The notes under the pieces: model-generated | What the model saw: the letters and a program-made list of their open reading frames with translations, nothing else | Databases searched by the model: none | What the model was told of the DNA's origin: nothing | Shown here: piece by piece, positions 1 to 63,835 of the stretch | Layout of the letters: each line of letters begins with the position of its first letter | Position numbering within the stretch: the first letter of the stretch is position 1 | From: a virus | Lineage: Duplodnaviria > Caudoviricetes | Direction: 5' to 3' (one strand) | IMG/VR virus record: IMGVR_UViG_3300042922_000736 | Coordinates: 1-63,835 of that record | DNA: 63,835 nucleotides | Translations under genes and position numbers: made by a program

Positions 1-51
1 TCCTTTGCTAGGTTCCGCCCGCCCCACCGGCGCCTCGTCGCGCCCCGGCAA

Positions 52-127
52 GGGCCTGTAGCTCAATGGTTAGAGCCGGCCGCTCATAACGGTCTGGTTG
101 CAGGTTCGAGTCCTGCCGGGCCCACCA
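52..127 (+). tRNA. tRNA with CAT anticodon (probably Ile2, lysidine-modified; Met not excluded); prophage integration target
   Basis: GGGCCTG/CGGGCCC acceptor stem, TAGCTCAATGGTTAGAGC D arm, CTCATAA anticodon loop, GGTTCGAGTCC T arm, ACCA end; 76 nt. Confidence 0.93.
80..127 (+). repeat. att core, left copy (48 bp)
   Basis: CCGCTCATAACGGTCTGGTTGCAGGTTCGAGTCCTGCCGGGCCCACCA, identical to 63709-63756. Confidence 0.95.
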
Positions 128-230
128 ACGTTTTCAAGTGGTTATCTACTTGTTGAGTTGGCACCGCCAATGAAATCGCCAACGAAACCCATCTGTCGCA
201 ACCCCACGCCACCTCCCGCGTTCTCTCCCC

Positions 231-551
231 ATGATCCCGATGCGTCCGGTTCATGTGTGGGAGAGCGGCGGCGTTCGGCGCACGCTGACGACGATCGAAG
301 GCGCGGCCGAGTTCCTGGTCGAGAAGTGGCCGGACGAATTCCGCAGCGAGCCGCTGTACCTCATCGCGCAGCAGACCGCGCTCGACATCCTTGAGGGGCG
401 GCGTCGGCCGAACGAGATGCCCGCGCTTATGAACGCCGCAGCCGACGCTGCTGGCATCCTCGTGCTGCGCGACATTCTGGCCGAACCGGATCCGGTCTTG
501 CCTGGCCACATTGCCCAGCCGTGGCGCTTCCGCAGGAAGCGGCGGCGTTAG
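231..551 (+). CDS. DUF982-like protein
   Basis: PVHVW...RTLTTIEGAAEFLVEKWP...AAADAAGIL pattern typical of rhizobial DUF982. Confidence 0.7.
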   Translation: MIPMRPVHVWESGGVRRTLTTIEGAAEFLVEKWPDEFRSEPLYLIAQQTALDILEGRRRPNEMPALMNAAADAAGILVLRDILAEPDPVLPGHIAQPWRFRRKRRR

Positions 552-805
552 CGGGCGGCCTCTGCCAGCCACGCATCGTCCTCGCCCAGCGGAATCTGCG
601 TCGCCACGACACCCTTGTGACCGCAATGAGCGCACCGCATCCGGCGGGCCATGTAGTCCAGCCCGGCCATCTCCCCGACATTGCTGAGCTCGATTAGCTG
701 CCGCGCCGTGAAGACGGCGCGATGCCGGCATGACGCGCACTCGACGCCGAGCACGTGGTTGGAGTGCATCATGCGATAAACGTTCGGACCTGGCTGGTAG
801 ATCAT
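548..805 (-). CDS. Small zinc-ribbon protein, probably SOS-regulated
   Basis: CASC and CAHC motifs; LexA box next to the likely ATG (start uncertain). Confidence 0.6.
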   Translation of the reverse strand: MIYQPGPNVYRMMHSNHVLGVECASCRHRAVFTARQLIELSNVGEMAGLDYMARRMRCAHCGHKGVVATQIPLGEDDAWLAEAAR

Positions 806-808
806 GTG

Positions 809-823
809 GAACAAAATAGGAAC
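809..823. promoter_or_regulatory. Alphaproteobacterial LexA (SOS) box
   Basis: GAAC-AAAATAG-GAAC matches GAAC-N7-GAAC. Confidence 0.7.
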
Positions 824-844
824 GTGTTGAGCATGGCGCAACAC

Positions 845-880
845 AAAAAAGAACCCCGCCGCCGGTTAGGGCGACGGGGT
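845..880 (-). terminator. Intrinsic terminator for the leftward transcript
   Basis: ACCCCGCCGCC...GGCGACGGGGT hairpin next to an A-tract (U-tract on minus strand). Confidence 0.6.
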
Positions 881-901
881 GGGCTATGCGTTGGCGGCGA
901 G

Positions 902-1135
902 CTATTCGGCGTTCAGTGCGAGCAACTGCCACGACGTCATTGGCCGCTTGCCGGTGGGTGATACCATGAGAGCCATCCGCTCCTCTGGGTGCCCAGCCGA
1001 CGGCTCGACGATGATGCCGTATTCCGTCGGGTCTGATATCAGATATTCGACCGTCTTGCCGTCTGGCAACGTCACTACGACCTCACACGCGCCGTTGCGG
1101 CGCCACCGGACCCGAAGTCCGCTCGCATCTGTCAT
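902..1135 (-). CDS. Hypothetical protein
   Basis: 77-aa ORF with GAGGAG ribosome-binding site. Confidence 0.55.
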   Translation of the reverse strand: MTDASGLRVRWRRNGACEVVVTLPDGKTVEYLISDPTEYGIIVEPSAGHPEERMALMVSPTGKRPMTSWQLLALNAE

Positions 1136-1191
1136 GGGCGCTCCTCAATGCACATGACGTGAAGCATAGCACGTCGCGTCGATTTCGCCCA

Positions 1192-1539
1192 TCACGCCGC
1201 CTCCAGTGCAATGGCTACATCGACCATATCTCGGAGCCTGAGTAGGTCGTCGCGCTCATAGATGAGGAAGAGCGCACCGTCCTCGTACAGGCCGTCGCGG
1301 GCGACGGCGTCTTGCATCGGGTAGGAAGCCCCGGCCCGCTCCATCTCCTCCAGTCGATCCAGCCACTCGCCTGTGTCGTCGCTGGCAATGCCGGCTGGAT
1401 CGAGCTCGTACCAGTCGTTGTCGCCGGCGTTATCGTCTTTGATGCACAGGCCGCCGAACGCCCAGCGACTACCGGCCTTCACGAAAAAGGTTCCGGCCGG
1501 CAGTGCCAGGAACCCAGCGCGATCGACCATCCGCATCAC
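1192..1539 (-). CDS. Hypothetical phage protein
   Basis: Start overlaps the stop of the upstream gene. Confidence 0.6.
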   Translation of the reverse strand: MMRMVDRAGFLALPAGTFFVKAGSRWAFGGLCIKDDNAGDNDWYELDPAGIASDDTGEWLDRLEEMERAGASYPMQDAVARDGLYEDGALFLIYERDDLLRLRDMVDVAIALEAA

Positions 1540-2261
1540 GCCGCCTCCTCAACCTGCACCACGCCCCGCGCCATCTCATCATAGGCGGCGAGCGCATAGT
1601 CGATCTGCCGGTGCAGCGCGTCCACGCCCTGCGTGTTCATGAGCAGCGTGTCGGCGGCGGGTCGGTACCCTTCCGACGAATGCCCGCCGGCGATGCCGCC
1701 GCGGCCCTGCAGTTCAAAGATGCGCCCGCCGAGCTCGCGCACCCTCGCCGCCTCGTTCTCGTAGCGGCAGTCGTCGGTGACGACGCGCCCGCCTTGGTCC
1801 AGAACGTCGGCCACGGTCTCATACCAAGCATTGACCCACAGATCCGGGCCGATGAGGTCTCGAGCCCATTCCTTACCGAGGCTCTGCATAGCCCAGCGTG
1901 GCGTCTTCCCGCACAGCAGCTTGGACGGCACCTCTTTTAGGCTGCCCTCGATATGCTCGTCGGTCATGCCGATGGCGCGGAGCATCTGCTTCAGCGGACC
2001 AGCGAACTTCACCAGCACGTAGCCGTGCCGCTCAATGAGGTGCCGTGCCGCGGTGGACTTGCCGGAGCCCGCTGGTCCGGCAAGCGCGATGACGTCGGGA
2101 TAGGTGGGAAGCCCCTGGAAAGCCCGTAGGCCGTTGGACGTTCGTGCGTCCTCGTTGTCGTTGGCCGGGCTGGAGCCCATGGTGAGCCGCATGCCGGCGG
2201 GCACTGCGAACCCAGGCTGCTCGCCGCCGACAGCGGCGTGGAAGTCCTCAACAATGCCCAT
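1536..2261 (-). CDS. Deoxynucleoside monophosphate kinase
   Basis: Walker A GPAGSGKST, FAGPLKQML, TPRWAMQSLG, DDCRYENE motifs. Confidence 0.85.
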   Translation of the reverse strand: MGIVEDFHAAVGGEQPGFAVPAGMRLTMGSSPANDNEDARTSNGLRAFQGLPTYPDVIALAGPAGSGKSTAARHLIERHGYVLVKFAGPLKQMLRAIGMTDEHIEGSLKEVPSKLLCGKTPRWAMQSLGKEWARDLIGPDLWVNAWYETVADVLDQGGRVVTDDCRYENEAARVRELGGRIFELQGRGGIAGGHSSEGYRPAADTLLMNTQGVDALHRQIDYALAAYDEMARGVVQVEEAA

Positions 2262-2971
2262 CAGCGTTTCCTCGGCAATTCATTGATAAGGTCGTCAACC
2301 AGCACGATCGCCTGCCGCAGCCCGTCGGAACCAGGTACGCCCCCAAGATGCCCGCCCCTGCCGGCCTCATAGCCCGACACCCAGCAGCGCACCTTGGTTA
2401 GCTCACGACGTATCGTGCCGATGTCGGTCAGCGTACGGTTGCCAGGCAGCAACGTCCTGCTTTTCCCCATCACACCACCTCCTCAATTTCCCGCGCCTGC
2501 TCCCCGCTCACCAGCGGCCGGAACCGCCACGCGGCGAACGGCTTCTCGAAGTCCCGAATTTCCCCGCCGACGGTGTACGGGGCGACCTCGTTGCGGATCT
2601 CCTCGAGCAACACGCCCTCCTCGCCGAAGTGGTCCACGACGATGTCGCGGATGGTATATGTCTCGCCTACCCGCACGGACACGTTCTCGTCGCCGTAGCC
2701 CAGGATGCCGAGGCGATCGGTGCTGATGCAGGTGACGCGTTGCCCGCGATGGAGGGTCATTTGACCCTCGCAATGCTGGTGACGCGGCGCGACCAAGCAC
2801 GGGGCATATGGCAGGACATGGCCACACGCTCCGCATCATTCCAATCCCGCGCCGGGACGGTGAGTGTGATGTCACGCGTCTCGTAATCGAGCTCTGTGGA
2901 GTCGAGATAGGGGTGCCGTCCGTCCAGATGCACGCCCACCACGAAAGTCGACTTCGGCCTACTCCAGAACA

Positions 2972-3526
2972 TCACCCCATCCCCCAATCCAGATACACCA
3001 CCGGCTTGCCGGCAGCGGTGAACTCCGCAATTTCGTGCTGCACGCCGGCGCTCTCTTCCCAGCCCGGCATTTTGACGACGACGCAGGCTTCGGCGACGCG
3101 TACCCACGGTGCGTCGACGCGCTGCCAGAGCTCGCCGTCCACCTTATCGAGCCGGCCGACGGTCGCCACGGCATGACTGTGTGCGATAGGGCTGAGCGGG
3201 CTAAGGCCGTAGTCGATGAGCCGGGCCGTCACCTCCGCCGCGTCATAGGCCGCAGCGGCGTGCCCGTGGCCGTACTTCGTGTAGGGCGTGGCGACATAGA
3301 CGGCCTTGCCGATGAGGTCGTCGAGGGCCCAGGTGCGGTTGTCGTTGGCATATGACACCGCCTCATCCCACGTCGGCGTAGGCTGCGCCCACCTCGGCAT
3401 CTCCGCCATGCCGTACTTGCGCGGCACGTCCACCACCTCCTTGCCCACATCGTTTCCCCAGGCCACCTCTCGGCTCGGCGCCTCGTCATACCCCCGCGCG
3501 ATGCGGGCTGCGGTTGGGCAGGTCAT
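2972..3526 (-). CDS. DUF1937/DUF4406-like protein (nucleoside 2-deoxyribosyltransferase-like fold)
   Basis: VYVATPYT, SPIAHSH, GWEESAGVQHEI...GKPV. Confidence 0.7.
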   Translation of the reverse strand: MTCPTAARIARGYDEAPSREVAWGNDVGKEVVDVPRKYGMAEMPRWAQPTPTWDEAVSYANDNRTWALDDLIGKAVYVATPYTKYGHGHAAAAYDAAEVTARLIDYGLSPLSPIAHSHAVATVGRLDKVDGELWQRVDAPWVRVAEACVVVKMPGWEESAGVQHEIAEFTAAGKPVVYLDWGMG

Positions 3527-3934
3527 TTCAGCGGCTCCGCCCCCATCTCCAAGGCGCAAGCCTCGATGGCTCGCGCGAGATGCATCGCGAGTTGCGGGGC
3601 GGCGCATATCCGGCCGCCGTACTCCTCCAGCCCGTCGATTTCGACGAGGCCGAGCCCATCCACGTCCGGCTGCACCCGGACGTGCGCGCCCAGGTCGTTG
3701 TCGAACACCTTGCGTGTCACCTCAATTTCGTAGCTCACGACAATCCCCCAAACAGCCAGAGCAGCCCGACGACGGGTAGGAAAACCTGCCACGCCAGCAC
3801 GCTCACCACACCGAGCGCGACCATGGCGCCGACTATCACCGAGGCTATGGCGTCGTTGCGCCGGGCCTTGCGGCGGATCTTTTCGCGCGCCTCTTCAATC
3901 GTGAGGCGGCCGGACTTGACGTCGTCCAGGATGG

Positions 3935-4273
3935 TCATGCGGGCCTCCGCAGGCTATCGATCGCCGCCCTATCCGGGTGGCGATAGTTACAGAGCACCTC
4001 GGGAAGCTCGGCATACCGCCCGCGCTCTTTGGCGTTCACATAAAGCTGCTGCTGGCACCATCTCGGGAACTCGTCGTCGAATTCCTCGAGCAGTCGCGCC
4101 ATCTTGCCCTGCCACTCCTCTGGCATCGCGTGCATGAGCGAGCGCGGCATGGTCAGCCAAGAGGCTCGCGACAGACCAAACCAGCGCCATAGGCGCTCGT
4201 CACCCGGCAGGGCCTCGTGCTCGGCGTGGATCTGGTCAATCAACGCCTGATCTTCGGGGCTGTATTCGCTCAC
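3935..4273 (-). CDS. Hypothetical phage protein
   Basis: Coupled ORF with WFGLSRASWLTMPRSLMHAMP. Confidence 0.6.
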   Translation of the reverse strand: MSEYSPEDQALIDQIHAEHEALPGDERLWRWFGLSRASWLTMPRSLMHAMPEEWQGKMARLLEEFDDEFPRWCQQQLYVNAKERGRYAELPEVLCNYRHPDRAAIDSLRRPA

Positions 4274-5541
4274 CCCGCCCTCCTCATCTGCGGTTCATTG
4301 TCGTTCGCGGCTTCCGGAGCGCTCCACCCGCTCACCATCTCCGGCGTGAGCACGATGCGGGACACCTCGCCGAACTTGCGGTGATACGTGATGACCTTCG
4401 CGCTGCGGCCCGACAGCCAACCGCCATTCGCGGCGTAGGCGTCAGCAGCGGCCAGCGTCTCGTGCCGCTCCACCTTCATCAGGTTAGTCGACTTGAGCTC
4501 GTCGCTGTGCAGGTGGCCGAGGTGCGCGTAGCTGAAGCGCGTCCGGCCGTAGGCTTCGCGGAACCTGCCGGCGAACACGCTGTCGACGTTGCCGATCTTC
4601 CGCCGATGGCCGTGATGGAAGAACAGCGACACGTCGCCGTGCTCATAGGCGTAGTAGGTGCCGGCCGTGCTATCGACCGTGATGCGCGGCTCGTCTTCGT
4701 AGAACGCGGCGAACATCTCGCGCAGCCACGCCTCGGAGGCCGGGTCGTGGTTGGCGTCCGCCATGATGACGTGCACCTTGCGGTGCTTCTGCAGCAGCAT
4801 GGCGATGATGCGACGCAGGCACCGGATGGCCACCCGCACCACCTTCTGCAGGCGGCTGTCGGAATCCAGGATGTGCCCGCTCGTGGGCGTCTTGGACTCC
4901 CATCCGTCGTAGTGCAACAGGTCGCCGATCTGCGCCAGCACCGCCGTCTCTGCCGCCGGCGACATCTCGATTGCCGCGGCGAACCAGTCGATGATCAGCC
5001 GCTCCCCGATGTCGAGGTCCCAGTCCGCGCCGGTTTCCTCGCGCCAGGACAGCATGCCGAGGTGTAGGTCGGTGATGGCGAACATGTTGAGCAGGTCACC
5101 ATGCACGCGCTTGATGCTGATAGGCTCAGGAGCGGCCCGCGGAATCTCCTCCTTGAACGCCGCAACTGCGGCGCGCATGGCCTCGGCTTGGGCTTGCTGG
5201 TCGACTTCGTATCGCGTCCAGTCCTGGATGACCCGACCATCCGCGTCGCGGTTCACCGTGATCTTGCCGAGGACGTGGGTCGGCGGCTGGACGAACACCT
5301 CCCCGTGCTCGCGGACCTGCCGCACCCATGCGTCGCCTTGCTTGCTGGCGATGCTGGCGATTTCAAAGCCGGGCACGACGGGCGACGTGCCAAGCATGCC
5401 GAGATTGCCGGCCGCCTTCAGCCGACGCCGCATCGAGTCGCGCTTCATGCCCATGGCGTCGGCCGCGGCCTGCTTGTTACGCCCGTTGGCGAGGTACGCC
5501 GCGACGCATTCGGCGAGGTGCTCTTCGGTGTGGGTGGTCAC
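4270..5541 (-). CDS. Calcineurin-like metallophosphoesterase with N-terminal HTH
   Basis: DLH, GD, NHD, HHGH, GHLH motifs; NKQAAADAMGM HTH. Confidence 0.8.
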   Translation of the reverse strand: MTTHTEEHLAECVAAYLANGRNKQAAADAMGMKRDSMRRRLKAAGNLGMLGTSPVVPGFEIASIASKQGDAWVRQVREHGEVFVQPPTHVLGKITVNRDADGRVIQDWTRYEVDQQAQAEAMRAAVAAFKEEIPRAAPEPISIKRVHGDLLNMFAITDLHLGMLSWREETGADWDLDIGERLIIDWFAAAIEMSPAAETAVLAQIGDLLHYDGWESKTPTSGHILDSDSRLQKVVRVAIRCLRRIIAMLLQKHRKVHVIMADANHDPASEAWLREMFAAFYEDEPRITVDSTAGTYYAYEHGDVSLFFHHGHRRKIGNVDSVFAGRFREAYGRTRFSYAHLGHLHSDELKSTNLMKVERHETLAAADAYAANGGWLSGRSAKVITYHRKFGEVSRIVLTPEMVSGWSAPEAANDNEPQMRRAG

Positions 5542-5780
5542 GCGGAGGCGCCTCCAGAAAGCAGAGCAAGCCCGGCCTCGGTGGGCTCGAACATGCGCTT
5601 GGTGACGTCGAAGTGGGACGGGCGGTAAACGTCGAGCACACCAACCTCCGGCGGGATGGTGATGCTAGCCTTGGCGCCACGAAGGTAGAGCCCGCCCCCT
5701 ACGGCGGCTCCATAGTGGTGTTCGTTGTCGAGCAGCCACTGCACCACCTCTGCCGCAGTCGGCTTCTTGCCTCTGGCCAT
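5538..5780 (-). CDS. Hypothetical protein
   Basis: AGGAGG ribosome-binding site upstream of MARGKK. Confidence 0.55.
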   Translation of the reverse strand: MARGKKPTAAEVVQWLLDNEHHYGAAVGGGLYLRGAKASITIPPEVGVLDVYRPSHFDVTKRMFEPTEAGLALLSGGASA

Positions 5781-5835
5781 ATTCCCCTCCTGAAACGAAA
5801 AAAGGCGCCGCCACCCCTTCGGGCAGCGGCGGATA

Positions 5836-6468
5836 TCAGCGGGCCATGAGCCCACAAACGGCGGAACCGGGCACGACGAAGCCGAAGCCGGTGAAGGACA
5901 CAGAATCCTCGCCCATGCGATGCAGCATGGTCCCGACGGAAATTCCGACCAGGCGTCCGTTGGCGACGACACCGCCACCGGACATGCCGTTGATCATGGA
6001 TCCGTTGACGGTAAAAACGCTGGCCCAATGACCGCGCCGCACAGCCGCGCCGACCACCTCACCGGAGGCCGAAACAAAGTCGATGGCGCTAGGATTGCCG
6101 TAGGCCGTATAGTGAGTGCCGACTGGCGGCTCGTCGCATGACAAAGGGACCGATGCCACGTCGCCGTAATCTGCAATGCGCAGCAACGCGATGTCGTAGT
6201 TGTCGTTGGCCCAGAGGACTTCTGTGTTCTTCTCGACGCCGGTGCTAATCAGCACCTTGGGAGATCCCTGCGCCACCACATGTTGGGCGGTCAGCACGTA
6301 GCCGCCCCCAACATGAACACCCGACCCATGGCCGGTAGGCAGTACGATCTTCACCGCGAAGGAGGCGACGGGGGCGGCAGGCCGAGCAAGGCCGGGCGCC
6401 CCCAGGGAGCAGTAAAGGCCGATGGCGCAGATAATCACCAGCGCCGCGCCAAACAGTCGACCGAACAT
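5836..6468 (-). CDS. Trypsin-like (S1) serine protease with N-terminal signal or anchor
   Basis: GSG...LTAQHVV (His), DIALL (Asp), GMSGGG (Ser). Confidence 0.85.
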   Translation of the reverse strand: MFGRLFGAALVIICAIGLYCSLGAPGLARPAAPVASFAVKIVLPTGHGSGVHVGGGYVLTAQHVVAQGSPKVLISTGVEKNTEVLWANDNYDIALLRIADYGDVASVPLSCDEPPVGTHYTAYGNPSAIDFVSASGEVVGAAVRRGHWASVFTVNGSMINGMSGGGVVANGRLVGISVGTMLHRMGEDSVSFTGFGFVVPGSAVCGLMAR

Positions 6469-6587
6469 GCCAAGCCCTCCAGCCCAGCAGCCGCAACCCC
6501 GCGTCGCGACTTTCTGACCTGTAAGTGTTGTTTTCGCGGGAAAACGCCGGTCGATTTCGTGCAGATGTCCGCCGGACTCCACAGGTT

Positions 6588-6896
6588 TCAGCGAGGCAGC
6601 GCCATGAGCAGCGCGGAGAGCTTCTCCCAGATGTACGCTCCTGCTGCGGCCAGCCCGCCGATCCAGCCAGCGCCCTTGGCGAAAGCGCCCCAGCCGAAGC
6701 GCATGACGCGCAAGCCGCCGCGGGCCTGTGTCAGGAGTTCCTTGATCTCGGCCACGTCGTCGCGCACCGAAGCGAAGTCCGCCTTTACGCTGCGGAACTC
6801 TCCGCGCACCTCGTCCCGGAATTCTTCGTGGCGCTCCGTCAGGTGCTTGATGTCGCGCTCAACCACGGCGAGTCTTTCAAGTTCGGTGCGGGTCAT
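6588..6896 (-). CDS. Lysis-module coiled-coil membrane protein
   Basis: ERLAVVERDI coiled coil plus C-terminal hydrophobic segment; position in lysis cluster. Confidence 0.55.
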   Translation of the reverse strand: MTRTELERLAVVERDIKHLTERHEEFRDEVRGEFRSVKADFASVRDDVAEIKELLTQARGGLRVMRFGWGAFAKGAGWIGGLAAAGAYIWEKLSALLMALPR

Positions 6897-7291
6897 TTGC
6901 GCAGCCTCCGCCCAACAAGCGCTGTGGCGTCGCCAATGATGATCGCGGGTATAAGGATCAGCGCCATGTCGTTGACGGCGGTCGGCACGGCCTGGATGAC
7001 GAAGTTCGTGCCGAGGTTCGGGTTGAGGATGCTGACGGCATAGATCAGCGCCCAATGCACGCCCCACGGCATGACAATGAGCCACCGCCCGATGCGGGTC
7101 GCGGACCAGCGGTCCTGCGCCTCGGCGAGTGCGATATCGCGCGCCGTCTCAATCCGCTTGATGGTGAGGTCGGCTTCGATGCGCTCAGCGTCGTTCTTGG
7201 CCGCCTCGCGGACCTTGTACGCCTCGAGCAGCGGGCCGGTGAACTGCTTGATCACGCCGCCGCCGAGCCAGGAGAGGATGGTGGCCAGCAT
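6893..7291 (-). CDS. Membrane protein, holin-like
   Basis: Two to three hydrophobic segments, downstream of the endolysin. Confidence 0.55.
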   Translation of the reverse strand: MLATILSWLGGGVIKQFTGPLLEAYKVREAAKNDAERIEADLTIKRIETARDIALAEAQDRWSATRIGRWLIVMPWGVHWALIYAVSILNPNLGTNFVIQAVPTAVNDMALILIPAIIIGDATALVGRRLRK

Positions 7292-7375
7292 CTCAGTGGC
7301 CCCCCATGCCTTCATTGGGCGGCGGCGAGATGGCCACCACCAGAAGCAGCAGGAAGATGACCGTGGCGAGCGCGA

Positions 7376-7579
7376 TCACGTCGGCCACCCGAAGCGCTTG
7401 GCGAGCCAGTACCAGCCCTCGACTGCAGCACCGAGCGCGAGGCCGGCGCCAGCCTCCACCAACATCATGATGTCGGGGTCGTTGACGATGAAGTCGCTGT
7501 CTGCCGCGGACAGCAACCCCTTGGCCAGCAGCAGGCCGGCGAGGTAGCGCAGAGCGATACGAGCGAAGGCTCCGGTCAT
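7376..7579 (-). CDS. Putative holin
   Basis: ARIALRYLAGLLLAKG...AVEGWYWLAKRFGW, two TM segments, overlaps endolysin stop. Confidence 0.65.
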   Translation of the reverse strand: MTGAFARIALRYLAGLLLAKGLLSAADSDFIVNDPDIMMLVEAGAGLALGAAVEGWYWLAKRFGWPT

Positions 7580-8316
7580 TTCGCGCTCCTCTTGATGATG
7601 CCGATGATGAAAGCGATGAGCGCCGCCCATCCCGTTGGGGCGGGCGCGGCGGGCGCCTTGACATCGTCCGGGGTGTAATAGTCGCGACCGGGCCGCGGCC
7701 CGCTTACGGTCACGACGGGGTCGGCGGGCTTGTCGCCCGGCTGCGGGGCGGCGGCAGCACCCCAGCCCGCGGCTTTGAGCGCGGCCAGGAAGTCCCGGTG
7801 ATATCCGGCGATCGTCGCGGCCTTGTCCGTGCCGTTGATGATCTTGCGCGCGTTGACGGGGTCGTCAATCTGCGCTGAGAAGTAGTGCACCAGCTTGCGG
7901 CCCGTGAACCACCCCCCGACCATGCCGCGGAACATGATGGCCGCCGCGATGCCGGGATCGAGCGCGAGGTCGAAGTTCTTCAGGAGCTTGCCGCCGAGCC
8001 CAAGTTCCTTGTCGGCGCGCTCGTAGTTGTCGTCCCAGGTAAGCTGCACGTAGCCGCGGCCATACGGAACCTGCCCGTACTTGCCCTTGACACCGTACTT
8101 GCGGCCCTTCCCTCGCCCATACTCGGCGATAGGCTGCATGGTGCAAGCGGTCTCCCAATAGGCGGTCGCCAGCGCATAGGCGACGTGACGCACGTCAGAG
8201 ATGCCGTATTTGGCCGCCCCGTCGAGGATGGCATTGAGGCCATCCACCTGATCTTGCGAGAGCGAGCCGCCAAACGGCTTCGCGCGCACGCGGTCGAAGA
8301 AGACCGTGCGGTCCAT
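7576..8316 (-). CDS. Endolysin, GH19-like
   Basis: AYALATAYWET, YGRGYVQLTW, ARKIINGTD. Confidence 0.9.
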   Translation of the reverse strand: MDRTVFFDRVRAKPFGGSLSQDQVDGLNAILDGAAKYGISDVRHVAYALATAYWETACTMQPIAEYGRGKGRKYGVKGKYGQVPYGRGYVQLTWDDNYERADKELGLGGKLLKNFDLALDPGIAAAIMFRGMVGGWFTGRKLVHYFSAQIDDPVNARKIINGTDKAATIAGYHRDFLAALKAAGWGAAAAPQPGDKPADPVVTVSGPRPGRDYYTPDDVKAPAAPAPTGWAALIAFIIGIIKRSAK

Positions 8317-8370
8317 GTTGGATTCCGGGTTGTGTGTGGGGTGGTGGGCGCTAGCGCTGCTGCGCCTGCG

Positions 8371-8766
8371 TCACGGCTCGTCGTGGATGATCTGGAGGTG
8401 GAGCCCGCTCATGATCGACATGAAGAAGTCGTAGGGCTCGATTGGCGGGTCGAAGTTCGTGTTGAGCGACATCGCATTGCCAAACGCCAGCACATCGGCA
8501 TCAGTGGTGCCGTACTCGGTGAGGTCAACGCCCCCGGCCAGCGTGTCCAGAGCGCCCACCTTTAGGTGAGCCAGCGTCGTCCAGACCGGATCCGATGCCA
8601 TGGTGTGGCACGCCCAATGCGTCGGCGGCTCCTGCCCGTTAGCAGACAGCTTAATCGACAGCGTGGTGCCTGGCAGTCCGCCCCGGTCTTCGCCGATGGC
8701 GCAGAAAAAGCGGTTGCCGGCGTCGCGGTGTTCATTCGCCACGACGATCGCAGTGGATGTCAGCAT
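8371..8766 (-). CDS. Hypothetical protein (tail accessory region)
   Basis: Coupled to upstream ORF; PPTHWACH. Confidence 0.55.
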   Translation of the reverse strand: MLTSTAIVVANEHRDAGNRFFCAIGEDRGGLPGTTLSIKLSANGQEPPTHWACHTMASDPVWTTLAHLKVGALDTLAGGVDLTEYGTTDADVLAFGNAMSLNTNFDPPIEPYDFFMSIMSGLHLQIIHDEP

Positions 8767-9599
8767 CAGAAGGCTCCGGTCTTAGCGTTTACCCACGCCT
8801 CAGCCATGGCGAGCGTGGATGGTGTCGTCGCAGCGCCACGAACGATAAGGGAATAAAGCCGGCCGGTGATTGGCGCGGAGGTTCCGGCACGGCGACCGAT
8901 ATAAAGGGGGTAGTTGCCGTAAGGTCCGGTCCCCTGGTCGCCCGTGGCAGCCGCACCTGCCACGCCATTGATGCGAACAAGGTTGGTATCGCCGGCAACA
9001 TCGGCCTGACAGGTGATCACGGCGGTGACGGGCGCCGCCCCAACGGATCGTGATGCGCTTACGTTCGTCGTGCCCCGACTGAAGAAGGTGGCGTTGGTGT
9101 TGGAGGCCGCCGGAGGGATCGCTAGCAGGAAGGCGCCGTTGTTGGATGTCGCGACGGCTGACAACTCGACCACGGCGCCGAACGCCGAGTCACTCAGTTT
9201 GCGATAGCCGACGAACACAGACATCTGCGACGTCGATGTAAAGTTGATGGCGCTGGTGACAAGGAAATCATCCAGCCCGTCAAACGCGAGATAGTACCGA
9301 CCGCTGCCGTCCTGCTGCAGCGTTGGCTTGAACGACGCGTTCGATTGCGCGGCGTGATGCCCGCGCCCCGATTTATCGAGGATGCGTCCGACCGCCTGTC
9401 CAACTGCAGTGACGGGCATCGTGCCGGCGTCGTCCTGGAACAGGGTAGAAAAGTCTGAGGGGTCGTACCAGGCGCCCTGCTGCCCAGATGCGAACAGCAC
9501 CGACGGCGTCCACCAGATGGTGCGTCCGGCACATCGCATCTCGAGCACGCTGAGGCCCGCGAGGCGGATTTCGTGCCCTACAGTAAGATCAACCTGCAT
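8766..9599 (-). CDS. Virion-associated beta-sandwich (LamG-like) protein
   Basis: [32 protein letters not shown]. Confidence 0.6.
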
Positions 9600-10254
9600 T
9601 CGCCACTCTCACATAGACGTGGAGCGGGTTGCTGTCCGGCGCAGGCGGCCAGCTTGCGTTTTCGACTAGGAATACTTCGATGCTTGCGCCGTTGGCGCCG
9701 TTAGCGCCCGCAGGCCCTTGGGCGCCGTCAGCACCGGCGGGCCCCTGCTCGCCTTGAGGGCCCTGTTCGCCGTCTGCACCCGCTGGGCCAGTCTCGCCCT
9801 GTATACCCTGGATGCCCTGAATGCCCTGCGGTCCCTGCTCACCCTGGATACCTTGCTCGCCCTGCGCGCCGGTAGCGCCAGTCGCTCCGGGCGGACCCTG
9901 AATGCCAGGCACCTCGACCGTCACGGCGACGTCGCCGTCGTACTCGCCCGCACCGCCGACATCGACCCAGCCGGCGCCGATCTTCTCCCGACTCTCGCCG
10001 AGGATGCGGAAAGCGTCGAACTTGGTGCGCCTGCCGAGTTTGAGCGACAGCGCCAGGGCTTCGTCGTAGGTCCACACCACGCCATCGGGCAGCGCGAGCG
10101 CGAGCTCGCCAGTCTCGGTCGACAGTGTCACCGGCGCACCGGCGCCTGACAGCACGATCTCGACTTCAGAGCCCGTCAGATCCACGTCGGCGAACGTGAT
10201 GGGCACCGGCGGGGCATTGGTGTCGCGATAGATGCGGATCACGGTCGTGGACAC
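9589..10254 (-). CDS. Collagen-like fibre protein
   Basis: Long Gly-X-Y run ([13 protein letters not shown]...); GTG start after GGAG. Confidence 0.8.
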
Positions 10255-10271
10255 GGCAGGCTCCAGAAATG

Positions 10272-10331
10272 AAAAAAGCCGCCCGGAGGCGGCTTGTGGA
10301 AGGCGCAAAGAAAAAGCCGCCCGAAGGCGGC
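10272..10331 (-). terminator. Two tandem, near-identical intrinsic terminators
   Basis: AAAAAGCCGCCCG(G/A)AGGCGGC at 10272-10295 and 10311-10331. Confidence 0.75.
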
Positions 10332-10372
10332 CTATTGGAGACGGCGTGATGCAGGCCGGGGAGCGCTGGAGG

Positions 10373-11215
10373 CTAGGCGCCCATCAGTAGGCTGTGGCGC
10401 GCTATGCTCTGCGCAAGCGATGCATCGCGGATGTTGTCTGCCGCGCCTCCGAGGTTGCGGCGAGCCACATGCAGCCAAAGAGCATTGTCGAGGCGCGTGC
10501 GACGCGATAGCGCCATGAAGGCTCGCGGTGATAGCTCTCGCGCCAGCGAAGTTTTCATATCCGGCGGGATTGGTGCGGTCTCGTTGTGCCTGTCGATCGT
10601 CAGCGGCTTCCCCAGCCACTCAGCAAGACCGCGCTCGAAGCCGGCGTGCTCGATGACGTCAACGAAGTCCATGCCGTCAATCTTGGCCATTGCCTCAAAG
10701 AGCAGCGCATCGTCATCGGCTTCGTCAATGAACCCATCCACCGGGACGGAGCGATGTGGCCAAAGCAAAAACCGCAGGGCGACGTTGTCGACCTGCGCCG
10801 CAATGGCTTCATCCTCAAGGAAGTCGACAAATGACGTGTGGGCCTTGGCCACGTAATCGGCCCAACCGCCCCACCCGGCCAAGTCGACACGCTGGTAGCC
10901 GCGCCAGAACATCCAGTGCGACAGCACACGCGACCGCGGCTCGCGAAGCACGGTCATGTGTCGCGCCAGCGGGTAGCGAGCCCTTGTAGTGCTGAGACCA
11001 TAATGTCCAGCCACGAGCGCGGCGTCGGCCGGAAGGTCCCCCGGCGCGTCCACAATCTTGCTGCGTATGGCCGGAGCCAGTTCGTGGAATCGATCGAATC
11101 CACCGAACAACAGATGGTCAAACCCATCCACTTCCAGCGGCACGCCTGCCGCCCTCGCCAGCGCAATGCGCAGGGATGTGCCGGCCGACTTTGGGATGTG
11201 ATTGAAGACGATCAT
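10373..11215 (-). CDS. Sulfotransferase family protein (moron)
   Basis: 5'-[13 protein letters not shown] and 3'-[18 protein letters not shown]-binding motifs. Confidence 0.85.
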
Positions 11216-11280
11216 TGCCGCCCTTTGGGTGCCCGCATTGCGCGGTTCTACACCCAACCAGCGCTGGCAACAATACTGCG

Positions 11281-12810
11281 TTACAGCTCGGCCGTTGCGT
11301 CGATCGACTGGCCAGCATCAAAGATGACGGCGGCGGTTGCATTCGCCCCAGAGGAGTTGAAAGCAATCAGGCGGCACCCGTCAACCGTTGGAGTGTCGAC
11401 TTGGACGTTGGCATAGCCAGTCAACGTCGGCGTTCCGCCAACCAATCCAACAGTCGGAATGGTCCGCATCGTATGAGGGAACTTGATCGGCCAAGAAGTC
11501 GCCTGGCTGGCGGCGGTTGTGAACTGGCTGAAATTCCGGCCCGGCGTCCCGCGCCAGTAATACCTCTGGCACATGGCTAGAGTTTGAGAAATGTGACGCG
11601 GCTCCATCCGTCCGGTAGAGAGGGTAAAATCTCCAGAGACCAGCGAAACGTCGGCAATATCTATCGTGCCGGAATTTGTACCGAGCGCGCCGCCGGATAG
11701 GTAAAACAGCGCCTCAAGATAATGGCCCGCCCCGATGGTCTTGCTTACGATGCTCGCCAGCGTCAGCTTGACGGAGAAGCGCTGCCACGCTGTCGTCAGG
11801 CTAAATACTGGTGTAGCAACTACGACTTGAGTGCTGCCGCCACTGCCAAAGTTCTGGTTCAGCGACGCAGAGATGTTCAACGCAGTTGATGCCTTGGCGC
11901 GGAACGTCAGAGTGACGTCTCCGACGAGAGCATCAACGCCCTCTATCTTCTGCCCAAGCCCAAGAATGCTCGTGCCGGACCCCGTAACGGCTGCAGAGAT
12001 GTAGAACAGAAACGCGTCGCGTTCCGGCGCACTGGCGGAAACTGCGCCCTGCGAGATATTCATTGAGCCGCCGCCGACAAAGGCGTACCAGCGATCAAGG
12101 GTATACTGGCCGTTGGTTACCGAGGTGAACGACGTGCCGCGCTGTGCAATGCGGAACTCGCCGTTGATGATTTTGTTTCGATAGCCGGAAAAGGCCCCAC
12201 CAAAGACGTCGTCTCTGGCGGCTTCGGCATCATCGCGCGCCGCTTCAGCAGCTGCGGCGGCAACAGAGCCGGAAACCGCCCATGCGCTGTCGTCGTAGAT
12301 GTAGAGACTGTCGTCAGCGGCATTGAATGCCATCCACCCGCCCTCGGGAGCGGTGAATTGCCATGCCGAATTTATCCACTGCGCGAGGTTCTTGCCCCGT
12401 CCGGCCCACGCCCCTGTCGGCACCGTGCCGACGACGTACATGTCGCCAGTAACCGGCGAGCCCGGCGGGCTGTTGGCGCCGACAGTCTGCACCTGATAGA
12501 GCGGCGCCGTCGCCTCAAGGATGCCGGCGCGGGCGATCATGCCCCGAACCTGCTCGGCGAGATATCCGGAGGTGAAGCGCTGCGGGGCGTCGAAGCGCAC
12601 AAGGTAGCTGGCGCCGCTTTGCGTAGCGCCGGACCAGGCCGTAGCGAGCTCGAAATGCGTGGCGTCGGTCACCGAGGCGATCGTCACGCGCTGTCCGGCG
12701 AGCTCCAGCGTGTCGCCGGCGAGCAAGTCGCTCCAGAGCACGCTCGAGCCGGTGACGGTCGTAGCGCCATTGTTCACCGAAACCGTTCCGGTGTTGTAGT
12801 AGTTGGGCAT
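11281..12810 (-). CDS. Tail fibre / receptor-binding protein (DUF2793-like middle, carbohydrate-binding-like C-terminus)
   Basis: YNTGTVSV N-terminus; PPGSPVTGDMYVVG..PTGAWAG; RNKIINGEFRIAQRG...DRW...CQRYY. Confidence 0.8.
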   Translation of the reverse strand: MPNYYNTGTVSVNNGATTVTGSSVLWSDLLAGDTLELAGQRVTIASVTDATHFELATAWSGATQSGASYLVRFDAPQRFTSGYLAEQVRGMIARAGILEATAPLYQVQTVGANSPPGSPVTGDMYVVGTVPTGAWAGRGKNLAQWINSAWQFTAPEGGWMAFNAADDSLYIYDDSAWAVSGSVAAAAAEAARDDAEAARDDVFGGAFSGYRNKIINGEFRIAQRGTSFTSVTNGQYTLDRWYAFVGGGSMNISQGAVSASAPERDAFLFYISAAVTGSGTSILGLGQKIEGVDALVGDVTLTFRAKASTALNISASLNQNFGSGGSTQVVVATPVFSLTTAWQRFSVKLTLASIVSKTIGAGHYLEALFYLSGGALGTNSGTIDIADVSLVSGDFTLSTGRMEPRHISQTLAMCQRYYWRGTPGRNFSQFTTAASQATSWPIKFPHTMRTIPTVGLVGGTPTLTGYANVQVDTPTVDGCRLIAFNSSGANATAAVIFDAGQSIDATAEL

Positions 12811-12838
12811 GTGGGAGTCCTTGGCGCCACTAGGGGCG

Positions 12839-14218
12839 CTAGAAGTCAGAGATGTTCATCGCCGCCACCCAACCGAACGGGGCGGCTGTCCAGCCGGACG
12901 CCTTTTCCCACAGGTACTGAGTGCGGCTGGTGATCGTGGCGCGAAAGATGTTCTGATACTGACCGCCCACAGTGTCGACGATGTCTTGCGACTGCGCCTT
13001 GCCGCAACCGCACCACCATCCCGATGTGCCGTCCGCCACCAAGATGAAGCCGAAAGGTGTTCCCGCCCCGACTGGCGGCACGCCTGCCGCCGGCAGGCTG
13101 TACCAGTTGGTGTTCTGTGCCGTCGTGATCGACCCAAAGTCGGGGAAGTATGGCGTTAGCCGATCGGAGCGGAAAAGAAAGTCATTGGCGCCGGCGCTAT
13201 AGAAGCTGACGTCCTTCTTCGTGATGAAGAGTCCGCCGGGCTCCATATGCACGCGGCACACCGATGAACTATCCGTGCCCGGCACGTAAGCCGGATCGCT
13301 GCCGACCACGGCATAGCGGATCGGGGTCGGGTCGCTCGGCATGCCCGCCAAAAGGATCTGCGTCGAGCTCAGCCAGAAGATGCTGACGAGTTCCTGGTTG
13401 CCGCCGTCGGCGGAGTAGGCGATGACCGGCGGATAATGCGGATACGCCTTGCTCAGCGTGGCAATGGCGTAGCGCCTAGCGCTGGCCGGCCCGTAAGTGA
13501 GTGGGAACGGGTCGCCGTCGACCCGATCAGAACTCCAGTTCGCTCCACCCCCGCCGTAGAGGTTGCACGTGACGGTGCCGGTCTCCTCGATCTGGAAGTG
13601 GTTATTCCGCGTCGACAACATCATGTCATCGAGGCCGCAAGTCAGATGATCGAAGCCCGGACGCGAGATGAACGCGCCCATGCCGTAGAGCGGGTGCAGA
13701 CCGAGGCGGCCGCCATTACCGCCGGACGTTTCCGCCGACGTCGGATTGGTTCCGAAAACGAAGTAGGCGTATTCCATCCCCGCCCTACTGGGCGAGAAAC
13801 AGATTTCGTCATCCTCCAGCGTGACGGCGCAGGTGCCGTATCCGCGGACGTAACTCGTGGAGATGCCAGAGCCAGACACCGGGGTGCCGGCGAGATATCG
13901 CGTCAGCGTCCCGCCGCCATCCCTCATCCACGCCAGCGTCGGGCGCGTTGGGCCGTTGGCTCCTGCAAGCGAAAGCCGCCGCACCGTGCGCGTGCCCGCG
14001 ATGCCACCGAACGTAGATGGGTAATTGATGGCCTTCGTGGGCAGGGCGCCTGCCGCGGCCACTCCGTTGGTAAGCAGGCGCATGACATTCCTGCGCCCGC
14101 TATCGAAGGTGACGACCCGCTCGTCCAATGACATATTCTTCGGGTCGTAAGGAGCAAGACACGCGCGTAGTCGCACCACCCCGCCGAGCTCGGCAAAGGT
14201 CACGTTGCTATTCGCCAA
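12839..14218 (-). CDS. Tail tip accessory protein
   Basis: Lies between the tail tip and fibre genes; internal repeats such as FISRPGFD and FITKKDV. Confidence 0.6.
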   Translation of the reverse strand: MANSNVTFAELGGVVRLRACLAPYDPKNMSLDERVVTFDSGRRNVMRLLTNGVAAAGALPTKAINYPSTFGGIAGTRTVRRLSLAGANGPTRPTLAWMRDGGGTLTRYLAGTPVSGSGISTSYVRGYGTCAVTLEDDEICFSPSRAGMEYAYFVFGTNPTSAETSGGNGGRLGLHPLYGMGAFISRPGFDHLTCGLDDMMLSTRNNHFQIEETGTVTCNLYGGGGANWSSDRVDGDPFPLTYGPASARRYAIATLSKAYPHYPPVIAYSADGGNQELVSIFWLSSTQILLAGMPSDPTPIRYAVVGSDPAYVPGTDSSSVCRVHMEPGGLFITKKDVSFYSAGANDFLFRSDRLTPYFPDFGSITTAQNTNWYSLPAAGVPPVGAGTPFGFILVADGTSGWWCGCGKAQSQDIVDTVGGQYQNIFRATITSRTQYLWEKASGWTAAPFGWVAAMNISDF

Positions 14219-14220
14219 CG

Positions 14221-16740
14221 TTAGCTCCAGAAGTCTAGTGATTTCGCGGTCAAGTTGAAGTCGACCTTTCCGTCGGTCGACATGATGCGGCCCGCCGTCA
14301 GCGTTCCCATATTTGCAGTAAAAGCCGACAACGTGCCCGCAACAACCTTCGCAGCCGTAATCGACCCATCCAGGAACATATTGCCCTGGATATAGATCGC
14401 GCCACCTGAAATGGTGAACGGTGACTTCGTGGAGTCGTTGGCGTAGTTTACAACAATGAAGTTGTCGGCGTCGAAGCGAACAACAGACTTGGTGCTTGCG
14501 CCGTCCGTATATGCCGCGATCATCATCGCAGCGCGCGCGGAATAGACCCCGTCGCTTACCTGTGCCGCAACCTCATATGCCGCCAAAGCCCCAGCAGGCA
14601 GCGACGCCGCCGTGACCCACTTCACCGTCAAGTTGGCGTCGAAGTTGTCGACCTCGGCCTGCAGTGTGTCGACTCGCGACGCGATCGCCGCAACATCGCT
14701 CGCCACCACCGTTATGGCTTCGGTGTAGGACGCCGTGACGCGCCCCGCGGTCGCGGTTAGCTGGAAGCCCCATTCCTGCTTGTCGAGCCAGTTCTGCGAA
14801 TCCTGCTCGGCGATGAGTTGCCCCATCTGCTCGCGCAGGTCGTCCGTGGCGTCGATGACAGCGCCAACCTGCCGCCCCACCTCTCCGGTGAGCCAGTTGA
14901 CGAAATCCTCAAGGTCGGCCGTCGTCTCGTCCGTCGTGACCGTATCGCCGGCGCTCCATGCCGTGGGGCGCGGAGGCGTGGTGCGAATGCGGGTCTTCAC
15001 CGTGTACTCGGTGTTGGACACCAAGCCCTCGGCGATGATGACGACGTTCTGGCTCGCGGGGACGGTCTTGTAGATGATCGCGGTCGGCTGGGCCGTGGGG
15101 TAGTACTGAATGTCGACCGACGTCACAGTCACATCGGTGATGGCGTCCCACGCCGCCCGAATGCCGGGCAGAAGGCGCCCGTCATATCCCTGCAGCGAGA
15201 CAGCCGTCAGCGTGAACGACTGCACCTCGGCGAGGTAGGCCGGCGCGCCAGGCGGGTACGGCACGACAATCGGCGGCGCGGTGATGCCGTCATAGATCGC
15301 GCCATCGACTTCCTGCAGCGTCACCGAGACGTTGCGCGGCCCGTCAGCGTCGAGCGACGCCAGCGACGTGCCCGTGACCATGTAGGTGCGATTGCCGTAG
15401 CGCGCGCTGTCCCAGACGATCCAGTCGCCGGGCTCTAGCACCTGCCAGCGGGGGCGGAGCGTGATTTCCGCCGTCGCCTCGTAGCGGTTTTCCTCGAGAT
15501 AGATGCCGGCGAGTTGCGCCGCCTGATCCTTGGACCGCACCATCGGAAAGTCGATGGCGATGTCGCGGGTGCGGCGATCGACCGTCACCAGCGCGCCGCT
15601 GGTCTGCGTCTCGTAGCCGATGAGCGACCAAAGCTGGTCCGGGTCCGGGAAGTTGCCCGCCACCGAATTCACAAGGTCGCTCATGGACCGGCGAGCTCGC
15701 CAGCGACACGGCGCCGTCGAAATCAGGTCGTCATCGGTGATAGTGGCAACGGCAGCCTGATCGTGCCCGACAAGCGGCCAAGAGCCATCCACGCCGTCCA
15801 CGGTCTTGGCGCCGCACGAAAGCTGCAGAGCCGCGATGTTCTCGCCGTGCTGCGCTTCGCAGTCCAGCATGATGGAGCAGCGATAGCGGGCGCCGTAGTC
15901 CGTGGTCTCGTCGCAGATGGCCGCCGCGACGGTGTACTTCGCCAGCGGCAGGTCAGACGCCGGCATGCCCATGCCGCAGAACAAGTCGTCGTTCCACGAC
16001 AGGCCGCGGCGATAGTTGTATTCGATGACGACGGGGTTTTCGGTGTATTCGTGGGTGGAATAGTCCCCCCAGCGATGAGCACCTGAGCCGCCGACGGTAG
16101 AATCCTTGCGCCAGTCGTAGAGTCGAGCGCCGTAAAACTCGAAGAAGAAGTCGGGAAAGCTGTTCAGCTTCTCCGCTTCATAGACCATGCCCACGAATAC
16201 GTAGGTGACGCCATGACCGACATGCGCCGAGGTCCAGCGATCGGCGGGGTTGGCCTGCGCCACAAGTCCGGCCTGCGCCGTGGTCTGCGTGCCGTTAACG
16301 AAGCGGACGAAGATCAGCCCGGCGAAGTCGCCACTGGTGACCTCCTGTGCGCCGGTTTCGTCCGGAGCGCCGAGCGTGACCCACTTGCCGTTAATGGCGA
16401 CGCGCGACAGGCCGTGGCAGGGATAGTCCGAAAGCGCATAGACCTGCTGTAGCGCGCCGTTCGACTCGCCGAAGGTGTTGACGTAGCAATCGTGGCCGGC
16501 AATGCCGACGAGGCCGCACGCAACCTGCCGCGGCACGGCGCCGCCGTACTGGCGCTCAAACTGTACGCCGCCGGGCTGCTTCTCGGGCTTCCCGGCCATC
16601 TCCTTCTGGATGTAGCCGGCGGCCACGCTGAGGCCGATTCCGACCAGCGCCTGCCCGACAATGCCAAGCCCGGTAATGAACGAGCCGACGGCGCCAATGG
16701 CCGCGCCAATGGCACCGATGATAGGAGCAATGAAGGGCAT
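14221..16740 (-). CDS. Tail tip / host specificity protein (J-like)
   Basis: 839 aa; GARLYDWRKDSTVGGSG, LEPGD, VRFDADNF, LSAFTANMGTLTAG. Confidence 0.85.
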   Translation of the reverse strand: MPFIAPIIGAIGAAIGAVGSFITGLGIVGQALVGIGLSVAAGYIQKEMAGKPEKQPGGVQFERQYGGAVPRQVACGLVGIAGHDCYVNTFGESNGALQQVYALSDYPCHGLSRVAINGKWVTLGAPDETGAQEVTSGDFAGLIFVRFVNGTQTTAQAGLVAQANPADRWTSAHVGHGVTYVFVGMVYEAEKLNSFPDFFFEFYGARLYDWRKDSTVGGSGAHRWGDYSTHEYTENPVVIEYNYRRGLSWNDDLFCGMGMPASDLPLAKYTVAAAICDETTDYGARYRCSIMLDCEAQHGENIAALQLSCGAKTVDGVDGSWPLVGHDQAAVATITDDDLISTAPCRWRARRSMSDLVNSVAGNFPDPDQLWSLIGYETQTSGALVTVDRRTRDIAIDFPMVRSKDQAAQLAGIYLEENRYEATAEITLRPRWQVLEPGDWIVWDSARYGNRTYMVTGTSLASLDADGPRNVSVTLQEVDGAIYDGITAPPIVVPYPPGAPAYLAEVQSFTLTAVSLQGYDGRLLPGIRAAWDAITDVTVTSVDIQYYPTAQPTAIIYKTVPASQNVVIIAEGLVSNTEYTVKTRIRTTPPRPTAWSAGDTVTTDETTADLEDFVNWLTGEVGRQVGAVIDATDDLREQMGQLIAEQDSQNWLDKQEWGFQLTATAGRVTASYTEAITVVASDVAAIASRVDTLQAEVDNFDANLTVKWVTAASLPAGALAAYEVAAQVSDGVYSARAAMMIAAYTDGASTKSVVRFDADNFIVVNYANDSTKSPFTISGGAIYIQGNMFLDGSITAAKVVAGTLSAFTANMGTLTAGRIMSTDGKVDFNLTAKSLDFWS

Positions 16741-17145
16741 TTATTCGACCCGGAAGGCCCGCGCGACGTCGGTGCAGGGAAGGAAGACGGCGCGGTCGCC
16801 GGAGCGGGTGAAGAAGCCGGCGCCAGTGAAGACACCGCCCGTCACGTCACCGTTTGGCTGATGGATGACGCCGACGTCGCCGCGCTGGGCGGCCATCACG
16901 GGGATCTCCGCGAAGCGGGCCACGAAGGCGTCCGCGACGGTCTCGAAGCCGTGCTGTCGGAGCTTGCGCGCCGCCCCCAGGGGCGTGGTGTAGCCCCGCG
17001 CGTCGGCGTACATCCGCTCGCCCGTGACGGCCTCGACGGCGTCGTCAGCGACGATGTAGCAATCGGAGACGCCGTATTCGGACGGCAGCGCCATGTGGCG
17101 CTCGACAACGAGCCGCAGGGCTCGCTCCCAGCCCTTGATGCGCAT
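16741..17145 (-). CDS. NlpC/P60-like tail protein
   Basis: YGVSDC and AQRGDV motifs. Confidence 0.7.
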   Translation of the reverse strand: MRIKGWERALRLVVERHMALPSEYGVSDCYIVADDAVEAVTGERMYADARGYTTPLGAARKLRQHGFETVADAFVARFAEIPVMAAQRGDVGVIHQPNGDVTGGVFTGAGFFTRSGDRAVFLPCTDVARAFRVE

Positions 17146-17154
17146 GCGCCGGCC

Positions 17155-17376
17155 TTACTGGTTGTCGGTGGGGGTGGGCTCTGGGGGCTGGTCCGGTGGT
17201 GTGTCGGCCGGGAGCGTCGGGTCGGAGTCGGCCTCGACGATCTCGTTGCCTTCGAACAGGCTAAACACGCCGTCGGCGATGCGGCCCCAGCCCTGCTTGA
17301 CGGCGATTTCCTCACACTCCTCCCGCGTGTCGCGGGTGCGGACGCGCTCGCCGTAGACGATGATGTGGTGGGGCAT
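17155..17376 (-). CDS. Hypothetical protein
   Basis: Coupled ORF with acidic, proline-rich tail. Confidence 0.5.
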   Translation of the reverse strand: MPHHIIVYGERVRTRDTREECEEIAVKQGWGRIADGVFSLFEGNEIVEADSDPTLPADTPPDQPPEPTPTDNQ

Positions 17377-17672
17377 TAGGAGCGATAGTTGCGCCGCTTG
17401 GCGTCCTGCATGGCCTTGATCGCCATGGACGGCACGTCAGCCTGGAGCTTGTCGATCTGCGCCTGCAACTTGGCCAAATCGCCAGCGACGGCGTCCCGGA
17501 TCGCCAGCGTGTAACCCGCCGTCACGTCTCCCATGTTGGCATCGATGGCGGAGAGGCCGGCGACGTTCACGGGGCTCGTGCCAGCCGCTGCCGGCACCCC
17601 CACCGCAGCCGCCACAACAGCAGCCGGCGCGCCAAAGCCAAGGGCGCGCAAAATCGTTCGACGCGAAAGCAT
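17376..17672 (-). CDS. Small protein with twin-arginine (Tat) signal
   Basis: MLSRRTILRALG plus hydrophobic stretch plus AAA; GAGGAG ribosome-binding site. Confidence 0.65.
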   Translation of the reverse strand: MLSRRTILRALGFGAPAAVVAAAVGVPAAAGTSPVNVAGLSAIDANMGDVTAGYTLAIRDAVAGDLAKLQAQIDKLQADVPSMAIKAMQDAKRRNYRS

Positions 17673-17698
17673 CGCTAACTCCTCATGTTTTCAGTGGG

Positions 17699-18334
17699 TC
17701 AGCGCCCCCGCACGCCCTTGGACGGCTGCGGACGCGGCACTTGCGCCGGCGGGGCGACGGACTTCTCGCGGCCCCAGAAAATCTCTTCGCGGCCACGCAT
17801 CGCGGCGTGCTCGAAGAACAGGTCGCCCGGCGCGCGACGGGCCTGATCGACGACGGTGCGCCGGCGGCTATTGGTGCGGGTGTAGTCCAGCGCCCTGCTT
17901 TCGCAGTTCGCCACCAGCGTGTAGCCAGTCTCCGGATCGTCGATGTGGTCGATCGTGTCGATGTAACCGCGCTTGAGCGCCTGGACGTGGAGCAAGGCGC
18001 CGGTGTCGGGGTGGAAGAACGCGTCGTAGACCGTCACCGGCCTGTCGCGATAATCCTCGGCCTCGATGGTCTGCAGCACTTCTGGCGTCAGACCGTCATC
18101 GGGCGAAGCGGCAAGCGTAACGGTGAATGCCTGCGCCGAGCGGTCAAGCGCGCCGGGTAGATCCGATACCGTAATCAGCCCGCCGGGCTGGTACGTCACT
18201 CCCTCATGGTCCAGCGGCTGCAGCGAGCGGATGAACCCATAAGTGCCCGTGCCGAGCACAAACAGGATCATGCCACGCACGTTCTCCCGGCCCTCGTCTA
18301 GGAGGTCCAGGACGTCAGAAGGTAGGTTGATCAT
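17699..18334 (-). CDS. Minor tail / baseplate hub protein
   Basis: Position; GYIDTI, DQARRAPGDLFFE..IFWG. Confidence 0.7.
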   Translation of the reverse strand: MINLPSDVLDLLDEGRENVRGMILFVLGTGTYGFIRSLQPLDHEGVTYQPGGLITVSDLPGALDRSAQAFTVTLAASPDDGLTPEVLQTIEAEDYRDRPVTVYDAFFHPDTGALLHVQALKRGYIDTIDHIDDPETGYTLVANCESRALDYTRTNSRRRTVVDQARRAPGDLFFEHAAMRGREEIFWGREKSVAPPAQVPRPQPSKGVRGR

Positions 18335-18391
18335 GGGTGTCCTGCGCAGGCGCGCTACGGCGCCGCGGCTGGCCGCCGGGCAGTGCAGCCG

Positions 18392-19042
18392 TTAAAGCTT
18401 CTGCCACGCCTCAAACGAGATCGCGGCGAACGTCGGGATGTCGCCCTCGGTCTCGGTCCACGACTGCCAGTCGATGACGAGCTCGCACGTCGGCCGCCAA
18501 ATGCGGGCCGTGGCGGAGGTGGTGAAAATCCCGGTGTGCAGGAACGGCGCGACCGTCACGGTGGCGGCGCCACCCGATGCTGTCACGTCCTCCAGCACCT
18601 CGTAGTAGCCTCGGCGCAGCGGGGAGCCCTGCTCGAGCCCGATGCGGTCGCCCGCTTTGAACTGGTACGCCGTCGGCAGGCCGGACAGCCCAAGCGCGCC
18701 GCCACTGCCGACCGACGTCACCGTGGCCGTGCCGCTCCAGCCCGAAGATACGTCGCCGGGCGCCGTTGCCGTCGGATAGGCCAGCGGCGCCGGGCGACGC
18801 GAGTCAGACGCTACGAACGTCCGCAGGCCGCCGCGAAGGCTATTCTTCCAGGAGATCCACTCAGCGGCGTCGCTCTGGTGCATCATCGCCGTGGACAGGG
18901 ACAGCCGCCACACCGGGTCGTTGACCTGCGAGCGATTGATGACGAGGCCCTTGCCACTCGGCGAGGGCACGACGTTCTCGACCAGCGTGAGCGTGGCCAG
19001 CCGCACGCAGCCGGGCAGCGTGCGGGGGTAGGTTATTGCCAT
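18392..19042 (-). CDS. Distal tail protein
   Basis: Directly follows the tape measure gene; LRGGLRTF...PLAYP. Confidence 0.7.
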   Translation of the reverse strand: MAITYPRTLPGCVRLATLTLVENVVPSPSGKGLVINRSQVNDPVWRLSLSTAMMHQSDAAEWISWKNSLRGGLRTFVASDSRRPAPLAYPTATAPGDVSSGWSGTATVTSVGSGGALGLSGLPTAYQFKAGDRIGLEQGSPLRRGYYEVLEDVTASGGAATVTVAPFLHTGIFTTSATARIWRPTCELVIDWQSWTETEGDIPTFAAISFEAWQKL

Positions 19043-19045
19043 GCC

Positions 19046-20908
19046 CTATATCCCCTGCACGTTCCGTCTTTTGGCGTTTGCGACGCTGGTCACGACCATG
19101 CGCGGAATCTCGCCGCGCAACTGCGCCAGCTGCTGTTGCACACGCGCGAGGCCGGCTTCGTCGGCGCCACGCGCGTCGATGCTGATTGGCATGGACACGG
19201 TGACGCTGCCCTTGCCGCTGCCCGCCATGGCGTGGTTCGGCACGATGCGGCCCGCCACGTCCGGCACGAACATTTCCGGGCCGCGCTCGCCGACGCGATA
19301 GATCTGGCCTGCATTGACCGGGCCGCCGACGGCCTTGGAGCCGCCGAAGGAGCCCAGGAGCGAACCCAACAGCCCACCAGGACCGCTGCCGACGGGATTG
19401 AACAGGCTATCCAGCGCCATGCCGAGCAGCTTGTCGCCGACCTTGGCCAGCGCATTGGACAGCGCCTCTGCCGCCGACACGCCGTTCTGCATGTCGGTGA
19501 TGAAGCCGCCGAGCACGTCCTTGCCCAAGTCGTTCAAGTCGGCGAGTTGGCCGACGAGGTATTCCTGCTGCTCGCGCAGCCGCTCTGCCTCAACCGTGGC
19601 TTCGGCATAGGCCGTCGCCAGCGCATCGATGTTCTGCCGGACTTCCGGCGTGATCTCGATCTTGGCGCGCTCAGCGGCGTTGAGCAGGTCCGCCTCAGCG
19701 CGGGCCTTCTCCATCGCGAAGCCGTAGTCATTCACCAGCGGATTGAGCGTGGCCTGGACCGACGTCTCGTACTGGAGCGCTTGCGTGCGCTCCTGAATCA
19801 TCCGCGTCATGCGCTCGTAGGCGTCGAGCTTATCCTTGCCCGGCGCCGGCTGGAACGCCGGCTTGCCGGGATTGACCGTCACCTTGGTGGGGGCGCCGCC
19901 CGACATGCCGAAGGCTTTGTCCCACTCCGCAGACTGAGCGTCGCTAAGCGATGCGCCTTGGCCGAGGCGGAGCTTAAGGTCTGCAACGCCGCGCTGGTCC
20001 ACGGCGAAGGCGTCGCCGAACCGGCCATTCGCGATCAGGTTGTAGTAGACGCTCAGTTCCTTGACGATATCGCGAAGCTGCGTCGCTGCCCCGACCATGG
20101 CGCTGATCGCGCCGGTGTCGGCCATCGTCTTGTAGAGCTCGGTGATAGAGTTATTCAGGCGGTTGATTTCCGCCGTCAGTGTGCTTTTGCGATCGGTGCC
20201 GTAAAGCTCGACCAGCTTATCAGTCAGGCGAGGAATGAGCTCCGTCGCGGGGACGACGCCCTTCTCAAGCAGCTTGCCGAGTTCTTGCTCGGTGACGCCA
20301 AGGGCCTGAGCCGCAAGCCTGAACGCCCCAGGAAGGCGCTCGCCTAGCTGCCCGCGGAGCTCTTCCGAGCTTACCGTGCCCTTCGATATCATCTGCTGGA
20401 TAGCCAGCAGCGCGCCTTGCGTGTCCTCTGAGCTTTTGCCCAGAGACGCCATCGCGGACGACACCGCTTCAAATACGCGGCGGGTCTCCTCGCCCTCCAG
20501 CGCCGTGCCCTTGGTAGCAGCCAGCAGCGACACGTAAGCCTGCCCGGCCGACACAACCTCCAAGCCCAGCCGTTCGCTGGTCTCGGTCAGAAACTTCATC
20601 TCGCGTGCGGCAGCGTCGGAGTCGCCAGTGATAGCCTTCAGGCTACTGCCGAGGCTGTCGACGCTTTGCACCGTCTTTAGGAAATCCTGCGCCGCGAAGC
20701 CAACGCCGAGACCGGCCAACAGCCCCCGCCCCATGCCGGACACAGACGCCGCGAAGGCATCCATGCTGCGCTTGGCGCCAGCGAACCTGCGCTCGATATT
20801 GCGCGTGCTGCGGTTTACGTCGCTGTCGAGCCTGTCTAGGGCGCGCTTTATTTGCCGGGTGTCGGCGCTTATGGTAAGTACCAGCGCCTCAAGATCATTG
20901 TTCGCCAT
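19046..20908 (-). CDS. Tape measure protein
   Basis: QMISKGTVSSEELRGQLGERLPGA domain; GGPV...VGERGPEMFVP. Confidence 0.92.
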   Translation of the reverse strand: MANNDLEALVLTISADTRQIKRALDRLDSDVNRSTRNIERRFAGAKRSMDAFAASVSGMGRGLLAGLGVGFAAQDFLKTVQSVDSLGSSLKAITGDSDAAAREMKFLTETSERLGLEVVSAGQAYVSLLAATKGTALEGEETRRVFEAVSSAMASLGKSSEDTQGALLAIQQMISKGTVSSEELRGQLGERLPGAFRLAAQALGVTEQELGKLLEKGVVPATELIPRLTDKLVELYGTDRKSTLTAEINRLNNSITELYKTMADTGAISAMVGAATQLRDIVKELSVYYNLIANGRFGDAFAVDQRGVADLKLRLGQGASLSDAQSAEWDKAFGMSGGAPTKVTVNPGKPAFQPAPGKDKLDAYERMTRMIQERTQALQYETSVQATLNPLVNDYGFAMEKARAEADLLNAAERAKIEITPEVRQNIDALATAYAEATVEAERLREQQEYLVGQLADLNDLGKDVLGGFITDMQNGVSAAEALSNALAKVGDKLLGMALDSLFNPVGSGPGGLLGSLLGSFGGSKAVGGPVNAGQIYRVGERGPEMFVPDVAGRIVPNHAMAGSGKGSVTVSMPISIDARGADEAGLARVQQQLAQLRGEIPRMVVTSVANAKRRNVQGI

Positions 20909-20924
20909 TCAACCCGCCACGCGC

Positions 20925-21131
20925 ATGGGCTTCGAAGATTTAACCGCCGGGCAAGTCGCAATGCTGGTGCTGTACTTCGCGCCGGCATGTGTTGCCGCGC
21001 TGCGGAAGCACCATCAGCAGAACGCCATTTTCGTGCTGAACTTCTTGCTGGGCTGGACGGTGCTCGGGTGGATCGGCGCAATGGTGTGGGCCGCGACGGC
21101 AACTCAAGGTCGCCGCCGCTTCGTGCCGTAA
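20925..21131 (+). CDS. Superinfection immunity protein (T4 Imm-like)
   Basis: LYFAP..A..RKH..NAIFVLNFLLGWTVLGWIGAMVWA. Confidence 0.85.
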   Translation: MGFEDLTAGQVAMLVLYFAPACVAALRKHHQQNAIFVLNFLLGWTVLGWIGAMVWAATATQGRRRFVP

Positions 21132-21356
21132 TTACCCATACCGCCGCTTCAGTTCCTCAACCCGCTCCCGCGTCGGCGCCTCGCCCTTCTTCTTGACGCC
21201 ATTGGCTTCGCACCAACCGTCATAGGCTTCGAAGAGCTCGGTGAGCGTGGCGCGCCAGAACTGGTCCGGCGACCAGCCTAGGTTCCCGAAGGCGAATTGC
21301 TGCCAGAGCCGCCAGGGGACTCCTTCGTCGCGTCCTCGGCGGCCTCCGCGTTTCCC
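21132..21356 (-). CDS. Tail assembly chaperone C-terminal (GT-like) segment, reached by -1 frameshift
   Basis: -1 frame from GGGAAAC reads ...LGWSPDQFWRATLTEL...RRYG*. Confidence 0.75.
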   Translation of the reverse strand, partial: GKRGGRRGRDEGVPWRLWQQFAFGNLGWSPDQFWRATLTELFEAYDGWCEANGVKKKGEAPTRERVEELKRRYG

Positions 21357-21655
21357 TCCGAGCGCTTCGCGCTATGCGCCAACGCTGTCAGAAACGCGTC
21401 ACGGCAGGCCGGAAGGTCAGACAGTGTCAGCGCCCTCATGGCCTTGCCGACGTCGCCCTTGATGGCCAGCCCCTCGACGCCGGCGATAACCGCGGCGATC
21501 TCGACATTGACCAGCTTGCCGTAGAGCTCGGAAAAGCTCGTGCACCGAAGCTTGCCGGAGACCTGCGCAAGGCCCTGCATCGTGGCGGCGATGACCAGAT
21601 CCACGCCGCCGATGCTGAGCGGGACTTCGCCCCGCTCGCTATTGTAGGTCACCAT
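21278..21655 (-). CDS. Tail assembly chaperone (G-like)
   Basis: NSERGEV motif; follows the major tail gene. Confidence 0.75.
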   Translation of the reverse strand: MVTYNSERGEVPLSIGGVDLVIAATMQGLAQVSGKLRCTSFSELYGKLVNVEIAAVIAGVEGLAIKGDVGKAMRALTLSDLPACRDAFLTALAHSAKRSEGNAEAAEDATKESPGGSGSNSPSGT

Positions 21656-21657
21656 GT

Positions 21658-22080
21658 TCAAGCTTCAGCGGTGAACACCAGCGAGCCGGCGTCGGTCGGG
21701 ACCCAGGTCGCCGAGAACGCAAGCTGATCTTCCATGTCGCCGGAGAACTCAAAGTCCGCCACCATGAAAGGACCTTCCCACTGACCATAGCCGGGGACGA
21801 TGATCTGGTAGGTGGTCTCGCTCTGCAGGCGCGCGTCGTTAGCGACATCCTTGCCCACGTCGGCGTTGTCGAACAGGCCGTCGCCGCTGAACGACAGCGT
21901 CTGTCGGCCGGGCTTAGCCGTGGCGACGATCGGGTTGGACGGGTCGGCGCAATCCGGCACCGTGGTGTCGATCTGAGCGTTCGACATGGTCCAGGAGCGG
22001 GTGCGAAGACCGCACACGAAATCGTAGGTCGACCCGTTGTAACGCTTGATGACAAGCTCGCGGGCGTTCTGCTGACTCAT
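21658..22080 (-). CDS. Major tail (tube) protein
   Basis: CGLRTRS, IDTTVPDC, FSGDG, EGPF. Confidence 0.85.
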   Translation of the reverse strand: MSQQNARELVIKRYNGSTYDFVCGLRTRSWTMSNAQIDTTVPDCADPSNPIVATAKPGRQTLSFSGDGLFDNADVGKDVANDARLQSETTYQIIVPGYGQWEGPFMVADFEFSGDMEDQLAFSATWVPTDAGSLVFTAEA

Positions 22081-22095
22081 AGCAAAAGGCCCTCC

Positions 22096-22470
22096 TTACG
22101 GGCCGAAATGTGTGACGCGAAGGGAAACGACGCCGTGCAAGCTCGAGTTGTCGGCATCAGGGAAAAGGCGGGTGCTGGTTACCGCGGCCATGGCCGCCGA
22201 CCGTCCAGCCACGGTTAAATTCTGCAGATGCGTGGCATCGCGGATAGCCTGGATGATGTCCTTGGCCTCCCGCTGGCTGCCGTACTTGGTCCAGACGTGA
22301 ATCGTGATGGTCTCTTCGACGCCGTCACGGCACTGCACGTCGGCCGGGATGCTGTCCGCCTCGCCCATGTCGACGTAGGGCATCGCCGCTTCCTGCGGCG
22401 CGCTGGCGTAGACCGGCACGTCAAGCGTATCGGTCAGCAGCGCATAGACCGCCTGCTGTAGTTCCCACAT
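22096..22470 (-). CDS. Tail terminator (DUF3168-like)
   Basis: LQQAVYALL, PYV, TIHVW, HGVV. Confidence 0.8.
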   Translation of the reverse strand: MWELQQAVYALLTDTLDVPVYASAPQEAAMPYVDMGEADSIPADVQCRDGVEETITIHVWTKYGSQREAKDIIQAIRDATHLQNLTVAGRSAAMAAVTSTRLFPDADNSSLHGVVSLRVTHFGP

Positions 22471-22973
22471 TAGGCGCCTCCGCCTGCCGCCACCTTGCGG
22501 ACGGCCTTGTTTACGGCCCGCGCCACGCGCGAGCGGATGCGCTTCCGCATTGCCCGGTAAGTCGGGAAGATGTGCGGCCTAGGATTTGATCCTGGGTGCT
22601 TGACCTGCTTAGCAGTTACAAGCTTTCCACCTCTAAAGAATGACAGAAAGTCAAGCTTTCTAGGCCGGATAATGTGCGCCTTGGTGCCGAACTCTATAAA
22701 TCGCCAAATGTAGCTAGCATACACGCCCCACGCATGTGGGTCTTTGGTCTGAGTAATACCGACGGCGGCCAGCTTATTCCGACCAGATACCTTGATGGCC
22801 TCGATGGACGATTTATACTCGCCGCTCACCTCGGGTGCCGCTGCCCTGATGGCGTTGGCAAGCTCTTTGGCACTCTTCTCAATCGCTGCTGCGTATTCCT
22901 TCTCGGCCTCTGGCACCAACTTCTGCAGCTTCTTGGTCAGCGCTTCGCGGCCCAGGAACTTGCCTTTGGCCAT
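22470..22973 (-). CDS. HK97 gp10-like protein
   Basis: APEVSG, FIEFGT, PHIFPT. Confidence 0.8.
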   Translation of the reverse strand: MAKGKFLGREALTKKLQKLVPEAEKEYAAAIEKSAKELANAIRAAAPEVSGEYKSSIEAIKVSGRNKLAAVGITQTKDPHAWGVYASYIWRFIEFGTKAHIIRPRKLDFLSFFRGGKLVTAKQVKHPGSNPRPHIFPTYRAMRKRIRSRVARAVNKAVRKVAAGGGA

Positions 22974-22993
22974 CGCACACTCCTGCCTGGGGC

Positions 22994-23320
22994 CTACCCC
23001 GCCACCTCGACGCTGAATTCCAGCATGTCGTTGCGCTGGTCAGGATTGGCGTTGGACCGGATGTTGTAGGTCACCCCATCCACCACCACGCGGTGCTTTT
23101 GCGTGATCTGCCGCGCAGCAGTCGATGACCGTATGCGCAACACGCCGGCGAAGGCCGACTCCAGGCGCCCGGCCTGCACGCGCTCTCTGGCGCGCTCCGG
23201 CGTGAAGCTGGCCCACACCGTCAACGCCGGCGCCCAATCCCTGGTGTAGCCGCCGGCACCGTCCGAAACTTCGACCAGCGCCTCGAAACGCGCCCGCTTG
23301 TTCAGGGTGCCGGCGCGCAT
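22994..23320 (-). CDS. Head closure protein
   Basis: MRAGTLNKR, DGAGG, VWAS, YNI. Confidence 0.85.
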   Translation of the reverse strand: MRAGTLNKRARFEALVEVSDGAGGYTRDWAPALTVWASFTPERARERVQAGRLESAFAGVLRIRSSTAARQITQKHRVVVDGVTYNIRSNANPDQRNDMLEFSVEVAG

Positions 23321-23321
23321 A

Positions 23322-23732
23322 TCAGATCGTCACGCCGGGAGCGACGATGTCGACCGCAAGCACGCTGGTCGACTTGGCGATGCCGAGCAGGCACACGTTC
23401 TCGCCGGAGCTCAAATCAGCAGCCGGCGCGATGCCACCCGCGGTGTCGCTCAGGTAATACGCCGCGCCAAGCGTCAGCGTCGCGCCGGCCGTCAGGTCGC
23501 CGCGCTTCTGAACCACGACGGGCTGGTTGGCCGCAGAGCCGGTCAGAGCAATGCCGTCGGCCGTCTTGGCCTCGGCGGTCGCGCTATTCGAGTCCGCCTT
23601 CATCCACTTCGCAGTGGTGGAACTGCGGTACACCGCCTGCCCGGCGGTAAGCGCCTCGCCGGCAAAGCCGGTCTCGAGCACGGCGTTGGAGCCGGGAACG
23701 ACGTTCGCGGCGGTAATGGTTAGATCGGCCAT
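23322..23732 (-). CDS. Virion structural protein (cement/decoration-like)
   Basis: AGEALTAGQAVY, GIAL, YYLS; located in the head-tail block. Confidence 0.55.
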   Translation of the reverse strand: MADLTITAANVVPGSNAVLETGFAGEALTAGQAVYRSSTTAKWMKADSNSATAEAKTADGIALTGSAANQPVVVQKRGDLTAGATLTLGAAYYLSDTAGGIAPAADLSSGENVCLLGIAKSTSVLAVDIVAPGVTI

Positions 23733-23735
23733 AGG

Positions 23736-24281
23736 TCACCCAAATCGGCGGAAATTGGAAAGGGGCGAGTCGAACGCCGACCACTTGTCGTCTGGGGCGT
23801 TCTCGCGCTGCTCGAAACTCTTGGCGACCCACAGCCGCATGGCGTTGCGTATGGCCGGGGGCAATTCGTCGAACCCCGCCACCGCGGTCACAACAATGCG
23901 TGAGCCTGGCTGGATCGATGGCCAAGCCTTGCCGTACCGAAGCACAATCGACGGCACCAAACCCTCGGCCCTGAGCTCGTACACGTCAGTCGCGAGCGCG
24001 GTCTCGATGCCGTCGGGGGCGATATACTCAATCGATGTAATAGACTGCACCGGCCCGTCGGGGAGAACCGCCATATCAGCGAAGGCGTCGCACCTCATCT
24101 CCAGCGTCTGCACCGGCAGGCGGAGCCCGCAGTATCGCTCAGTGTGATCGGTCACCTCTTCAATGAGGTCGCCAATCAAGGCGTCTTCGTCGTCGCCATC
24201 AATGCGGGACTGTCGCTTCACCTGCTCGATCGACAGCACTTCCGCCGTCGGCGGTTCAACGACAACGGACGGATACCACAT
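23736..24281 (-). CDS. Head-tail connector (gp6-like)
   Basis: VKRQSRID..DEDALI, LPPAIRNAM...FEQRE. Confidence 0.85.
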   Translation of the reverse strand: MWYPSVVVEPPTAEVLSIEQVKRQSRIDGDDEDALIGDLIEEVTDHTERYCGLRLPVQTLEMRCDAFADMAVLPDGPVQSITSIEYIAPDGIETALATDVYELRAEGLVPSIVLRYGKAWPSIQPGSRIVVTAVAGFDELPPAIRNAMRLWVAKSFEQRENAPDDKWSAFDSPLSNFRRFG

Positions 24282-24289
24282 CGTGGCCT

Positions 24290-24490
24290 CTACCTCTTCG
24301 ACGGCTTCCTGCCGCGGCGGCGTTCAATCGGCGGCTCAATCGTGGCCGTCTCGATGACGTGCTCGCCGAGCGGGACGGCATAGCCGGCCTCAATGAAGCG
24401 GATTGCCTCGGCGTCGGGGAACTCGCGCTCATCGCCGGGATAGAGCGCGAATCCGGGACCAGCGATGCTGGTCGTAAGGCGGACGAGCAT
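24290..24490 (-). CDS. Small head-module protein
   Basis: AEAIRFIEAGYA. Confidence 0.6.
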   Translation of the reverse strand: MLVRLTTSIAGPGFALYPGDEREFPDAEAIRFIEAGYAVPLGEHVIETATIEPPIERRRGRKPSKR

Positions 24491-24717
24491 CAGGTCGCGA
24501 TGATCCCGACACCACGCAGCGCCGCCAGAATGGCGTTCACAGCGGTGCGGGCTTCCGCGTCAACCGTCGAGCCGCCGGTGACGTTAGCAACGGCGCCGGC
24601 CTGCGTGCCGGAATTCGGGACGACCTGGCCGCCGGTCTTGACCTGCAGCTTGCCGCCGCTCTCAACGGTAAGCTGATTGCCGCCGAGCTCGTTGTGGACC
24701 TTGGTATTGAAAGACAT
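24490..24717 (-). CDS. Head fibre-like protein
   Basis: VNAILAALRGVGIIA C-terminus. Confidence 0.6.
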   Translation of the reverse strand: MSFNTKVHNELGGNQLTVESGGKLQVKTGGQVVPNSGTQAGAVANVTGGSTVDAEARTAVNAILAALRGVGIIAT

Positions 24718-24766
24718 GGAACACCTCCAGAAATGAGAGGGGCGGCCCGAAAGCCGCCCCCTATGA

Positions 24767-26047
24767 TCACGCCTGGATCAGGTGCTTGACGGCGGCGGTG
24801 TCGCCGAGCTCGCCGTCGAAGTAGATCAGGCCGGCAATGCCGAGATCCGGCCAGAAGCGCTCGCGCATCACGCCGATGGTCGGAGCGCCGACCTTGCGGA
24901 CAAAGTACTTGCCGAAGTCGCCGAACAGCATGGTCTTGTTGCCGGTGGCGATGTTCGCCATGGCCTGGTTGATGCTGTAGCGGTAGCCCAGGATGTTGCC
25001 CGGCACGCCGTTCTGCACGTCGCCCATGGTCCAGATGTAGCGGCCGTCACCGTCCTTCAGCTTGCGCAGCGCGGCAAGCGTCAGGTCGTTGAACATAAAC
25101 CGCACCTTCGGGGACTGGCGGTAGGCCGGGTCGACCGAATGAACGAGGTCGATGATCTCGTCGTAGGTAACAGCAGTGGCCGACGCGGCGGTCTTGCCGA
25201 GGCTGGACGCAGTCACAACGCCGTTCGGATCGCCGGAGCCGTCGGCCGTGGTGAGCTCGGTGTTGGCGATGCGTCCGAGGCGCTCGCCCAGGAGCTCGCC
25301 GAGCAGCTGCTCGATGTTGAAGATCGAGTCGCGCGCGAGTTCCAGCGAGAAGCGGACGAACTCGGTGTCATAGCCGTAGGAGTCGAGCGACTTCTGGCCG
25401 AAGGTGACGTCCTTGCCGCCGTCGTCGGTCAGGGCAACGCCTTCGCCGGCCTTCTTCTCGGCGGTGACGGCGGTGTCGTCAACGGTCGGGATCTTGATCG
25501 GGTGGCCGCTCGAGGTGTTGATGACGGTGCAGATGTCCTCGTCATACATCGGGCCCCACGCCTTCATCGACTTGACGATGAAGTTCGCGAGCTCGGTCGG
25601 GACGGTGTAGCCGCCGGCGGTCGCAGAGGTGGTCTGCGCGCGGAACTGGCCGTTCTGCAGCTTCACCGCGCCATCGCGCAGAACCTTGCGCTCTTCAGCG
25701 GAAAGCTCGCCAAGGTCGGCGCCGCGGGCGAGGTAGGTGTAGAACACGGTGCGGTAATCGAGAGCGTCGCCATCGTCCTGGCCGCGGGTGTCGACGTCTT
25801 CACCCTTCGGGCGCTGCTTCTTGCGCTCTTCCTCGGCGCGGGCCGCAAAGCGAGCCTCGGCGTCGGCGACCTTCTGCTCGCGCTCGATGGTCTTCTCGAT
25901 CTTGTCGAACTCCGCCATGATCGCGTCGTGGCGGGCTTCAAGCTCGGCCGAGCGGGCCTCGTCGGTGTTCTTCTTGATCTCTTCGATCGCTTCGCGGGCC
26001 TGGGCAACCAGCTTGCCGCGCTTCTCGTTCAGTTCGATGAAGGTCAT
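24767..26047 (-). CDS. Major capsid protein, HK97 family
   Basis: Coiled-coil delta domain, GGYTVP, KLKDGDGRYIW, FGDF. Confidence 0.95.
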   Translation of the reverse strand: MTFIELNEKRGKLVAQAREAIEEIKKNTDEARSAELEARHDAIMAEFDKIEKTIEREQKVADAEARFAARAEEERKKQRPKGEDVDTRGQDDGDALDYRTVFYTYLARGADLGELSAEERKVLRDGAVKLQNGQFRAQTTSATAGGYTVPTELANFIVKSMKAWGPMYDEDICTVINTSSGHPIKIPTVDDTAVTAEKKAGEGVALTDDGGKDVTFGQKSLDSYGYDTEFVRFSLELARDSIFNIEQLLGELLGERLGRIANTELTTADGSGDPNGVVTASSLGKTAASATAVTYDEIIDLVHSVDPAYRQSPKVRFMFNDLTLAALRKLKDGDGRYIWTMGDVQNGVPGNILGYRYSINQAMANIATGNKTMLFGDFGKYFVRKVGAPTIGVMRERFWPDLGIAGLIYFDGELGDTAAVKHLIQA

Positions 26048-26157
26048 CCTCATCTCCAATAAAAAAGCCCGCCATCGAGGCGGGCCGTGTGTGGAAAATG
26101 GCAGGACTACCGTCCGGCCCTCCGGCTGCGCCGGGTGACTTCTGCCGATAGCGGCAG

Positions 26158-26778
26158 TTACGAAGCGTCCTGCCGGATGCCCCGAATTTGCTGTTCCATG
26201 CGGGCCTTGCGCTCGGCTATGCGCCGGGCGGCAGCAGCTGCGTCGCGCTTCCTGCGCTCGGCCTCGCCCTCTTGCTCGCTGCGCGCCGCTTCACGGTCGC
26301 GCAGGGCAAGCTCGGTGTCTTCGTAAGCCGGGAACGCCACCGCACTAACCTCGAAAAGCTCTACCTCGAGGATGGTGCGGATCGGAATCTCGCCGGTCTT
26401 CTCCTGCCACTCCTGCTTCGTCACGCGGAAGCCGAAGGACATGCCGCTAATGTCGCCGCGCTCCACCAGTGTGAGCAGATCCTGCCCATCGCGGGTGTCG
26501 GGCACATCGATCTCGACCTTGAGGCCATGCGCATCGACCGAAAGCCGGAGCGTCCCGGACTTGGTGCGACCGATCACGCGCCCCGTGTCGTGGTCGATCA
26601 GGGCGCGGATGTCGTCGCCGATCGTCTTATCGAACGCGCCGGGGGCGATGCGCTCAATGAAGAAGTCGCCGATGCTGGTGTCGGAATTGAAGACCGCGGC
26701 GTAGCCCGTCAGCGTGCGCTTGTCGCCATCGGCGCGCGCCTCAACGCCCGCAAGGCCGCGCTTTTCAAACTTGGTCAT
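26158..26778 (-). CDS. HK97 prohead protease
   Basis: GYAAVFN, HD, GMSFGF, EVSAVAFPAY. Confidence 0.95.
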   Translation of the reverse strand: MTKFEKRGLAGVEARADGDKRTLTGYAAVFNSDTSIGDFFIERIAPGAFDKTIGDDIRALIDHDTGRVIGRTKSGTLRLSVDAHGLKVEIDVPDTRDGQDLLTLVERGDISGMSFGFRVTKQEWQEKTGEIPIRTILEVELFEVSAVAFPAYEDTELALRDREAARSEQEGEAERRKRDAAAAARRIAERKARMEQQIRGIRQDAS

Positions 26779-28046
26779 CAGGCTGCCGCCTCGTCTTCGC
26801 TTTGCTGGTCGTTGTCATTGGCGGTCGGCGCTGCCGGCTCGCCCTGCTGTGGTTGCGTCCCCAGCGGCACCGTGGCGCCCTGGATATACAGTTTTTCGGC
26901 CGGCCCGCCCTTGGGTGGCAGGTTCTCCAGACCGCGGACCTCATCCGGAGTCCGAATGCCGTTTTGAATCGCGACGCCATACCCGTCCATGCGGCTCTTG
27001 AAGTCGCCGCGGAGCAGGCCATCAAGATTGTGCTCGACGTAGCGGCTGGTGTTGCCGCGGCCGAACAGCTTCAAGTTCACTTCGCCCTCAAACGCCTCGG
27101 CCCACTGGCCGATGAGGTGCTTGACGAGGTGCAGATCCTGCTGCTCGGCATTCGAGAACGTCGCCCGGCTCAGATCCTGGAGAAACACAGGCGGCAACTG
27201 CCACGCGCGGGCGATCTCTTCGATCTGGAACCGCCGCGCATCGGTCATCTGCCCCTTTTCGGGATCAAAACCGACAGGCGCCAATGTGTAGCCCGGCGGG
27301 ATGGAAAATACCTGCTCGTCTCGGGACTTGGCGCCTTCGATCGCGCGCTTGATTTCGCTCTTAGCGCGAGCAAGGGCCTCCGGGCCCACAGGAAGCGGGC
27401 CGGTCAGTGCGAGTGGCGGGACACCGCCACCGGCAAAGAAGTGGCTGGCGTAGTCGTTCATGGCGAGGGCAAGCTGGATGGCCTTGGCGGCCATCTGCAC
27501 CGGCCCCTTATGGTCGATGCCGTTCGACTTGAGCATGAACGGCAAGTCGATCACGTCGCGCGCCGGGTACTCCCTACCCTCTGTGCGGTAAGTTACCACC
27601 CCGCCAATGCGGGAGACCGTGACCTTGGCCGGATCCAGGGGCCAAAGAGCCTCGATGCCCTGCGGTGTGCGCTCAATCCACGCCAGTCCGCGCCCGCCAG
27701 TGAACACCTGCTGCCAGAAATACTGGCGGAACTTGAAGCTATCCTGCAGGTCGTTTGGTGCGTCGTGGACCACCGCCTCCAGCTTGCCGCCGACGCGCTC
27801 CGAACCGCTCTTGGTCTTGCGATAGGCGTGTAGCGGCAGGGCAGCCATGGTCCGCGACAGGAACGTCACCGCAGCGGCGACAGCCGGCACCTGCAGCGCA
27901 CTGTCTATCGTGACGTGCGGAATATTGGCGCCGCCGACGCCGAAGAACTCCAGAAAGTTCTCGTGGCTTACCGGGATTGTGGGGTTTTCAATCGTTGCCG
28001 CACGTTTCTCCCCCGTTCGGCGGATATCGTAACCGAATATCTTCAT
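26778..28046 (-). CDS. Portal protein, HK97 family
   Basis: EIARAWQLPP, ATFSNAEQQ, LLRGD, TPDEVR. Confidence 0.95.
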   Translation of the reverse strand: MKIFGYDIRRTGEKRAATIENPTIPVSHENFLEFFGVGGANIPHVTIDSALQVPAVAAAVTFLSRTMAALPLHAYRKTKSGSERVGGKLEAVVHDAPNDLQDSFKFRQYFWQQVFTGGRGLAWIERTPQGIEALWPLDPAKVTVSRIGGVVTYRTEGREYPARDVIDLPFMLKSNGIDHKGPVQMAAKAIQLALAMNDYASHFFAGGGVPPLALTGPLPVGPEALARAKSEIKRAIEGAKSRDEQVFSIPPGYTLAPVGFDPEKGQMTDARRFQIEEIARAWQLPPVFLQDLSRATFSNAEQQDLHLVKHLIGQWAEAFEGEVNLKLFGRGNTSRYVEHNLDGLLRGDFKSRMDGYGVAIQNGIRTPDEVRGLENLPPKGGPAEKLYIQGATVPLGTQPQQGEPAAPTANDNDQQSEDEAAA

Positions 28047-28056
28047 TTTTCCGCCG

Positions 28057-29676
28057 TTACAGGGAGAGAATCGAGAACTCTGGGTCGTCCCAGGGGGAGG
28101 TGGTCGCTGGGTTGGCCGCCACTTCCCGCGCCTTCAGCCCCAGCGCCATGGCCGTGGCCACCGCGCCATCGATGCGGAACCGCGTCTTGGACTTGTCGAG
28201 CTTGCGATTGCCGGACGGATCCTGCACCACAATTGCGTTGGCGAAGCAGAAGCCGAGCACCGGGTTGCCGTTGTGCCCCAGCCGCCGGTGAACCACCGAC
28301 GCCTCAAGCGCCTCGACGGCCGGCGACATGTCGCGGAAGCCCTGCCCCCACGGAATGAGCCGGATGCCCTCACCAGCAGCGTCCTTGCCGTCGATGTAGG
28401 CGCCTATGCCGAGCCGCTGGAACTCGACGAGCAACTGCTCGATGCGCCAGCGGTCATAGGCCAGGCCAAGGATGTTGTACTCGTCGCGCAGTTCGCCGAT
28501 GCGGCGCGCTACGTAGGAGTAATCCACAGCGCGACCTGGCGGCGTCTCGAGCCAACCGTCGGAGGCCCATACATCATACGGCGCGCGGTCGCGGCGGGCG
28601 TGGTCGTTCAGGAACTCTTTCGGCTTCCAGAACCACGCGCCGATGCGCTCCTCGCCCGGCTCCGCTGACGTGCCCACCAGGGCCGTCAGATCGTGCACGC
28701 CGGACAGGTCGAGCGCGAGATAGATGCCCTCGCCGGGCACCAGCGTCTTGCCGGTCTGGCACGCCTTCCATTCCGAGCGTGCAATGAGCGGCGTCTGCTG
28801 GTCGACGCGCTGATTCAGGTACAGGTTGCGGAACGCCGCTTCCTTCGACTTCTGGCGATCGGCCTCGTCGGCGAGCGCGGCTAGGTCTTCCAACGAGCGG
28901 AAATCGCCCAGCGCCGGGTTCGCCGCGGCCCAGGCATCCTTGTCCAGGATGTCGGCCTCGTCGTCGGCGCAATACAGATGCACCAGGATGCGGTCGTCGT
29001 TCGCCACCAGCCCGTCGTCGATCAGCTTCGACAGCGGATGCTCCGGGTCTGGTGACTGCGTCGAGATAACCAGCCCCAGCGGTTCCTGCCGCGCGCCCTG
29101 GGACGTGTTGAGCACATCGTAGAGCTCGGAATTGCGCGACTGCGCGAGCTCGTCGTAGATCCACACCGACGGGTTCAGGCCGTGCTTTGTGCCGGCGTCG
29201 GCCGACAGGGCGCGGTAGAACGAGCCGTTCGACTTGCACACCACCGTCTTAGTCGATGGCACGATGGTCAGGATCTGCGCCAGTTCCTCGTCGGCCTCAA
29301 CCAGCTGCCGGATGAACTTGAACACCTGGCCGGCCTGCTCGCGGTCGTTCGCCGCGGAGTAAATTTCGCCGTTCAGGATGGCTTCCGGGCCAATTAGGTG
29401 CGCCAGCGCGATGGCCGCGATTATCGCGGTCTTCCCGTTCTTACGAGCCACCGACAGGATGGCCCGCCGCACTTTTCGGTTTGCGCCCTTGTGCGGTGCG
29501 TACAGGTCGATGATGAACTGCTTCTGCCAAGGGCGAAGCTTCAGCAGGCCGCCCTGCCCCTCGCCGGACGGCACCTTCAGCAGTTCGATGAAGTCGATGA
29601 CACGCTGAGCGCGAGCCAAACCGGCTTTGGTGACGCCGTCTCCCCGGCGCGCCCATTCGGGCCGTTGCACGGCCAT
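28057..29676 (-). CDS. terL: Terminase large subunit
   Basis: ARKNGKT, YDELAQ, IST, LDLS, IDGAVA. Confidence 0.95.
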   Translation of the reverse strand: MAVQRPEWARRGDGVTKAGLARAQRVIDFIELLKVPSGEGQGGLLKLRPWQKQFIIDLYAPHKGANRKVRRAILSVARKNGKTAIIAAIALAHLIGPEAILNGEIYSAANDREQAGQVFKFIRQLVEADEELAQILTIVPSTKTVVCKSNGSFYRALSADAGTKHGLNPSVWIYDELAQSRNSELYDVLNTSQGARQEPLGLVISTQSPDPEHPLSKLIDDGLVANDDRILVHLYCADDEADILDKDAWAAANPALGDFRSLEDLAALADEADRQKSKEAAFRNLYLNQRVDQQTPLIARSEWKACQTGKTLVPGEGIYLALDLSGVHDLTALVGTSAEPGEERIGAWFWKPKEFLNDHARRDRAPYDVWASDGWLETPPGRAVDYSYVARRIGELRDEYNILGLAYDRWRIEQLLVEFQRLGIGAYIDGKDAAGEGIRLIPWGQGFRDMSPAVEALEASVVHRRLGHNGNPVLGFCFANAIVVQDPSGNRKLDKSKTRFRIDGAVATAMALGLKAREVAANPATTSPWDDPEFSILSL

Positions 29677-29685
29677 ACGCTAATC

Positions 29686-30144
29686 CTACTTGCCGCCGAT
29701 GAGGCCGGCGAACTTGCTCTTTGGCTTTTCCGCCTTCGGCGTCAGCGCCGATCGCGCCTTCGGGTCCAGCCCAAGGCGATCGCCCATCGACATCATGATG
29801 CGGGCCGCCTCGTTGCGGATCTTGAACCAGGGGTTCGGCACCAGATTCCCGGTCGCGCCAGGCACCAGCGGCGGCTCAACCTTCAGCGCCTCAGTCGCGC
29901 GCTTGTGGTCCGCCCAGGCCACGGCGTAAATCGAGATGCCACCCGCGTCGGTCGAGGCGTAGGTCTGCGGCGGCATCGCCGAGACAATCATCTCGAAGCA
30001 ATCGCGCGCGTCGCCCTCAAGATAGTTCGGAATATACACGTCGCCGGCGGGCCGTGTTGACGGCGCTCGCTGCTTTCGCTTTCCGGGATTGCCCTTTAGC
30101 GCCTGCATTTCCGGCGTTTCGGGGCGCGGACCTCTTGCGCCCAT
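29686..30144 (-). CDS. terS: Terminase small subunit, P27 family
   Basis: RGP...LKGNPGKR, NPW, LGLDPKAR. Confidence 0.9.
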   Translation of the reverse strand: MGARGPRPETPEMQALKGNPGKRKQRAPSTRPAGDVYIPNYLEGDARDCFEMIVSAMPPQTYASTDAGGISIYAVAWADHKRATEALKVEPPLVPGATGNLVPNPWFKIRNEAARIMMSMGDRLGLDPKARSALTPKAEKPKSKFAGLIGGK

Positions 30145-30149
30145 AAGTG

Positions 30150-30460
30150 ATTCCTGCTAGTATTCAAAAATCGGCGTTGAGCGTTGCTCCGCCGCAAAAC
30201 TTAGCGCCAAAAAATAAATCTCGAAACCTGCGGGATTTAATACACGACTGGGGCCGCCGGTAGTAGGGTCAAACGCCCTAGAAAATCGACCCACCCCCTC
30301 CTGTTGCAAAAATGTCACGTGATATTTCTGCAACACGAAAGAATGTTGCTTAAAACGACCTCGAAACGCAATATTCTTTCGTCTGGCGTGTGGCATGTGG
30401 TATACCACCGATCCCCTGCCCGACACGCGCGAAATCTTATATAACTATCAATGACTTATA
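30150..30460. other. Probable cos/packaging region
   Basis: AT-richer intergenic stretch between the HNH and terS genes, the usual cos position in HK97-like phages; cut site not identified. Confidence 0.45.
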
Positions 30461-30469
30461 TGGTTGGCC

Positions 30470-30622
30470 TTACTTTGTTGCCTTGTGATCGGCAACCTTC
30501 GCCTTGACGCTCTCGAAGACGTCTTTGACCGCAGCCTTCGCCACCTCAGTGTCGCCTTTGACTGCCGCCTTGGCAGCCTGCACCACTGCACGCCTTGCCT
30601 TGCCGCAGTGGTGACAGGCCAT
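30470..30622 (-). CDS. Small Ala/Lys-rich protein (50 aa)
   Basis: MACHHCGKARRAVV...; AGGAG ribosome-binding site. Confidence 0.5.
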   Translation of the reverse strand: MACHHCGKARRAVVQAAKAAVKGDTEVAKAAVKDVFESVKAKVADHKATK

Positions 30623-30623
30623 G

Positions 30624-30953
30624 TCAGTCTCCTATGGGCCATCCATCAGGGCCGAACTGCACGAACGTGCCCCGCTCCATCGCGCTCTTGTCCCTGTCGT
30701 GGTGCGTCTTGCACAACGACTGCAGGTTGCCAGCGTCGAAGAACAGCGCCTCCGCCCCGCGATGCGGGCGCACATGGTCCACCACCGTGGCCTCGGTAAC
30801 GATGTCATCGGCTAGGCACATGCAGCACAGGGGCTGCTCTGCTAGCGCCATGCTGCGCAGGCGCTTCCACCGTGCCGTGTCGTACAGCTTGCGGTACTGG
30901 CCAGCCTCTGCGCTGCGTTGGTCAGTGCAGCGTCTCGCCGTCTTCGTTGGCAT
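30624..30953 (-). CDS. Packaging-associated HNH endonuclease
   Basis: PLCCMC, VDHVRPH, NLQSLCKTHH; start uncertain. Confidence 0.85.
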   Translation of the reverse strand: MPTKTARRCTDQRSAEAGQYRKLYDTARWKRLRSMALAEQPLCCMCLADDIVTEATVVDHVRPHRGAEALFFDAGNLQSLCKTHHDRDKSAMERGTFVQFGPDGWPIGD

Positions 30954-31146
30954 ACAGCACGTCGTCCTCTTCCTCGTCGAGGCAGAACAGCGCCTCAACC
31001 GGGAACAGCGCCTGCTGTAGCTGCTCGCCGATGAACCACGCCACGAGCGAATAGCCGTCCTTGCCGCCAATCACGGTCATGGCCGGGCCACCGGAGACCA
31101 GAGCAACCTGGGTGCCGTTGTCGTAGCTGGCGACGTCCGGGAACAT
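30922..31146 (-). CDS. YodC/DUF2158-like protein
   Basis: LVSGGPAMTV...WF...FPVEAL. Confidence 0.75.
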   Translation of the reverse strand: MFPDVASYDNGTQVALVSGGPAMTVIGGKDGYSLVAWFIGEQLQQALFPVEALFCLDEEEDDVLYANEDGETLH

Positions 31147-31495
31147 GCCCCAGTGCGAGAGGGATTCTTCGCTCAAGTCTTGCTCCTCTTGAGAACGCTG
31201 CGGACGGCGCACCAGATCATGATGCAGCCCAGGGCTACGAAGGCGTTGAACCACATCGCTGGCGCCTACATGCCAGCCGGAACGGCATCATCCGGCGGGA
31301 TGGGCCAAGCCCAGCTGCCGGAAGGCGTCACCACCGTGACGAACTTGCGCGAGCCGAAGATCGGGTTGCTGGTCAGGAAGCGCCCGATGGTAGCGCTACA
31401 GCGTAGGACCATGAGGCACCTGCAGCGTGACGGCGCCATAGCCGACGGCCATGAGCCAGAACCAGAGGGCGAAGGCGGGGAGCATGTCGGGCGGC

Positions 31496-31816
31496 CTAAG
31501 AGAAAACATAGCCCGCCCTGACGGCCTCGCTAGCAGCCTTCATGCGAGGTTCATCAAAGTATCGATGTGTAGATTCTCCAGTTGCCAACTTGGCCGAATG
31601 CCAATTGGCGGGAGGAACACCAAGCCGCTTTTGCCTGGCTTTATTGAACTCAAAAGACGACCCGAACCAGGCATTTATCTCCCGCAGCAGAAGATCTCGA
31701 TTTTCCCGCTCGGCGACTTCTTCCGCTTCCATGAAGCGCGACATGCGAACGTCGTATCGATGCTGCTTGTCGCGCGCCAGGGCTATGGCGCGCTGTAAAT
31801 CGTTGAGTCCACCCAT
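31496..31816 (-). CDS. Hypothetical protein
   Basis: 106-aa ORF in operon orientation. Confidence 0.45.
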   Translation of the reverse strand: MGGLNDLQRAIALARDKQHRYDVRMSRFMEAEEVAERENRDLLLREINAWFGSSFEFNKARQKRLGVPPANWHSAKLATGESTHRYFDEPRMKAASEAVRAGYVFS

Positions 31817-31921
31817 CGCCCTACTTCGCCCCGGCAGCCCTAAGCATGGCTTCGGCGGTGCGAATGACGGCGTTCCAGAAGTAGGTCATGGGTGGATCCT
31901 CGTTTGGATGGGGTGACGAAC

Positions 31922-31993
31922 TGGAGCGGCCACCCGGAATCGAACCGGGCTTCGCAGGTTGGAAGCCTGTTGCCTCGCCATGAGGACAGCCGC
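31922..31993 (-). tRNA. Phage tRNA-Gly(TCC) with atypical D arm
   Basis: Minus strand GCGGCTG...CAGG CTTCCAA CCTG...CCCGG TTCGATT CCGGG TGGCCGC TCCA; 72 nt. Confidence 0.75.
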
Positions 31994-32461
31994 GAAATGC
32001 TTCGACGTGGGCTCCCATGCGGTGAGCCTATGACCAGCAAGAGCCGAAGCTCCGGTGCTGCACGTCGATCGAAGAGTGGAACAGGTGAACGTTGTCCGGC
32101 GAAGCCGTCGTCCATACCCCTGTACGCCACTCGCTCGCTGGCCTAGGACCCCAGCGGCCCGGTTTATACCCGGTGACTTCGTTGCCCCCGCTGGGCAATC
32201 CAAACGCGCCGGGACCCGCACCCGCCTCAGCAGGGGATCCCGGCGCAGTCATCGCGGCGGAGGAGAGCGCCAGCGATGATGGGTAGACGCAGCCGGCTTA
32301 TTCCGTTCGGCGTGCCTACTAGGGGCCAGCGCTGGACACTGCGTCTATAGGAATGGGGCGGCTCCAGAGGTGGCCCTTAGTCAGCGGCGCACTGGACGGC
32401 ATTCACCCCAAGCGGTAGGAGCATCAAGCTCCAATTTCATACCTTCACTTTAACCGCTTGG
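31994..32461 (-). ncRNA. Putative large structured RNA in the late leader
   Basis: Five or more 7-9 bp perfect stems enclosing sub-hairpins; no convincing ORF. Confidence 0.45.
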
Positions 32462-32527
32462 TCGTGTGTTCGAATTGTGGCAGTCGCTAATTCTGCTTTA
32501 TCTGCAATTACTTGGGTATAGCTCCAA

Positions 32528-33445
32528 TCACGCTGCTTTTGGCACGTCTTCGTATTTCAGGTGCCCAAGCTGCGTTGCGATGGTGTAGAGCGCCATGATA
32601 GCGACCGCTTTTGCCGTCGCTTCGGCTCGCGCCTTGCCGTTTGAACCGAGCTCGCGTCCGACCACCTCGAGCGTCGCGCCGTCGATGCACAGCCGCTCGA
32701 AGGGCTCGACAACGGGGCCGAGCGCCGCCTTGATCCGTGCCAGCCGTCGCTGGTTGTCGATCATGGCATTCACCCGCTCGTCGCCGCGCCACGGCTTCGG
32801 AACCGGAGCCGCGGGCCGCATCGTGGTTTCCGTGGTGCTGGTCTTCTGCACCGGCGGCATCTCGCTGGCATAGCCCGCCGCGGTAATCTTGCGCTCGCCC
32901 TTGTACACCAGCGCCCCATCGGGACGGACCCAGGTGCGCTGGTCGATCTGCACCGGCTCGAAGCCGAGCGAGGAGCCGCCCAGCAGGGCCTGGCTATTCG
33001 CGCTCGACTCGATCCGACGATAGGCCATGGCGTACTTCAGCAAGTGGCGCTTGTCGTCGTCGAGCAGGGCACGGGCCAGGGGCCACCCATTGTCGTTGTC
33101 AGGCTTGCCGTCCCAGTCCTCGCCGAGGATCTGGCGGTGGCGCGCTCGCGCCCCGGCCCTGCGGCAGGACTTGGCCTCGGCCTTCTCCACCGCGGCCTTC
33201 TCCTTGCGATGACGGTTGGCCAACTCCGCAGATGCCGCAGCAAGCTCGGGATTGGCCTCGCGCCACTTGGGTTTGGCGGGGGTGGCATCGGTAGGCACGT
33301 TGTCGTTGTCAGCGTCGCACACGGCGGGCTCCTGTGGGGATTGCGGGGTATGCGCGCTGTCGTGTTTCTGACGGATAGGTAGTGTTTTGACCGCTATGGC
33401 GCTAGGAAAGCGCGCCGGTATCTGCAGATGTCGCGAGCTATGCAC
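32528..33445 (-). CDS. Putative late-gene regulator
   Basis: C-terminal HTH-like IDGATLEVVGRELG; sits at the Q-like position. Confidence 0.5.
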   Translation of the reverse strand: MHSSRHLQIPARFPSAIAVKTLPIRQKHDSAHTPQSPQEPAVCDADNDNVPTDATPAKPKWREANPELAAASAELANRHRKEKAAVEKAEAKSCRRAGARARHRQILGEDWDGKPDNDNGWPLARALLDDDKRHLLKYAMAYRRIESSANSQALLGGSSLGFEPVQIDQRTWVRPDGALVYKGERKITAAGYASEMPPVQKTSTTETTMRPAAPVPKPWRGDERVNAMIDNQRRLARIKAALGPVVEPFERLCIDGATLEVVGRELGSNGKARAEATAKAVAIMALYTIATQLGHLKYEDVPKAA

Positions 33446-33947
33446 AGGCTGCTAGCGGGGCGTTATCGTTGGCAGCCCCACCAACGCCCGCCGCCAGCCA
33501 CTCCTCCACCGTCGCCTCGACGAGGTCGGCGCACTCCTCCGGCGTTGTGGCGTGGATCGTCACCACCACGTAGCCCAGGCCGATGAGGAGGGCGTGCCGG
33601 TCAATCTGCTCCTCACTCACCTTGCCCTTCTCGGCCTTGAGCTCAATCATCAGTAGCCGGCCGTGGCTGGCATAGATCCGCAAGTCCGGGTCGCCCGCCG
33701 CAATCCCGGTGGCCTTGGCGATGGTCGCCTCCCGCGGGCTGCGGCGAGCCGCGTTGAAATCGCCGGCCAGAGTGAACGCGCCGGGCATGACGGCAGAGGC
33801 GGCATAGTCCGGCCTAGCGCGCAAGCGGCGCACAGCCTCGGCCTGCAGTCGCCACTCCAGGTCCGGCGCCGAGGCCGTGCTGGTCGTCACGACCTTCGTG
33901 CCGTTCGCCGTGGTGCGGGTGCGCTTGCGGGTGACGGTGCGGGGCAT
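33438..33947 (-). CDS. VRR-NUC nuclease
   Basis: EWRLQ, GDPDL, IELKAEKGKVSEEQ. Confidence 0.85.
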   Translation of the reverse strand: MPRTVTRKRTRTTANGTKVVTTSTASAPDLEWRLQAEAVRRLRARPDYAASAVMPGAFTLAGDFNAARRSPREATIAKATGIAAGDPDLRIYASHGRLLMIELKAEKGKVSEEQIDRHALLIGLGYVVVTIHATTPEECADLVEATVEEWLAAGVGGAANDNAPLAACA

Positions 33948-34000
33948 GGGGAGAGTCCTCGGTTGCGCTGCTCGGCATATTGCAACCGAGCTACCAAAAA

Positions 34001-34212
34001 ACCGAGCGTGTAAATATATACTCCCTCCCCGGATTCATCACCCAAATAGGAAGAAATATATATGTATTGTGTTTTTACACGCTCTATATATATGTTATTG
34101 ATATTGTTGAAGAAATGGCGTGCAAATTTTTTGCACGCTCGTTGCACGCTCCGCACGCTCGCCGACGAGAGCGTGCAAAACAGGCCGAGCGTGCAAAATG
34201 AAATGCACGCTC
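34001..34212. repeat. Putative replication origin (CACGCTC iterons plus AT-rich tract)
   Basis: About 9 direct and inverted (TG)CACGC(TC) copies with a TATATA-rich segment right after the primase gene. Confidence 0.6.
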
Positions 34213-36558
34213 TTACGCGGCCTGTTTTAGGCGTATTCTGACACCGTTGGCCGACGCCTCCGGCGCGTGGATATCGCCCGCCAGCGTGAGACGCTCCAGG
34301 GCGGATTTCACCATCCTGTCGTCGGCCTTTGAGATGCCCTTGCGGCGCACGAGATGGGACAGCCGCATGGTGCCGTCCTCGGCCCGCCGCAGATTGGCGA
34401 CGATAGCCTTGCATAGCTCTTCGAACTGCGAGCCGGCCATATAGTCCGCGATGCCCGCGTCGATGCAGTCTATGGAGCGCTGTACGATGCCATAGCCCCA
34501 CTCCACATCGTCAACATCCACCGACGGCTTAGACGGGTCTCGCGACAGTGCGCGTATCGTCGCCAACTTGATGACGTGCTCTGCCGTTCGGCCCATCAGC
34601 CCCTCGTGGGCGCCATGGTCCTCAATTTGGGATATCTGCCAGTCTTCAATGGACAGCCAGCGCCGCTCTGCCTCGGTACTGGCCCACGGCACCGTGTAGA
34701 GCGTCGGACGCATCACCGCGTTGCGCCAGTTCACCTTGGCCACCGTACCGCCTGGCAATGCCTCGTGAGCCTTGCTGATGGCATCGATAAGCGAGGGCGG
34801 CGTTATCTGCTGCGGGGGTGCGTCCTGCCGTTCTGGGCGCTGCTTGACCTCCACGACGATGAGGCGGGCAATGAAGCCGTCCGACAGGGTCTCCTCGGTC
34901 AGGCCGCGATAGAACGTGGTTGGCGTCGACATGCCAAGGAGGGACACCGTAGGGCAATGAATCGGCTCAGTTGACGACATGCGCTGAGGATCCGCGTGCT
35001 CCTTCCCAGACCATACGCCGTTGGACTTCGAGAACACCTCGAGGAGCACCTTGCGGATGGTCTTGGCCCACGCCGAGGATCCATTGCCAGTGACGGACTG
35101 GAGCACGACGCCCATTTCGTCCCACGGCATCACGAAGACCGGATTGGAGCGGCACACCTTCTCGATCGCGCTGCCGGATGTCACCTCGCCGGGACCGATT
35201 AGGTATTGCTTGCGCGTGTCCATGGCTAGGGTGTGGAGCGACTTCTGGGGGTGCTCCTTGCCAAAGCCTGGGCCGGCAATGCCGACCATGTACGTGTTCA
35301 GCCCAGCACCAGTCGGCCCTATGGCCTGCCTTCCGAACATCGTGCCGACGAATGAGGCCGCGGCCATCACCGCAAATTCCGGCACGGGCCGACGGCCGGT
35401 GTCCATGATCCACTGCGAAATCAGTTCGATGAGTCCGCCGGCGACCTCCGGGGAGAACGGATCAAGCTTTGCCCGCGGCGCGCGCACCGGGGCGATTTCT
35501 ACCACGTCGTCGTCGGGCGCTGCCGGGACGATTTGCTGCGGCTGCACAACCGCGATGTCGGCGCGGGCTGCGTTGGCCTTGGCGCTCAAGATGGCGGCGC
35601 TACGCATAGCCCCAAGGGTCCACTTGTCCTCCTTCGGGGCGAACCCTGTTCGCTCGATAAGCCACTTATAGGCAACCTCGTGATACGAGGTGCAGTTGGC
35701 CGCCATGACCAGGTCGATGGGAGTGTAGGGGCGGCTCGCGCCCCAATCCGTGATGCCGTCGGGGTGAATGCCGACGTTGAAATTCTCCACCCCTCGCCAG
35801 AAGGCTCGCGCTCTGTAAGTGCCATCGCGCTGGCGCTTGGCCTCCCGCCCGAAAAGATCAGGTACCCACATGTCGAGGTGCTCGAGCGCGTGGCTGTTCG
35901 CTTCGCGCCAGATGGTGTCGCCGAATATCTCCTCACCAGACCGCCTAGCCTGGCGATGCTCCTGCACCGTTCCGAACGGGCGCAGCGCATCCGCCAGCCT
36001 GTCGGCGATATCGTCCGGCAGCTCCGGCAATTTGTCGATGGGCGTATCCATCAACGTGTCGTCGGTCAGCCACTCGTAAGGCTTACCCGTGTCGGGGTGC
36101 AGCGTCGGCGGGAGGACCGTTTGGCGGCCGTGGGCGAGCAGGTCGATGACGCGGCTCTCAAAGCCGCCCGGCAATATGAGATTGAACGGCCTGTTGACGA
36201 TGGCCTCAGAGCCGCGGAAAAACGCGCTATATCCCTTGTTGCCGCGCTTCTTCACGGTGTCTGTCGTCGGCAGCACAGCTTCGATCGCCGCACGCAATTC
36301 AGCGTCGTCGGTATCCAGGTCGATGACCTTCAGTGCCTTGTCGATGGCCACGCAGACGCCGGCGTCCTCCCATCGGGACCAAATGTTGGTCTCTATTTCG
36401 GTCGGCAGACGGTCGCAGAACCGGCTCCAGTCCATGTCGCCGTACCACTGGCCATTCGACATAGATCCTGGGCGCTTGCTGCCGGGCATCACGGGGATGG
36501 CGGCATAACCCATGTCTACGAGCTCGGCGCCGCAGCGGGAATAGGGGGAGTTGGTCAT
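34213..36558 (-). CDS. Bifunctional primase-polymerase with C-terminal helicase-like (DUF3987-type) domain
   Basis: GYAAIPV.PGSKRP, IDLD, VLPPTLHPDTGKPY; GPGFGKE, DEMG, DGFIAR. Confidence 0.85.
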   Translation of the reverse strand: MTNSPYSRCGAELVDMGYAAIPVMPGSKRPGSMSNGQWYGDMDWSRFCDRLPTEIETNIWSRWEDAGVCVAIDKALKVIDLDTDDAELRAAIEAVLPTTDTVKKRGNKGYSAFFRGSEAIVNRPFNLILPGGFESRVIDLLAHGRQTVLPPTLHPDTGKPYEWLTDDTLMDTPIDKLPELPDDIADRLADALRPFGTVQEHRQARRSGEEIFGDTIWREANSHALEHLDMWVPDLFGREAKRQRDGTYRARAFWRGVENFNVGIHPDGITDWGASRPYTPIDLVMAANCTSYHEVAYKWLIERTGFAPKEDKWTLGAMRSAAILSAKANAARADIAVVQPQQIVPAAPDDDVVEIAPVRAPRAKLDPFSPEVAGGLIELISQWIMDTGRRPVPEFAVMAAASFVGTMFGRQAIGPTGAGLNTYMVGIAGPGFGKEHPQKSLHTLAMDTRKQYLIGPGEVTSGSAIEKVCRSNPVFVMPWDEMGVVLQSVTGNGSSAWAKTIRKVLLEVFSKSNGVWSGKEHADPQRMSSTEPIHCPTVSLLGMSTPTTFYRGLTEETLSDGFIARLIVVEVKQRPERQDAPPQQITPPSLIDAISKAHEALPGGTVAKVNWRNAVMRPTLYTVPWASTEAERRWLSIEDWQISQIEDHGAHEGLMGRTAEHVIKLATIRALSRDPSKPSVDVDDVEWGYGIVQRSIDCIDAGIADYMAGSQFEELCKAIVANLRRAEDGTMRLSHLVRRKGISKADDRMVKSALERLTLAGDIHAPEASANGVRIRLKQAA

Positions 36559-36578
36559 GGTGGCATTGCCGCCGAGCA

Positions 36579-36992
36579 TTACGCGGCCCTCTTGGCTGAC
36601 ATATTCGGGGTAACGATGCGATGCCACTCGGCGTGGCACTTGCGGCACAAATGACTAGTCGGCCATTCGTTAGAGTCCTCGAATAGGTGAGAGGGCGCCC
36701 AATGGTGTACTTCTGACCCTTCCATTGAGCCGCATCTCTCACATGGCGTGATTTGGTGTGCCCTTAGAACGGGAATTAGTTCGTCATCGAGGCCGATTAT
36801 CTGCTCGTACGGCAAGTCCGTCCCCTTGCCGCCGCACTCTGGGCAAAAGGCTTTGTATTGAACAGACCCGCTCGAACAGATGATCTTCCCCAGGTGGGCA
36901 TACTTCATTGAACCGCTGCACCGCGCCCGATGCATTGGCCTCTTGTTCCACGGAAGATCATCTAAGTTGGCGGTGTACGCGGATTCCATCAA
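36579..36992 (-). CDS. Zinc-finger / HNH-like protein
   Basis: CPEC, CERC..EVHH...LCRKCHAEWH. Confidence 0.6.
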   Translation of the reverse strand: MMESAYTANLDDLPWNKRPMHRARCSGSMKYAHLGKIICSSGSVQYKAFCPECGGKGTDLPYEQIIGLDDELIPVLRAHQITPCERCGSMEGSEVHHWAPSHLFEDSNEWPTSHLCRKCHAEWHRIVTPNMSAKRAA

Positions 36993-37360
36993 AACGGACT
37001 TTCATGCTTCAGCGTCGTCACCAGCGCCTCGCGGCGCCCGGCCTCGACACGCTCCAGGAATTCGAACCACTCGTCCTCCGTCAGGCTGGCGAGGTCCGTC
37101 TTTCCGATCTCGTCGAGATACGCCCCGCCGGCTTCGCCGCCCTCGTGGACGGCCAGGCGCTCGATGCGGGTAAGCTTGGGCTGAGGCATGCGATACGTGT
37201 CCCTTGCGAGTGGGATGCAGTCGGTGTCGTCACAGAGCCAGGCGACGGGGTCTGGCGGGTGGTATGGCCACGCTGGTGGCGGAGCCCAACCAAGACCAAC
37301 GCCGGGTCGGCCACAGACGGCGCAGATGAGGTAGTTGTTGAGGCGCTGGGGGGCGGTCAT
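36989..37360 (-). CDS. Replication-associated hypothetical protein (DUF6511-like)
   Basis: CAVC; GGEAGGAYLDEIGKTDLA. Confidence 0.6.
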   Translation of the reverse strand: MTAPQRLNNYLICAVCGRPGVGLGWAPPPAWPYHPPDPVAWLCDDTDCIPLARDTYRMPQPKLTRIERLAVHEGGEAGGAYLDEIGKTDLASLTEDEWFEFLERVEAGRREALVTTLKHESPF

Positions 37361-38052
37361 GCGGCGTCACCAAAGAGCGATGCGGTGACGGTGTTGTCGT
37401 TGGCGGGTGCGGCGGCGACGAACATGTCGGGCTGCTTGTAGGCGTCCGCAATGCGGCGGCAAGCGACTTCGAAGTATGTCGGCTCGCGCTCTATGCCTAT
37501 GAACTTGCGGCCAGCCTTGACGCATGCAACGCCCGTGGTTCCTGAGCCCATGAAGGGGTCTAGGATGGTGGTGGCGCCCTTAACGAAACCGAGGCACCAC
37601 GCCATCAACTCTATAGGCTTTTGCGTTGGGTGTTCTTTTCCGTCGTTTTTTGCCTTCGCTCTAGCATAGGTGAATATGCGGGCCGCCTTCTGCTGCGAAG
37701 ACCATGCAAACTCACAGTCCGCAAGAGAAAAGTTTCTCTGCCCTTTATCCCAGACCAGCCACTGCATGGTGGGGGCAAGATAGTCTGTAAAATAATTACC
37801 GCCCCATATTATCTGATGCTTAGAGGCCGAGATAATAGCATCGAATACTTCCTTTGAGGGGCGCTCGGCATCCCATGATACGTTCTCCCGCCACGGCCCC
37901 CACCCGTGGCTCGCGCTGAAGCCGCCCGATCGGCCGTAGTCGATCCCATACGGCGGGTCCGTCACAACCGCATCAACACGACCAAGCGTCGGCATCACTT
38001 CCATGCAGTCGCCGAGATACAGCGTGCAATCACCAATCTGCTCTACGCGCAT
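37357..38052 (-). CDS. DNA N6-adenine/N4-cytosine methyltransferase (beta class)
   Basis: DPPY, HPTQKP, LDPFMGSGTT. Confidence 0.92.
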   Translation of the reverse strand: MRVEQIGDCTLYLGDCMEVMPTLGRVDAVVTDPPYGIDYGRSGGFSASHGWGPWRENVSWDAERPSKEVFDAIISASKHQIIWGGNYFTDYLAPTMQWLVWDKGQRNFSLADCEFAWSSQQKAARIFTYARAKAKNDGKEHPTQKPIELMAWCLGFVKGATTILDPFMGSGTTGVACVKAGRKFIGIEREPTYFEVACRRIADAYKQPDMFVAAAPANDNTVTASLFGDAA

Positions 38053-38624
38053 GCCCGCACCTCAGCGTTGTCATTCGCCGCCTCAAACTTCGTCGTCTCC
38101 AGCCCCCACGCCGTCCATCCCGGCCACGCTTGACGAGCGAACATCTCGAGATACGGCCCGGCCACCAGGCGCTCTATGCGCTCGTACTGCTCGTCCGGCT
38201 TGCGGCTGTGCTCACGGCGGAGTGCCCGGATGATCTGCCGCACTCCCTTGCCCAGCCGCTTGGGCTTGCCGCGCTTGAACAGGTGGCAGACCTCAGCCTC
38301 CTGCCGCGTCCAGTAGCCCATACCCATGCGCCCCTTGTCCCAGATGAAGGCGAGCGAGACCGGCTTGAAGCCCCACGCCGCGGCGACATCCATGGCCTCG
38401 CGCTGCAGGTGCGAAACGGTCCACATAAACAGCAGGCAATCGCGCGCCGACACCTCGGCGACGGGCAGCGCCTTGAGGTCGTCGAGCGACATCGTGCTGT
38501 AGGGCTGCACGCCCTGCGTCGGGGCCAGATGCGCGCCGCCATAGCTGGTGAATCGCCAGGGCGGATCCGCGAGCAGGCAGCCAAAGGGGCCTTGCGGCAA
38601 CGGCTCGTGCATGTTGCGCTCCAT
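38043..38624 (-). CDS. MT-A70 family adenine methyltransferase
   Basis: ADPPW, LFMW, HSRKP, LEMFAR. Confidence 0.9.
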   Translation of the reverse strand: MERNMHEPLPQGPFGCLLADPPWRFTSYGGAHLAPTQGVQPYSTMSLDDLKALPVAEVSARDCLLFMWTVSHLQREAMDVAAAWGFKPVSLAFIWDKGRMGMGYWTRQEAEVCHLFKRGKPKRLGKGVRQIIRALRREHSRKPDEQYERIERLVAGPYLEMFARQAWPGWTAWGLETTKFEAANDNAEVRACA

Positions 38625-40354
38625 CAGAAGGGTATCTCGTCGTCCAAGTCCGCCACTCGCGACGGACCACCCACAGCCCGCGCCAACTTCGGCGCCGGCT
38701 CGTAATTGTCGTTGGCGCCGCCGGGCTTCCAGTCAATGACGTCCTGGTACTTGCCGGCCGGCTTGAGCCGTACCTCCATGGTCGGCGCGAGCTCGTCCGC
38801 CCTACGCAGCCATTCCTCAACGCTGGCCGGGAACGGCCGGTCTCCGCCGTGCTTCGCCCAGTACCTATCTGCCTTCGACTTGGCGTAGCCGGTGTGCTGG
38901 GGGCACAACCATTCCCGTTGTGTCGACAGCCCAAGCCTGTAGTCCACCCTCACGCTCGGCGGCTTGGCGGGATCCTTGTTGATGTGCTCCCGGAACGTGC
39001 GGCCAACGACAGTGCGCCAGTCCTCCTGCGTGGAGATGATCACCGCCTCGCTGGGCTTGGCGGAATACTTCGGCGTGGTGTCGAATTCGAATTCGTGGCC
39101 GCAGCAGGTACAGATACGTGCCGCGGCATGGACGATTTCCTCGCAGGTCGGGCAGAGCTTAATCGGTGCTTGTCCGTCACCCTTCCCCGGAGTCCGCGGG
39201 GAAATCATGTCTACCGGGCCGTGCTCATCGATGTTGCCGGCGAAGTCCATGTAGCGGCAGTTGGGCTTGATCGACGACGCGATGGCCGCGCGCCTTGCTT
39301 CGGCCTCGACTGCATCCGGGTCGAACCCCGGCGGGTAAATGACACGCGTTCCGCGGCCGACGCGCTGGACGTAGCGGCTCGCCGAAAGGGTCTTGTAGAG
39401 ATCCACGATAAGGTCGACGCCGACGATATTGGTGCCGGTGGACAAGACGTTGTCATTGCTGAGCGCCCACAGCTTGCCAGCCTTCAGGGCCTCAATGAGG
39501 TTGCGGCGCTCGCCCTTCGGCGTCCTGCCGCTCACCACTTCGCAGCTTCGACCAGCCGCCCGGATAGCGTCGCGGATATGTGTGGCGTGCTCAATGCCGC
39601 GGCAGAAGAACAGTGCCTTGCGGCGATGCCCTTCGACGTCCAACACCTCCTCCACGATGCGCCGGTTCAACTCGTCGGTGTCGACGGCCTTGGTGTACTC
39701 GCCGAGCTTGTACTCGCCCATGGCGCGCCCAACGCCGGACAGGTCGTACTTCGTGCCGGTGGGCTTCGACGTGATGGGGCAGAGAAAGCCGTCGTCGATG
39801 CCACGCCGGATGCCGTATTCGTAGACGACCTTGTCAAATAGCCGGTCGTCGCCCTCATCCAGGCGGCCAGATGTGAGGCGGTACAGCGTGGCGCTGAACC
39901 CGGCGATCTTCATATCCGGGTTGATGGCTAGCAGATCGCTGATGAGCGACCTGTACATCGTGTTGCCGTCTTCCGGGACGGTGTGCACCTCGTCGATCTG
40001 CAGCAGGTCGACGCCGCCGATTTCCTTGGCCTTGTTCCATACGGTCTGCAGCTGGCCGTACAGCACTTGGGCGCGCGTGTTGCGCTGCCCAAGCGAAGCG
40101 GCATACACCCCCGCCGGCGCGAAAGGGGCGAGGCCGAGCATCTCCTTATAGTTGCCCTCGACGAGCTCCTGGACATGGGCGCAGTTCATGATACGCAGGT
40201 CTTTGTAGTCGTTGATAAGCTCAACGGCCTGCGTCGCCATGGTCATGGACTTCCCGGTCCCGGTCGCCATGTCGATGAGCGGATTCCCGCTTTCGCCGGA
40301 CCAGTAATCCAGCGTCGCGTCGATCGCCTCTCTTTGGTAGTAGCGCAGCGCCAT
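38624..40354 (-). CDS. SF2 helicase (RadD/YejH-like)
   Basis: LRYYQ, TGTGKS, DEVH, SAT, QRVGRGTR, CPTC. Confidence 0.9.
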   Translation of the reverse strand: MALRYYQREAIDATLDYWSGESGNPLIDMATGTGKSMTMATQAVELINDYKDLRIMNCAHVQELVEGNYKEMLGLAPFAPAGVYAASLGQRNTRAQVLYGQLQTVWNKAKEIGGVDLLQIDEVHTVPEDGNTMYRSLISDLLAINPDMKIAGFSATLYRLTSGRLDEGDDRLFDKVVYEYGIRRGIDDGFLCPITSKPTGTKYDLSGVGRAMGEYKLGEYTKAVDTDELNRRIVEEVLDVEGHRRKALFFCRGIEHATHIRDAIRAAGRSCEVVSGRTPKGERRNLIEALKAGKLWALSNDNVLSTGTNIVGVDLIVDLYKTLSASRYVQRVGRGTRVIYPPGFDPDAVEAEARRAAIASSIKPNCRYMDFAGNIDEHGPVDMISPRTPGKGDGQAPIKLCPTCEEIVHAAARICTCCGHEFEFDTTPKYSAKPSEAVIISTQEDWRTVVGRTFREHINKDPAKPPSVRVDYRLGLSTQREWLCPQHTGYAKSKADRYWAKHGGDRPFPASVEEWLRRADELAPTMEVRLKPAGKYQDVIDWKPGGANDNYEPAPKLARAVGGPSRVADLDDEIPF

Positions 40355-40764
40355 TAGGCAGCCTCGCGTGCGACGTGGTTATCATTCGCCCCGCGCCGCT
40401 CATGCCGGTAGCGCTGAGGCTTGGGCGCCTCGTACCAGAACGCCACCCGCGGAGGCTCGTGGTAGCAGGCCACGACGATAGGGTCGGCGTCGCGATATCG
40501 GCGCTCCGCCTTGCGCAGCGTGGCGCCGCTTTCCATGGCGGTGTCGATGATGAGCAACCGGCCAAGATGCGTCGGAACGACCGCGCCGTACGGGATGAAC
40601 GGCACGTGCAGGATGTGGCTGGCATAGACCGCTGCCACAGCGCCGCTGCGGCCGGGGCCGGTGACGCTGCCGACGTCGCCGTATGCCGTCGCGGGCTTGC
40701 CGTCATCGCCCGTCAGCAAGCCGCGGATACGGTCGGCGAACTCGGCTTCGCTCACGATCCTCAC
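40354..40764 (-). CDS. Phosphoribosyltransferase-fold protein
   Basis: GPGRSG and LIIDTAMESGATL (PRPP-loop-like). Confidence 0.6.
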   Translation of the reverse strand: MRIVSEAEFADRIRGLLTGDDGKPATAYGDVGSVTGPGRSGAVAAVYASHILHVPFIPYGAVVPTHLGRLLIIDTAMESGATLRKAERRYRDADPIVVACYHEPPRVAFWYEAPKPQRYRHERRGANDNHVAREAA

Positions 40765-41294
40765 GCCGCGGCCCTCCGCTCCGCGCCCATGCCCGCCACC
40801 AGCCGCTGCCGGGCCTCGCGCTCAAGCTGCTGTGCCCGCTGCCGCGAGATGCCCATGCTCTTGCCGACCTCCGTGAAGGTCTCGCCCACGGCCACCCTGG
40901 CAAGGATGGCGCCGCCACGGCCATTCAGGCGGCGGGCTATGAGGCTAAGGTCTGTGGACTGCTCCTGCGTGGCTGGCGTGCCGGTCATCGGTATGTCGTT
41001 GCGGGTCACGAACATGCGCTTGCGTTGTTCCTGCGTGCGATACGACTTGCAGATGTTGAGCATCTGCCACCGCAGGTACTCCCACGGCGCCGCGCCTCTG
41101 TAGTCCTGCCAATTCTTCAGGCAGTGGATGATGGTGTCGGTGACCAGGTCCTCACGTTCCTCGCCGCGGAAGCCGAGCCGGTAGGCAAGGCTCGACAGAC
41201 CGGGCCGGTACTGCATCAGCATCGCGTCGAAGGCCGCGGGGCGGGTGGCGGCGATGGAAGAAGGCGTAGGGGTGTTGTCGTTGTGTGCGTGCAT
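40761..41294 (-). CDS. ECF/sigma-70-like factor
   Basis: EDLVTDT region 2; TFTEVGKSMGISRQRAQQL region 4. Confidence 0.8.
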   Translation of the reverse strand: MHAHNDNTPTPSSIAATRPAAFDAMLMQYRPGLSSLAYRLGFRGEEREDLVTDTIIHCLKNWQDYRGAAPWEYLRWQMLNICKSYRTQEQRKRMFVTRNDIPMTGTPATQEQSTDLSLIARRLNGRGGAILARVAVGETFTEVGKSMGISRQRAQQLEREARQRLVAGMGAERRAAA

Positions 41295-41342
41295 CGGGGT
41301 GTCCTGCGTGGAGGGGGTGGCGGACTGGGCTGGTGCTGGATG

Positions 41343-41873
41343 TCAGGCGGCTTCCGCCGCCCAGCTACGACGCGCGATCTCGGCGCGGATGTCGTCTAGG
41401 TGCACCGGCGTGTAATTGGTCCGCTCGACGCAAACGCAGATGTGCCGCGGCGATGGCTCAGGCTTCTCGTGGATATGGCCGTGCACATTGAACCCCGTGC
41501 GCATCTGGTCCGACGCAAGCGGGATGTGGCTGCAGGTGAAGTCGTATTCCTTGAACACGCGCCATAGCTGCACGCGCTTGAAATGGGCGGACAGGTCGAA
41601 GCGCTTGATGTCGTCGTGGTTGCCAAGCACGAGGCGCTTCGAGCCGCGCAAGCGGGCCGCGATAACCGGCCAGCGTGACTTGTCGAAGGACACGTCGCCA
41701 AGGTGATAGACCTTGTCGCCGTCGCGCACGACGCTGTTCCATCGCTCAATCATGGTCTCGTCCATCTCCTCAACGGAGGCGAACGGACGGATGACACTGC
41801 CGGCCACGTCGCGGAACGTGAGGAAGTTGGCGTGGCTGAAATGCGTGTCGCTGGTGAAGAAGATGTTACCCAC
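41343..41873 (-). CDS. Calcineurin-like metallophosphoesterase
   Basis: SDTHF, HLGD, GNHD, HGHIH. Confidence 0.9.
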   Translation of the reverse strand: MGNIFFTSDTHFSHANFLTFRDVAGSVIRPFASVEEMDETMIERWNSVVRDGDKVYHLGDVSFDKSRWPVIAARLRGSKRLVLGNHDDIKRFDLSAHFKRVQLWRVFKEYDFTCSHIPLASDQMRTGFNVHGHIHEKPEPSPRHICVCVERTNYTPVHLDDIRAEIARRSWAAEAA

Positions 41874-42835
41874 TACGCAGCCTCCTCTGCCGCCTCGTTG
41901 TCGTTGTCGTTGCTGGCGCCGTCGGTCCAAAGCGTCCCATCGGCGAGCTCGTAGGTGATAGATTCCAGATCCGGGTCGCAATCGACCTGGCGGCCCGGCA
42001 CAAAGCCCGGATTAAAGAGATGCGCTGGGCACGATTCCCGCTGCTCGTCGAGCGAGAGCGGCTTTGACCAGCGAGCGCAAGACCACTGACAATCGCCGCC
42101 CCGCTCCGGCTGGACGTGGATGCATGAGCGGCACGTCACCCGCGGCATCTCGCGTTCATGGCAAACCGCGTGGTGCTTGCAGAGCAGGCACTTGTAGAAT
42201 TCAGGATCCTCCGAAAGCCGCGACGGCGGCGTGTCGGTGAATACGATGCGTTCGGCGCGCGCCAGAGTTCGCAGGCAATAATCGGCGTCGTAGTTGATGC
42301 GCTCGGCGTATCTGGCGTCGTCGTTCTTGTTCACAACGACGTATAGCGCACGGGACAGACCGAACATATGCATCCCAAGCTGCACCTGGGCGTAGTGCAA
42401 AGGTTTTGCGTCCTTGCACTTTTTGGCGACGATATCCCTGAAGTTCTTATCGTTGCTGCTCTTGAACTCGCAAAGGTGCTCCGTGACGGGCGCTTCCGGC
42501 ACGCCAATGGCCTTGCCGTCACACTTACCGCGGACGAACCCATGCACTAGCCGGATACGGTCCTGCTGCCCCCACACCTCAACCCCGATCGACTGCAGGT
42601 CGGCAACAAGCCGCTCTTCCCACATGTCGCCGGTGCGGAAGATGGAAATCTTCTGGCCGGTCAGTTCTTCCGGCTGGCTTGCCCACCTGAGCGAATAGAA
42701 CAGCGCCCGGTCGCACTCGTTGCCGATCTCGCCGACGCTGATGCCGAGCGAGTCATAGTGCTCGTTAGCGGCGACATACGCGGCATAGATCGCCTCGACC
42801 GTGGCGCTGGTGGTGGGTTGGGGTAGTGGGGCCAT
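41873..42835 (-). CDS. Cas4-like PD-(D/E)xK exonuclease
   Basis: C..RALFY, CDG, EFK, HYAQVQ, CxxC...C cluster ligands. Confidence 0.8.
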   Translation of the reverse strand: MAPLPQPTTSATVEAIYAAYVAANEHYDSLGISVGEIGNECDRALFYSLRWASQPEELTGQKISIFRTGDMWEERLVADLQSIGVEVWGQQDRIRLVHGFVRGKCDGKAIGVPEAPVTEHLCEFKSSNDKNFRDIVAKKCKDAKPLHYAQVQLGMHMFGLSRALYVVVNKNDDARYAERINYDADYCLRTLARAERIVFTDTPPSRLSEDPEFYKCLLCKHHAVCHEREMPRVTCRSCIHVQPERGGDCQWSCARWSKPLSLDEQRESCPAHLFNPGFVPGRQVDCDPDLESITYELADGTLWTDGASNDNDNEAAEEAA

Positions 42836-43080
42836 TAGGCGGGAAGCCCAGGCAAGGCTATGGGGCGCGCCCAATGTGTCGGGAAGTAGCTAAAGTCAGA
42901 CAACGCGTCATTCTGCACAGATAGCCAGCGGATAGGCCCACCGCGCGAGGGGCGATATTCCTCGTCATAGTAAGCGAGCTCTAGGAACTGCTTGTGCGTG
43001 ACATAGCCGCTTGGCCCGGTAACCATGACCAACTCGCGCTCTGGCGGGGCCATGTCTTCGATGCGATGCCAGTTCACCAT
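42835..43080 (-). CDS. DUF551-like protein
   Basis: WHRIED..P...PTHWARP. Confidence 0.6.
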   Translation of the reverse strand: MVNWHRIEDMAPPERELVMVTGPSGYVTHKQFLELAYYDEEYRPSRGGPIRWLSVQNDALSDFSYFPTHWARPIALPGLPA

Positions 43081-43504
43081 CACGCCGCCCTCCGTGCTTC
43101 TTCCGGCTCCGGCAACGTGACGGTGAAGCTGACGCTGGGGTACGTGGGCCTGCCGCCCTGCAGCAGCATCTCCAGCTTGTACTGGCGCTGGCATTCGGCG
43201 CTGTCGGCCCACTTCGGAAAGAACTCGCGCTCGAGCGCGGCAATGCCGTCGTCGATGCGGCCGGTCTTGAGCATGATGAGCGCGTCGAGGACGGCCTCCC
43301 GATTGGTATCGACGACATGCTCATAGATGTCGTCTTCCTCGTCGCCGATGATTTCAGCCTCAAGCCCGCGACGCTCCACCTCGTCAAGGATTTCGTCATC
43401 GGTAGCCTTGCGGATGGCGGCCCGCACCTCTTGGGTGCTCGCCGCGCTTCCTGCCGTCGAGCGCCAAGGCTCAATCGTGTTGGTGTCACACATGGCTTTT
43501 TCCC

Positions 43505-44557
43505 TCAAACCCGCATCGGCATTGCGACGGCGGTCAGATCCCCGCCCGCTGTGAACAGGATTGGCGAAAGCGGATCACCGAACCGCATCTCGACTTCCGC
43601 CGCACCGAACGCGGCCAGCGTCTCGACGAGGTAGGCGCCGTTGATCCCAACGCTGAACGGCTCGCCGCTGTACTCGGCCTCGATGTCTTCGCCGGCCTCG
43701 CCGCCAGCACCGCGGGCCGTGACCGTGATGGCGCCCGGCGCAATGTCGAGCCGCACCGACTTCGACAGCGTGTCCTGCACCGTCATGGCGAGCTCGGTGG
43801 CCTTGGTAAGCCGCACCTTGTCCACCCGCACCGCCAGCGGATTGCCTTCCGGCACGACGCGGGCATAGTCCGGAAACACCCCGTCCACGAGCTTCGACGT
43901 GAGCACGACGTCGCCTGCAGAAACGCGGATCTTGGAACCCGACAGCGCCACCGTGGCCGGGCCCTTGGGCAGCGCGGCAATGGCTTTCTTGGGCACGATC
44001 GACGCCGGCACGTAAACCGACACGTCGGTCTGGCGCTTGGCCAGCTTGTGGCCGTCGGTGGCGACGGCGACCAGCCCATCGCTGGTGTGATGCAGGTACA
44101 CGCCCCGCAGATAATACCGGGTCTCCTCGTCCGACTGCGCATAGGCAACCGGCGCGACGAGCGCGGCGAAGTCCGTCTCGAATTCGGCGGTGAACTCGCC
44201 GGCGTTGAGCGCCGGATAGTCGTCGGGGCTGACCGTGGCCAGCTTGGATCTGGACCGACCGGACTTCACGACAAGCGTGTCGCCGTCGACCTGCAGCGCG
44301 ACGCTGTCGCCGCTGAGGCGCTTGACGACGTCGCCGAGGCGGATGGCGTCAACTGCGGTGCAGCCTGGCAGCATGACCTCAGCCGGAGCCTTGACGGACA
44401 TTTCCATGTCCAGGTCGGTGGCGCGCACCGTGAGCGTGTCGCCGTCGGCGGACAGGTGCACGCAAGCGAGGATCGGGATGGTGTTGCGCCGCTCGACGAC
44501 ACGCGAGACAGCCGCAAGGGCTCGCGCCAGATCGGCGCGCTGAACTGTGATGTGCAT
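43505..44557 (-). CDS. dnaN: DNA polymerase III beta sliding clamp homologue
   Basis: TIPIL, ATDLD, ETRYYLRGV, VATDGHKL, FPDY.RV, MPMRV. Confidence 0.92.
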   Translation of the reverse strand: MHITVQRADLARALAAVSRVVERRNTIPILACVHLSADGDTLTVRATDLDMEMSVKAPAEVMLPGCTAVDAIRLGDVVKRLSGDSVALQVDGDTLVVKSGRSRSKLATVSPDDYPALNAGEFTAEFETDFAALVAPVAYAQSDEETRYYLRGVYLHHTSDGLVAVATDGHKLAKRQTDVSVYVPASIVPKKAIAALPKGPATVALSGSKIRVSAGDVVLTSKLVDGVFPDYARVVPEGNPLAVRVDKVRLTKATELAMTVQDTLSKSVRLDIAPGAITVTARGAGGEAGEDIEAEYSGEPFSVGINGAYLVETLAAFGAAEVEMRFGDPLSPILFTAGGDLTAVAMPMRV

Positions 44558-45763
44558 GGTGTGGGTCCTGTGCTGGTGGGCTAGCCGAAGAAATGGCCCG
44601 CGGCGGCAACAGCAACGGCGCCAACCAGCGAGAAGTAAGCGCCGATGATGACGGCAACGCCGAGCGACATCTTCATCTCGAAGAAGATCGCCGCGGCTGC
44701 GCCCATGATGATGATTGGTGCTGCTATGAGTAGTTCGCTCATTTCGGCTGCCCTTCCCGTACAGCGGCGAGGGTGGCGCGGGCTTTGCGGACCATGCCGG
44801 CCGTCAGCCACCATCCGTCATAGCCGACCAGCTTGTGGTCGTCGGGCCATGGCTCGTGCTCTTCTGCCCAAGCGGTTGACCGCTCTACGCGACATGCGGC
44901 AATCGCCTCCAGCGCCTCCACGAGGTTGTCGTGATTGTTGGCGGCGACGGCAGCGAACTCGAGATCCTGTTCGGATGCGGAGTTCTTGACGACGAACGGC
45001 CCCAAGCGCGCATGCATGTGTGCAGATGCGTGTCGGACATTCCACGGCGTAGGAGTGTGTTGCGGGCCCACCTCTCACCCCTCCTGCTCGGTGCTGCGGG
45101 TGCGGGCGGCGCGCTCTGCGATGAACGCTTCGGCGAACATGTACCGGGCCTTGGCGGCGGCACGTGCGGCGAGACACAGGAGCGTGTCTGTGTCGTGAGT
45201 GACCGAAAGCGGGTCGACGCCGACGAAGGTAGCCAGGGTATAAACGTTGCCGAACTCGAGGCTAGATATGTCGGCATGTACGGCGGCATAGTCCAGAAGG
45301 CTCATTCCTTCGCGTCGAGGATTGACAGGGCCGCAGCTATTGGCCGTCATGTTGGCGAACGCCGGCCCGCCGTCTTCTCTCGTGCTCATATCTCTCGTCC
45401 TACTCAGCCGCAGGAAGCGCGGCGATGAAGTTGACTGCGGCGTCCAGCGCCTCTTGCGCCGTTGCGGCTGGGAACCAGCGATAGGTGCTGGACGGCCCCC
45501 GCCGCCATTCGAGCGACACGCCCGGCACAGCACCGGCCCGAAACTCCAGGGCGGCCCTCGGCACCCGCAGTCCCTTGTCGCTCATGCGCGCTGGCAGGGC
45601 GTCGATGAGCGTCTGGATATCGGTGGCGGTTAGGGTCACGGTGTGGTGGCCTTGGTGCCGGGCACGTTGCGCCCGAACCACGACATGGTCTTCAGCGCAG
45701 GCCCCATGGCCCTAGCGCTCGCCAAGCAGGCCGCGTACAGCGCGGCACGCAGTTCTTCGTCAC

Positions 45764-46546
45764 TCATCGCGCCACGCGCTCCTCTTCCACCTTGAACCCC
45801 GGCACCTTCCGCAGCCCGCCACGCACCGCCTCATCGGCAAGCTGCTGTGTCGCGGCCAGCAGGCGTTCCGGCGCATAGCCCCACGCCCAATCGAGAGCCG
45901 CTTCCTGATTCACCATCTCGGCCGTCCACACGCTGCGCAGGCCGGTCTTGGTCGTGGCGGCCTTGTCGGCACGCTTCGCGACGCGCTCGATGTCCTGCGC
46001 GGCCTGGTACAGTTCCTCGGCCTTCTCGCGTTCTTCGAGATTGCCGCGGCTGGCCTGCATCGCGGCCTGTGCCGCAGCAGCCGCGTCAGCCGCTTCCTTC
46101 GCCAGTCGCTTGGCTTCGGCCCGGCGCTCGGCCTCCAGCTTGTTGCGCCACGGCGTCAGCAGCCCCTGCAGCGCCTCCTTGGCCAGCACGGCGCGGCCCG
46201 TGAGCTTCGTGGTCTTGCCGATAAGCGCGTTGTACCTGGACTGGATCTCGGCCGCGGCCTCATCCAGCGGGCGCTTCTCCTCCTTGCGCGCCTCGTCGGC
46301 GCGCTTCATGGCGTCGTTCACCATGTCGAGCAGCGCCGTCACGGCATCGGCCTGTTTCTCGTTGGCGATCGGCTCGCCGTCGGCCCAGTTCTTGGCCTCG
46401 TCGAACAGGTCTTCGATCTCTTGGCGGATGGTGTCGTAGGGAGTCGGTTCGTCCGCCGTCGGGTTGTTATGGCCAACCGCTCCCCAAGTGTCGGGCACAT
46501 GGCTCAGCTTCGGCGCGTATTTGTCTGCCACTGTCGCAACGTTCAT
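45764..46546 (-). CDS. Coiled-coil protein of the recombination module
   Basis: GHNNP, EAKNWADG, VPGF. Confidence 0.6.
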   Translation of the reverse strand: MNVATVADKYAPKLSHVPDTWGAVGHNNPTADEPTPYDTIRQEIEDLFDEAKNWADGEPIANEKQADAVTALLDMVNDAMKRADEARKEEKRPLDEAAAEIQSRYNALIGKTTKLTGRAVLAKEALQGLLTPWRNKLEAERRAEAKRLAKEAADAAAAAQAAMQASRGNLEEREKAEELYQAAQDIERVAKRADKAATTKTGLRSVWTAEMVNQEAALDWAWGYAPERLLAATQQLADEAVRGGLRKVPGFKVEEERVAR

Positions 46547-46600
46547 CTCATCCTCCGGCGTGTGCGGGGCGGCGCTCGGCCGCCCCTTCCCCGCTAAGCG

Positions 46601-47176
46601 TCACGCAGCGCGCTTGGCGCCCCACGGGCGGCTGCCGGCTGGCTTCGCCGCTGCCGCGGGCTGTGCCGCCGCAGGACGGGCCGCGGGGCGGTTATCGTTC
46701 GCGGCGGGCTTGGGGGCCTGAGCCGGCTGAGAGTCGTCGATGCCGGGAGCCGGGATGTCGTCGGAGTCCGGGAAGTAGTACCGCTTGATCTCGGCGCGGG
46801 CCGGGTACTGGCCGTCCTTCGACGGCTTACCGAGGCCGATCTTGGCGGTGTAGGATTTGAAGTGGAGGTCCTCACTTTCTTCGACGTCGTTGACGCCGAT
46901 GGCCCGGCAGAGCGAGGCGAACTGGCGCTGTCCGATTTCCTGCGCCTGCGGGCTCGGGTTCTCGAGGTTGAAGTTTGCGAACAGCTTGCGCCCCTCGTAT
47001 TCGACGGGCTCAATGACGCGGTTCGTCACCTTCAGGATGGTGCCTCTGCCGTCCTTGGTCGGCGAGACGTCGGACGCCTCGATTTCCAGGAGATAGACGC
47101 CGTTCGGGAGTTCGGAATAGTCGTTCTGCGTCGTGTCGTGGGCGGTCGCGTCAAAGCGCTGGCCGAGAGAAGCCAT
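46601..47176 (-). CDS. DUF669 family protein (putative ssDNA-binding)
   Basis: LPNGVY, GRKLF, FNLEN...IGQRQ; lies near the Sak4-like gene. Confidence 0.75.
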   Translation of the reverse strand: MASLGQRFDATAHDTTQNDYSELPNGVYLLEIEASDVSPTKDGRGTILKVTNRVIEPVEYEGRKLFANFNLENPSPQAQEIGQRQFASLCRAIGVNDVEESEDLHFKSYTAKIGLGKPSKDGQYPARAEIKRYYFPDSDDIPAPGIDDSQPAQAPKPAANDNRPAARPAAAQPAAAAKPAGSRPWGAKRAA

Positions 47177-47214
47177 AGGGTGTCTCCTAAGTGCTGCTGC
47201 TGTTGAGTGAGGGA

Positions 47215-48051
47215 CTACGCCGCGCGCAGAGTGTCGGCGATGCGCTGGAACTGGTCGGAGAGGTCGCGAAACGACGCGCCTACGGATAGGGTGACGTTGA
47301 GCGTGGTGGGGGTGGGCCCGACGAGCTCGAGGTTGCTCAGCAGCGGCCCGCGCGGCCAGCCAATGCCGTCGTCCCATTCGGCCTCAATGCTGCCGTCAGC
47401 CTCAATCGCGGTGATGCGACCGACCGCGCCAATACGTGAAGTATCGTGGACGTCGGGGTCGGCTCCGGTGTAGCGCACCCTATCCCCCACCTTGAACTTC
47501 GGCTTGGTCTCCGCTGCGGGCTCCGCAGCCGGGACCGGGGCGGGCTCGACGATGCGATAGGCGACGAACTGGTCGCTCCACAAGAGGGCGTCTGACGTGG
47601 CCTCCATAGGGAAGAACTCGCGGTCTTTGCGCTCCTCCAGCAGTAGCCACTGGACCTTGGCGCCAGGAGCAGGATTCCCGCCGCCGCGGTATTCGATCCA
47701 GCCGCTGGTGCCTTCCGGCACCCACGCCTCCACCTTCTCCACCGCCTCGACGGGCAGCCACGAGCCGATCTTGAGCAGCACGATGTCGCCCTTGGTGGAA
47801 TCGACCTCGGCGGTGTAGCTGCCGTCGGTGAACGGCTCGCCGGACTTCAGGCGGACGGTGTCGTTGGGGGAGACGTCGTAGGCAAGGACGTATTCGCGCC
47901 CCCACAACGGATAGTATTCGTCTTTGTCGTCGTAGACCCACACGACATCATTGTTCTGCACCTCACGCACTACGTATGTCTTGTTGGAGCTCACGTCGTG
48001 TACGTTGGCGGTCGGGCGAATCACATCACCCACTTTCACTACACTCATCAT
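47215..48051 (-). CDS. Hypothetical multi-domain protein (SH3-like modules)
   Basis: KVGDVI and FKVGDRV. Confidence 0.5.
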   Translation of the reverse strand: MMSVVKVGDVIRPTANVHDVSSNKTYVVREVQNNDVVWVYDDKDEYYPLWGREYVLAYDVSPNDTVRLKSGEPFTDGSYTAEVDSTKGDIVLLKIGSWLPVEAVEKVEAWVPEGTSGWIEYRGGGNPAPGAKVQWLLLEERKDREFFPMEATSDALLWSDQFVAYRIVEPAPVPAAEPAAETKPKFKVGDRVRYTGADPDVHDTSRIGAVGRITAIEADGSIEAEWDDGIGWPRGPLLSNLELVGPTPTTLNVTLSVGASFRDLSDQFQRIADTLRAA

Positions 48052-48058
48052 CCCCTCC

Positions 48059-48853
48059 TCACGCCGCCTTTCGGCTCGTTGCAGCGGCGTTGTCGTTGGC
48101 CGCAGGGAAATACTTGGAAAGTTCGGCGAAGCCGGCGCCCTTCACGTAGCGCAGCGAGTCCGGCATGCTGAACCTGTTCTTGGCTACGAAGCCGGCGCCC
48201 TCCACGAGGTGGATCTGGCGCTCCTTGCCGCCCTCGGCGTGCGTGACGGTCTTCTTCGGCGCGACCTCTTTTTCCTTCAGCGTCACGCGGTAGTTCATGA
48301 ATGCCACCACGTCTGCCTGCTCGCGCACCAGGGCGTTTCCGCGCTTGTGCAGCTTGATCGTGTAACGGCTGTACGGGTCGGTCGTGGGCGAGTCGAAGCG
48401 CACGATTTCCGGGTGCGCCAGCTGCACCACGGCAATGCCGGCCTGCTGCAGTTCGCCCATGGCGGCAAGAAATTCCCGCCATTCGGCGTCGGCCTCGACA
48501 TAGCCGCGGCCATAGCCGGGCTCTTCGATCGACGACACGCCAAGCCGGGCACAGGTCGCCTTCCAGATCAGCCCCTCGAGTCCATCAAGCGAGTCGATGA
48601 TGACCGTCTTGAAGTCGTGCTGCTTATCGAGCAGTTCGCCTACGACGCTCCACAGGTCGTCTAGCGACTTGATCGTGCCGGGGGTCGGCATATCGACGGC
48701 CGACGGCGGGCGCTCGCCCTCGGTGGGCAGATAGACCGGGTCGGGCCATTCAGCGGCCAGGCTGGTCTTGCCGATGCCGTCGACGCCGTACAGCACGACG
48801 ATGGGCGGCTTGGTGCTCTTGCTGGATTTCAGCGAGGAAAGGGAGATTGCCAT
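48059..48853 (-). CDS. Sak4-like AAA_24 ATPase
   Basis: YGVDGIGKT, IIDSLD, GYGRGY, AKNR. Confidence 0.85.
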   Translation of the reverse strand: MAISLSSLKSSKSTKPPIVVLYGVDGIGKTSLAAEWPDPVYLPTEGERPPSAVDMPTPGTIKSLDDLWSVVGELLDKQHDFKTVIIDSLDGLEGLIWKATCARLGVSSIEEPGYGRGYVEADAEWREFLAAMGELQQAGIAVVQLAHPEIVRFDSPTTDPYSRYTIKLHKRGNALVREQADVVAFMNYRVTLKEKEVAPKKTVTHAEGGKERQIHLVEGAGFVAKNRFSMPDSLRYVKGAGFAELSKYFPAANDNAAATSRKAA

Positions 48854-49599
48854 GGGCTCAGTCCTCCACGTCGCTAGACGGCGTGGTCCAGAGCAGCCAG
48901 AACCACAGTCCAAGCGCGCCAATGCAGACCAGGTTGAGTGCGACTTCCCACATCACTGCACCGCCGTGGACGGACTCAGGGGGAAGTGGATGACGTTGGT
49001 GCCGACCGCCGAGCTCCGCAGCGCGGTCTCTGGCAGCTCGAACTGCGCCCCGTCGTAGGCACGGCGGATGGTGTAGAAGTCGTCGTATTCGGTGCGGTGC
49101 TGCTTAAGCACCGTGGCGAGGTCGCCGGTTTTCGCGATGCGCACGGCTTCGCCGAGCGCGAATCTGAATCCGCTCATCTCAATGTCCTGCGATGTCTGGT
49201 CTAGGCGGCTACGCTGGGCGCAGTGGCGCGCTGCAGCACGGCGGCGGGCAGCGGGATGTCGTTGTCGGGCGGTGTCGCCCGCGCCGGCAGCACGAAGCGC
49301 TCGTCTATGTACTTGTTGTATCGGTCGCCGGTCGGCTCGGTGCCGGTGATGCGGTAGGAGTAGCAGCCGTTGGCGTACTCGGTGACCGCGGTGACGCGCC
49401 CGCGGATCGCGGCGACGACCTCGTCGCCCATGTTGTACTTCGGTTCAGTCATATTGCCCCTATTCGCTGGGGTGAGCGGTGCCCGAAGGCGGCGTCGGCG
49501 CCGTCGTGCGGCACCCGGTAGTGCTGGGTAAGTAGTGTTCCGGCGCGAAAAACGCGCGTCGAAATCGTCGAGATGTGCCGCGCTGTGCACAGGTTTGGG

Positions 49600-49863
49600 C
49601 TAAACGGTGAGCTCGCCAGCCTTATACGACGCGTAGGCAAGCCAGTTCATGGCGCCGCGCCCTTCGTTGCAGGAGCGGCATGACAGTGCAAGGTTGTGAA
49701 TGCCATCAGTGCCGCCATCGGCCTTGCGTTGCAGATGCTCGATGGTTTCGGCATTCGGCGCATTTGGCCTTACCATCTGTAGTTGGCAACCGCAGTAGCA
49801 GCACATACCGCCCTGGTGCTGGCGAAGGCGCCTCCTAACGCTGCTTCGGTATTTCCTATACAT
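49600..49863 (-). CDS. HNH endonuclease
   Basis: CCYC, TIEH, GG, NLALSCRSCN. Confidence 0.8.
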   Translation of the reverse strand: MYRKYRSSVRRRLRQHQGGMCCYCGCQLQMVRPNAPNAETIEHLQRKADGGTDGIHNLALSCRSCNEGRGAMNWLAYASYKAGELTV

Positions 49864-50039
49864 CGCTACACTGCTCCATTCGCCAAGCACAATAGCGCCG
49901 CACGCGTTTCAGCGTGCGACGTCCCTTGTTTCTACGGGGGCTGCGGTAGGCACGGACGGGCTAATCTTCTGGCGGCGGTCGGTGCGTGGTTGTTCGGCAT
50001 CTCGGGGGGGTCGTCCTTGATTCCGGTTTCGATGGAACC

Positions 50040-50068
50040 GATATGCCCGACTGGAATATTCTTGTCAA
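50040..50068 (-). promoter_or_regulatory. Leftward sigma70-type promoter
   Basis: Minus strand TTGACA-N17-CATATC. Confidence 0.6.
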
Positions 50069-50142
50069 GCGTTATAATCGCCACCGGATTAGGCGACCGC
50101 GCCAAAACGTGCGATACAGCGGTACATGAGTGACGAGACCTA

Positions 50143-50661
50143 ATGATGCCTGGGAAGAAGCGAACCGCTAAGCCCCTAGGCCAGCACTTCCTGCGGGAGT
50201 GGCGCCTATGGAAGAACGACCTTAGCCAGGCCGAGGTCGGGGCCGCTATTGGCATGACGCAGGGCGGATATCAGAAAATCGAGTCGAGTGAGAACCCCTA
50301 TAGCGAAATAGTTCTCGACGCGCTTGCGAGGTTCTACGGCTGCAGCCAAGGTGACTTGCTGTCTAGGAATCCCCTGAAGGGTGGCGAAACAGCAATCGAT
50401 TGGACGTCGGCCGGCAAGCGGCTCGAGATAATCCGGCGAGCTCTCTCGCCGGATCTAGCCTCGTACCTCATAGTCGACGACGGTGACTGGTTCTCCACTA
50501 TCAACAGCTATGGCGGAGACGTCCCATCCGGCGCGGCAATAAGGATTCACGCCGCAACCGGGCTGCCGATAAGGTTCATCATATCGGGAGCGACCGACGA
50601 ACTGTCCAAGGAGCAGATGGAATCCCTGTTGTCAGCCGCGCTCAATAGCAGGCCAGACTGA
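50143..50661 (+). CDS. XRE-family HTH regulator (repressor candidate)
   Basis: FLREWR..LSQAEVGAAIGMTQGGYQKIE. Confidence 0.85.
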   Translation: MMPGKKRTAKPLGQHFLREWRLWKNDLSQAEVGAAIGMTQGGYQKIESSENPYSEIVLDALARFYGCSQGDLLSRNPLKGGETAIDWTSAGKRLEIIRRALSPDLASYLIVDDGDWFSTINSYGGDVPSGAAIRIHAATGLPIRFIISGATDELSKEQMESLLSAALNSRPD

Positions 50662-50828
50662 CATGCGGCCTGGGACAGAAGCGCCTCATATAGGGCTGAC
50701 GTTGTCCGAAGGATTCTTCGGGCCGCCGCATCGTCCGGCGGCAACATCGCGCAGATCTTAGCGGCAACCTGCCGCTCCAGGCATTCTCTCACAGCCACAC
50801 CCGGCTGCATACCCGCACTAGCAACCAT
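50547..50828 (-). CDS. Small putative SOS-inducible protein
   Basis: ATG preceded by GAGGG and a LexA box; 3' end overlaps the XRE gene antisense. Confidence 0.5.
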   Translation of the reverse strand: MVASAGMQPGVAVRECLERQVAAKICAMLPPDDAAARRILRTTSALYEALLSQAACQSGLLLSAADNRDSICSLDSSSVAPDMMNLIGSPVAA

Positions 50829-50871
50829 AGCACTTTCCCTCTTTGCGTGCTCTGATAATACGCTGTGGCTG

Positions 50872-50886
50872 GAACAAAGCAAGAAC
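50872..50886. promoter_or_regulatory. Alphaproteobacterial LexA box
   Basis: GAAC-AAAGCAA-GAAC. Confidence 0.7.
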
Positions 50887-51046
50887 ATTTTCCTAACGTA
50901 GGGAAAGTTTTCCGCAACCAGTGTGGGGCTGACGGGGCTTCCGTTCTTTGTGAGGTAATGTCCGCGCAATCGGACGCGCCTAGCATGTGAACGCTAGCGC
51001 ATAAAATTTTGTTTATCAACGTACGTATTTTGTCGGACTTAGAATA

Positions 51047-51547
51047 ATGACAGAGTCCAAGCAGCTGATGCAGCGCATAGAGCAACGTATTGCTGCGCTT
51101 GGCATTTCTCGTCGATCGGCGGCGGTTCGGGCCGGCCTTTCTGAGAATGCCCTCAACGTAATGCGGTCAAAAATAGACAGTGGCGGACATCACCGACCTC
51201 GCGTCGACACCATTCGCGCCCTAGCTCCGGTGTTGCACACTACCGTCGAGTGGCTTCTCGACGGAAAGGGACCGGAGGTCGTTATGCCAGATACACTTCC
51301 TGCCGCGCCTCAGCCAACAAAGCGGCCCAAGAATGCCAGGGGTGACATCGACGCCCATATGGATGCAATTGTGGGGGCCGTATTTGCGGTCGGTGTCGAG
51401 CTCGGCATGGAGATAACCCCAACACGGCTGGCCCGCGTGGTGCGAGATCCTCGAATATCGATCGATATCGAATCGGACGAGGAGATGGAAGCGGCAGTGA
51501 CCATCTTGAAGATGCGGATTCGCCGGCGTCTCACGGCAATGAAGTAG
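51047..51547 (+). CDS. Second XRE-family HTH regulator
   Basis: ISRRSAAVRAGLSEN...PRVDTIRALA..L.TTVEWLLDG. Confidence 0.85.
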   Translation: MTESKQLMQRIEQRIAALGISRRSAAVRAGLSENALNVMRSKIDSGGHHRPRVDTIRALAPVLHTTVEWLLDGKGPEVVMPDTLPAAPQPTKRPKNARGDIDAHMDAIVGAVFAVGVELGMEITPTRLARVVRDPRISIDIESDEEMEAAVTILKMRIRRRLTAMK

Positions 51548-51680
51548 GTCCGCGACGTCCATAGAAGCCCCGCCACGGCTGGAATGAATCTTGACCAGAT
51601 TCACCACTATTGACAGGAATAATCTTGACGGTCATTATGCCCCTCAACACCGGCAGAGTCGCCGGCCAGAGGAGAGCAAG

Positions 51681-54040
51681 ATGCAGACCTCGAACGGAAA
51701 CGCAGGCAGACCGAGCAGTGCCGACATCGCCTACGGCCGGTCGCCCCTGGCGCCGGAAGCCGACCGCCTACGCGCCACGGCGCGCTGGAACGTCAAGGCC
51801 GCCGCCGAAGCCAGGCGCAAGCGCCGTCACGCCGATGAAGTCCGCTACCGCCTGAACGCCACTAAGTGCGACACCCGCCGTGCCGAGCTTCTGGCGATGC
51901 GCGAGCCGCTGCGGAGTGCAGCGTGATGACCGCGCACAACGAGACGAAGGCGGGGCACACGCCGGGGCCGTGGTCGGTAAAGCGTGGCGAGGGTCGCTAT
52001 AGCGACCAACTCTATGTTGAGAGCAATATCCACTCCACACCGACCGTCATCAGCGGCAAAGATCAAATCGTCCAGCTTACGAGCTTTCGAGATGATCACG
52101 GGCGGGAGGTTGAAGCCAACGCTCGCCTGATCGCCGCCAGCCCTTCGCTGTTCGACTACGTGGCCCGCAAGGCCAGCGAAGGCGACCCAGAAGCAGTCAA
52201 GCTTGTGGAGGCGGTTACCGCCGCCCGCGCCACCTCGGAGGCCGTGTGATGGCCGGGTTCCTTGGGGCAAGTCTGGCCGCTGCTGCCGCTGAGATGGTCT
52301 TTCTCGGCCGCTGGATCGACGCTGCCGAATACGGGGCAATCCAGTCCCGCCAAGCGCGGAAGCGTCGTCGCGAAAAGATCGACCGCCGCATTCCGAACCA
52401 TCGGAAGAAGGGTCCCGGTCGCAAGCACCTGTCTGGCGACTTCACGGGCGAAACCAACACGCGGGGGTGGAAATGACCTCCCCCACGACCACGACCGTTG
52501 AAGTCCTCCAGAAGGCAAGGGCGTTCCTCATCGTCGCTTCTGACGGCACAGAGATGGTGTTCACGAACGAGGAAGATGCGCAGCGAAAAGCTGATGCACT
52601 CGGCCTCGAATATCACGGGCTGTATTTGCGGGCTGCCGCCGGTCTGCTGGCTGACCACCGCGAAGCCCTAATAGACCATCTCTGTAGAGAATTTGTCTCT
52701 GTCTACGATTGCGTTCGTGTGTGGGAGGCCTGGTCTGTTGGCACCATGTCCAAGGACGACTTTAGGCCTTTGGAGGATCGCGTCGAGCAGATAGCGGATG
52801 ACATCCTCGACCTTATGGACCGCGCCATCGACCTCGCCAAGCGGGAGGCGGTGTGAGCCATGTCGGATCTGGTTGATAAGCTGAACGCTGAGGCCGCCGC
52901 CATTGCAAAGGGTGGCCCACTCTGGAGTGGCGAAACGGAGCGGCTAATTCTGGAGGCCGCCGCCGAACTCACCCGCCTCCGCTCGCTGAATGCGGAGTTG
53001 GTGGAGGCGATCCAACTAGTCCGATCCATCATCGTCGATGGCGCCACGACTGGCTTCAATTGCCACGACGGGGATTGGGCTGAGCGCCTGTACACGTCAC
53101 AGGCCGTCACGCACCGCGCCCTCGCCCGCGCCAACGGAGGCGGCACGCCATGACCGCGCACGCCAGGACCACCACACTCACCACTCGAGCACGCCGCGAA
53201 GCTGAACGGCTCGACGTCGAAACCAACGCCAGGTTCGAAGGCGTGTCCACCGAGGCGGCGACGCTCCTGCGCCAGCTTGCCAATGAGGTGGAGCGGCTGG
53301 AGGCGGAGATCGCCGCCGCCATGAACCAGCAAGCACTGCAACCCGTAGGGCTGTGAAGATGACCTACACCCTCATCATCGACGGCGCGCCGCTTTCGCCC
53401 ACGTCGCTACTGCAGGCCGACGCCATATGGCAGGCCGCACTGGTCACGGGCCGCCGCGTATCGCTCATTGCCAAGCGCGAGAGATAGCCATGCACACGAT
53501 AAGGAAGCTGGCGAGCACGGCCAAGATCGTTGCCACGCTCACCATGGCACGGACGTTCGGGCAGTACGAACACACCGTGTGGAACGGCGATTTCACCTAC
53601 GCTCAATACCGCTGGCGCGGCCAGTCATGGGCGATCCCGACCTCCGCCATGGAGGATCTGCCATGACCCTCATCATGCTCATCTGCCTAGCCGGCGCGCC
53701 GGACCAGTGCCGCACGGAACAGGTGCCGACCGAGGCAGTCATGCCGATGCAGTGCGCCATGGCCGCCCAGGAGTGGGCCGCAGAACATCCTCGCTACGTG
53801 CTGGCGAAGTTTCGCTGCGGCAGGCGTGTGGTGGAGATTTGAGCCATGGGAAAGCACGAGATGGCCGTAACCACTGCCCGGCTGCTCGCCGCGCAACTCC
53901 GTAGTGCGGAGCGCCGGGCCGAGCGGTACGAGGCGGCGCTGCGGGCGATTGCGGTGATGCAGAACCCTACCGAGATGCGCCGCGTAGCGACCGACGCAGT
54001 GTCGGCGGACAGCCACAAGGCCGCCGCCTACCCCAATTAG
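51681..54040 (+). other. Run of short, translationally coupled early hypothetical genes
   Basis: ORFs such as 51681-51926, 51926-52249 (HTPGPW...ANARLIAA), 52467-52856, 52860-53153, 53150-53356, 53846-54040. Confidence 0.6.
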
Positions 54041-54186
54041 CCGGGGACTCCAAGCTGCTCCAACCGGCGAGTGGACTAGTCCGTGATCGCGACTGCAGAA
54101 GTCGTGGCGGCCCGGCGTAGAGCATTTGCCCGCCACTAATCACGGAAAGCCGGAATTACTACCCAACCGGAGTATCGCAACACCCA

Positions 54187-54498
54187 TTGACTGGTCGGTG
54201 CCGGAACGAGAGCGCACCCCATAAGCCGCCAGCCCGTCCAGTCAACCCTACGCGAAGGCGGCCAGAGCCAGTGTGCACCCCATGAGCACGACGCCGCCTT
54301 CGCAACTGCATTCAACCGGCCGGCCGGAGGGCAAACGCACCCCGATAGAGTACCGCCGGTCGGTTGAACCACTTCGAGAGACGCGGGCCAGTGAGAGCTC
54401 GCACCCCAGCGCAAGAACGCCCGCGTCTCTCGTCACCCCATCGGAAGGCCGGGCCATTCGAAATCCGAACGCCAAGTGCACAGCGCCCGTGCCTTCCG
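54187..54498 (+). ncRNA. Stem-loop dual-spacer (TIGR-like) array, block 1: 5 units
   Basis: Units 54187-54245, 54252-54303, 54311-54368, 54375-54432, 54442-54498; each is a hairpin around CCR-N9-YG-N4-CCR-N9-(C/A)G. Confidence 0.85.
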
Positions 54499-54520
54499 CC
54501 CCTAACCAGAGGAGAACATC

Positions 54521-55141
54521 ATGAGCCTCGCCCACGACTTCAACCCGCCCCGCAGACACACCCGATACGCCAAAGCCGAGACACTTATCGGCGTAGCGGA
54601 GCGCATGATGCGCGAAGCCAGCGGTGACGTCGACGCCGCCACTGAGAAGATGACGAACTACGTCCTGAACAAGAAGCGCCTCACGGAAGAGGCGGTGCGG
54701 ATGGCGTGCCGCAACATGCTCGGCGAGACCGTCCGCAGCGAACGCCGCACGATCGATACCCTCATGGCCGACCCCGGCGCTACCGGCCCGAAGGCGACGG
54801 CTAGCAAGTCGAAGTCCTACCAGGAGCGCGTCGCGCACATCTTCAGCGGCAGCGCGGAAGCAACCCGCCTGCGGCTGTCGAGCCTCGGCCAGCACGTCCG
54901 CGAGGCGCTGCTCGACAAGCCCTATGTCATCGACGGCATCCGTCGCCCGCTGCGAGACCACATCGGCGCGGACATCGTGAAGTACGCCGGCGAGCACCTG
55001 AGCAAGGGCCAGACCATGGTACGCGAAGCCAGGTTCCTCATCGCCATCGGCAACACGGCCGGAAACCGCAAGGTCGGTGACGCCGTGTCCGCCGAGGAAG
55101 CCATTCGCCTCCGTATTGAGGCCGACAAGACGCCGGTGTGA
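54521..55141 (+). CDS. Uncharacterised protein between array blocks
   Basis: 206-aa ORF with GAGGAG ribosome-binding site; no family recognised. Confidence 0.75.
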   Translation: MSLAHDFNPPRRHTRYAKAETLIGVAERMMREASGDVDAATEKMTNYVLNKKRLTEEAVRMACRNMLGETVRSERRTIDTLMADPGATGPKATASKSKSYQERVAHIFSGSAEATRLRLSSLGQHVREALLDKPYVIDGIRRPLRDHIGADIVKYAGEHLSKGQTMVREARFLIAIGNTAGNRKVGDAVSAEEAIRLRIEADKTPV

Positions 55142-55148
55142 GCCGGCA

Positions 55149-55736
55149 GGGGCGGGCCAGCCGGGCTTCGTATCCCATGAAAGAAACGCCCGCCCCGAAC
55201 CTTTTGCATGTGGTGGCCAATAGAACTTCGCACCCCACGAGCGCTGTGCCGCTACATGCAACCCCACCCGCCGCAAGGCGGTGCCTGCCGGGCCAGCAGG
55301 CCGCCGCACCCCATCCACCAGACGCCCGGCAGGCAACCAATACCGAACGGCAGGGGCCAAGGGCACCGCGTATCCCAGGCTGGCACCGCCCCGCCGTTCG
55401 GTTCCTAACGTGAGTGGTGGCGGCCACTGTGCACACGCACCCCATCGGTCGCTCGCCGCCGCCACTCACAACCCATTCCGCCGGCCAAGCGAGACATGCA
55501 CCCCATTCCGTCCGCGCCGGCACGCAACCCAGGACAAACGCCATGTACTCCGAAATTAGCAACAACCCCGCCGAGATTGCCGCCGCCACGACCCGGCGCC
55601 GGCCCCGTAAAGCTGACGGTGCGGCCACTTCTGCAGCGCGACCCATAAATAGGACGCCCGCCGTCAGCCCCCCTATCGACGAAACCGTGGCCGACGGTCA
55701 TGCGCACCCCTATGGAACAGCGCCCGGTTTCGTCGA
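55149..55736 (+). ncRNA. TIGR-like array, block 2: 6 units plus 2 inside the next ORF's 5' end
   Basis: Units 55149-55196, 55204-55261, 55282-55335, 55342-55402, 55410-55469, 55480-55521, 55612-55668, 55676-55736. Confidence 0.85.
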
Positions 55737-56577
55737 CCCCGATTGCACGCCGACCTACGTGCCGACCGAGGCCGTCACGGACCTAGTCGCGCAGATACGC
55801 AACATGCACAAGCTGCGGCAGGGGATGATACGGGCCAAGAACCGCATCGTGCTGCAGGGCATGGCGTGCGTTCGGCACGCGATCCACCAGCCCGAAGACT
55901 ACGAGAACGACGCCACCAAGAAGGCGCTGCGTGAGCGCGCCGACAAGATGTACCGCGAAGCTGCGGCCGACGAGGGCCATCAGTTCCACCCCAACATCAA
56001 GCCGTACTTGATGGCCGCTGCTCCGCTGGAAGAAGCCGCAGAGACCTACGCCAAGCGACTCGAGAAGCTGGCCAAGCAGTTGCCGGTCTTCGCATGGGTG
56101 CAGTCCGTCAAGGGGCTCGGCACGGTCAGCTTCGCGACCATCGTCGGCGAGGCTGGAGACATCGGCACCTACCGCGGGCCGGAGGGGCTGTGGAAGCGCA
56201 TGGGGCTAGCCGTCATCGGTGGCAAGGCGCAGGGCAGGCCCGGCGCGGGGGCCACGTCGGAAGACTGGATAGCCCACGGCTACAGCGGCGAGCGCCGTTC
56301 TGTGGCGTGGAACGCCCGCAACGGTCTCATCTTGGGCATGGGCCGCTGGCGCCCCGCGTTCGGTGAGGATGTCGACGCAAACCCTGAACTGACGCCGTAT
56401 CAGCGGCTGTTCGCGAAGCGCGCCAGGCTCGAGTGCGAGAAGCTCGGCAAGCCGGTGACTGAGGCGAAGACGGGCAAGGAGTCCTACAGCGCCCACGCCA
56501 TCGCACGGGCCATGAGGTTCGTCGAAAAAAGGATGCTCAAGGAGCTCTATCTGAATTGGCGCCGGGCTTCGGCCTGA
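55543..56577 (+). CDS. IS110/Nop-like RNA-binding protein without a nuclease domain (TasA-like)
   Basis: Coiled coil plus VKGLGTVSFATIVGEAGD...LWKRMGL, similar to the IS110 C-terminal/Nop region; no DEDD RuvC domain, no catalytic SG loop; start may lie further downstream. Confidence 0.75.
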   Translation: MYSEISNNPAEIAAATTRRRPRKADGAATSAARPINRTPAVSPPIDETVADGHAHPYGTAPGFVDPDCTPTYVPTEAVTDLVAQIRNMHKLRQGMIRAKNRIVLQGMACVRHAIHQPEDYENDATKKALRERADKMYREAAADEGHQFHPNIKPYLMAAAPLEEAAETYAKRLEKLAKQLPVFAWVQSVKGLGTVSFATIVGEAGDIGTYRGPEGLWKRMGLAVIGGKAQGRPGAGATSEDWIAHGYSGERRSVAWNARNGLILGMGRWRPAFGEDVDANPELTPYQRLFAKRARLECEKLGKPVTEAKTGKESYSAHAIARAMRFVEKRMLKELYLNWRRASA

Positions 56578-56582
56578 AGCCC

Positions 56583-56754
56583 GGCGGGGCCAGCGTAGAG
56601 CCGCACCCCAGAGGTAGCGCGCCCCGCCAACCCCCATTGCCTGCCGGGGCCGAAAAACGTCCGCACCCCATCCATGTTGCGTCACGGCAGGCAACCCTAA
56701 GCGACGACGGGCCACCGCTCTCGCGTATCCCACTCCCGGAGCGCCCGTCGTCGC
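56583..56754 (+). ncRNA. TIGR-like array, block 3: 3 units
   Basis: Units 56583-56628, 56637-56694, 56701-56754. Confidence 0.85.
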
Positions 56755-56779
56755 CCACCCCATCCAGAGGTCACACACC

Positions 56780-57637
56780 ATGACCACCCTATCCCAAGTC
56801 ATCACTACCGCGCCCGACGGGCTCCGTCCCTTCCTGCAGTTCGTCGAGCGCCGCGGCAACAACGACAACGACATGCGCGCCTCGACGCCGCTGCTGTTCG
56901 CGACGTATGCCCCGCCTAATGCGCCTGCACTGAGAGTCAGAGTCGTCACCGCGTCCAAGCTCGGACGCATCGGCATCACGGAATGCCTGCACGAGGAAAC
57001 CACGCCGCAGATTTACGTGCCGGCGGCGCAGCTGTCGCAATTCCTCCCGACGCCGTACCCCATGCGCAAGAAGGTGCGCCGGCCTCGCGGAACGCCCACG
57101 CAGCGGATCCACGCCGAAGCGCGAGTCGATGCGGCGCAGAGGACAGCGGCTCTGATGGAGCAGTTTTCTGTGGACTGCGCCGAGGTAGCGCGTCGCATCG
57201 CTAGCGCTTCCGGCATCCCGATAACACATCTATTCGGGGCGTCGCGCGAGAGACTGCTTACCTGCGCCAGACGTTCCGCCTTGGGGGTGATCGCCTCCAG
57301 AAACCACGGCCTGTCGCTGCCAGTCTTGGGGCGCGCCATCGGCTGTCATCACACCACAACGCTGCACAGCCTTCGGGAAATAGGCCTGCACGCCTCCGTA
57401 ACTGGCGAGTTCGACCTGCCGTACCTGCGGGCGCTGTGGCTCAAGGGGCGAATGCCGATCGGCCATGAGCCGGGGCAGATGCCGGATGACGTAGCCGCCC
57501 GGCTTGGGCGGTTCGTCACGATCGACGGCGGCGAGCTCGAGCCGAGCAACTGGACAGAATTCCGGCGCTACCTCGGCCTCGCCATTGCGCGGGCCAGGAT
57601 CGTCGCCGAGCGGGAGAGACTGCAATGCGCAGCCTGA
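56780..57637 (+). CDS. Protein with DnaA C-terminal-like HTH domain
   Basis: SRERLLTCARR...LSLPVLGRAIGCHHTTTLHS resembles DnaA domain IV. Confidence 0.7.
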   Translation: MTTLSQVITTAPDGLRPFLQFVERRGNNDNDMRASTPLLFATYAPPNAPALRVRVVTASKLGRIGITECLHEETTPQIYVPAAQLSQFLPTPYPMRKKVRRPRGTPTQRIHAEARVDAAQRTAALMEQFSVDCAEVARRIASASGIPITHLFGASRERLLTCARRSALGVIASRNHGLSLPVLGRAIGCHHTTTLHSLREIGLHASVTGEFDLPYLRALWLKGRMPIGHEPGQMPDDVAARLGRFVTIDGGELEPSNWTEFRRYLGLAIARARIVAERERLQCAA

Positions 57638-57754
57638 TGTCTGATTTGATGGAATGGCTGTACGCGCTGTGGCGCGCGGCTTGGCAGCGCCAGGCTGGAG
57701 AGTTCTACGGAGAGCTTGAGTACGACCCTGATGCGGGGCGGGAGGGGCTTCGCC

Positions 57755-58483
57755 ATGGCTCGTGAAATTGTGCAGCCCGTCACCGTGCCGAGTGGTGAGG
57801 AATGGCGGAACGAGACCAAGACGACGCATCCGGCCTATGCGCAGGTGCGCGCCTCCCGTGTGTCCGGCAGCACCAATCTGTACGGCAGCGATTTCCGCCA
57901 CAACCACTTCATGACGATATCGATCCGCACCAGCGAGTTGCGGCGGACGCTAAGCCGCGACTGGCACTATGGCCGTGAAGAGCTAATCGAGATCGCCCTG
58001 AGCGAAAGCCAGTGGGCCACGTTTGTCTCGTCCCCCAACATGGGGGATGGCGTTCCCTGCACCTTGCAGCGACTTAACGGGCAGATGGTCCCCGGCCTTC
58101 CCGACCCCGAGAGCCGTGCTGACCAGTTCTCAGCAGAGATCAAATCCAAGCTCGACAAGACCGTAGCTCGAGTAAAGGAAACTCTCTCGCGCATCGACGA
58201 TATGGGCATGCCCAAGGGGAAGACGCGCGAGCTGAAGGAGGGCCTTGAACACCTGCTAACCGAACTTCGGTCGAACCTGCCGTTCGTCGCCAAGCAGTTC
58301 GAAGAGCATGTTGAGGACACTGTCGAGGCAGCCAAGCAGGAAGTGCACGGCTACATGACTGCCGTCTTGCAGCGTGCCGGCGTCGAAGCGCTTGCGGCGA
58401 ACATGCCACTCCAGATCGAGCACAAAGACTCCCCCGCCGGCCGTGAAGCCCTATCAGCAGCGGAGGGACGGGCCGATGCCTGA
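57755..58483 (+). CDS. Hypothetical phage protein
   Basis: HPAY, LYGSD, LSESQWATFVSS..GVPCTL. Confidence 0.65.
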   Translation: MAREIVQPVTVPSGEEWRNETKTTHPAYAQVRASRVSGSTNLYGSDFRHNHFMTISIRTSELRRTLSRDWHYGREELIEIALSESQWATFVSSPNMGDGVPCTLQRLNGQMVPGLPDPESRADQFSAEIKSKLDKTVARVKETLSRIDDMGMPKGKTRELKEGLEHLLTELRSNLPFVAKQFEEHVEDTVEAAKQEVHGYMTAVLQRAGVEALAANMPLQIEHKDSPAGREALSAAEGRADA

Positions 58484-59183
58484 CATCTCCGCCATGAAAG
58501 AAATGCTGGCGCGCGTCGAGAGCGCAACGGGGCCGGATCGGGAATTGGATGCACGACTTTCCGTTCTCTTCGGCGTCATCGTCATGAAGGACCGTGGGAA
58601 GGAAGGAATTTCCTTCTTCGAGGCTCCGATTGAACCGGGCCAGTGGGCTTTTCTTAGTGGCTGCAAGACCGGCGAGGCTGATGCCTACCGTGAGCTTGGA
58701 ACGTGCCTCGGCGTGCCCGGATACACGCGCAGCCTCGACGCCTGCGTCGCGCTGATCGAGAAGGTGCTGCCGGGGTGGAACGGTATGGTCGACTTCGGTG
58801 GTGGTTCCACATGCACCGCCGACCTAATCGGCCCTGTCGTGGAAGTCGGATCTGACGAGGAAGGGTATCCGTTCGATATCCGCGATGAGGCTCATGGCGA
58901 AGGCAAGACCCCGCCGCTCGCCCTTCTCGCAGCCACGCTCCGCGCCCTCCTCCAGATCGAAGAGCGCAAGGCGGGGGGGAGAGGGGCAATGAGCTATTCC
59001 TTCTTTAGCCGCTCCCTGCGCTTTATCTCGCGCTCGATAGCCTCGCGGATCATGTCCAAGCGCGGTTCACCATCCGCCAGCACGGCGTCGATGCGGGCCG
59101 TTGTGCCCTCCGCGAGCGGCAACCGAAGCTGCTCCGTCCATTCCTTTTTGCGCCCCATGCGGCGAGACGTAGCGTGTACATGA
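58476..59183 (+). CDS. Phage early protein (ATGPDRELD/YTRSLDA type)
   Basis: Common phage motif pair; 3' part overlaps the RHH gene antisense. Confidence 0.6.
   Translation: MPDISAMKEMLARVESATGPDRELDARLSVLFGVIVMKDRGKEGISFFEAPIEPGQWAFLSGCKTGEADAYRELGTCLGVPGYTRSLDACVALIEKVLPGWNGMVDFGGGSTCTADLIGPVVEVGSDEEGYPFDIRDEAHGEGKTPPLALLAATLRALLQIEERKAGGRGAMSYSFFSRSLRFISRSIASRIMSKRGSPSASTASMRAVVPSASGNRSCSVHSFLRPMRRDVACT
58994..59158 (-). CDS. Ribbon-helix-helix regulator
   Basis: LRLPL beta strand followed by RIDAVL...RLDMIREAIERE. Confidence 0.7.
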   Translation of the reverse strand: MGRKKEWTEQLRLPLAEGTTARIDAVLADGEPRLDMIREAIEREIKRRERLKKE

Positions 59184-59267
59184 ATTTCTGTCAAAACGGC
59201 ACCTTTTCGTGTACATGATATTGACACCGTATCAGGTACACGATAAAACTTCAATCAGGTACACGAT
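59173..59267. promoter_or_regulatory. Divergent promoter region with four GTACAYGA repeats
   Basis: CGTGTACATGA x2, ATCAGGTACACGAT x2, TTGACA at 59221. Confidence 0.6.
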
Positions 59268-59886
59268 TGGAGACGCAGAAATGAGCACGCACCAAATCAC
59301 CTGCACGATCGCCGGCAAGAGCTTCAGCGTCAAGGAGAGCAACGGAAAGTTCTTCTACTGGTCGCCGAAAGCTCTCCGTTGGCTCCCTATCCGAAAAGAG
59401 AAGGTGGTGGCGTGATGTACGTACTCGACACAGATCCCAACAAGCTCGGGAATGGTGACATTTGCATCAGAACCGACAAAGGCACGCTTGTGGCGCTCAT
59501 TTACTCAAGGTTCCCTCCGCACGAAAACACTCGCGTGGCCCAAATTATGGTTGATGCCCTCAACTCTACTTTCTTCCCCAGTCACACAGATCTGATGGTT
59601 TCACCGGAATCGATTGGCAAGTGGCTTGAGGAAAACCCGCTGCCCGAAGACAGGAGCCATGAGCAGCCTTGATCGCATCCACCCCCGCCTCGCGCTTGCG
59701 CAGAAGGATTCCCAGGGGTGACCAAGCTTTGCGAGTTCTGCGGCGCCTATTCCCCGCGCCAGTGCGAGTTGCGGAACGAAACGGACGGTGTCTGCCCGTG
59801 GGAAGAAATCCTCGAGGACGAGCCCGACCCCGATCTTTTGCGTGAGCAGCGCGACGACATGCGCCGGCTTTTCGGAGATGACCGCT

Positions 59887-60972
59887 ATGACGACTGAAGA
59901 CACCCAGGAGGGGGGCCCATGCCCCGATCCGGCCGCCTATGACACTGGTAACTGCTGCTGCGGCAAGTGTTTCCCAGCCATGACCCAGACTGACGCGCAT
60001 GTCGATCCGGTGCGGGTGGCGCGCCGTTGGTACGCGGATAAGTTCGTCTGCAATGAAGAGGTGGTGATGTCCGGCAAGGAGGATCGCACCCCCTACCTTG
60101 CGGGAGCGATCGCAGGCGCCCGCGCCATGCAGGCCGCCACAGCCGGCGGGGCGGTGAAGGTCAAGGACTGGCTCCAAGTCGCTAGGTTGGCGGGCGAACA
60201 CGGTATCCGGTATCGGACCAACAGGGCGCTTGAGCGCTTCCTGTCCGATACCCTCTCCGCCCTCGAACCCGCCACCGCCACCGAGCAGGAGGGGGCGGCG
60301 TCTCCCGGCAAGTGGGATCACCGCTACCGGCCGCTGGCGACCGGTGAGATCATCGAAGCTGGCGACGAATGCCTTACCGACAGTCACCTAGGATGGCACC
60401 CCGCCAAGCACTGCATTGGCGAGCCGGCGCCTGATCCCGCGTACACCTCGCACCGCATGTATCGCCGGCTGAAGCAGCCCACCCCCGCGCCAGAGCCGGG
60501 GAGCGTCGAGGGGCCGGTGGCTCCCGACCTAGACAAGTTTTATGATCGTGAGGCCATCAGGGGGAAGCTCAACAAGCTGGCCAGTGATATTGCCCACAGC
60601 GCCTTGAAAATATCCTGGTGGAACACAGAGACAGCAGCTCGGCGCGTGGCAGAAGAAGCCGCTGAGTGGATATTTCACCTTTTCAAGGAGAACAAGGATC
60701 AATCCCTCGCCCTCACCACCCTACAGCAGCAGCTCGCCGCCAAGGATGCCGAGGCGTCTTTTTGGGAGCGTGCGTATAGCCGCCGGACGGGTCAAGCCAT
60801 CGAAGCCCGCGCCCGCGCCACCGCAGCCGAGGCCGAGTGCGCGAAGCTGAGGGAGGCGCTAGGCCTTGCTCGCCCGCATGTGGCCAATGCCGCAGCTCGT
60901 AACCAGTTTGCACGCGGCAGGCTTGAGCGCATTGACGCCCTCGCGGCCAAGAGCGCGGGAGGCGGGGAATGA
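59887..60972 (+). CDS. Mosaic hypothetical phage protein
   Basis: Long ORF in early operon orientation with coiled-coil C-terminus. Confidence 0.55.
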   Translation: MTTEDTQEGGPCPDPAAYDTGNCCCGKCFPAMTQTDAHVDPVRVARRWYADKFVCNEEVVMSGKEDRTPYLAGAIAGARAMQAATAGGAVKVKDWLQVARLAGEHGIRYRTNRALERFLSDTLSALEPATATEQEGAASPGKWDHRYRPLATGEIIEAGDECLTDSHLGWHPAKHCIGEPAPDPAYTSHRMYRRLKQPTPAPEPGSVEGPVAPDLDKFYDREAIRGKLNKLASDIAHSALKISWWNTETAARRVAEEAAEWIFHLFKENKDQSLALTTLQQQLAAKDAEASFWERAYSRRTGQAIEARARATAAEAECAKLREALGLARPHVANAAARNQFARGRLERIDALAAKSAGGGE

Positions 60973-62219
60973 CCTATGACAGCGAACGTTTCGCTAAGTG
61001 GTCAAATGCGGATATCGCCGCCCAATGCCGGGCACAGGCCCGCGATCAGCTTGACCCTGAATACTCTCTGTTCATGACCGAGGTGGCCAAACGGCTCGCC
61101 GCCTCCCCGCAGCCTCCCGCTCCTGGCGCGGAGGTGGTGGCGTGGATATCCACGTCTGCTAAGGGCGGCCAAATGATCAGAACCGCCAGCCTAAAGTGGA
61201 TGCTTATTGAAGAGTCAGAGAGCCTGTACTGCGATTGCGGATACACAATCTCTCCTCTCTACGCCACCCCACCCACCGCAGAGGAGATCGCGCGGCGGGC
61301 GAGGGAGGAGGCGCTGGAGGAAGCGGCGCGGGCCGTCGACGCCATTTGGAAGCGAGGAGAGCATTGCGGCTCCCTTGCGGCTGTTTCCAACACCATCCGC
61401 GCCCTCGCCAAGCCGCCGGGAGAGACGGGGGCGGCCCAGCTATGAGCAGGTTCCCTGACATCCACGATGTTCGTCGGTTCGGCTGGACGCCCGGACAGTA
61501 TTACATCCGGTGCTGCACATGCTCAGGGCAAGCGACAGCCGACAAGCGCGCTACGAGCTGCCAGACGTGCGCCGAGCGCGAGATGGCCGCCTACAACCTC
61601 CTGTCGCAGGAGGAGCGGCTGGCTCGGTACGAACGCAACCTCGCGATCTTCGAGAGGGTCATGCAGGGGCAGGCCGTAACTGGCCGCGCCGCGCTATCCG
61701 CGCTTGAGGAGGGGAAGTGAATGACACGGTTCCTTGACCGTTGGCTAGACGCGCCGATGCCCTACCAGACGTGGGACGCATTCCCGCCAGAGGCCATCGT
61801 GCAGGTAAAGAACCGCATGGGCGATAGCCGCATCGGCCCGGCCTCGTCGTTCTGGTGGGGATACGAGCGTAGCAACCCGGAAGGCGTCATCGTCTACGCG
61901 CGCCGCATCGACACGCCGAAAGACGCCCGCCCATGACCCACCTCACCCCACAGCAGCGCGAGGGAGTGGCGCGGGCGCTTTATCACGCCACGCCGCGGAA
62001 CAAGCCATTCGACAAGCTGCCGCTCAACGAAATCGACGATTGGCTGGACAGGGCCGACGCAGCGCTGCCGGTGATCTGGAGGGCGCAGTGGCTAGAGGCG
62101 GAACAGATCGCGCGTGGGATTGCTGCCGCATACGCACGAGCCGATAGAGAGCCTACACGTCAAGGATGCGCTCTCGAAACCGCCAAGGCCATCCGCGCCC
62201 TGGCAGAGGAGACGCGGTG

Positions 62220-62576
62220 ATGCGGCACGACAATGATAACATCGGGCCCGATACGCCGCTGCGACTGGAGGCTGCCGCGGCAATGGCGTTCCCCGGAGGC
62301 GGCATGACCGCCAAGGGCCTGAGACGAGAGCACCAGCGCGGCCGACTCGTGATAGAGCGGGTGGCCGGCAAGGACTACACCACGCTTCGCGCGATAGAGG
62401 AGATGCGAGAGCTATGCCGCGTCCAGCCAAGGGCACCCGAATCTGGCTTCGTCCCGCGCGGTACGACAAGGCCGGCAATGTCACCCACCACGCAACCTGG
62501 GTCATCCTCGACGCTGGTAAGCAGCATCCCACGGGATGCGTTGCTGGAGAAATTGAGGAAGCGCAAAGCGTCCTAG
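62220..62576 (+). CDS. Excisionase-like protein
   Basis: PLRLEAAA...[21 protein letters not shown], directly before the integrase. Confidence 0.7.
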
Positions 62577-63649
62577 CCAACTACATTCTTGAGCGTCACA
62601 AGCCGAAGCGCAAAGAGCAGGATATTGAGTCTATCGATGTAGCTGACGTGCTCACCATCTACGACTCCGACTGCCGCGAGCGGCAGGCAAACAAGCGCAC
62701 ATTTGATGCCATGATGGAACGCCTCACCTTGTGGTGGGGCGGGAAGATGCTGTCCGACGTCACAGGCGAAACCTGCCGAGCCTATGTCGAATCGCGAAAG
62801 GCAGCCTATCGCGAGCGACATGCCAAGCGATCGTCAGAAAAGGCACCAAAGAAGACCGGCGGTGAGGGCGGCGCACGCCGCGACCTCGAGACGCTGCGCG
62901 CGGCTATTGAGCATCACGCCAAGGAGGGCCTGCACCGCGGCATCGTTCGTGTGGCTCTCCCGCGCTCCGGCGGCCCGAAGGATCGGTGGCTGACCCGCTC
63001 AGAAGCGGCCAGGCTGCTTTGGACGTGCTGGCGTGCACGCGAGATGCAGAAGCGGCATCGTGGCCCGGACAAAGGCAGGGTCGTCGCCACCAAGAAGCGC
63101 CCCCTGCGCCACCTCGCGCGGTTCATCCTCATCGGGCTCTACACCGGCACACGCGCCGCGGCTATCTCTGCCGCCTCGCCGCACCGCGGTGAGGGGCGGT
63201 CCTACGTGGATCTGGAGCGGGGCATCTTCTACCGGCTCGCGGAAGGTAAACGCGCCAGCAACAAGCGCCAGCCGCCCGTGCCGCTGCCGGACCACCTTCT
63301 GGCTCACATGCGGCGCTGGGCCGAGCTCGGCATCGCCAAGGAGCACTTCGTCGAGTACGACGGCAAGCCGGTGAAGTCGGTGAAGGTCGCATTTGCCTCT
63401 GCCGTCGAGAAGGCGGGCTTGGAGGGGAACGTGACACCGCACACGCTGCGTCACACCGCAGCGACGTGGCTGATGCAGAACGGCGCTGACATCTGGTCAG
63501 CCGCTGGCTTTCTCGGAATGTCGCCGGAACTGGTGGAGAAGACCTACGGACATCACCACCCGGACTACCTGCGAGCCGTGTCGAAAAAGTTCCGCAAAAG
63601 TTCTACCGCCAACGTTTCGCCAATGAAACCGGCGCAAAAGGCGGGATAG
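62414..63649 (+). CDS. int: Tyrosine integrase
   Basis: YTGTR (R), HTLRH (HxxR), LG..TYGHH (Y); next to the att repeat. Confidence 0.95.
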
Positions 63650-63708
63650 AACGAGAACAAACGGAACCGAGAGTCGTTGGAAATGCTTGGTTTCATAGGG
63701 GCACGCCA

Positions 63709-63756
63709 CCGCTCATAACGGTCTGGTTGCAGGTTCGAGTCCTGCCGGGCCCACCA
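63709..63756 (+). repeat. att core, right copy (3' part of the tRNA)
   Basis: Identical to 80-127. Confidence 0.95.
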
Positions 63757-63835
63757 GTTTTCTCAAACCGCTGTTCGCGACACGCCTTAACGCATTGGCG
63801 GCCGCCCCACTGTGGGTGTACAAACTCACAGTCGA

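Follow-up and report, generated by a model that had tools for sequence, protein, structure and literature searches.

A genome-encoded ANDN motif resembling the host ssrA tag in a clade of temperate phages

Does a phage write the degradation tag of its host into its own genes? The question is raised by a stretch of DNA of 63,835 nucleotides (IMG/VR record IMGVR_UViG_3300042922_000736; the whole stretch is called the window below) from a temperate phage of Rhizobium-type bacteria. For this DNA the initial annotation had quoted nine C-terminal tails resembling tmRNA (ssrA) tags, as well as internal NDN tripeptides in the dNMP kinase, the helicase, the sigma factor, the protein at 32528-33445 ('late regulator') and Xis. 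All nine tails are present as written, on minus-strand genes, and all of the internal copies were found.

Over-representation of NDN

Genes were called with a simple in-house codon-usage caller, yielding a set of 100 genes and 18,678 residues; the Xis ORF at 62166-62576 was added to the set by hand. NDN occurs 19 times against about 0.86 expected from 2000 within-protein shuffles, the highest shuffle value being 5, and tops all tripeptides of the set in over-representation, with 22 times its expectation. The predicted enrichment in tails was borne out: NDN is located within the last 20 residues of 8 of the 100 proteins (shuffle mean 0.074, maximum 2), 7-11 residues ahead of the stop, and in this position in none of 217 proteins sampled from the chromosome of Agrobacterium rosae. 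Altogether, 16 of the 100 proteins, about one in six, carry the motif. Chance does not account for the excess.

On the DNA level, 21 AAYGAYAAY sites are present on both strands where about one is expected by base composition, and 20 of them are in frame with a gene. Five synonymous versions are used in proportions fitting the codon usage of the genome. The motif lies outside Pfam and PHROG domains, in N- or C-terminal extensions, with two exceptions that look structural. Since it is nearly always in frame, varies synonymously and is positioned outside folded domains, the signal is, as judged from the sequences, a linear motif [AP]-A-N-D-N on the protein level.

Tag-like C-terminal tails

The following eight tails, all encoded on the minus strand, contain the motif close to their end.

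4273..4311, minus strand: AANDNEPQMRRAG, full tag-like tail of a DNA repair exonuclease-like protein ('phosphoesterase'), gene 4270-5541
26781..26825, minus strand: TANDNDQQSEDEAAA, tail of the portal protein (first quoted as ANDNDQQSEDEAAA), gene 26778-28046
33441..33476, minus strand: AANDNAPLAACA, tail of the VRR-NUC protein, gene 33438-33947
37360..37407, minus strand: PANDNTVTASLFGDAA, tail of the N6/N4 DNA methylase, gene 37357-38052
38046..38081, minus strand: AANDNAEVRACA, tail of the MT-A70 methyltransferase, gene 38043-38612
40357..40392, minus strand: GANDNHVAREAA, tail of a 'PRTase-like' protein of 133 aa, gene 40354-40755
41876..41917, minus strand: ASNDNDNEAAEEAA, tail of the Cas4-domain exonuclease, gene 41873-42835
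48062..48103, minus strand: AANDNAAATSRKAA, tail of the Sak4-like AAA_24 protein, gene 48059-48853 (used in SspB docking)

Domain matches stop ahead of the tails in the portal (Phage_portal, residue 375 of 422), the MT-A70 protein (172 of 189) and the Cas4-type exonuclease (phrog_1990, 280 of 320), and the phrog_704 match of the repair exonuclease-like protein comprises residues 4-403 of 423. The 'PRTase-like' protein has no match in Pfam or PHROG. Three of the eight tails do not finish with AA, the endings being ACA twice and RAG once. In the N6/N4 methylase, an LF-type motif stands between ANDN and the terminal AA; the form NDN..[LI]F..end is represented by 14 distinct tails of the clade. 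The next called gene downstream of the VRR-NUC gene is 115 nt away, and its end is therefore free of any start-overlap constraint.

Conservation differs among the tails. That of the repair exonuclease-like protein is kept in 16-3 and RHph_TM3_3_14B (TM3_3_14B), and the portals of 16-3, TM3_3_14B and RHph_Y3_1 retain the motif. NDN is found in the C-tail of all eight N6/N4 methylase orthologs, and five of six MT-A70 orthologs are tagged. In other families the motif is gained or lost between orthologs as an appended tail: 9 of 20 VRR-NUC orthologs of the clade have it in the C-tail, 17 of 42 Cas4 exonucleases carry the tag within 12 residues of the end, the rest stopping about ten residues earlier, and since only 11 of 40 Sak4 orthologs are tagged, this tail must have been gained and lost.

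Copies away from the C-terminal end

Further copies in the window are located in linkers, N-terminal extensions or domains.

2154..2168, minus strand: PANDN, residues 32-36 of the dNMP kinase-like protein, gene 1536-2261
3338..3352, minus strand: YANDN, residues 59-63 of a DUF1937 / nucleoside 2-deoxyribosyltransferase-like protein, gene 2972-3526
6199..6213, minus strand: WANDN inside Trypsin_2 (residues 48-176) of a trypsin-like peptidase, gene 5836-6468
33089..33313, minus strand: two DNDN copies (ADNDN, PDNDN) in the N-terminal part of the 32528-33445 protein
38705..38719, minus strand: GANDN in the C-terminal linker of the helicase, gene 38624-40354
39449..39463, minus strand: LSNDN inside Helicase_C (residues 235-337) of the same helicase, gene 38624-40354
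41274..41288, minus strand: AHNDN, residues 3-7 of the sigma-70-type factor, gene 40761-41294
46691..46705, minus strand: AANDN (AANDNRP...KRAA) in the Ala/Pro-rich tail of the DUF669 protein, gene 46601-47176
56855..56869, plus strand: GNNDN, residues 26-30 of a DnaA-C-like HTH protein, gene 56780-57637
62226..62240, plus strand: HDNDN near the N-terminus of the Xis-like protein, ORF 62166-62576

The two most conserved carriers, the helicase and the DUF669 protein, have another conserved motif at their ends, and ANDN lies upstream of it. In the helicase, GANDN is positioned 26 residues ahead of the end ..DLDDEIPF; NDN is present in the last 45 residues of 40 of 42 orthologs, often twice, and 38 of 42 end in PF. 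In the DUF669 protein, whose domain stops at residue 125 of 191, the motif lies 29 residues ahead of the end ..RPWGAKRAA. All 39 orthologs have NDN in the C-tail, none of them within 12 residues of the end, and all 39 have PW within the last eight residues.

N-terminal copies precede the folded parts: Sigma70_r2 starts at residue 26 of the sigma factor, of which 8 of 16 orthologs have an N-side NDN, the domains of the dNMP kinase-like protein, including the P-loop domain, begin at about residue 56, and DUF1937 covers residues 75-178, placing YANDN in an N-terminal extension. The 32528-33445 protein is related to p107 of 16-3 and has no family match in Pfam or PHROG. In Xis of 16-3, AANDN is found at the position matching HDNDN. 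GNNDN of the DnaA-C-like protein, in which the Ala before NDN is missing, is on its sequence a weaker instance. The integrase of the window is untagged and ends in ..KPAQKAG.

Two copies were rejected as linear motifs. LSNDN is a structural element within Helicase_C, with N300, D301 and N302 invariant in a five-sequence alignment. WANDN lies inside the peptidase domain, is not kept in the TM3_3_14B ortholog, and is probably structural or due to chance.

Of the 102 copies located in eight related genomes, 43 lie within 20 residues of the C-terminus and 13 at a distance of 21-40 residues; 22 are close to the N-terminus, and the other 24 are internal. From their positions, copies away from the C-terminus could bind an adaptor and would be unable to serve as C-terminal degrons.

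Distribution in the clade

In the genomes compared, [AP]-A-N-D-N is a trait of a clade. Observed and expected numbers of NDN are 17 and 1.05 in 16-3, 19 and 1.31 in TM3_3_14B, and 14 and 0.47, 11 and 0.33, 8 and 0.39, and 9 and 0.66 in four prophage pieces; the A. rosae chromosome sample (217 proteins) has 6 and 3.21. Each of the 38 IMG/VR loci with a helicase identity of 47% or more has between 4 and 20 copies of NDN and includes ANDN, and 17 loci with a helicase at most 39% identical have 0-4 NDN and no ANDN. RHph_Y3_1 contains the motif despite a different replication module. Six-frame searches of PBC5, Brucella phage Tb and RcapMu gave 3, 6 and 1 NDN, none of them tag-like; these unrelated alphaproteobacterial phages of the same host group manage without the motif.

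Comparison with the host tmRNA tag

The tags compared are those of four hosts of related prophages: ANDNNAKEYALAA (two hosts), ANDNYAEARLAA and ANDNNARVAVAA. All four open with ANDN, have 8-9 further residues and finish with AA; the phage tails share this spacing and peak at 7-9 residues after NDN. In all four hosts SspB adjoins ssrA. Of 440 proteins in the eight related genomes, 39 contain NDN no more than 20 residues from the end, 23 of them with 7-9 residues after it. Of these 39, 21 end in AA compared with 66 of the 401 other proteins (Fisher p 6e-7), p-values of this kind overstating the support because orthologous tails are not independent observations. From 45 clade genomes and loci, 229 distinct tails were collected. 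NDN is followed by 6-10 residues in 106 of them, and 67 of these 106 end in AA, compared with 24 of the 92 tails in which 14-40 residues follow.

The initial annotation had cautioned that a terminal EAA could arise from overlapping ribosome-binding sites. Some tails do overlap such a site, but this does not explain the enrichment of AA, and start/stop overlap is not its cause either, since AA is the ending of only 1 of 18 untagged genes with such an overlap. The residue before AA is often charged in the phage tails, whereas the host tags have L or V there.

Residues 225-264 of Sak4 were docked to residues 1-120 of A. rosae SspB with a self-supplied alignment. The score was 0.61, the best of three controls reaching 0.01, with contact agreement of at least 56% and a partner pLDDT of at least 48 in the runs. 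Of 80 solved complexes 58 attain the mark applied, as do 2 of 110 mismatched pairs, counts that are rough here because of the self-supplied alignment. In the model, Sak4 residues 249-257 (FPAANDNAA) form the interface on SspB. A solved Caulobacter SspB-peptide complex exists (2qaz), and the pass may reflect the model's memory of it; the model thus shows likeness, not binding.

Proposed function and alternatives

The best reading, which we regard as probable with clear reservations, is a genome-encoded mimic of the ssrA tag recruiting SspB and ClpXP. The in-frame [AP]-A-N-D-N copies would reproduce the invariant opening of the host tag, the part read by SspB, and in 8 of about 100 proteins the motif 7-11 residues before a mostly Ala-Ala end would correspond to the whole two-part tag, with a site for SspB and, after it, one for ClpX. 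According to the available parts of the respective reports, the initial seven residues of the tag are bound by E. coli SspB, which tethers to ClpX (PMC9963277), ClpXP C-degrons are dominated by Ala at the last two positions (PMC10862746), and the Caulobacter tag fused to a gene caused proteolysis so fast that deletion of sspB was needed to slow it (PMC9393093). In the phage, the ANDN segment would be bound by host SspB, as the docking model suggests, the protein would be tethered to ClpX, the weak Ala-Ala end engaged and the protein degraded. Nucleases, methylases, recombination proteins and free portal could in this way be capped or time-limited at steady state, their levels following the free SspB-ClpXP capacity of the cell. 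Copies at N-termini or in linkers, which are roughly as numerous (helicase, DUF669, sigma factor, dNMP kinase, Xis), might bind SspB without a C-degron, tethering for a degron elsewhere in the protein or competing for the adaptor.

Against the mimic stand the 46 of 102 copies that are N-terminal or internal, together with the 13 at 21-40 residues from the end. The universally conserved helicase and DUF669 copies are in this non-end class, so that C-degron degradation is not the whole story. A strong degron on a structural protein such as the portal and on the phage's own replication proteins also looks costly. Every computational test that was run supports the likeness to the host tags; the systematic use of SspB and ClpXP proposed initially is partly supported, and a C-degron fits only part of the 102 copies.

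Alternatively, ANDN could dock another host or phage hub, such as a replisome, recombination or assembly factor, localising proteins instead of destroying them, with the ssrA likeness convergent or coincidental. The carriers are mostly in the replication and recombination module, a beta clamp is among the phage's own proteins, over half of the copies lie away from a C-terminus, and the same tails contain further linear motifs (acidic ..PF in 38 of 42 helicases, PW in 39 of 39 DUF669 proteins, LF-type methylase ends). Nevertheless, this appears unlikely: the motif matches the one stretch that does not vary among the four host tags, the tails follow the host tag in both length and terminal AA although a generic docking site would need neither, SspB holds the motif in the docking model, and no candidate for an alternative reader was found. 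Its presence in the portal, the sigma factor, the kinase, Xis and RHph_Y3_1 argues for a host reader.

It is likewise rather improbable that the motifs act mainly as decoys, abundant phage proteins soaking up SspB and perhaps ClpXP, so that during lytic growth quality control in the host, or the removal of certain phage or host proteins, would be slowed. The 16 motif-bearing proteins, helicases often with two copies, the frequency and high conservation of adaptor-only copies without C-degron, and AA ends that are weak beside the LAA or VAA of the hosts would fit. However, the tight spacing of 6-10 residues and the terminal AA enrichment would be superfluous, and one abundant decoy protein would be cheaper than tagging many enzymes.

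A signal at the nucleic-acid level, with an AC-rich stretch of RNA or DNA ahead of the following gene's start that serves translational coupling, as a standby site or for protein binding and is translated as NDN by accident, is suggested by the many copies 25-40 nt upstream of a start codon and by tail ends overlapping a ribosome-binding site (GAGGAGG in the exonuclease tail), but is close to refuted on sequence grounds by the frame of 20 of the 21 sites, the synonymous codons at usage proportions, N-terminal and internal copies preceding no start, tails before gaps of 115 and 167 nt, and the dissimilar DNA flanking the tails.

Related systems

Compared with the ssrA tag of alpha-proteobacteria (Caulobacter tag in the available part of PMC9393093), the phage tails have an identical ANDN opening, usually an Ala-Ala end, the same total length (NDN plus 7-11 residues versus 8-9 in hosts), the extreme C-terminal position and, in the model, placement on the SspB groove. 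They differ in being encoded in genes, whereas the host tag is added by trans-translation, in a freely varying middle part, in the charged residue before AA and ends such as CA, VA or AG, and in the occurrence of the ANDN half alone at N-termini and in linkers.

The nearest precedent is mycobacteriophage BPs, in which the repressor gp33 and the integrase carry ssrA-like tags at their C-termini as part of integration-dependent immunity (available part of PMC4557955). There, too, look-alikes of the host degradation tag are encoded on temperate-phage proteins, setting protein stability. In BPs, however, two regulatory proteins are tagged, compared with eight full tags and about 16 motif-bearing proteins here, mostly DNA enzymes; the BPs integrase is tagged, the one here is not; and the adaptor-binding half copied here does not appear in that part of the BPs description.

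Like ANDN, other motifs are short, situated in disordered tails and quickly gained or lost between orthologs. Replication proteins possess such docking motifs, for example clamp-binding Q-x-x-L-F-type ends and the acidic ..IPF tip of SSB, and ANDN co-occurs with them in the same tails. It is polar, unlike these hydrophobic or acidic motifs, and is also found on the portal, the sigma factor and Xis.

In engineered SspB-dependent degradation tags, the ClpX end is weakened so that breakdown requires the adaptor. By analogy, the ClpX site at the C-terminus of the phage tails would be a weakened one alongside a good adaptor site, and breakdown would hinge on the availability of SspB. The engineered tags are laboratory constructs (available part of PMC3064785); if the proposed mimicry is true, the phage tails would represent a natural, proteome-wide use of SspB-dependent tags by a virus.

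The phage and its gene set

The window is a complete virus record, the sole contig of genome entry G000 with a CheckV completeness of 100%, and has a GC content of 64%. Among named phages, two temperate ones of Rhizobium/Sinorhizobium, 16-3 and RHph_TM3_3_14B, are its closest relatives. DNA identity of the head genes to these phages is about 68-70%, and the Sak4 proteins are 66% and 58% identical, respectively. Genes were called with a purpose-written codon-usage script, which yielded a set of 100 genes; between about 1 and 49,800 most are located on the minus strand. The tRNA-Met and integrase genes at opposite ends of the record, with a Xis-like ORF nearby, have the appearance of the two ends of a prophage that uses a tRNA as its attachment site.

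Features of the window referred to in the text
52-127 (+), tRNA-Met gene
19046-20908, gene for a 620-residue protein
20818-21285 (-), permuted tmRNA reported by ARAGORN
37360-37380 (-), tail with the pattern NDN..[LI]F..AA
38624-40354 (-), helicase gene; the protein end is encoded at 38624-38650
43505-44557 (-), beta clamp (DnaN-type), from the family search
46601-47176 (-), DUF669 gene; the protein end is encoded at 46601-46630
62166-62576, Xis-like ORF
62414-63649 (+), integrase gene

Most gene names of the initial annotation were supported by family searches, namely portal, VRR-NUC, N6/N4 methylase, MT-A70, helicase, DUF669 and the AAA_24/Sak4-like protein, but the name of a 133-residue 'PRTase-like' protein was not, as it showed no match. 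Family support was also obtained for a Cas4-domain exonuclease, a DNA repair exonuclease (phrog_704), a sigma-70-type factor, a dNMP kinase-like protein and the beta clamp. A search of the window with PF04386 detected no phage-borne SspB, even at E <= 1. A phage-borne tmRNA was rejected as well. The permuted tmRNA reported by ARAGORN, with a tag of 25 residues, overlaps the end of the gene for the 620-residue protein, and Rfam finds tRNA only; the call is probably false, since the Rfam alpha_tmRNA model matches nowhere in the window.

NDN is over-represented at the protein level

Many proteins of this phage had been proposed to end in genome-encoded tags resembling those of tmRNA (ssrA), and a six-frame scan of the window recovered all nine tails quoted for this proposal exactly as they had been written. 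The scan detected 21 NDN tripeptides. The called proteins contain 19, while 2000 shuffles gave a mean of 0.86 and a maximum of five. At 22 times the expected number, NDN ranks first in over-representation among tripeptides. The enrichment expected in the last 20 residues was confirmed, with eight of the 100 proteins carrying NDN there versus a shuffle mean of 0.074. As host background, one 235-kb chromosome contig of Agrobacterium rosae was used; none of its 217 proteins has NDN in the last 20 residues, and in this sample a habit of the host proteome is therefore rejected. Overall, NDN was observed six times in these 217 proteins with 3.21 expected.

The corresponding DNA sites, AAYGAYAAY, are in a gene's reading frame in 20 out of 21 cases. 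The NDN core is encoded by five synonymous DNA versions, at frequencies close to those expected from codon usage. Around the core, the DNA of one tail is unlike that of another. From these observations it follows that selection acts at the protein level and that no repeated DNA element is present; the in-frame sites and the synonymous versions fitting codon usage rule out a DNA or RNA motif. Chance, like any explanation at the nucleic-acid level, is effectively excluded. A true tmRNA tag added by trans-translation is dismissed because the tails consist of ordinary in-frame codons before a stop codon.

Anatomy and placement of the motif

A consensus, [AP]-A-N-D-N-x-[PA], was derived from 102 copies in eight related genomes. 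Alanine directly precedes NDN in 70 of them, and alanine or proline is found two residues before it in 72. Within the proteins, 43 copies are at most 20 residues away from the C-terminus and 13 are 21-40 residues away, while the first 60 residues hold 22 copies and the other 24 are internal. Comparison with domain boundaries placed the motif outside the folds, within N- or C-terminal extensions. Two copies of NDN inside domains look structural: one in the C-domain of the helicase, which all aligned sequences share, and one in a trypsin-like peptidase.

Position of the motif relative to domain boundaries (residue numbers)
Portal: domain end 375, motif 410
MT-A70: domain end 172, motif 180
AAA_24 (Sak4-like): domain end 228, motif 253
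DUF669: domain end 125, motif 160
Sigma factor: region 2 start 26, motif 5
dNMP kinase-like protein: domain start near 56, motif 34

Similarity to the host tmRNA tag

An alpha-type tmRNA is present in all four genomes with related prophages. The tags read by ARAGORN are ANDNNAKEYALAA (two genomes), ANDNYAEARLAA and ANDNNARVAVAA. All four begin with ANDN, the same opening as the phage motif, in agreement with the likeness to the host ssrA tag originally put forward. ANDN thus does not vary among these tags, and after it come 8-9 residues, the last two being AA. We take this opening to be what alpha-type SspB needs. As candidate degrons, the phage tails share with the host tags both this N-terminal, adaptor-binding part (ANDN in 4/4 host tags) and the spacing, 7-11 residues after NDN in the window versus 8-9 in the host tags.

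The eight tails of the window end in AA (five), CA (two) or AG (one). In the eight related genomes, a set including orthologs and therefore descriptive and not one of independent trials, NDN is followed by 7-9 residues in 23 out of 39 C-terminal copies, and AA ends 21 of the 39 tagged tails versus 66 of 401 other proteins (Fisher p 6e-7). The clade set includes both orthologs and ORF segments from any frame, so that its counts are equally descriptive: 106 of 229 distinct tails have 6-10 residues after NDN, 67 of these ending in AA and 25 more in xA, and 24 of 92 tails in the class with 14-40 residues end in AA. AA is accordingly enriched, not universal. The caveat that a terminal AA could arise from overlapping ribosome-binding sites did not prove to be weighty. 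Among 18 genes that lack the tag and overlap by 1 or 4 bases only one ends in AA, and a by-product of start/stop overlaps or ribosome-binding sites was rejected as the main cause. Two tagged tails stand before gaps of 115 and 167 nt, that is, without start overlap.

Ala-Ala ends as such are found in 17 of 100 window proteins (shuffle mean 1.84), five of which are motif-tagged, and in 17 of 217 proteins of the A. rosae chromosome sample. The window proteins without the motif thus also show an excess of this end. In a Bosea prophage (locus L006, about 16843, +) an ORF ends in ..NADNDNYEARMVLAL, in a style close to a real tmRNA tag but with the end AL. ARAGORN detected no tmRNA at this prophage locus.

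Host SspB and a docking model

SspB is encoded in all four host genomes (G001-G004), adjoining ssrA. The distance between sspB and the tmRNA gene is within about 150-350 bases in each of them (loci L009-L017), and adaptor and tag are therefore encoded side by side. The host SspB proteins have a variable acidic linker, followed by a conserved C-terminal peptide. This layout fits that described for the E. coli adaptor, whose folded domain recognises the opening seven residues of the tag and whose tail serves as the tether to ClpX (PMC9963277).

Residues 1-120 of A. rosae SspB were docked with the last 40 residues of the Sak4-like protein of the window, using an alignment of the four host SspBs supplied by us. 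The docking score was 0.61, and the best of three controls reached 0.01. The mark applied is reached by 58 of 80 solved complexes and by 2 of 110 mismatched pairs, counts that are only roughly valid here because our own alignment was supplied. Contact agreement among runs was at least 56% and the pLDDT of the partner at least 48. Confident contacts of the tail comprise residues 249-257, FPAANDNAA, and thus the conserved motif only. In this model the motif would sit on the SspB groove, and the model supports, short of demonstrating, binding of the Sak4 tail to SspB. Since a similar complex, Caulobacter SspB with peptide (2qaz), and Agrobacterium SspB (2nys) are already solved, the result may reflect memory of such a complex, and the docking therefore indicates likeness, not binding of this peptide.

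The motif is gained and lost within one phage clade

Comparing observed with expected numbers, NDN occurs 17 times versus 1.05 in 16-3 and 19 versus 1.31 in RHph_TM3_3_14B. For prophage pieces the values are 14 versus 0.47 in A. rosae, 11 versus 0.33 in a Bosea species, 8 versus 0.39 in a Proteobacteria MAG, and 9 versus 0.66 in an uncultured Rhizobiaceae genome. RHph_Y3_1, which shares the head module only, has 5 versus 0.78. All 38 IMG/VR loci with a helicase at least 47% identical to that of the window contain 4-20 NDN and at least two ANDN. In the 17 loci with a helicase of at most 39% identity, 0-4 NDN and no ANDN were found, even at similar GC. A general property of alphaproteobacterial phages was rejected on the basis of three unrelated ones: PBC5 (50 of 57 kb from the start) contains 3 NDN in six frames, Brucella phage Tb 6, and RcapMu (39.0 of 39.3 kb from the start) 1, none of them tag-like. 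In lambda, four NDN and no ANDE were detected.

Among clade orthologs, the motif is fixed in some families, helicase (40/42), DUF669 (39/39), N6/N4 methylase (8/8) and MT-A70 (5/6), and variable in others, Cas4 exonuclease (17/42), Sak4 (11/40), VRR-NUC (9/20) and the N-terminus of the sigma factor (8/16). In the variable families it typically takes the form of about 12 residues appended to the protein, and orthologs lacking the tag end just ahead of them. Gain and loss in this form matches the behaviour of short linear motifs under recurrent selection.

Other end motifs and the possibility of a different reader

The main rival explanation is that ANDN is read by a partner other than SspB. It gains some weight from other linear motifs borne by the same tails: the acidic ..PF of the helicase, PW in DUF669, and LF-type ends of methylases beside a phage-encoded clamp. 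The helicase ends in ..DLDDEIPF. Of 42 clade orthologs (loci L005-L008 and L035-L073), 38 share the terminal PF, and the longer form [DE]x[IVLF]PF is present at the end of 35. This end presumably resembles the acidic tip of bacterial SSB, as if the helicase borrowed an SSB docking peptide. In DUF669, PW is present in the last eight residues of 39 out of 39 orthologs; this RPWGK-like end sits after the ANDN linker as a second conserved end motif. The pattern NDN..[LI]F..AA was found in 14 distinct clade tails, mostly of methylases, including the tail at 37360-37380 in the window and ..SPQLSLFGDAA in RHph_TM3_3_14B.

Beta-clamp-binding motifs are hydrophobic pentapeptides of the Q-x-x-L-F type. 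ANDN has no hydrophobic residues and was ruled out as such a motif; the LF-type motifs of the methylases follow it as a separate, different element. By appearance these resemble clamp-binding motifs, and the methylases may ride the phage-encoded DnaN-type clamp.

Comparison with known systems

In a study of Caulobacter, the product of a gene fused to the ssrA tag was so unstable that deletion of sspB was needed to slow its breakdown (PMC9393093). A screen of C-terminal pentapeptides in E. coli identified alanine at the last two positions as the dominant ClpXP degron feature, with LVA-type ends also being functional (PMC10862746). For mycobacteriophage BPs, genome-encoded ssrA-like tags are described that destabilise the virally encoded repressor and the integrase (PMC4557955). 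The present tails differ from those of BPs in several respects. What is copied here extends to the adaptor-binding half. Tags occur on many proteins, DNA enzymes for the most part, the integrase has none, and the half-motif is also found away from C-termini. Integration-dependent immunity of the BPs type, defined by an ssrA-like tag on integrase and repressor and by attP inside the repressor gene, was rejected on the basis of the tags, the integrase of the window being without NDN and not ending in AA. A homolog of the 16-3 C repressor was searched in the window and not found; the 16-3 repressor itself ends in ..LAGKYW.

In the literature covered, which included few subscription journals, the two-protein ssrA-like tags of mycobacteriophages were the only phage case encountered. 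The eight-residue opening of the E. coli-type tag, back-translated and searched against all of IMG/VR, matched four stretches, none of them a tag on a long ORF; with a single strict pattern searched, this is a weak negative for a parallel in gamma-proteobacterial phages. One of the four, a 31-residue frame at the end of a viral contig (L091, 13733-13755, -), ends in a complete E. coli-type tag. It may be a construct, or else a tmRNA gene cut at an attachment site; ARAGORN detected no tmRNA there. If the tails work as they look, they would be the first natural case found in which a virus copies, on many of its proteins, the half of the host's tmRNA tag that binds the adaptor.

Proposed tag mimicry and its possible function

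At the sequence level, these comparisons reveal a clade-wide, fast-evolving linear motif, a protein-level signal identical to the opening that the tmRNA tags of all four hosts have in common, and a C-terminal class of this motif which shares the spacing and the preferred end of the host tag. Tag mimicry toward SspB/ClpXP, as proposed in the initial annotation, agrees with the in-silico tests that were run, but does not account for the copies away from the C-terminus, half of the total; it is the best available interpretation. SspB would tether motif-bearing proteins to ClpX, and full tags would lead to degradation dependent on free SspB-ClpXP capacity. In this way nucleases, methylases, recombination proteins and unassembled portal would be capped, while adaptor-only copies would act as tethers or competitors. 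That the shared protease serves as a threshold is speculation. Binding to SspB as a decoy would be a sub-variant of tag mimicry.

It is conceivable, if somewhat doubtful, that a clade of temperate Rhizobiales phages co-opted SspB-ClpXP, the disposal route of host ribosome rescue, as a shared post-translational control layer. Under such co-option, 10-20% of the proteome would carry the half of the host tmRNA tag that binds the adaptor, with individual genes gaining and losing it, and full tags would make the stability of nucleases, methylases, recombinases and free portal conditional. With the protease as common threshold, leaky expression in the lysogen would be removed. Full lytic expression or tmRNA-tagged debris would saturate the protease, and the tagged proteins would rise jointly. 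For adaptor-only copies, the SspB dimer might serve as a scaffold or might sense translational stress in the host.

Phage 16-3 and Sinorhizobium meliloti constitute a system open to direct testing. If the tails function as their appearance suggests, ready natural SspB-dependent degrons of graded strength would be at hand for alpha-proteobacteria, and it would become apparent how quickly viral proteins acquire and shed short linear motifs. Phage proteomes would be tunable as a group via one host protease adaptor, and phage development would be tied to the load on the ribosome-rescue system of the host.

What the first reader, a model, noticed from the sequence alone, without database searches (positions are those of the whole stretch)
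54521..55141. Unknown 206-aa gene sandwiched between guide blocks: candidate partner or effector
It begins 22 bp after unit 5 and ends 7 bp before unit 6, so it is probably co-transcribed with the guides. Because the Nop-like protein has no nuclease, this helical-looking protein could supply the effector, processing or loading function, which would define a two-component subtype.
Basis: inference. Interest (0 to 1): 0.72.

Follow-up and report, generated by a model that had tools for sequence, protein, structure and literature searches.

The report
Conserved partner gene inside TIGR-TasA locus
A real 206-residue gene of unknown fold sits between guide-RNA units of a phage TIGR-TasA system and travels with the tasA gene in most related phages, so it is probably an undescribed helper protein of this RNA-guided DNA-binding system, not a nuclease.

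Summary
ORF 54521-55141 (+, 206 aa, AGGAG 6 nt before the ATG) starts 22 nt after one stem-loop guide unit and ends 7 nt before the next. The units fit the published stem-loop TIGR definition. The downstream 344-aa gene is a Tas/Nop protein with no detectable nuclease domain.

The gene is under purifying selection (dN/dS 0.03-0.28). Its family lies next to tasA on the same strand in 59 of 80 TasA-seeded viral loci, or 67 of 80 with an iterated profile. It also does so in 23 of 23 loci seeded with the family itself. The window's other neighbouring genes recur in only 0-2 of the 80 loci.

The protein is basic and mostly helical, with two domains. It matches no Pfam, PHROG, NCBIfam or PADLOC family and no solved fold, and shows no ParB or catalytic signature.

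The "partner" reading is supported by co-occurrence. The "nuclease or effector" reading is not. Physical binding and the mechanism remain untested. Best reading: a dedicated, non-enzymatic TasA accessory protein that defines a two-gene stem-loop TIGR-TasA variant in phages of Hyphomicrobiales.

The parts
54189..54498 (+). TIGR stem-loop sub-array 1: units 1-5. The 32-nt cores start at 54201, 54262, 54324, 54388 and 54454. Unit 1 is degenerate and the stem of unit 5 has a bulge.
54508..54515 (+). Shine-Dalgarno-like AGAGGAGA. The AGGAG ends 6 nt before the ATG of the 206-aa gene.
   Evidence: read directly from the sequence
54521..55141 (+). 206-aa gene for the TasA-linked helical protein (alignments A1/A2). 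The protein is basic (pI 9.7). Residues 22-83 form a helical, UBA-like N-domain, 84-109 a disordered linker, and 110-203 a conserved C-domain with a beta-hairpin and Arg-rich helices.
55145..55528 (+). TIGR stem-loop sub-array 2: units 6-11. Cores start at 55157, 55217, 55293, 55357, 55424 and 55485.
55543..56577 (+). tasA-like gene, 344 aa from the ATG at 55543. That start is inferred from alignment with orthologues. It encodes a Nop-type Tas protein with no detectable nuclease domain.
55679..55734 (+). Stem-loop unit embedded in the coding sequence of the poorly conserved N-terminal region of tasA (core starts at 55691: CCG-N9-CG-CACC-CCT-N9-CG).
   Evidence: (family D4)
56578..56755 (+). 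TIGR stem-loop sub-array 3: units 12-14. Cores start at 56590, 56650 and 56712.

Best explanation
The ORF encodes a dedicated, non-enzymatic accessory protein of a stem-loop TIGR-TasA system carried by a temperate-type phage of Hyphomicrobiales.

Shown: it is a real gene under purifying selection. It is embedded, on the same strand, between guide units. Its family forms a two-gene module with tasA that recurs in many otherwise unrelated phage contexts.

Inferred: it is translated from the same primary transcript that yields the tigRNAs. It acts on the TasA ribonucleoprotein as a bipartite adaptor. One helical domain (the N-terminal UBA-like three-helix bundle) would contact protein. The basic C-terminal domain, with conserved arginines, would contact nucleic acid, either the variable pre-tigRNA stems or the target DNA. 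In this way it would either help assemble and mature stem-loop tigRNPs or stabilise the RNA-guided repression complex that TasA forms on DNA. It does not cut nucleic acid itself.
For: The locus is a TIGR-TasA system. The 344-aa protein hits NCBIfam NF052498 'TIGR-Tas system RNA-guided endonuclease' at E=6e-19 over residues 127-340. Its family profile hits only TasR 9MTY in the PDB, at E=1.3e-6. The units fit the published stem-loop definition and their stems covary.

Gene reality: 29 representative relatives and dN/dS 0.027-0.284.

Linkage from the TasA side: of 109 TasA relatives found in IMG/VR, the best 80 were kept. In these 80 loci the A2 profile finds the family in 59 (35 of the 35 closest), always on the tasA strand, 58 upstream and 1 downstream. 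An iterated profile finds 67 of 80. All 8 added hits lie on the tasA strand: 7 end 238-780 bp upstream of tasA, and the eighth (L059) also lies upstream but its envelope overlaps the TasA match.

Linkage from the family side: 23 of 23 loci seeded with the family carry a TasA-like gene. The four closest homologues sit on contigs of the same lengths as four TasA homologues. The pair is also present, annotated as hypothetical proteins, in the isolated Rhizobium phage RHph_X2_25.

Control: 15 other genes around the window's locus recur in 0-2 of the 80 loci by phmmer, against 24 for this protein and 80 for TasA.

Guide units lie between the two genes in 45 of 58 loci, and inside the partner ORF in only 1. 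Divergence of the two proteins is correlated (Pearson 0.71 over 1596 pairs).

The protein is basic (pI 9.74). R118 and R171 are invariant and R64, R75 and R168 nearly invariant in alignment A3. It has no catalytic-type conserved residues.

[quoted passage not shown] TasA acts as an RNA-guided repressor (Xu 2026 preprint, section 11 and abstract read).
Against: No direct evidence of binding, of expression or of any activity was obtained. No known RNA- or DNA-binding fold or family is matched, so nucleic-acid binding rests only on charge and conserved arginines. With the iterated profile 13 of 80 TasA-like loci show no family member. At least L049 is cut too close to tasA for a whole upstream gene to be seen. 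Most of the others have an unassigned ORF of about 190-215 aa in the same place, so either the family is more divergent there or it is dispensable. Published stem-loop TasA systems bind and repress DNA without any reported accessory protein. Correlated divergence is expected for any two linked genes and does not show interaction.
Confidence: 0.55

Rival explanations
1. It is a regulator or antagonist of the system, not a subunit. It would control when TasA or the array is active, for example by sequestering TasA, protecting the phage's own DNA, or regulating transcription of the locus.
For: It has the same conserved linkage as above. It evolves faster than TasA (mean pairwise identity 24% against 42%), as regulators and inhibitors often do. 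In RHph_X2_25 the module sits between two divergently oriented repressor-type genes, and in the window it lies downstream of two XRE-type regulators.
Against: No helix-turn-helix or other regulator family is detected. The order partner-then-tasA, with guide units between, looks more like a co-expressed component. Nothing was tested directly.
Confidence: 0.15
2. It is a functionally unrelated passenger gene. It stays next to tasA only because the pair is inherited as one block, or because guide units spread into the intergenic regions around it.
For: No interaction was demonstrated. Units are known to occupy flexible positions, even inside tas genes (Xu 2026, passages from section 5; here 55679-55734). 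13 of 80 loci lack a detectable member.
Against: The pair persists down to about 30% TasA identity, while all 15 other neighbouring genes tested are replaced (0-2 of 80). The family was never seen without tasA (23 of 23). Order and strand are almost invariant (65 upstream, 1 upstream with overlapping envelopes and 1 downstream, all 67 on the tasA strand).
Confidence: 0.12
3. This is the first reader's stronger version: the protein is the missing catalytic effector or the tigRNA-processing nuclease of a nuclease-less TasA.
For: TasA has no nuclease domain. The nuclease that processes stem-loop tigRNAs is unknown, and flanking sequence helps processing. Faure 2025 could not identify the processing RNase (discussion passage).
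Against: No conserved Asp/Glu/His constellation is present. Invariant or nearly invariant positions in A3 are mostly Gly, Ala, Leu and Arg, and across all 29 sequences of A2 only L144, G149 and G181 hold. No nuclease family is matched in Pfam, PHROG, NCBIfam or PADLOC. One of 29 members gives a lone RuvC-like PHROG hit at E=0.0043. The predicted fold is helical with one beta-hairpin, and the best structural matches are generic helical hairpins at Z<=6.0.
Confidence: 0.08
4. It is a very divergent member of the ParB-like 'tasParB' proteins already reported in operons with tasA.
For: [quoted passage not shown]
Against: None of 29 members hits a ParB family in Pfam at E<=1. hhalign against one ParB-like ORF from locus L049 gives probability 0.12%. 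That this ORF is ParB-like is my own reading of its sequence and was not tested. No ParB chain appears in the lists of four PDB fold searches. The only ParB-named row is rank 20 in the viral library at E=1.6, probability 0.06. The model is almost all-helical, whereas the ParB/Srx domain is alpha/beta (recalled). The reported tasParB loci have dual-repeat arrays, and these are stem-loop arrays. The tasParB sequences are in supplements that I could not open.
Confidence: 0.07

Closest known systems
Stem-loop TIGR-TasA systems (Peromyscus leucopus gut TasA, Bifidobacterium longum TasA, Minisyncoccota TasA; Faure 2025, Xu 2026 preprint, bioRxiv 2026.08.11.744272)
   Same: It has a Nop-type Tas protein without a nuclease domain. 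Guide units carry two 9-nt spacers bounded by box C (CCA) and box D (CG/TG), with a 9-nt loop, enclosed by variable palindromic stems. Sub-arrays lie upstream and downstream of tas, and one unit lies inside its coding region.
   Different: Here, and in most relatives, a second conserved protein gene lies between sub-arrays directly upstream of tasA. The texts I read describe TasA as lacking clear associations with other proteins apart from occasional ParB-like genes.
[quoted passage not shown]
   Same: An accessory gene is operonic with tasA, with arrays upstream, downstream and between the two genes.
   Different: No ParB signature was found in sequence or predicted fold. The arrays are stem-loop, not dual-repeat. 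The protein has 206 residues in two helical domains.
Partner proteins of the Nop domain in box C/D snoRNPs (L7Ae, fibrillarin)
   Same: This is a functional analogy only. A Nop-domain scaffold on a box C/D-type guide RNA works together with small dedicated partner proteins. That much is established knowledge, recalled here; the snoRNP comparison itself is in Faure 2025.
   Different: No family or fold resemblance to L7Ae or to a methyltransferase appeared in any search. The partner here is helical and of unknown fold.
Uncharacterised proteins of Mycobacterium phages Rich and Omega and three other viral entries (BFVD predicted structures)
   Same: These are the best structural neighbours of the full-length model: Foldseek E 1.3e-3 to 4.5e-2, probability 0.85-1.00, best TM 0.56, lengths 166-226 aa.
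   Different: All scores are above the E<=0.001 bar, with sequence identity of 9-15%. Their functions are unknown. I did not check whether they lie next to Tas-like genes.

Membership tests
TIGR-Tas system, stem-loop type (the locus) | A Tas protein with the Nop-type RNA-binding domain | tested here: met
   NCBIfam NF052498 TIGR_Tas_endo gives E=6e-19 and 68.9 bits over residues 127-340, which is below the curated cut-off of 100 bits. The family profile A4 hits only TasR 9MTY in the PDB, at E=1.3e-6. There are weaker hits to IS110 models.
TIGR-Tas system, stem-loop type (the locus) | [quoted passage not shown] | tested here: met
   In 11 of 15 units all four motifs fall in the published sets. 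The other 4 carry CCG, CCT or AG at one or two positions. The loop is 9 nt (CGCACCCCA or CGTATCCCA). Stems were 5-14 bp in the 11 units scored automatically. Stem covariation exceeds all 500 shuffles and all slid controls.
TIGR-Tas system, stem-loop type (the locus) | The array is transcribed and processed into tigRNAs bound by the Tas protein | not testable with these tools
   No RNA data could be laid on the locus. This needs small-RNA sequencing of a lysogen or of a reconstituted locus.
TasA subtype (Nop domain alone) | No HNH or RuvC nuclease domain fused to the Nop domain | tested here: met
   No nuclease family is found in Pfam, PHROG, NCBIfam or PADLOC for the 344-aa protein. The IS110 model aligns only from its position 117 onward, downstream of where the transposase's catalytic domain would lie by my recollection. 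The N-terminal 70 or so residues are poorly conserved apart from a short motif. I did not predict a structure of this protein.
tasParB (ParB/Srx-like TasA companion) | Detectable ParB/Srx-type domain | tested here: inconclusive
   0 of 29 members hit ParB families in Pfam at E<=1. hhalign against one putative ParB-like ORF gives probability 0.12%. No ParB chain is listed in the fold searches. The tasParB sequences themselves could not be compared because the supplements are closed.
tasParB (ParB/Srx-like TasA companion) | Operonic with tasA and associated with dual-repeat arrays | tested here: not met
   The operonic position is met, but the arrays here are stem-loop arrays with variable palindromic stems, not edge and loop repeats.
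Nuclease or RNase effector | A conserved catalytic constellation or membership of a nuclease family | tested here: not met
   The invariant and nearly invariant columns contain no His or Glu, and the only Asp is D36 in the UBA-like motif. No nuclease family is matched, apart from one of 29 members with a RuvC-like PHROG hit at E=0.0043.
UBA-like three-helix domain (N-terminal residues about 22-50) | A match to UBA-type profiles | tested here: inconclusive
   4 of 29 members hit UBA_HYPK (best E=5e-4). Single members hit UBA_4, UBA_8 and UBA_At5g58720. The window's own protein hits none.
Phage lambda replication protein P (PF06992) | A match to the Phage_lambda_P profile | tested here: not met
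   There is a language-model lead only, at 0.75 for the whole protein and 0.84 for the C-domain, both under the 0.9 bar. Pfam finds PF06992 in lambda P (6.4e-62, positive control) but not in this protein's C-domain or in the RHph_X2_25 homologue at E<=10. hhalign against lambda P gives probability 0.13%.

The most novel reading that the evidence does not exclude
The family is an obligatory second subunit of a two-component stem-loop TIGR-TasA subtype. It would be a stem- or RNP-binding factor, functionally comparable to the small partners of Nop proteins in box C/D snoRNPs. It would be needed to fold, mature or load the long and variable stem-loop pre-tigRNAs, the step for which stem-loop Tas proteins lack their own Y/H catalytic loop. 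Without it, RNA-guided repression by these phage TasA proteins would fail in the native host.
Probability: 0.25. Interest if true: 0.8.

Novelty: new variant of a known kind. Interest (0 to 1): 0.68.

Why it matters
TIGR-Tas systems were described in 2025. Three questions are still open: what nuclease-less TasA does in nature, how stem-loop tigRNAs are matured, and whether TasA works alone. In the papers I could read, TasA is said to lack clear associations with other proteins apart from occasional ParB-like genes.

A fast-evolving protein of no known family that accompanies tasA in 59-67 of 80 related phage loci gives a concrete, testable candidate for a missing component. It may have escaped a neighbourhood survey that clustered genes at 50% identity (method), because its mean pairwise identity is only 24%. 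That explanation is my inference.

If the protein is required, heterologous TasA tools built from this clade (repressors, activators) might work better with it. An isolated phage-host pair for experiments, Rhizobium phage RHph_X2_25 on Sinorhizobium americanum, is on record.

Tried and rejected
- **Complex prediction.** TasA (alignment A5, 49 rows) with the partner (A2, 29 rows) scored 0.00 in both runs. The verdict was 'no answer' and controls were not run. This is not evidence either way.
- **Sequencing runs.** Only two DNA soil-metagenome runs were listed, one of them possibly the source of the window. No RNA holder was listed. I laid no reads.
- **Other collections.**
  - A single-protein scan of viral contigs and one with A1 found none.
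  - tblastn of the protein against GenBank phages and PLSDB plasmids found none.
  - TasA found one phage and no plasmid.
- **Fold.**
  - Full-length model: pLDDT 83.4. C-domain model: pLDDT 85.8.
  - Foldseek against the PDB found nothing at E<=0.001.
  - VIA-align wide gave a best Z of 6.0 (Mal3 EB1-like domain, rmsd about 7 Å), then generic helical hairpins, below the level the tool calls meaningful.
  - A TasH chain appeared at rank 28 (Z 5.0), tied with unrelated rows.
- **PDB by sequence profile.** Only E>=0.42 rows were returned.
- **Lambda P lead from the protein atlas.** Rejected.
- **Relation to TasA itself.** hhalign probability 0.10%.
- **Fused forms.** None were found among longer proteins, which the tool says is weak evidence. 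None of the 120 listed TasA homologues carries the domain.
- **Targets of the 15 guides.** I searched composite sites (spacer A next to the reverse complement of spacer B, both orders, gaps of 0-6).
  - In the window, at up to 2 mismatches, I found only a trivial self-overlap at unit 4 and one 2-mismatch site at 9509. My rough estimate for chance is about 0.5 such sites. The cores of two units were mis-registered in that scan.
  - The corrected scan of the window plus all fetched loci, at up to 1 mismatch, gave only the trivial overlap.
  - The site geometry is my reading of Faure 2025, section 6.
- **Rfam.** No match at E<=1 in 53500-57500.
- **Supplements.** Fig. S14 and the tables of Faure 2025, and the TIGRSafari resource of Xu 2026, could not be consulted. 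They may already list this gene.
- **Literature searches.** I searched 'TIGR-Tas/tigRNA', 'tasParB/TasB/TasC/TIGR array' and 'TIGR-Tas + accessory'. I also made passage searches in four papers. None found a non-ParB accessory protein.

Full report
**1. What is in the sequence**

The window is a complete viral record of 63,835 bp according to the tool: IMG/VR, CheckV completeness 100, linear. The ORF is as described: 54521..55141, + strand, 206 aa, starting at the first start codon of its open frame. An AGGAG ends 6 nt upstream of the ATG.

The ORF is flanked by repeated elements that I resolved into 15 units. Each unit has the following parts:
- a variable palindromic stem;
- CCA (CCG in 4 units);
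- a 9-nt variable segment;
- CG or TG;
- four bases (CACC in 11 units, TATC in 3, AACG in 1);
- CCA (once CCG, once CCT);
- a second 9-nt variable segment;
- CG (once TG, once AG);
- the other stem arm.

Units 1-5 lie at about 54189-54498, units 6-11 at 55145-55528 and units 12-14 at 56578-56755. One further unit lies inside the next gene, at 55679-55734.

The stems differ from unit to unit but stay complementary. On an alignment of the 15 units, 76% of cells pair, against 51% in shuffles. The covariation score is 0.587 against 0.192 +/- 0.034 (0 of 500 shuffles reach it), and 0.10-0.21 when the 3' partners are slid by 1-3 columns.

**2. What the locus is**

The unit anatomy matches the stem-loop TIGR array as defined in the methods passage of the Xu et al. 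2026 preprint: box C from CCA/CGA/CTA/CAA, box D from TG/CG, 14-nt intervals at most 15 nt apart, and a stem of at least 5 bp (passages read). In 11 of 15 units all four motifs fall in those sets. The 9-nt loop equals the modal loop length reported there.

The downstream gene is 344 aa if it starts at the ATG at 55543. I chose that start from the alignment with orthologues. The evidence that it is a Tas protein is as follows:
- It matches NCBIfam NF052498 'TIGR-Tas system RNA-guided endonuclease' at E=6e-19 over residues 127-340. The score of 68.9 bits is under the curated cut-off of 100.
- It matches the IS110 model more weakly.
- A four-sequence family profile hits a single PDB sequence, 9MTY chain A, at E=1.3e-6. 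9MTY is the TasR RNP of Faure et al. 2025 (data-availability passage).
- No nuclease domain is detected.

It is therefore a TasA-type protein. Rfam has no family for the units.

In the 120 listed of 566 homologues, every source-given name of the TasA-like protein is 'hypothetical protein'. The named ones come from Ancylobacter, Mesorhizobium, Brucella anthropi, Brucella rhizosphaerae, Rhizobium and Aquamicrobium. Ancylobacter is in Hyphomicrobiales; the order of the other genera is from my own knowledge.

**3. The 206-aa gene is real and forms a module with tasA**

The word-indexed search found 4 relatives among 1366 candidates, at 55-96% identity. One is a hypothetical protein of Ancylobacter polymorphus. 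The exhaustive HMMER search found 29 representative proteins at E<=1e-3, of which 21 were at <=1e-10 and 4 at <=1e-30.

Pairs of family genes from related loci give dN/dS of 0.027-0.284. This covers the first 30 printed pairs with 60-97% protein identity, one of which had saturated dS. The values are similar to those of tasA in the same pairs.

Evidence from the TasA side:
- A scan of IMG/VR found 109 relatives, of which the best 80 were kept.
- A profile of the 29-sequence alignment A2, searched against six-frame ORFs of these 80 loci, found a family member in 59, including all 35 of the closest.
- Every hit is on the tasA strand, 58 upstream and 1 downstream (L030). In the 58 upstream cases the ORF's stop lies 51-968 bp before the start of the TasA match.
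- Three rounds of profile iteration raised this to 67 of 80.
- All 8 added hits lie on the tasA strand. Seven end 238-780 bp upstream of tasA. The eighth (L059) also lies upstream but its envelope overlaps the TasA match. This placement argues against profile drift.
- Of the 13 loci without a hit, at least L049 is cut too close to tasA for a whole upstream gene to be seen. Most of the others have an unassigned + strand ORF of about 190-215 aa in the same place.

Evidence from the family side:
- Scans seeded with three sub-alignments of the family returned 3, 14 and 6 loci.
- All 23 carry a TasA-like gene on the same strand.
- Four of these contigs are not among the TasA-seeded 80.
- The four closest homologues sit on contigs of 62580, 4391718, 26075 and 4364 bp, the same lengths as the contigs of four close TasA homologues.
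- The isolated Rhizobium phage RHph_X2_25 (MW960032.1) has the pair as two 'hypothetical proteins', QWY83252.1 (family E=6.8e-20) and QWY83253.1. They lie between a repressor C gene and an XRE-type gene on the other strand. Units lie between the two genes and at the start of the annotated tasA.

Control: 15 other genes from 50143 to 60972 of the window were searched by phmmer in the same 80 loci. They occur in 0-2 loci, against 24 for this protein as a single sequence and 80 for TasA. The pair is therefore a discrete two-gene module that recurs in different phage contexts.

My unit scanner finds at least one unit between the two genes in 45 of the 58 loci with the upstream arrangement. It finds a unit inside the partner ORF in only one locus.

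**4. What the protein looks like**

AlphaFold2 with the 29-row alignment gives mean pLDDT 83.4. The model has these parts:
- helices at 22-32, 37-50 and 52-83;
- a poorly predicted Lys/Ser/Pro-rich linker at 84-109;
- a helix at 110-131;
- a beta-hairpin at 134-143;
- a long helix at 149-180;
- two short helices up to residue 203.

The C-domain folded alone gives the same elements, with pLDDT 85.8.

The C-half is the conserved part. The family consensus there runs from ALLD.PY to RL..EA. R118 and R171 are invariant in the 11-sequence set A3, and R64, R75 and R168 are nearly so. The protein is basic, with pI 9.74.

No family is matched in Pfam, PHROG, NCBIfam or PADLOC. Among the 29 members, 4 give weak UBA_HYPK hits in the N-terminal bundle. 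Fold searches gave nothing above the noise level stated by the tools. The best viral-library neighbours are uncharacterised proteins of Mycobacterium phages Rich and Omega, at E 1.3e-3 to 9e-3. There is no relation to TasA itself, to one ParB-like ORF or to lambda P. No fused form was found.

**5. How it most likely works**

Shown: the gene is real, it is embedded in the array on the same strand, and it is linked to tasA to a degree that the other neighbouring genes are not.

Inferred: it is co-transcribed with the guides. No promoter-like site and no + strand terminator-like site lies within 54040-56780. The terminator-like sites listed in that range are all on the - strand, and the total number found does not exceed the shuffles.

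[quoted passage not shown] Processing occurs at the base of the stems and is improved by flanking sequence. TasA represses transcription when guided to a gene (Xu 2026, abstract and section 11 read). Faure 2025 state that the processing RNase is unknown and that the role of TasA is unclear (passages).

My best reading is that the protein is a non-catalytic cofactor of the TasA RNP. It would be a bipartite adaptor whose basic, Arg-rich C-domain contacts nucleic acid and whose helical N-domain contacts protein. It would act either in assembly or maturation of stem-loop tigRNPs or in stabilising the repression complex.

I give 0.55 to 'dedicated non-enzymatic accessory protein' and about 0.25 to the specific biogenesis or obligatory-subunit version. 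The rivals are a regulator or antagonist (0.15), a passenger gene (0.12), a catalytic effector (0.08) and a divergent tasParB (0.07).

The 15 guides have no convincing target in the phage's own genome or in the fetched loci. The system is therefore more likely aimed at other DNA than at self-regulation or the phage's own origin. This rests on my assumed target geometry.

**6. Comparison with what is known, and novelty**

The locus is a member of the known stem-loop TIGR-TasA kind. The new element is the second conserved gene.

The only accessory gene I found in print is tasParB, described for dual-repeat loci (Faure 2025, section 44). The Xu 2026 preprint has no occurrence of 'ParB', 'accessory', 'neighbor' or 'associated gene'. 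The PlTasA/SpTasH preprint has no occurrence of 'ParB' or 'operon', and its single use of 'accessory' refers to hairpin elements of the protein. Three full-text searches found nothing further.

I could not open the supplements or the announced TIGRSafari resource, so the gene may be listed there without comment.

Verdict: a new variant of a known kind, with interest 0.68.

Noticed in passing
window 55679-55734: A complete stem-loop guide unit lies inside the tasA coding sequence, in its poorly conserved N-terminal region (about codons 46-64). It keeps the reading frame. The Xu 2026 preprint describes such intragenic units for other stem-loop systems.
   Followed up: partly
window 55543-55620 (TasA residues 1-26): TasA orthologues share a short N-terminal motif (consensus NPAEI.A). 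P9 is conserved in at least 90% of 49 sequences. A basic stretch and about 60 unconserved residues follow. It looks like a docking peptide and could be the contact point for a partner.
   Followed up: no
window 54240-56700, 3' ends of the stems: Many units end their 3' stem arm with CAACC or CAA: units 1, 3, 7, 8, 11, 12 and 13. The 5' arms begin with the complementary TTG. This may be the local counterpart of the CUU processing motif reported at stem bases, but CTT itself is not consistently present here.
   Followed up: no
window 56780-57637: The 285-aa gene directly after sub-array 3 has a DnaA C-terminal helix-turn-helix (Pfam Bac_DnaA_C 2.3e-5, NCBIfam DnaA 2.6e-4, both under cut-off). 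It is probably a phage replication-initiation or DNA-binding protein. It is not conserved next to tasA (0 of 80 loci).
   Followed up: partly
window 50143-50661 and 51047-51547: Two XRE/CI-type helix-turn-helix regulators lie upstream on the same strand (PHROG transcriptional repressor and regulator families). A Sak4-like ssDNA annealing protein lies at 48059-48922 on the - strand (8.4e-42). The TIGR-TasA module therefore sits in the early or regulatory region of the phage.
   Followed up: partly
L085 (MW960032.1, 23652-25718): The cultured Rhizobium phage RHph_X2_25 carries the partner-tasA pair, annotated only as hypothetical proteins. It lies between repressor C and an XRE gene on the opposite strand. 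This gives an experimental system in which the module probably has its own promoter.
   Followed up: partly
L073, L074, L076, L078-L081: Some TasA-like loci have units with 13-nt loops that contain their own small hairpin (for example GCC-GCAA-GGC). This matches the 'extended loop' clades of the preprint. Of these seven loci, L076 and L078-L080 are among those where the partner family is not detected, while L073, L074 and L081 were recovered only by the iterated profile.
   Followed up: no
window 54248-55465, - strand: A 405-aa antisense ORF overlaps the whole finding. I took it for one of the spurious long frames common in G+C-rich DNA and did not search it. The dN/dS values show selection in the + strand frame of the 206-aa gene.
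   Followed up: no
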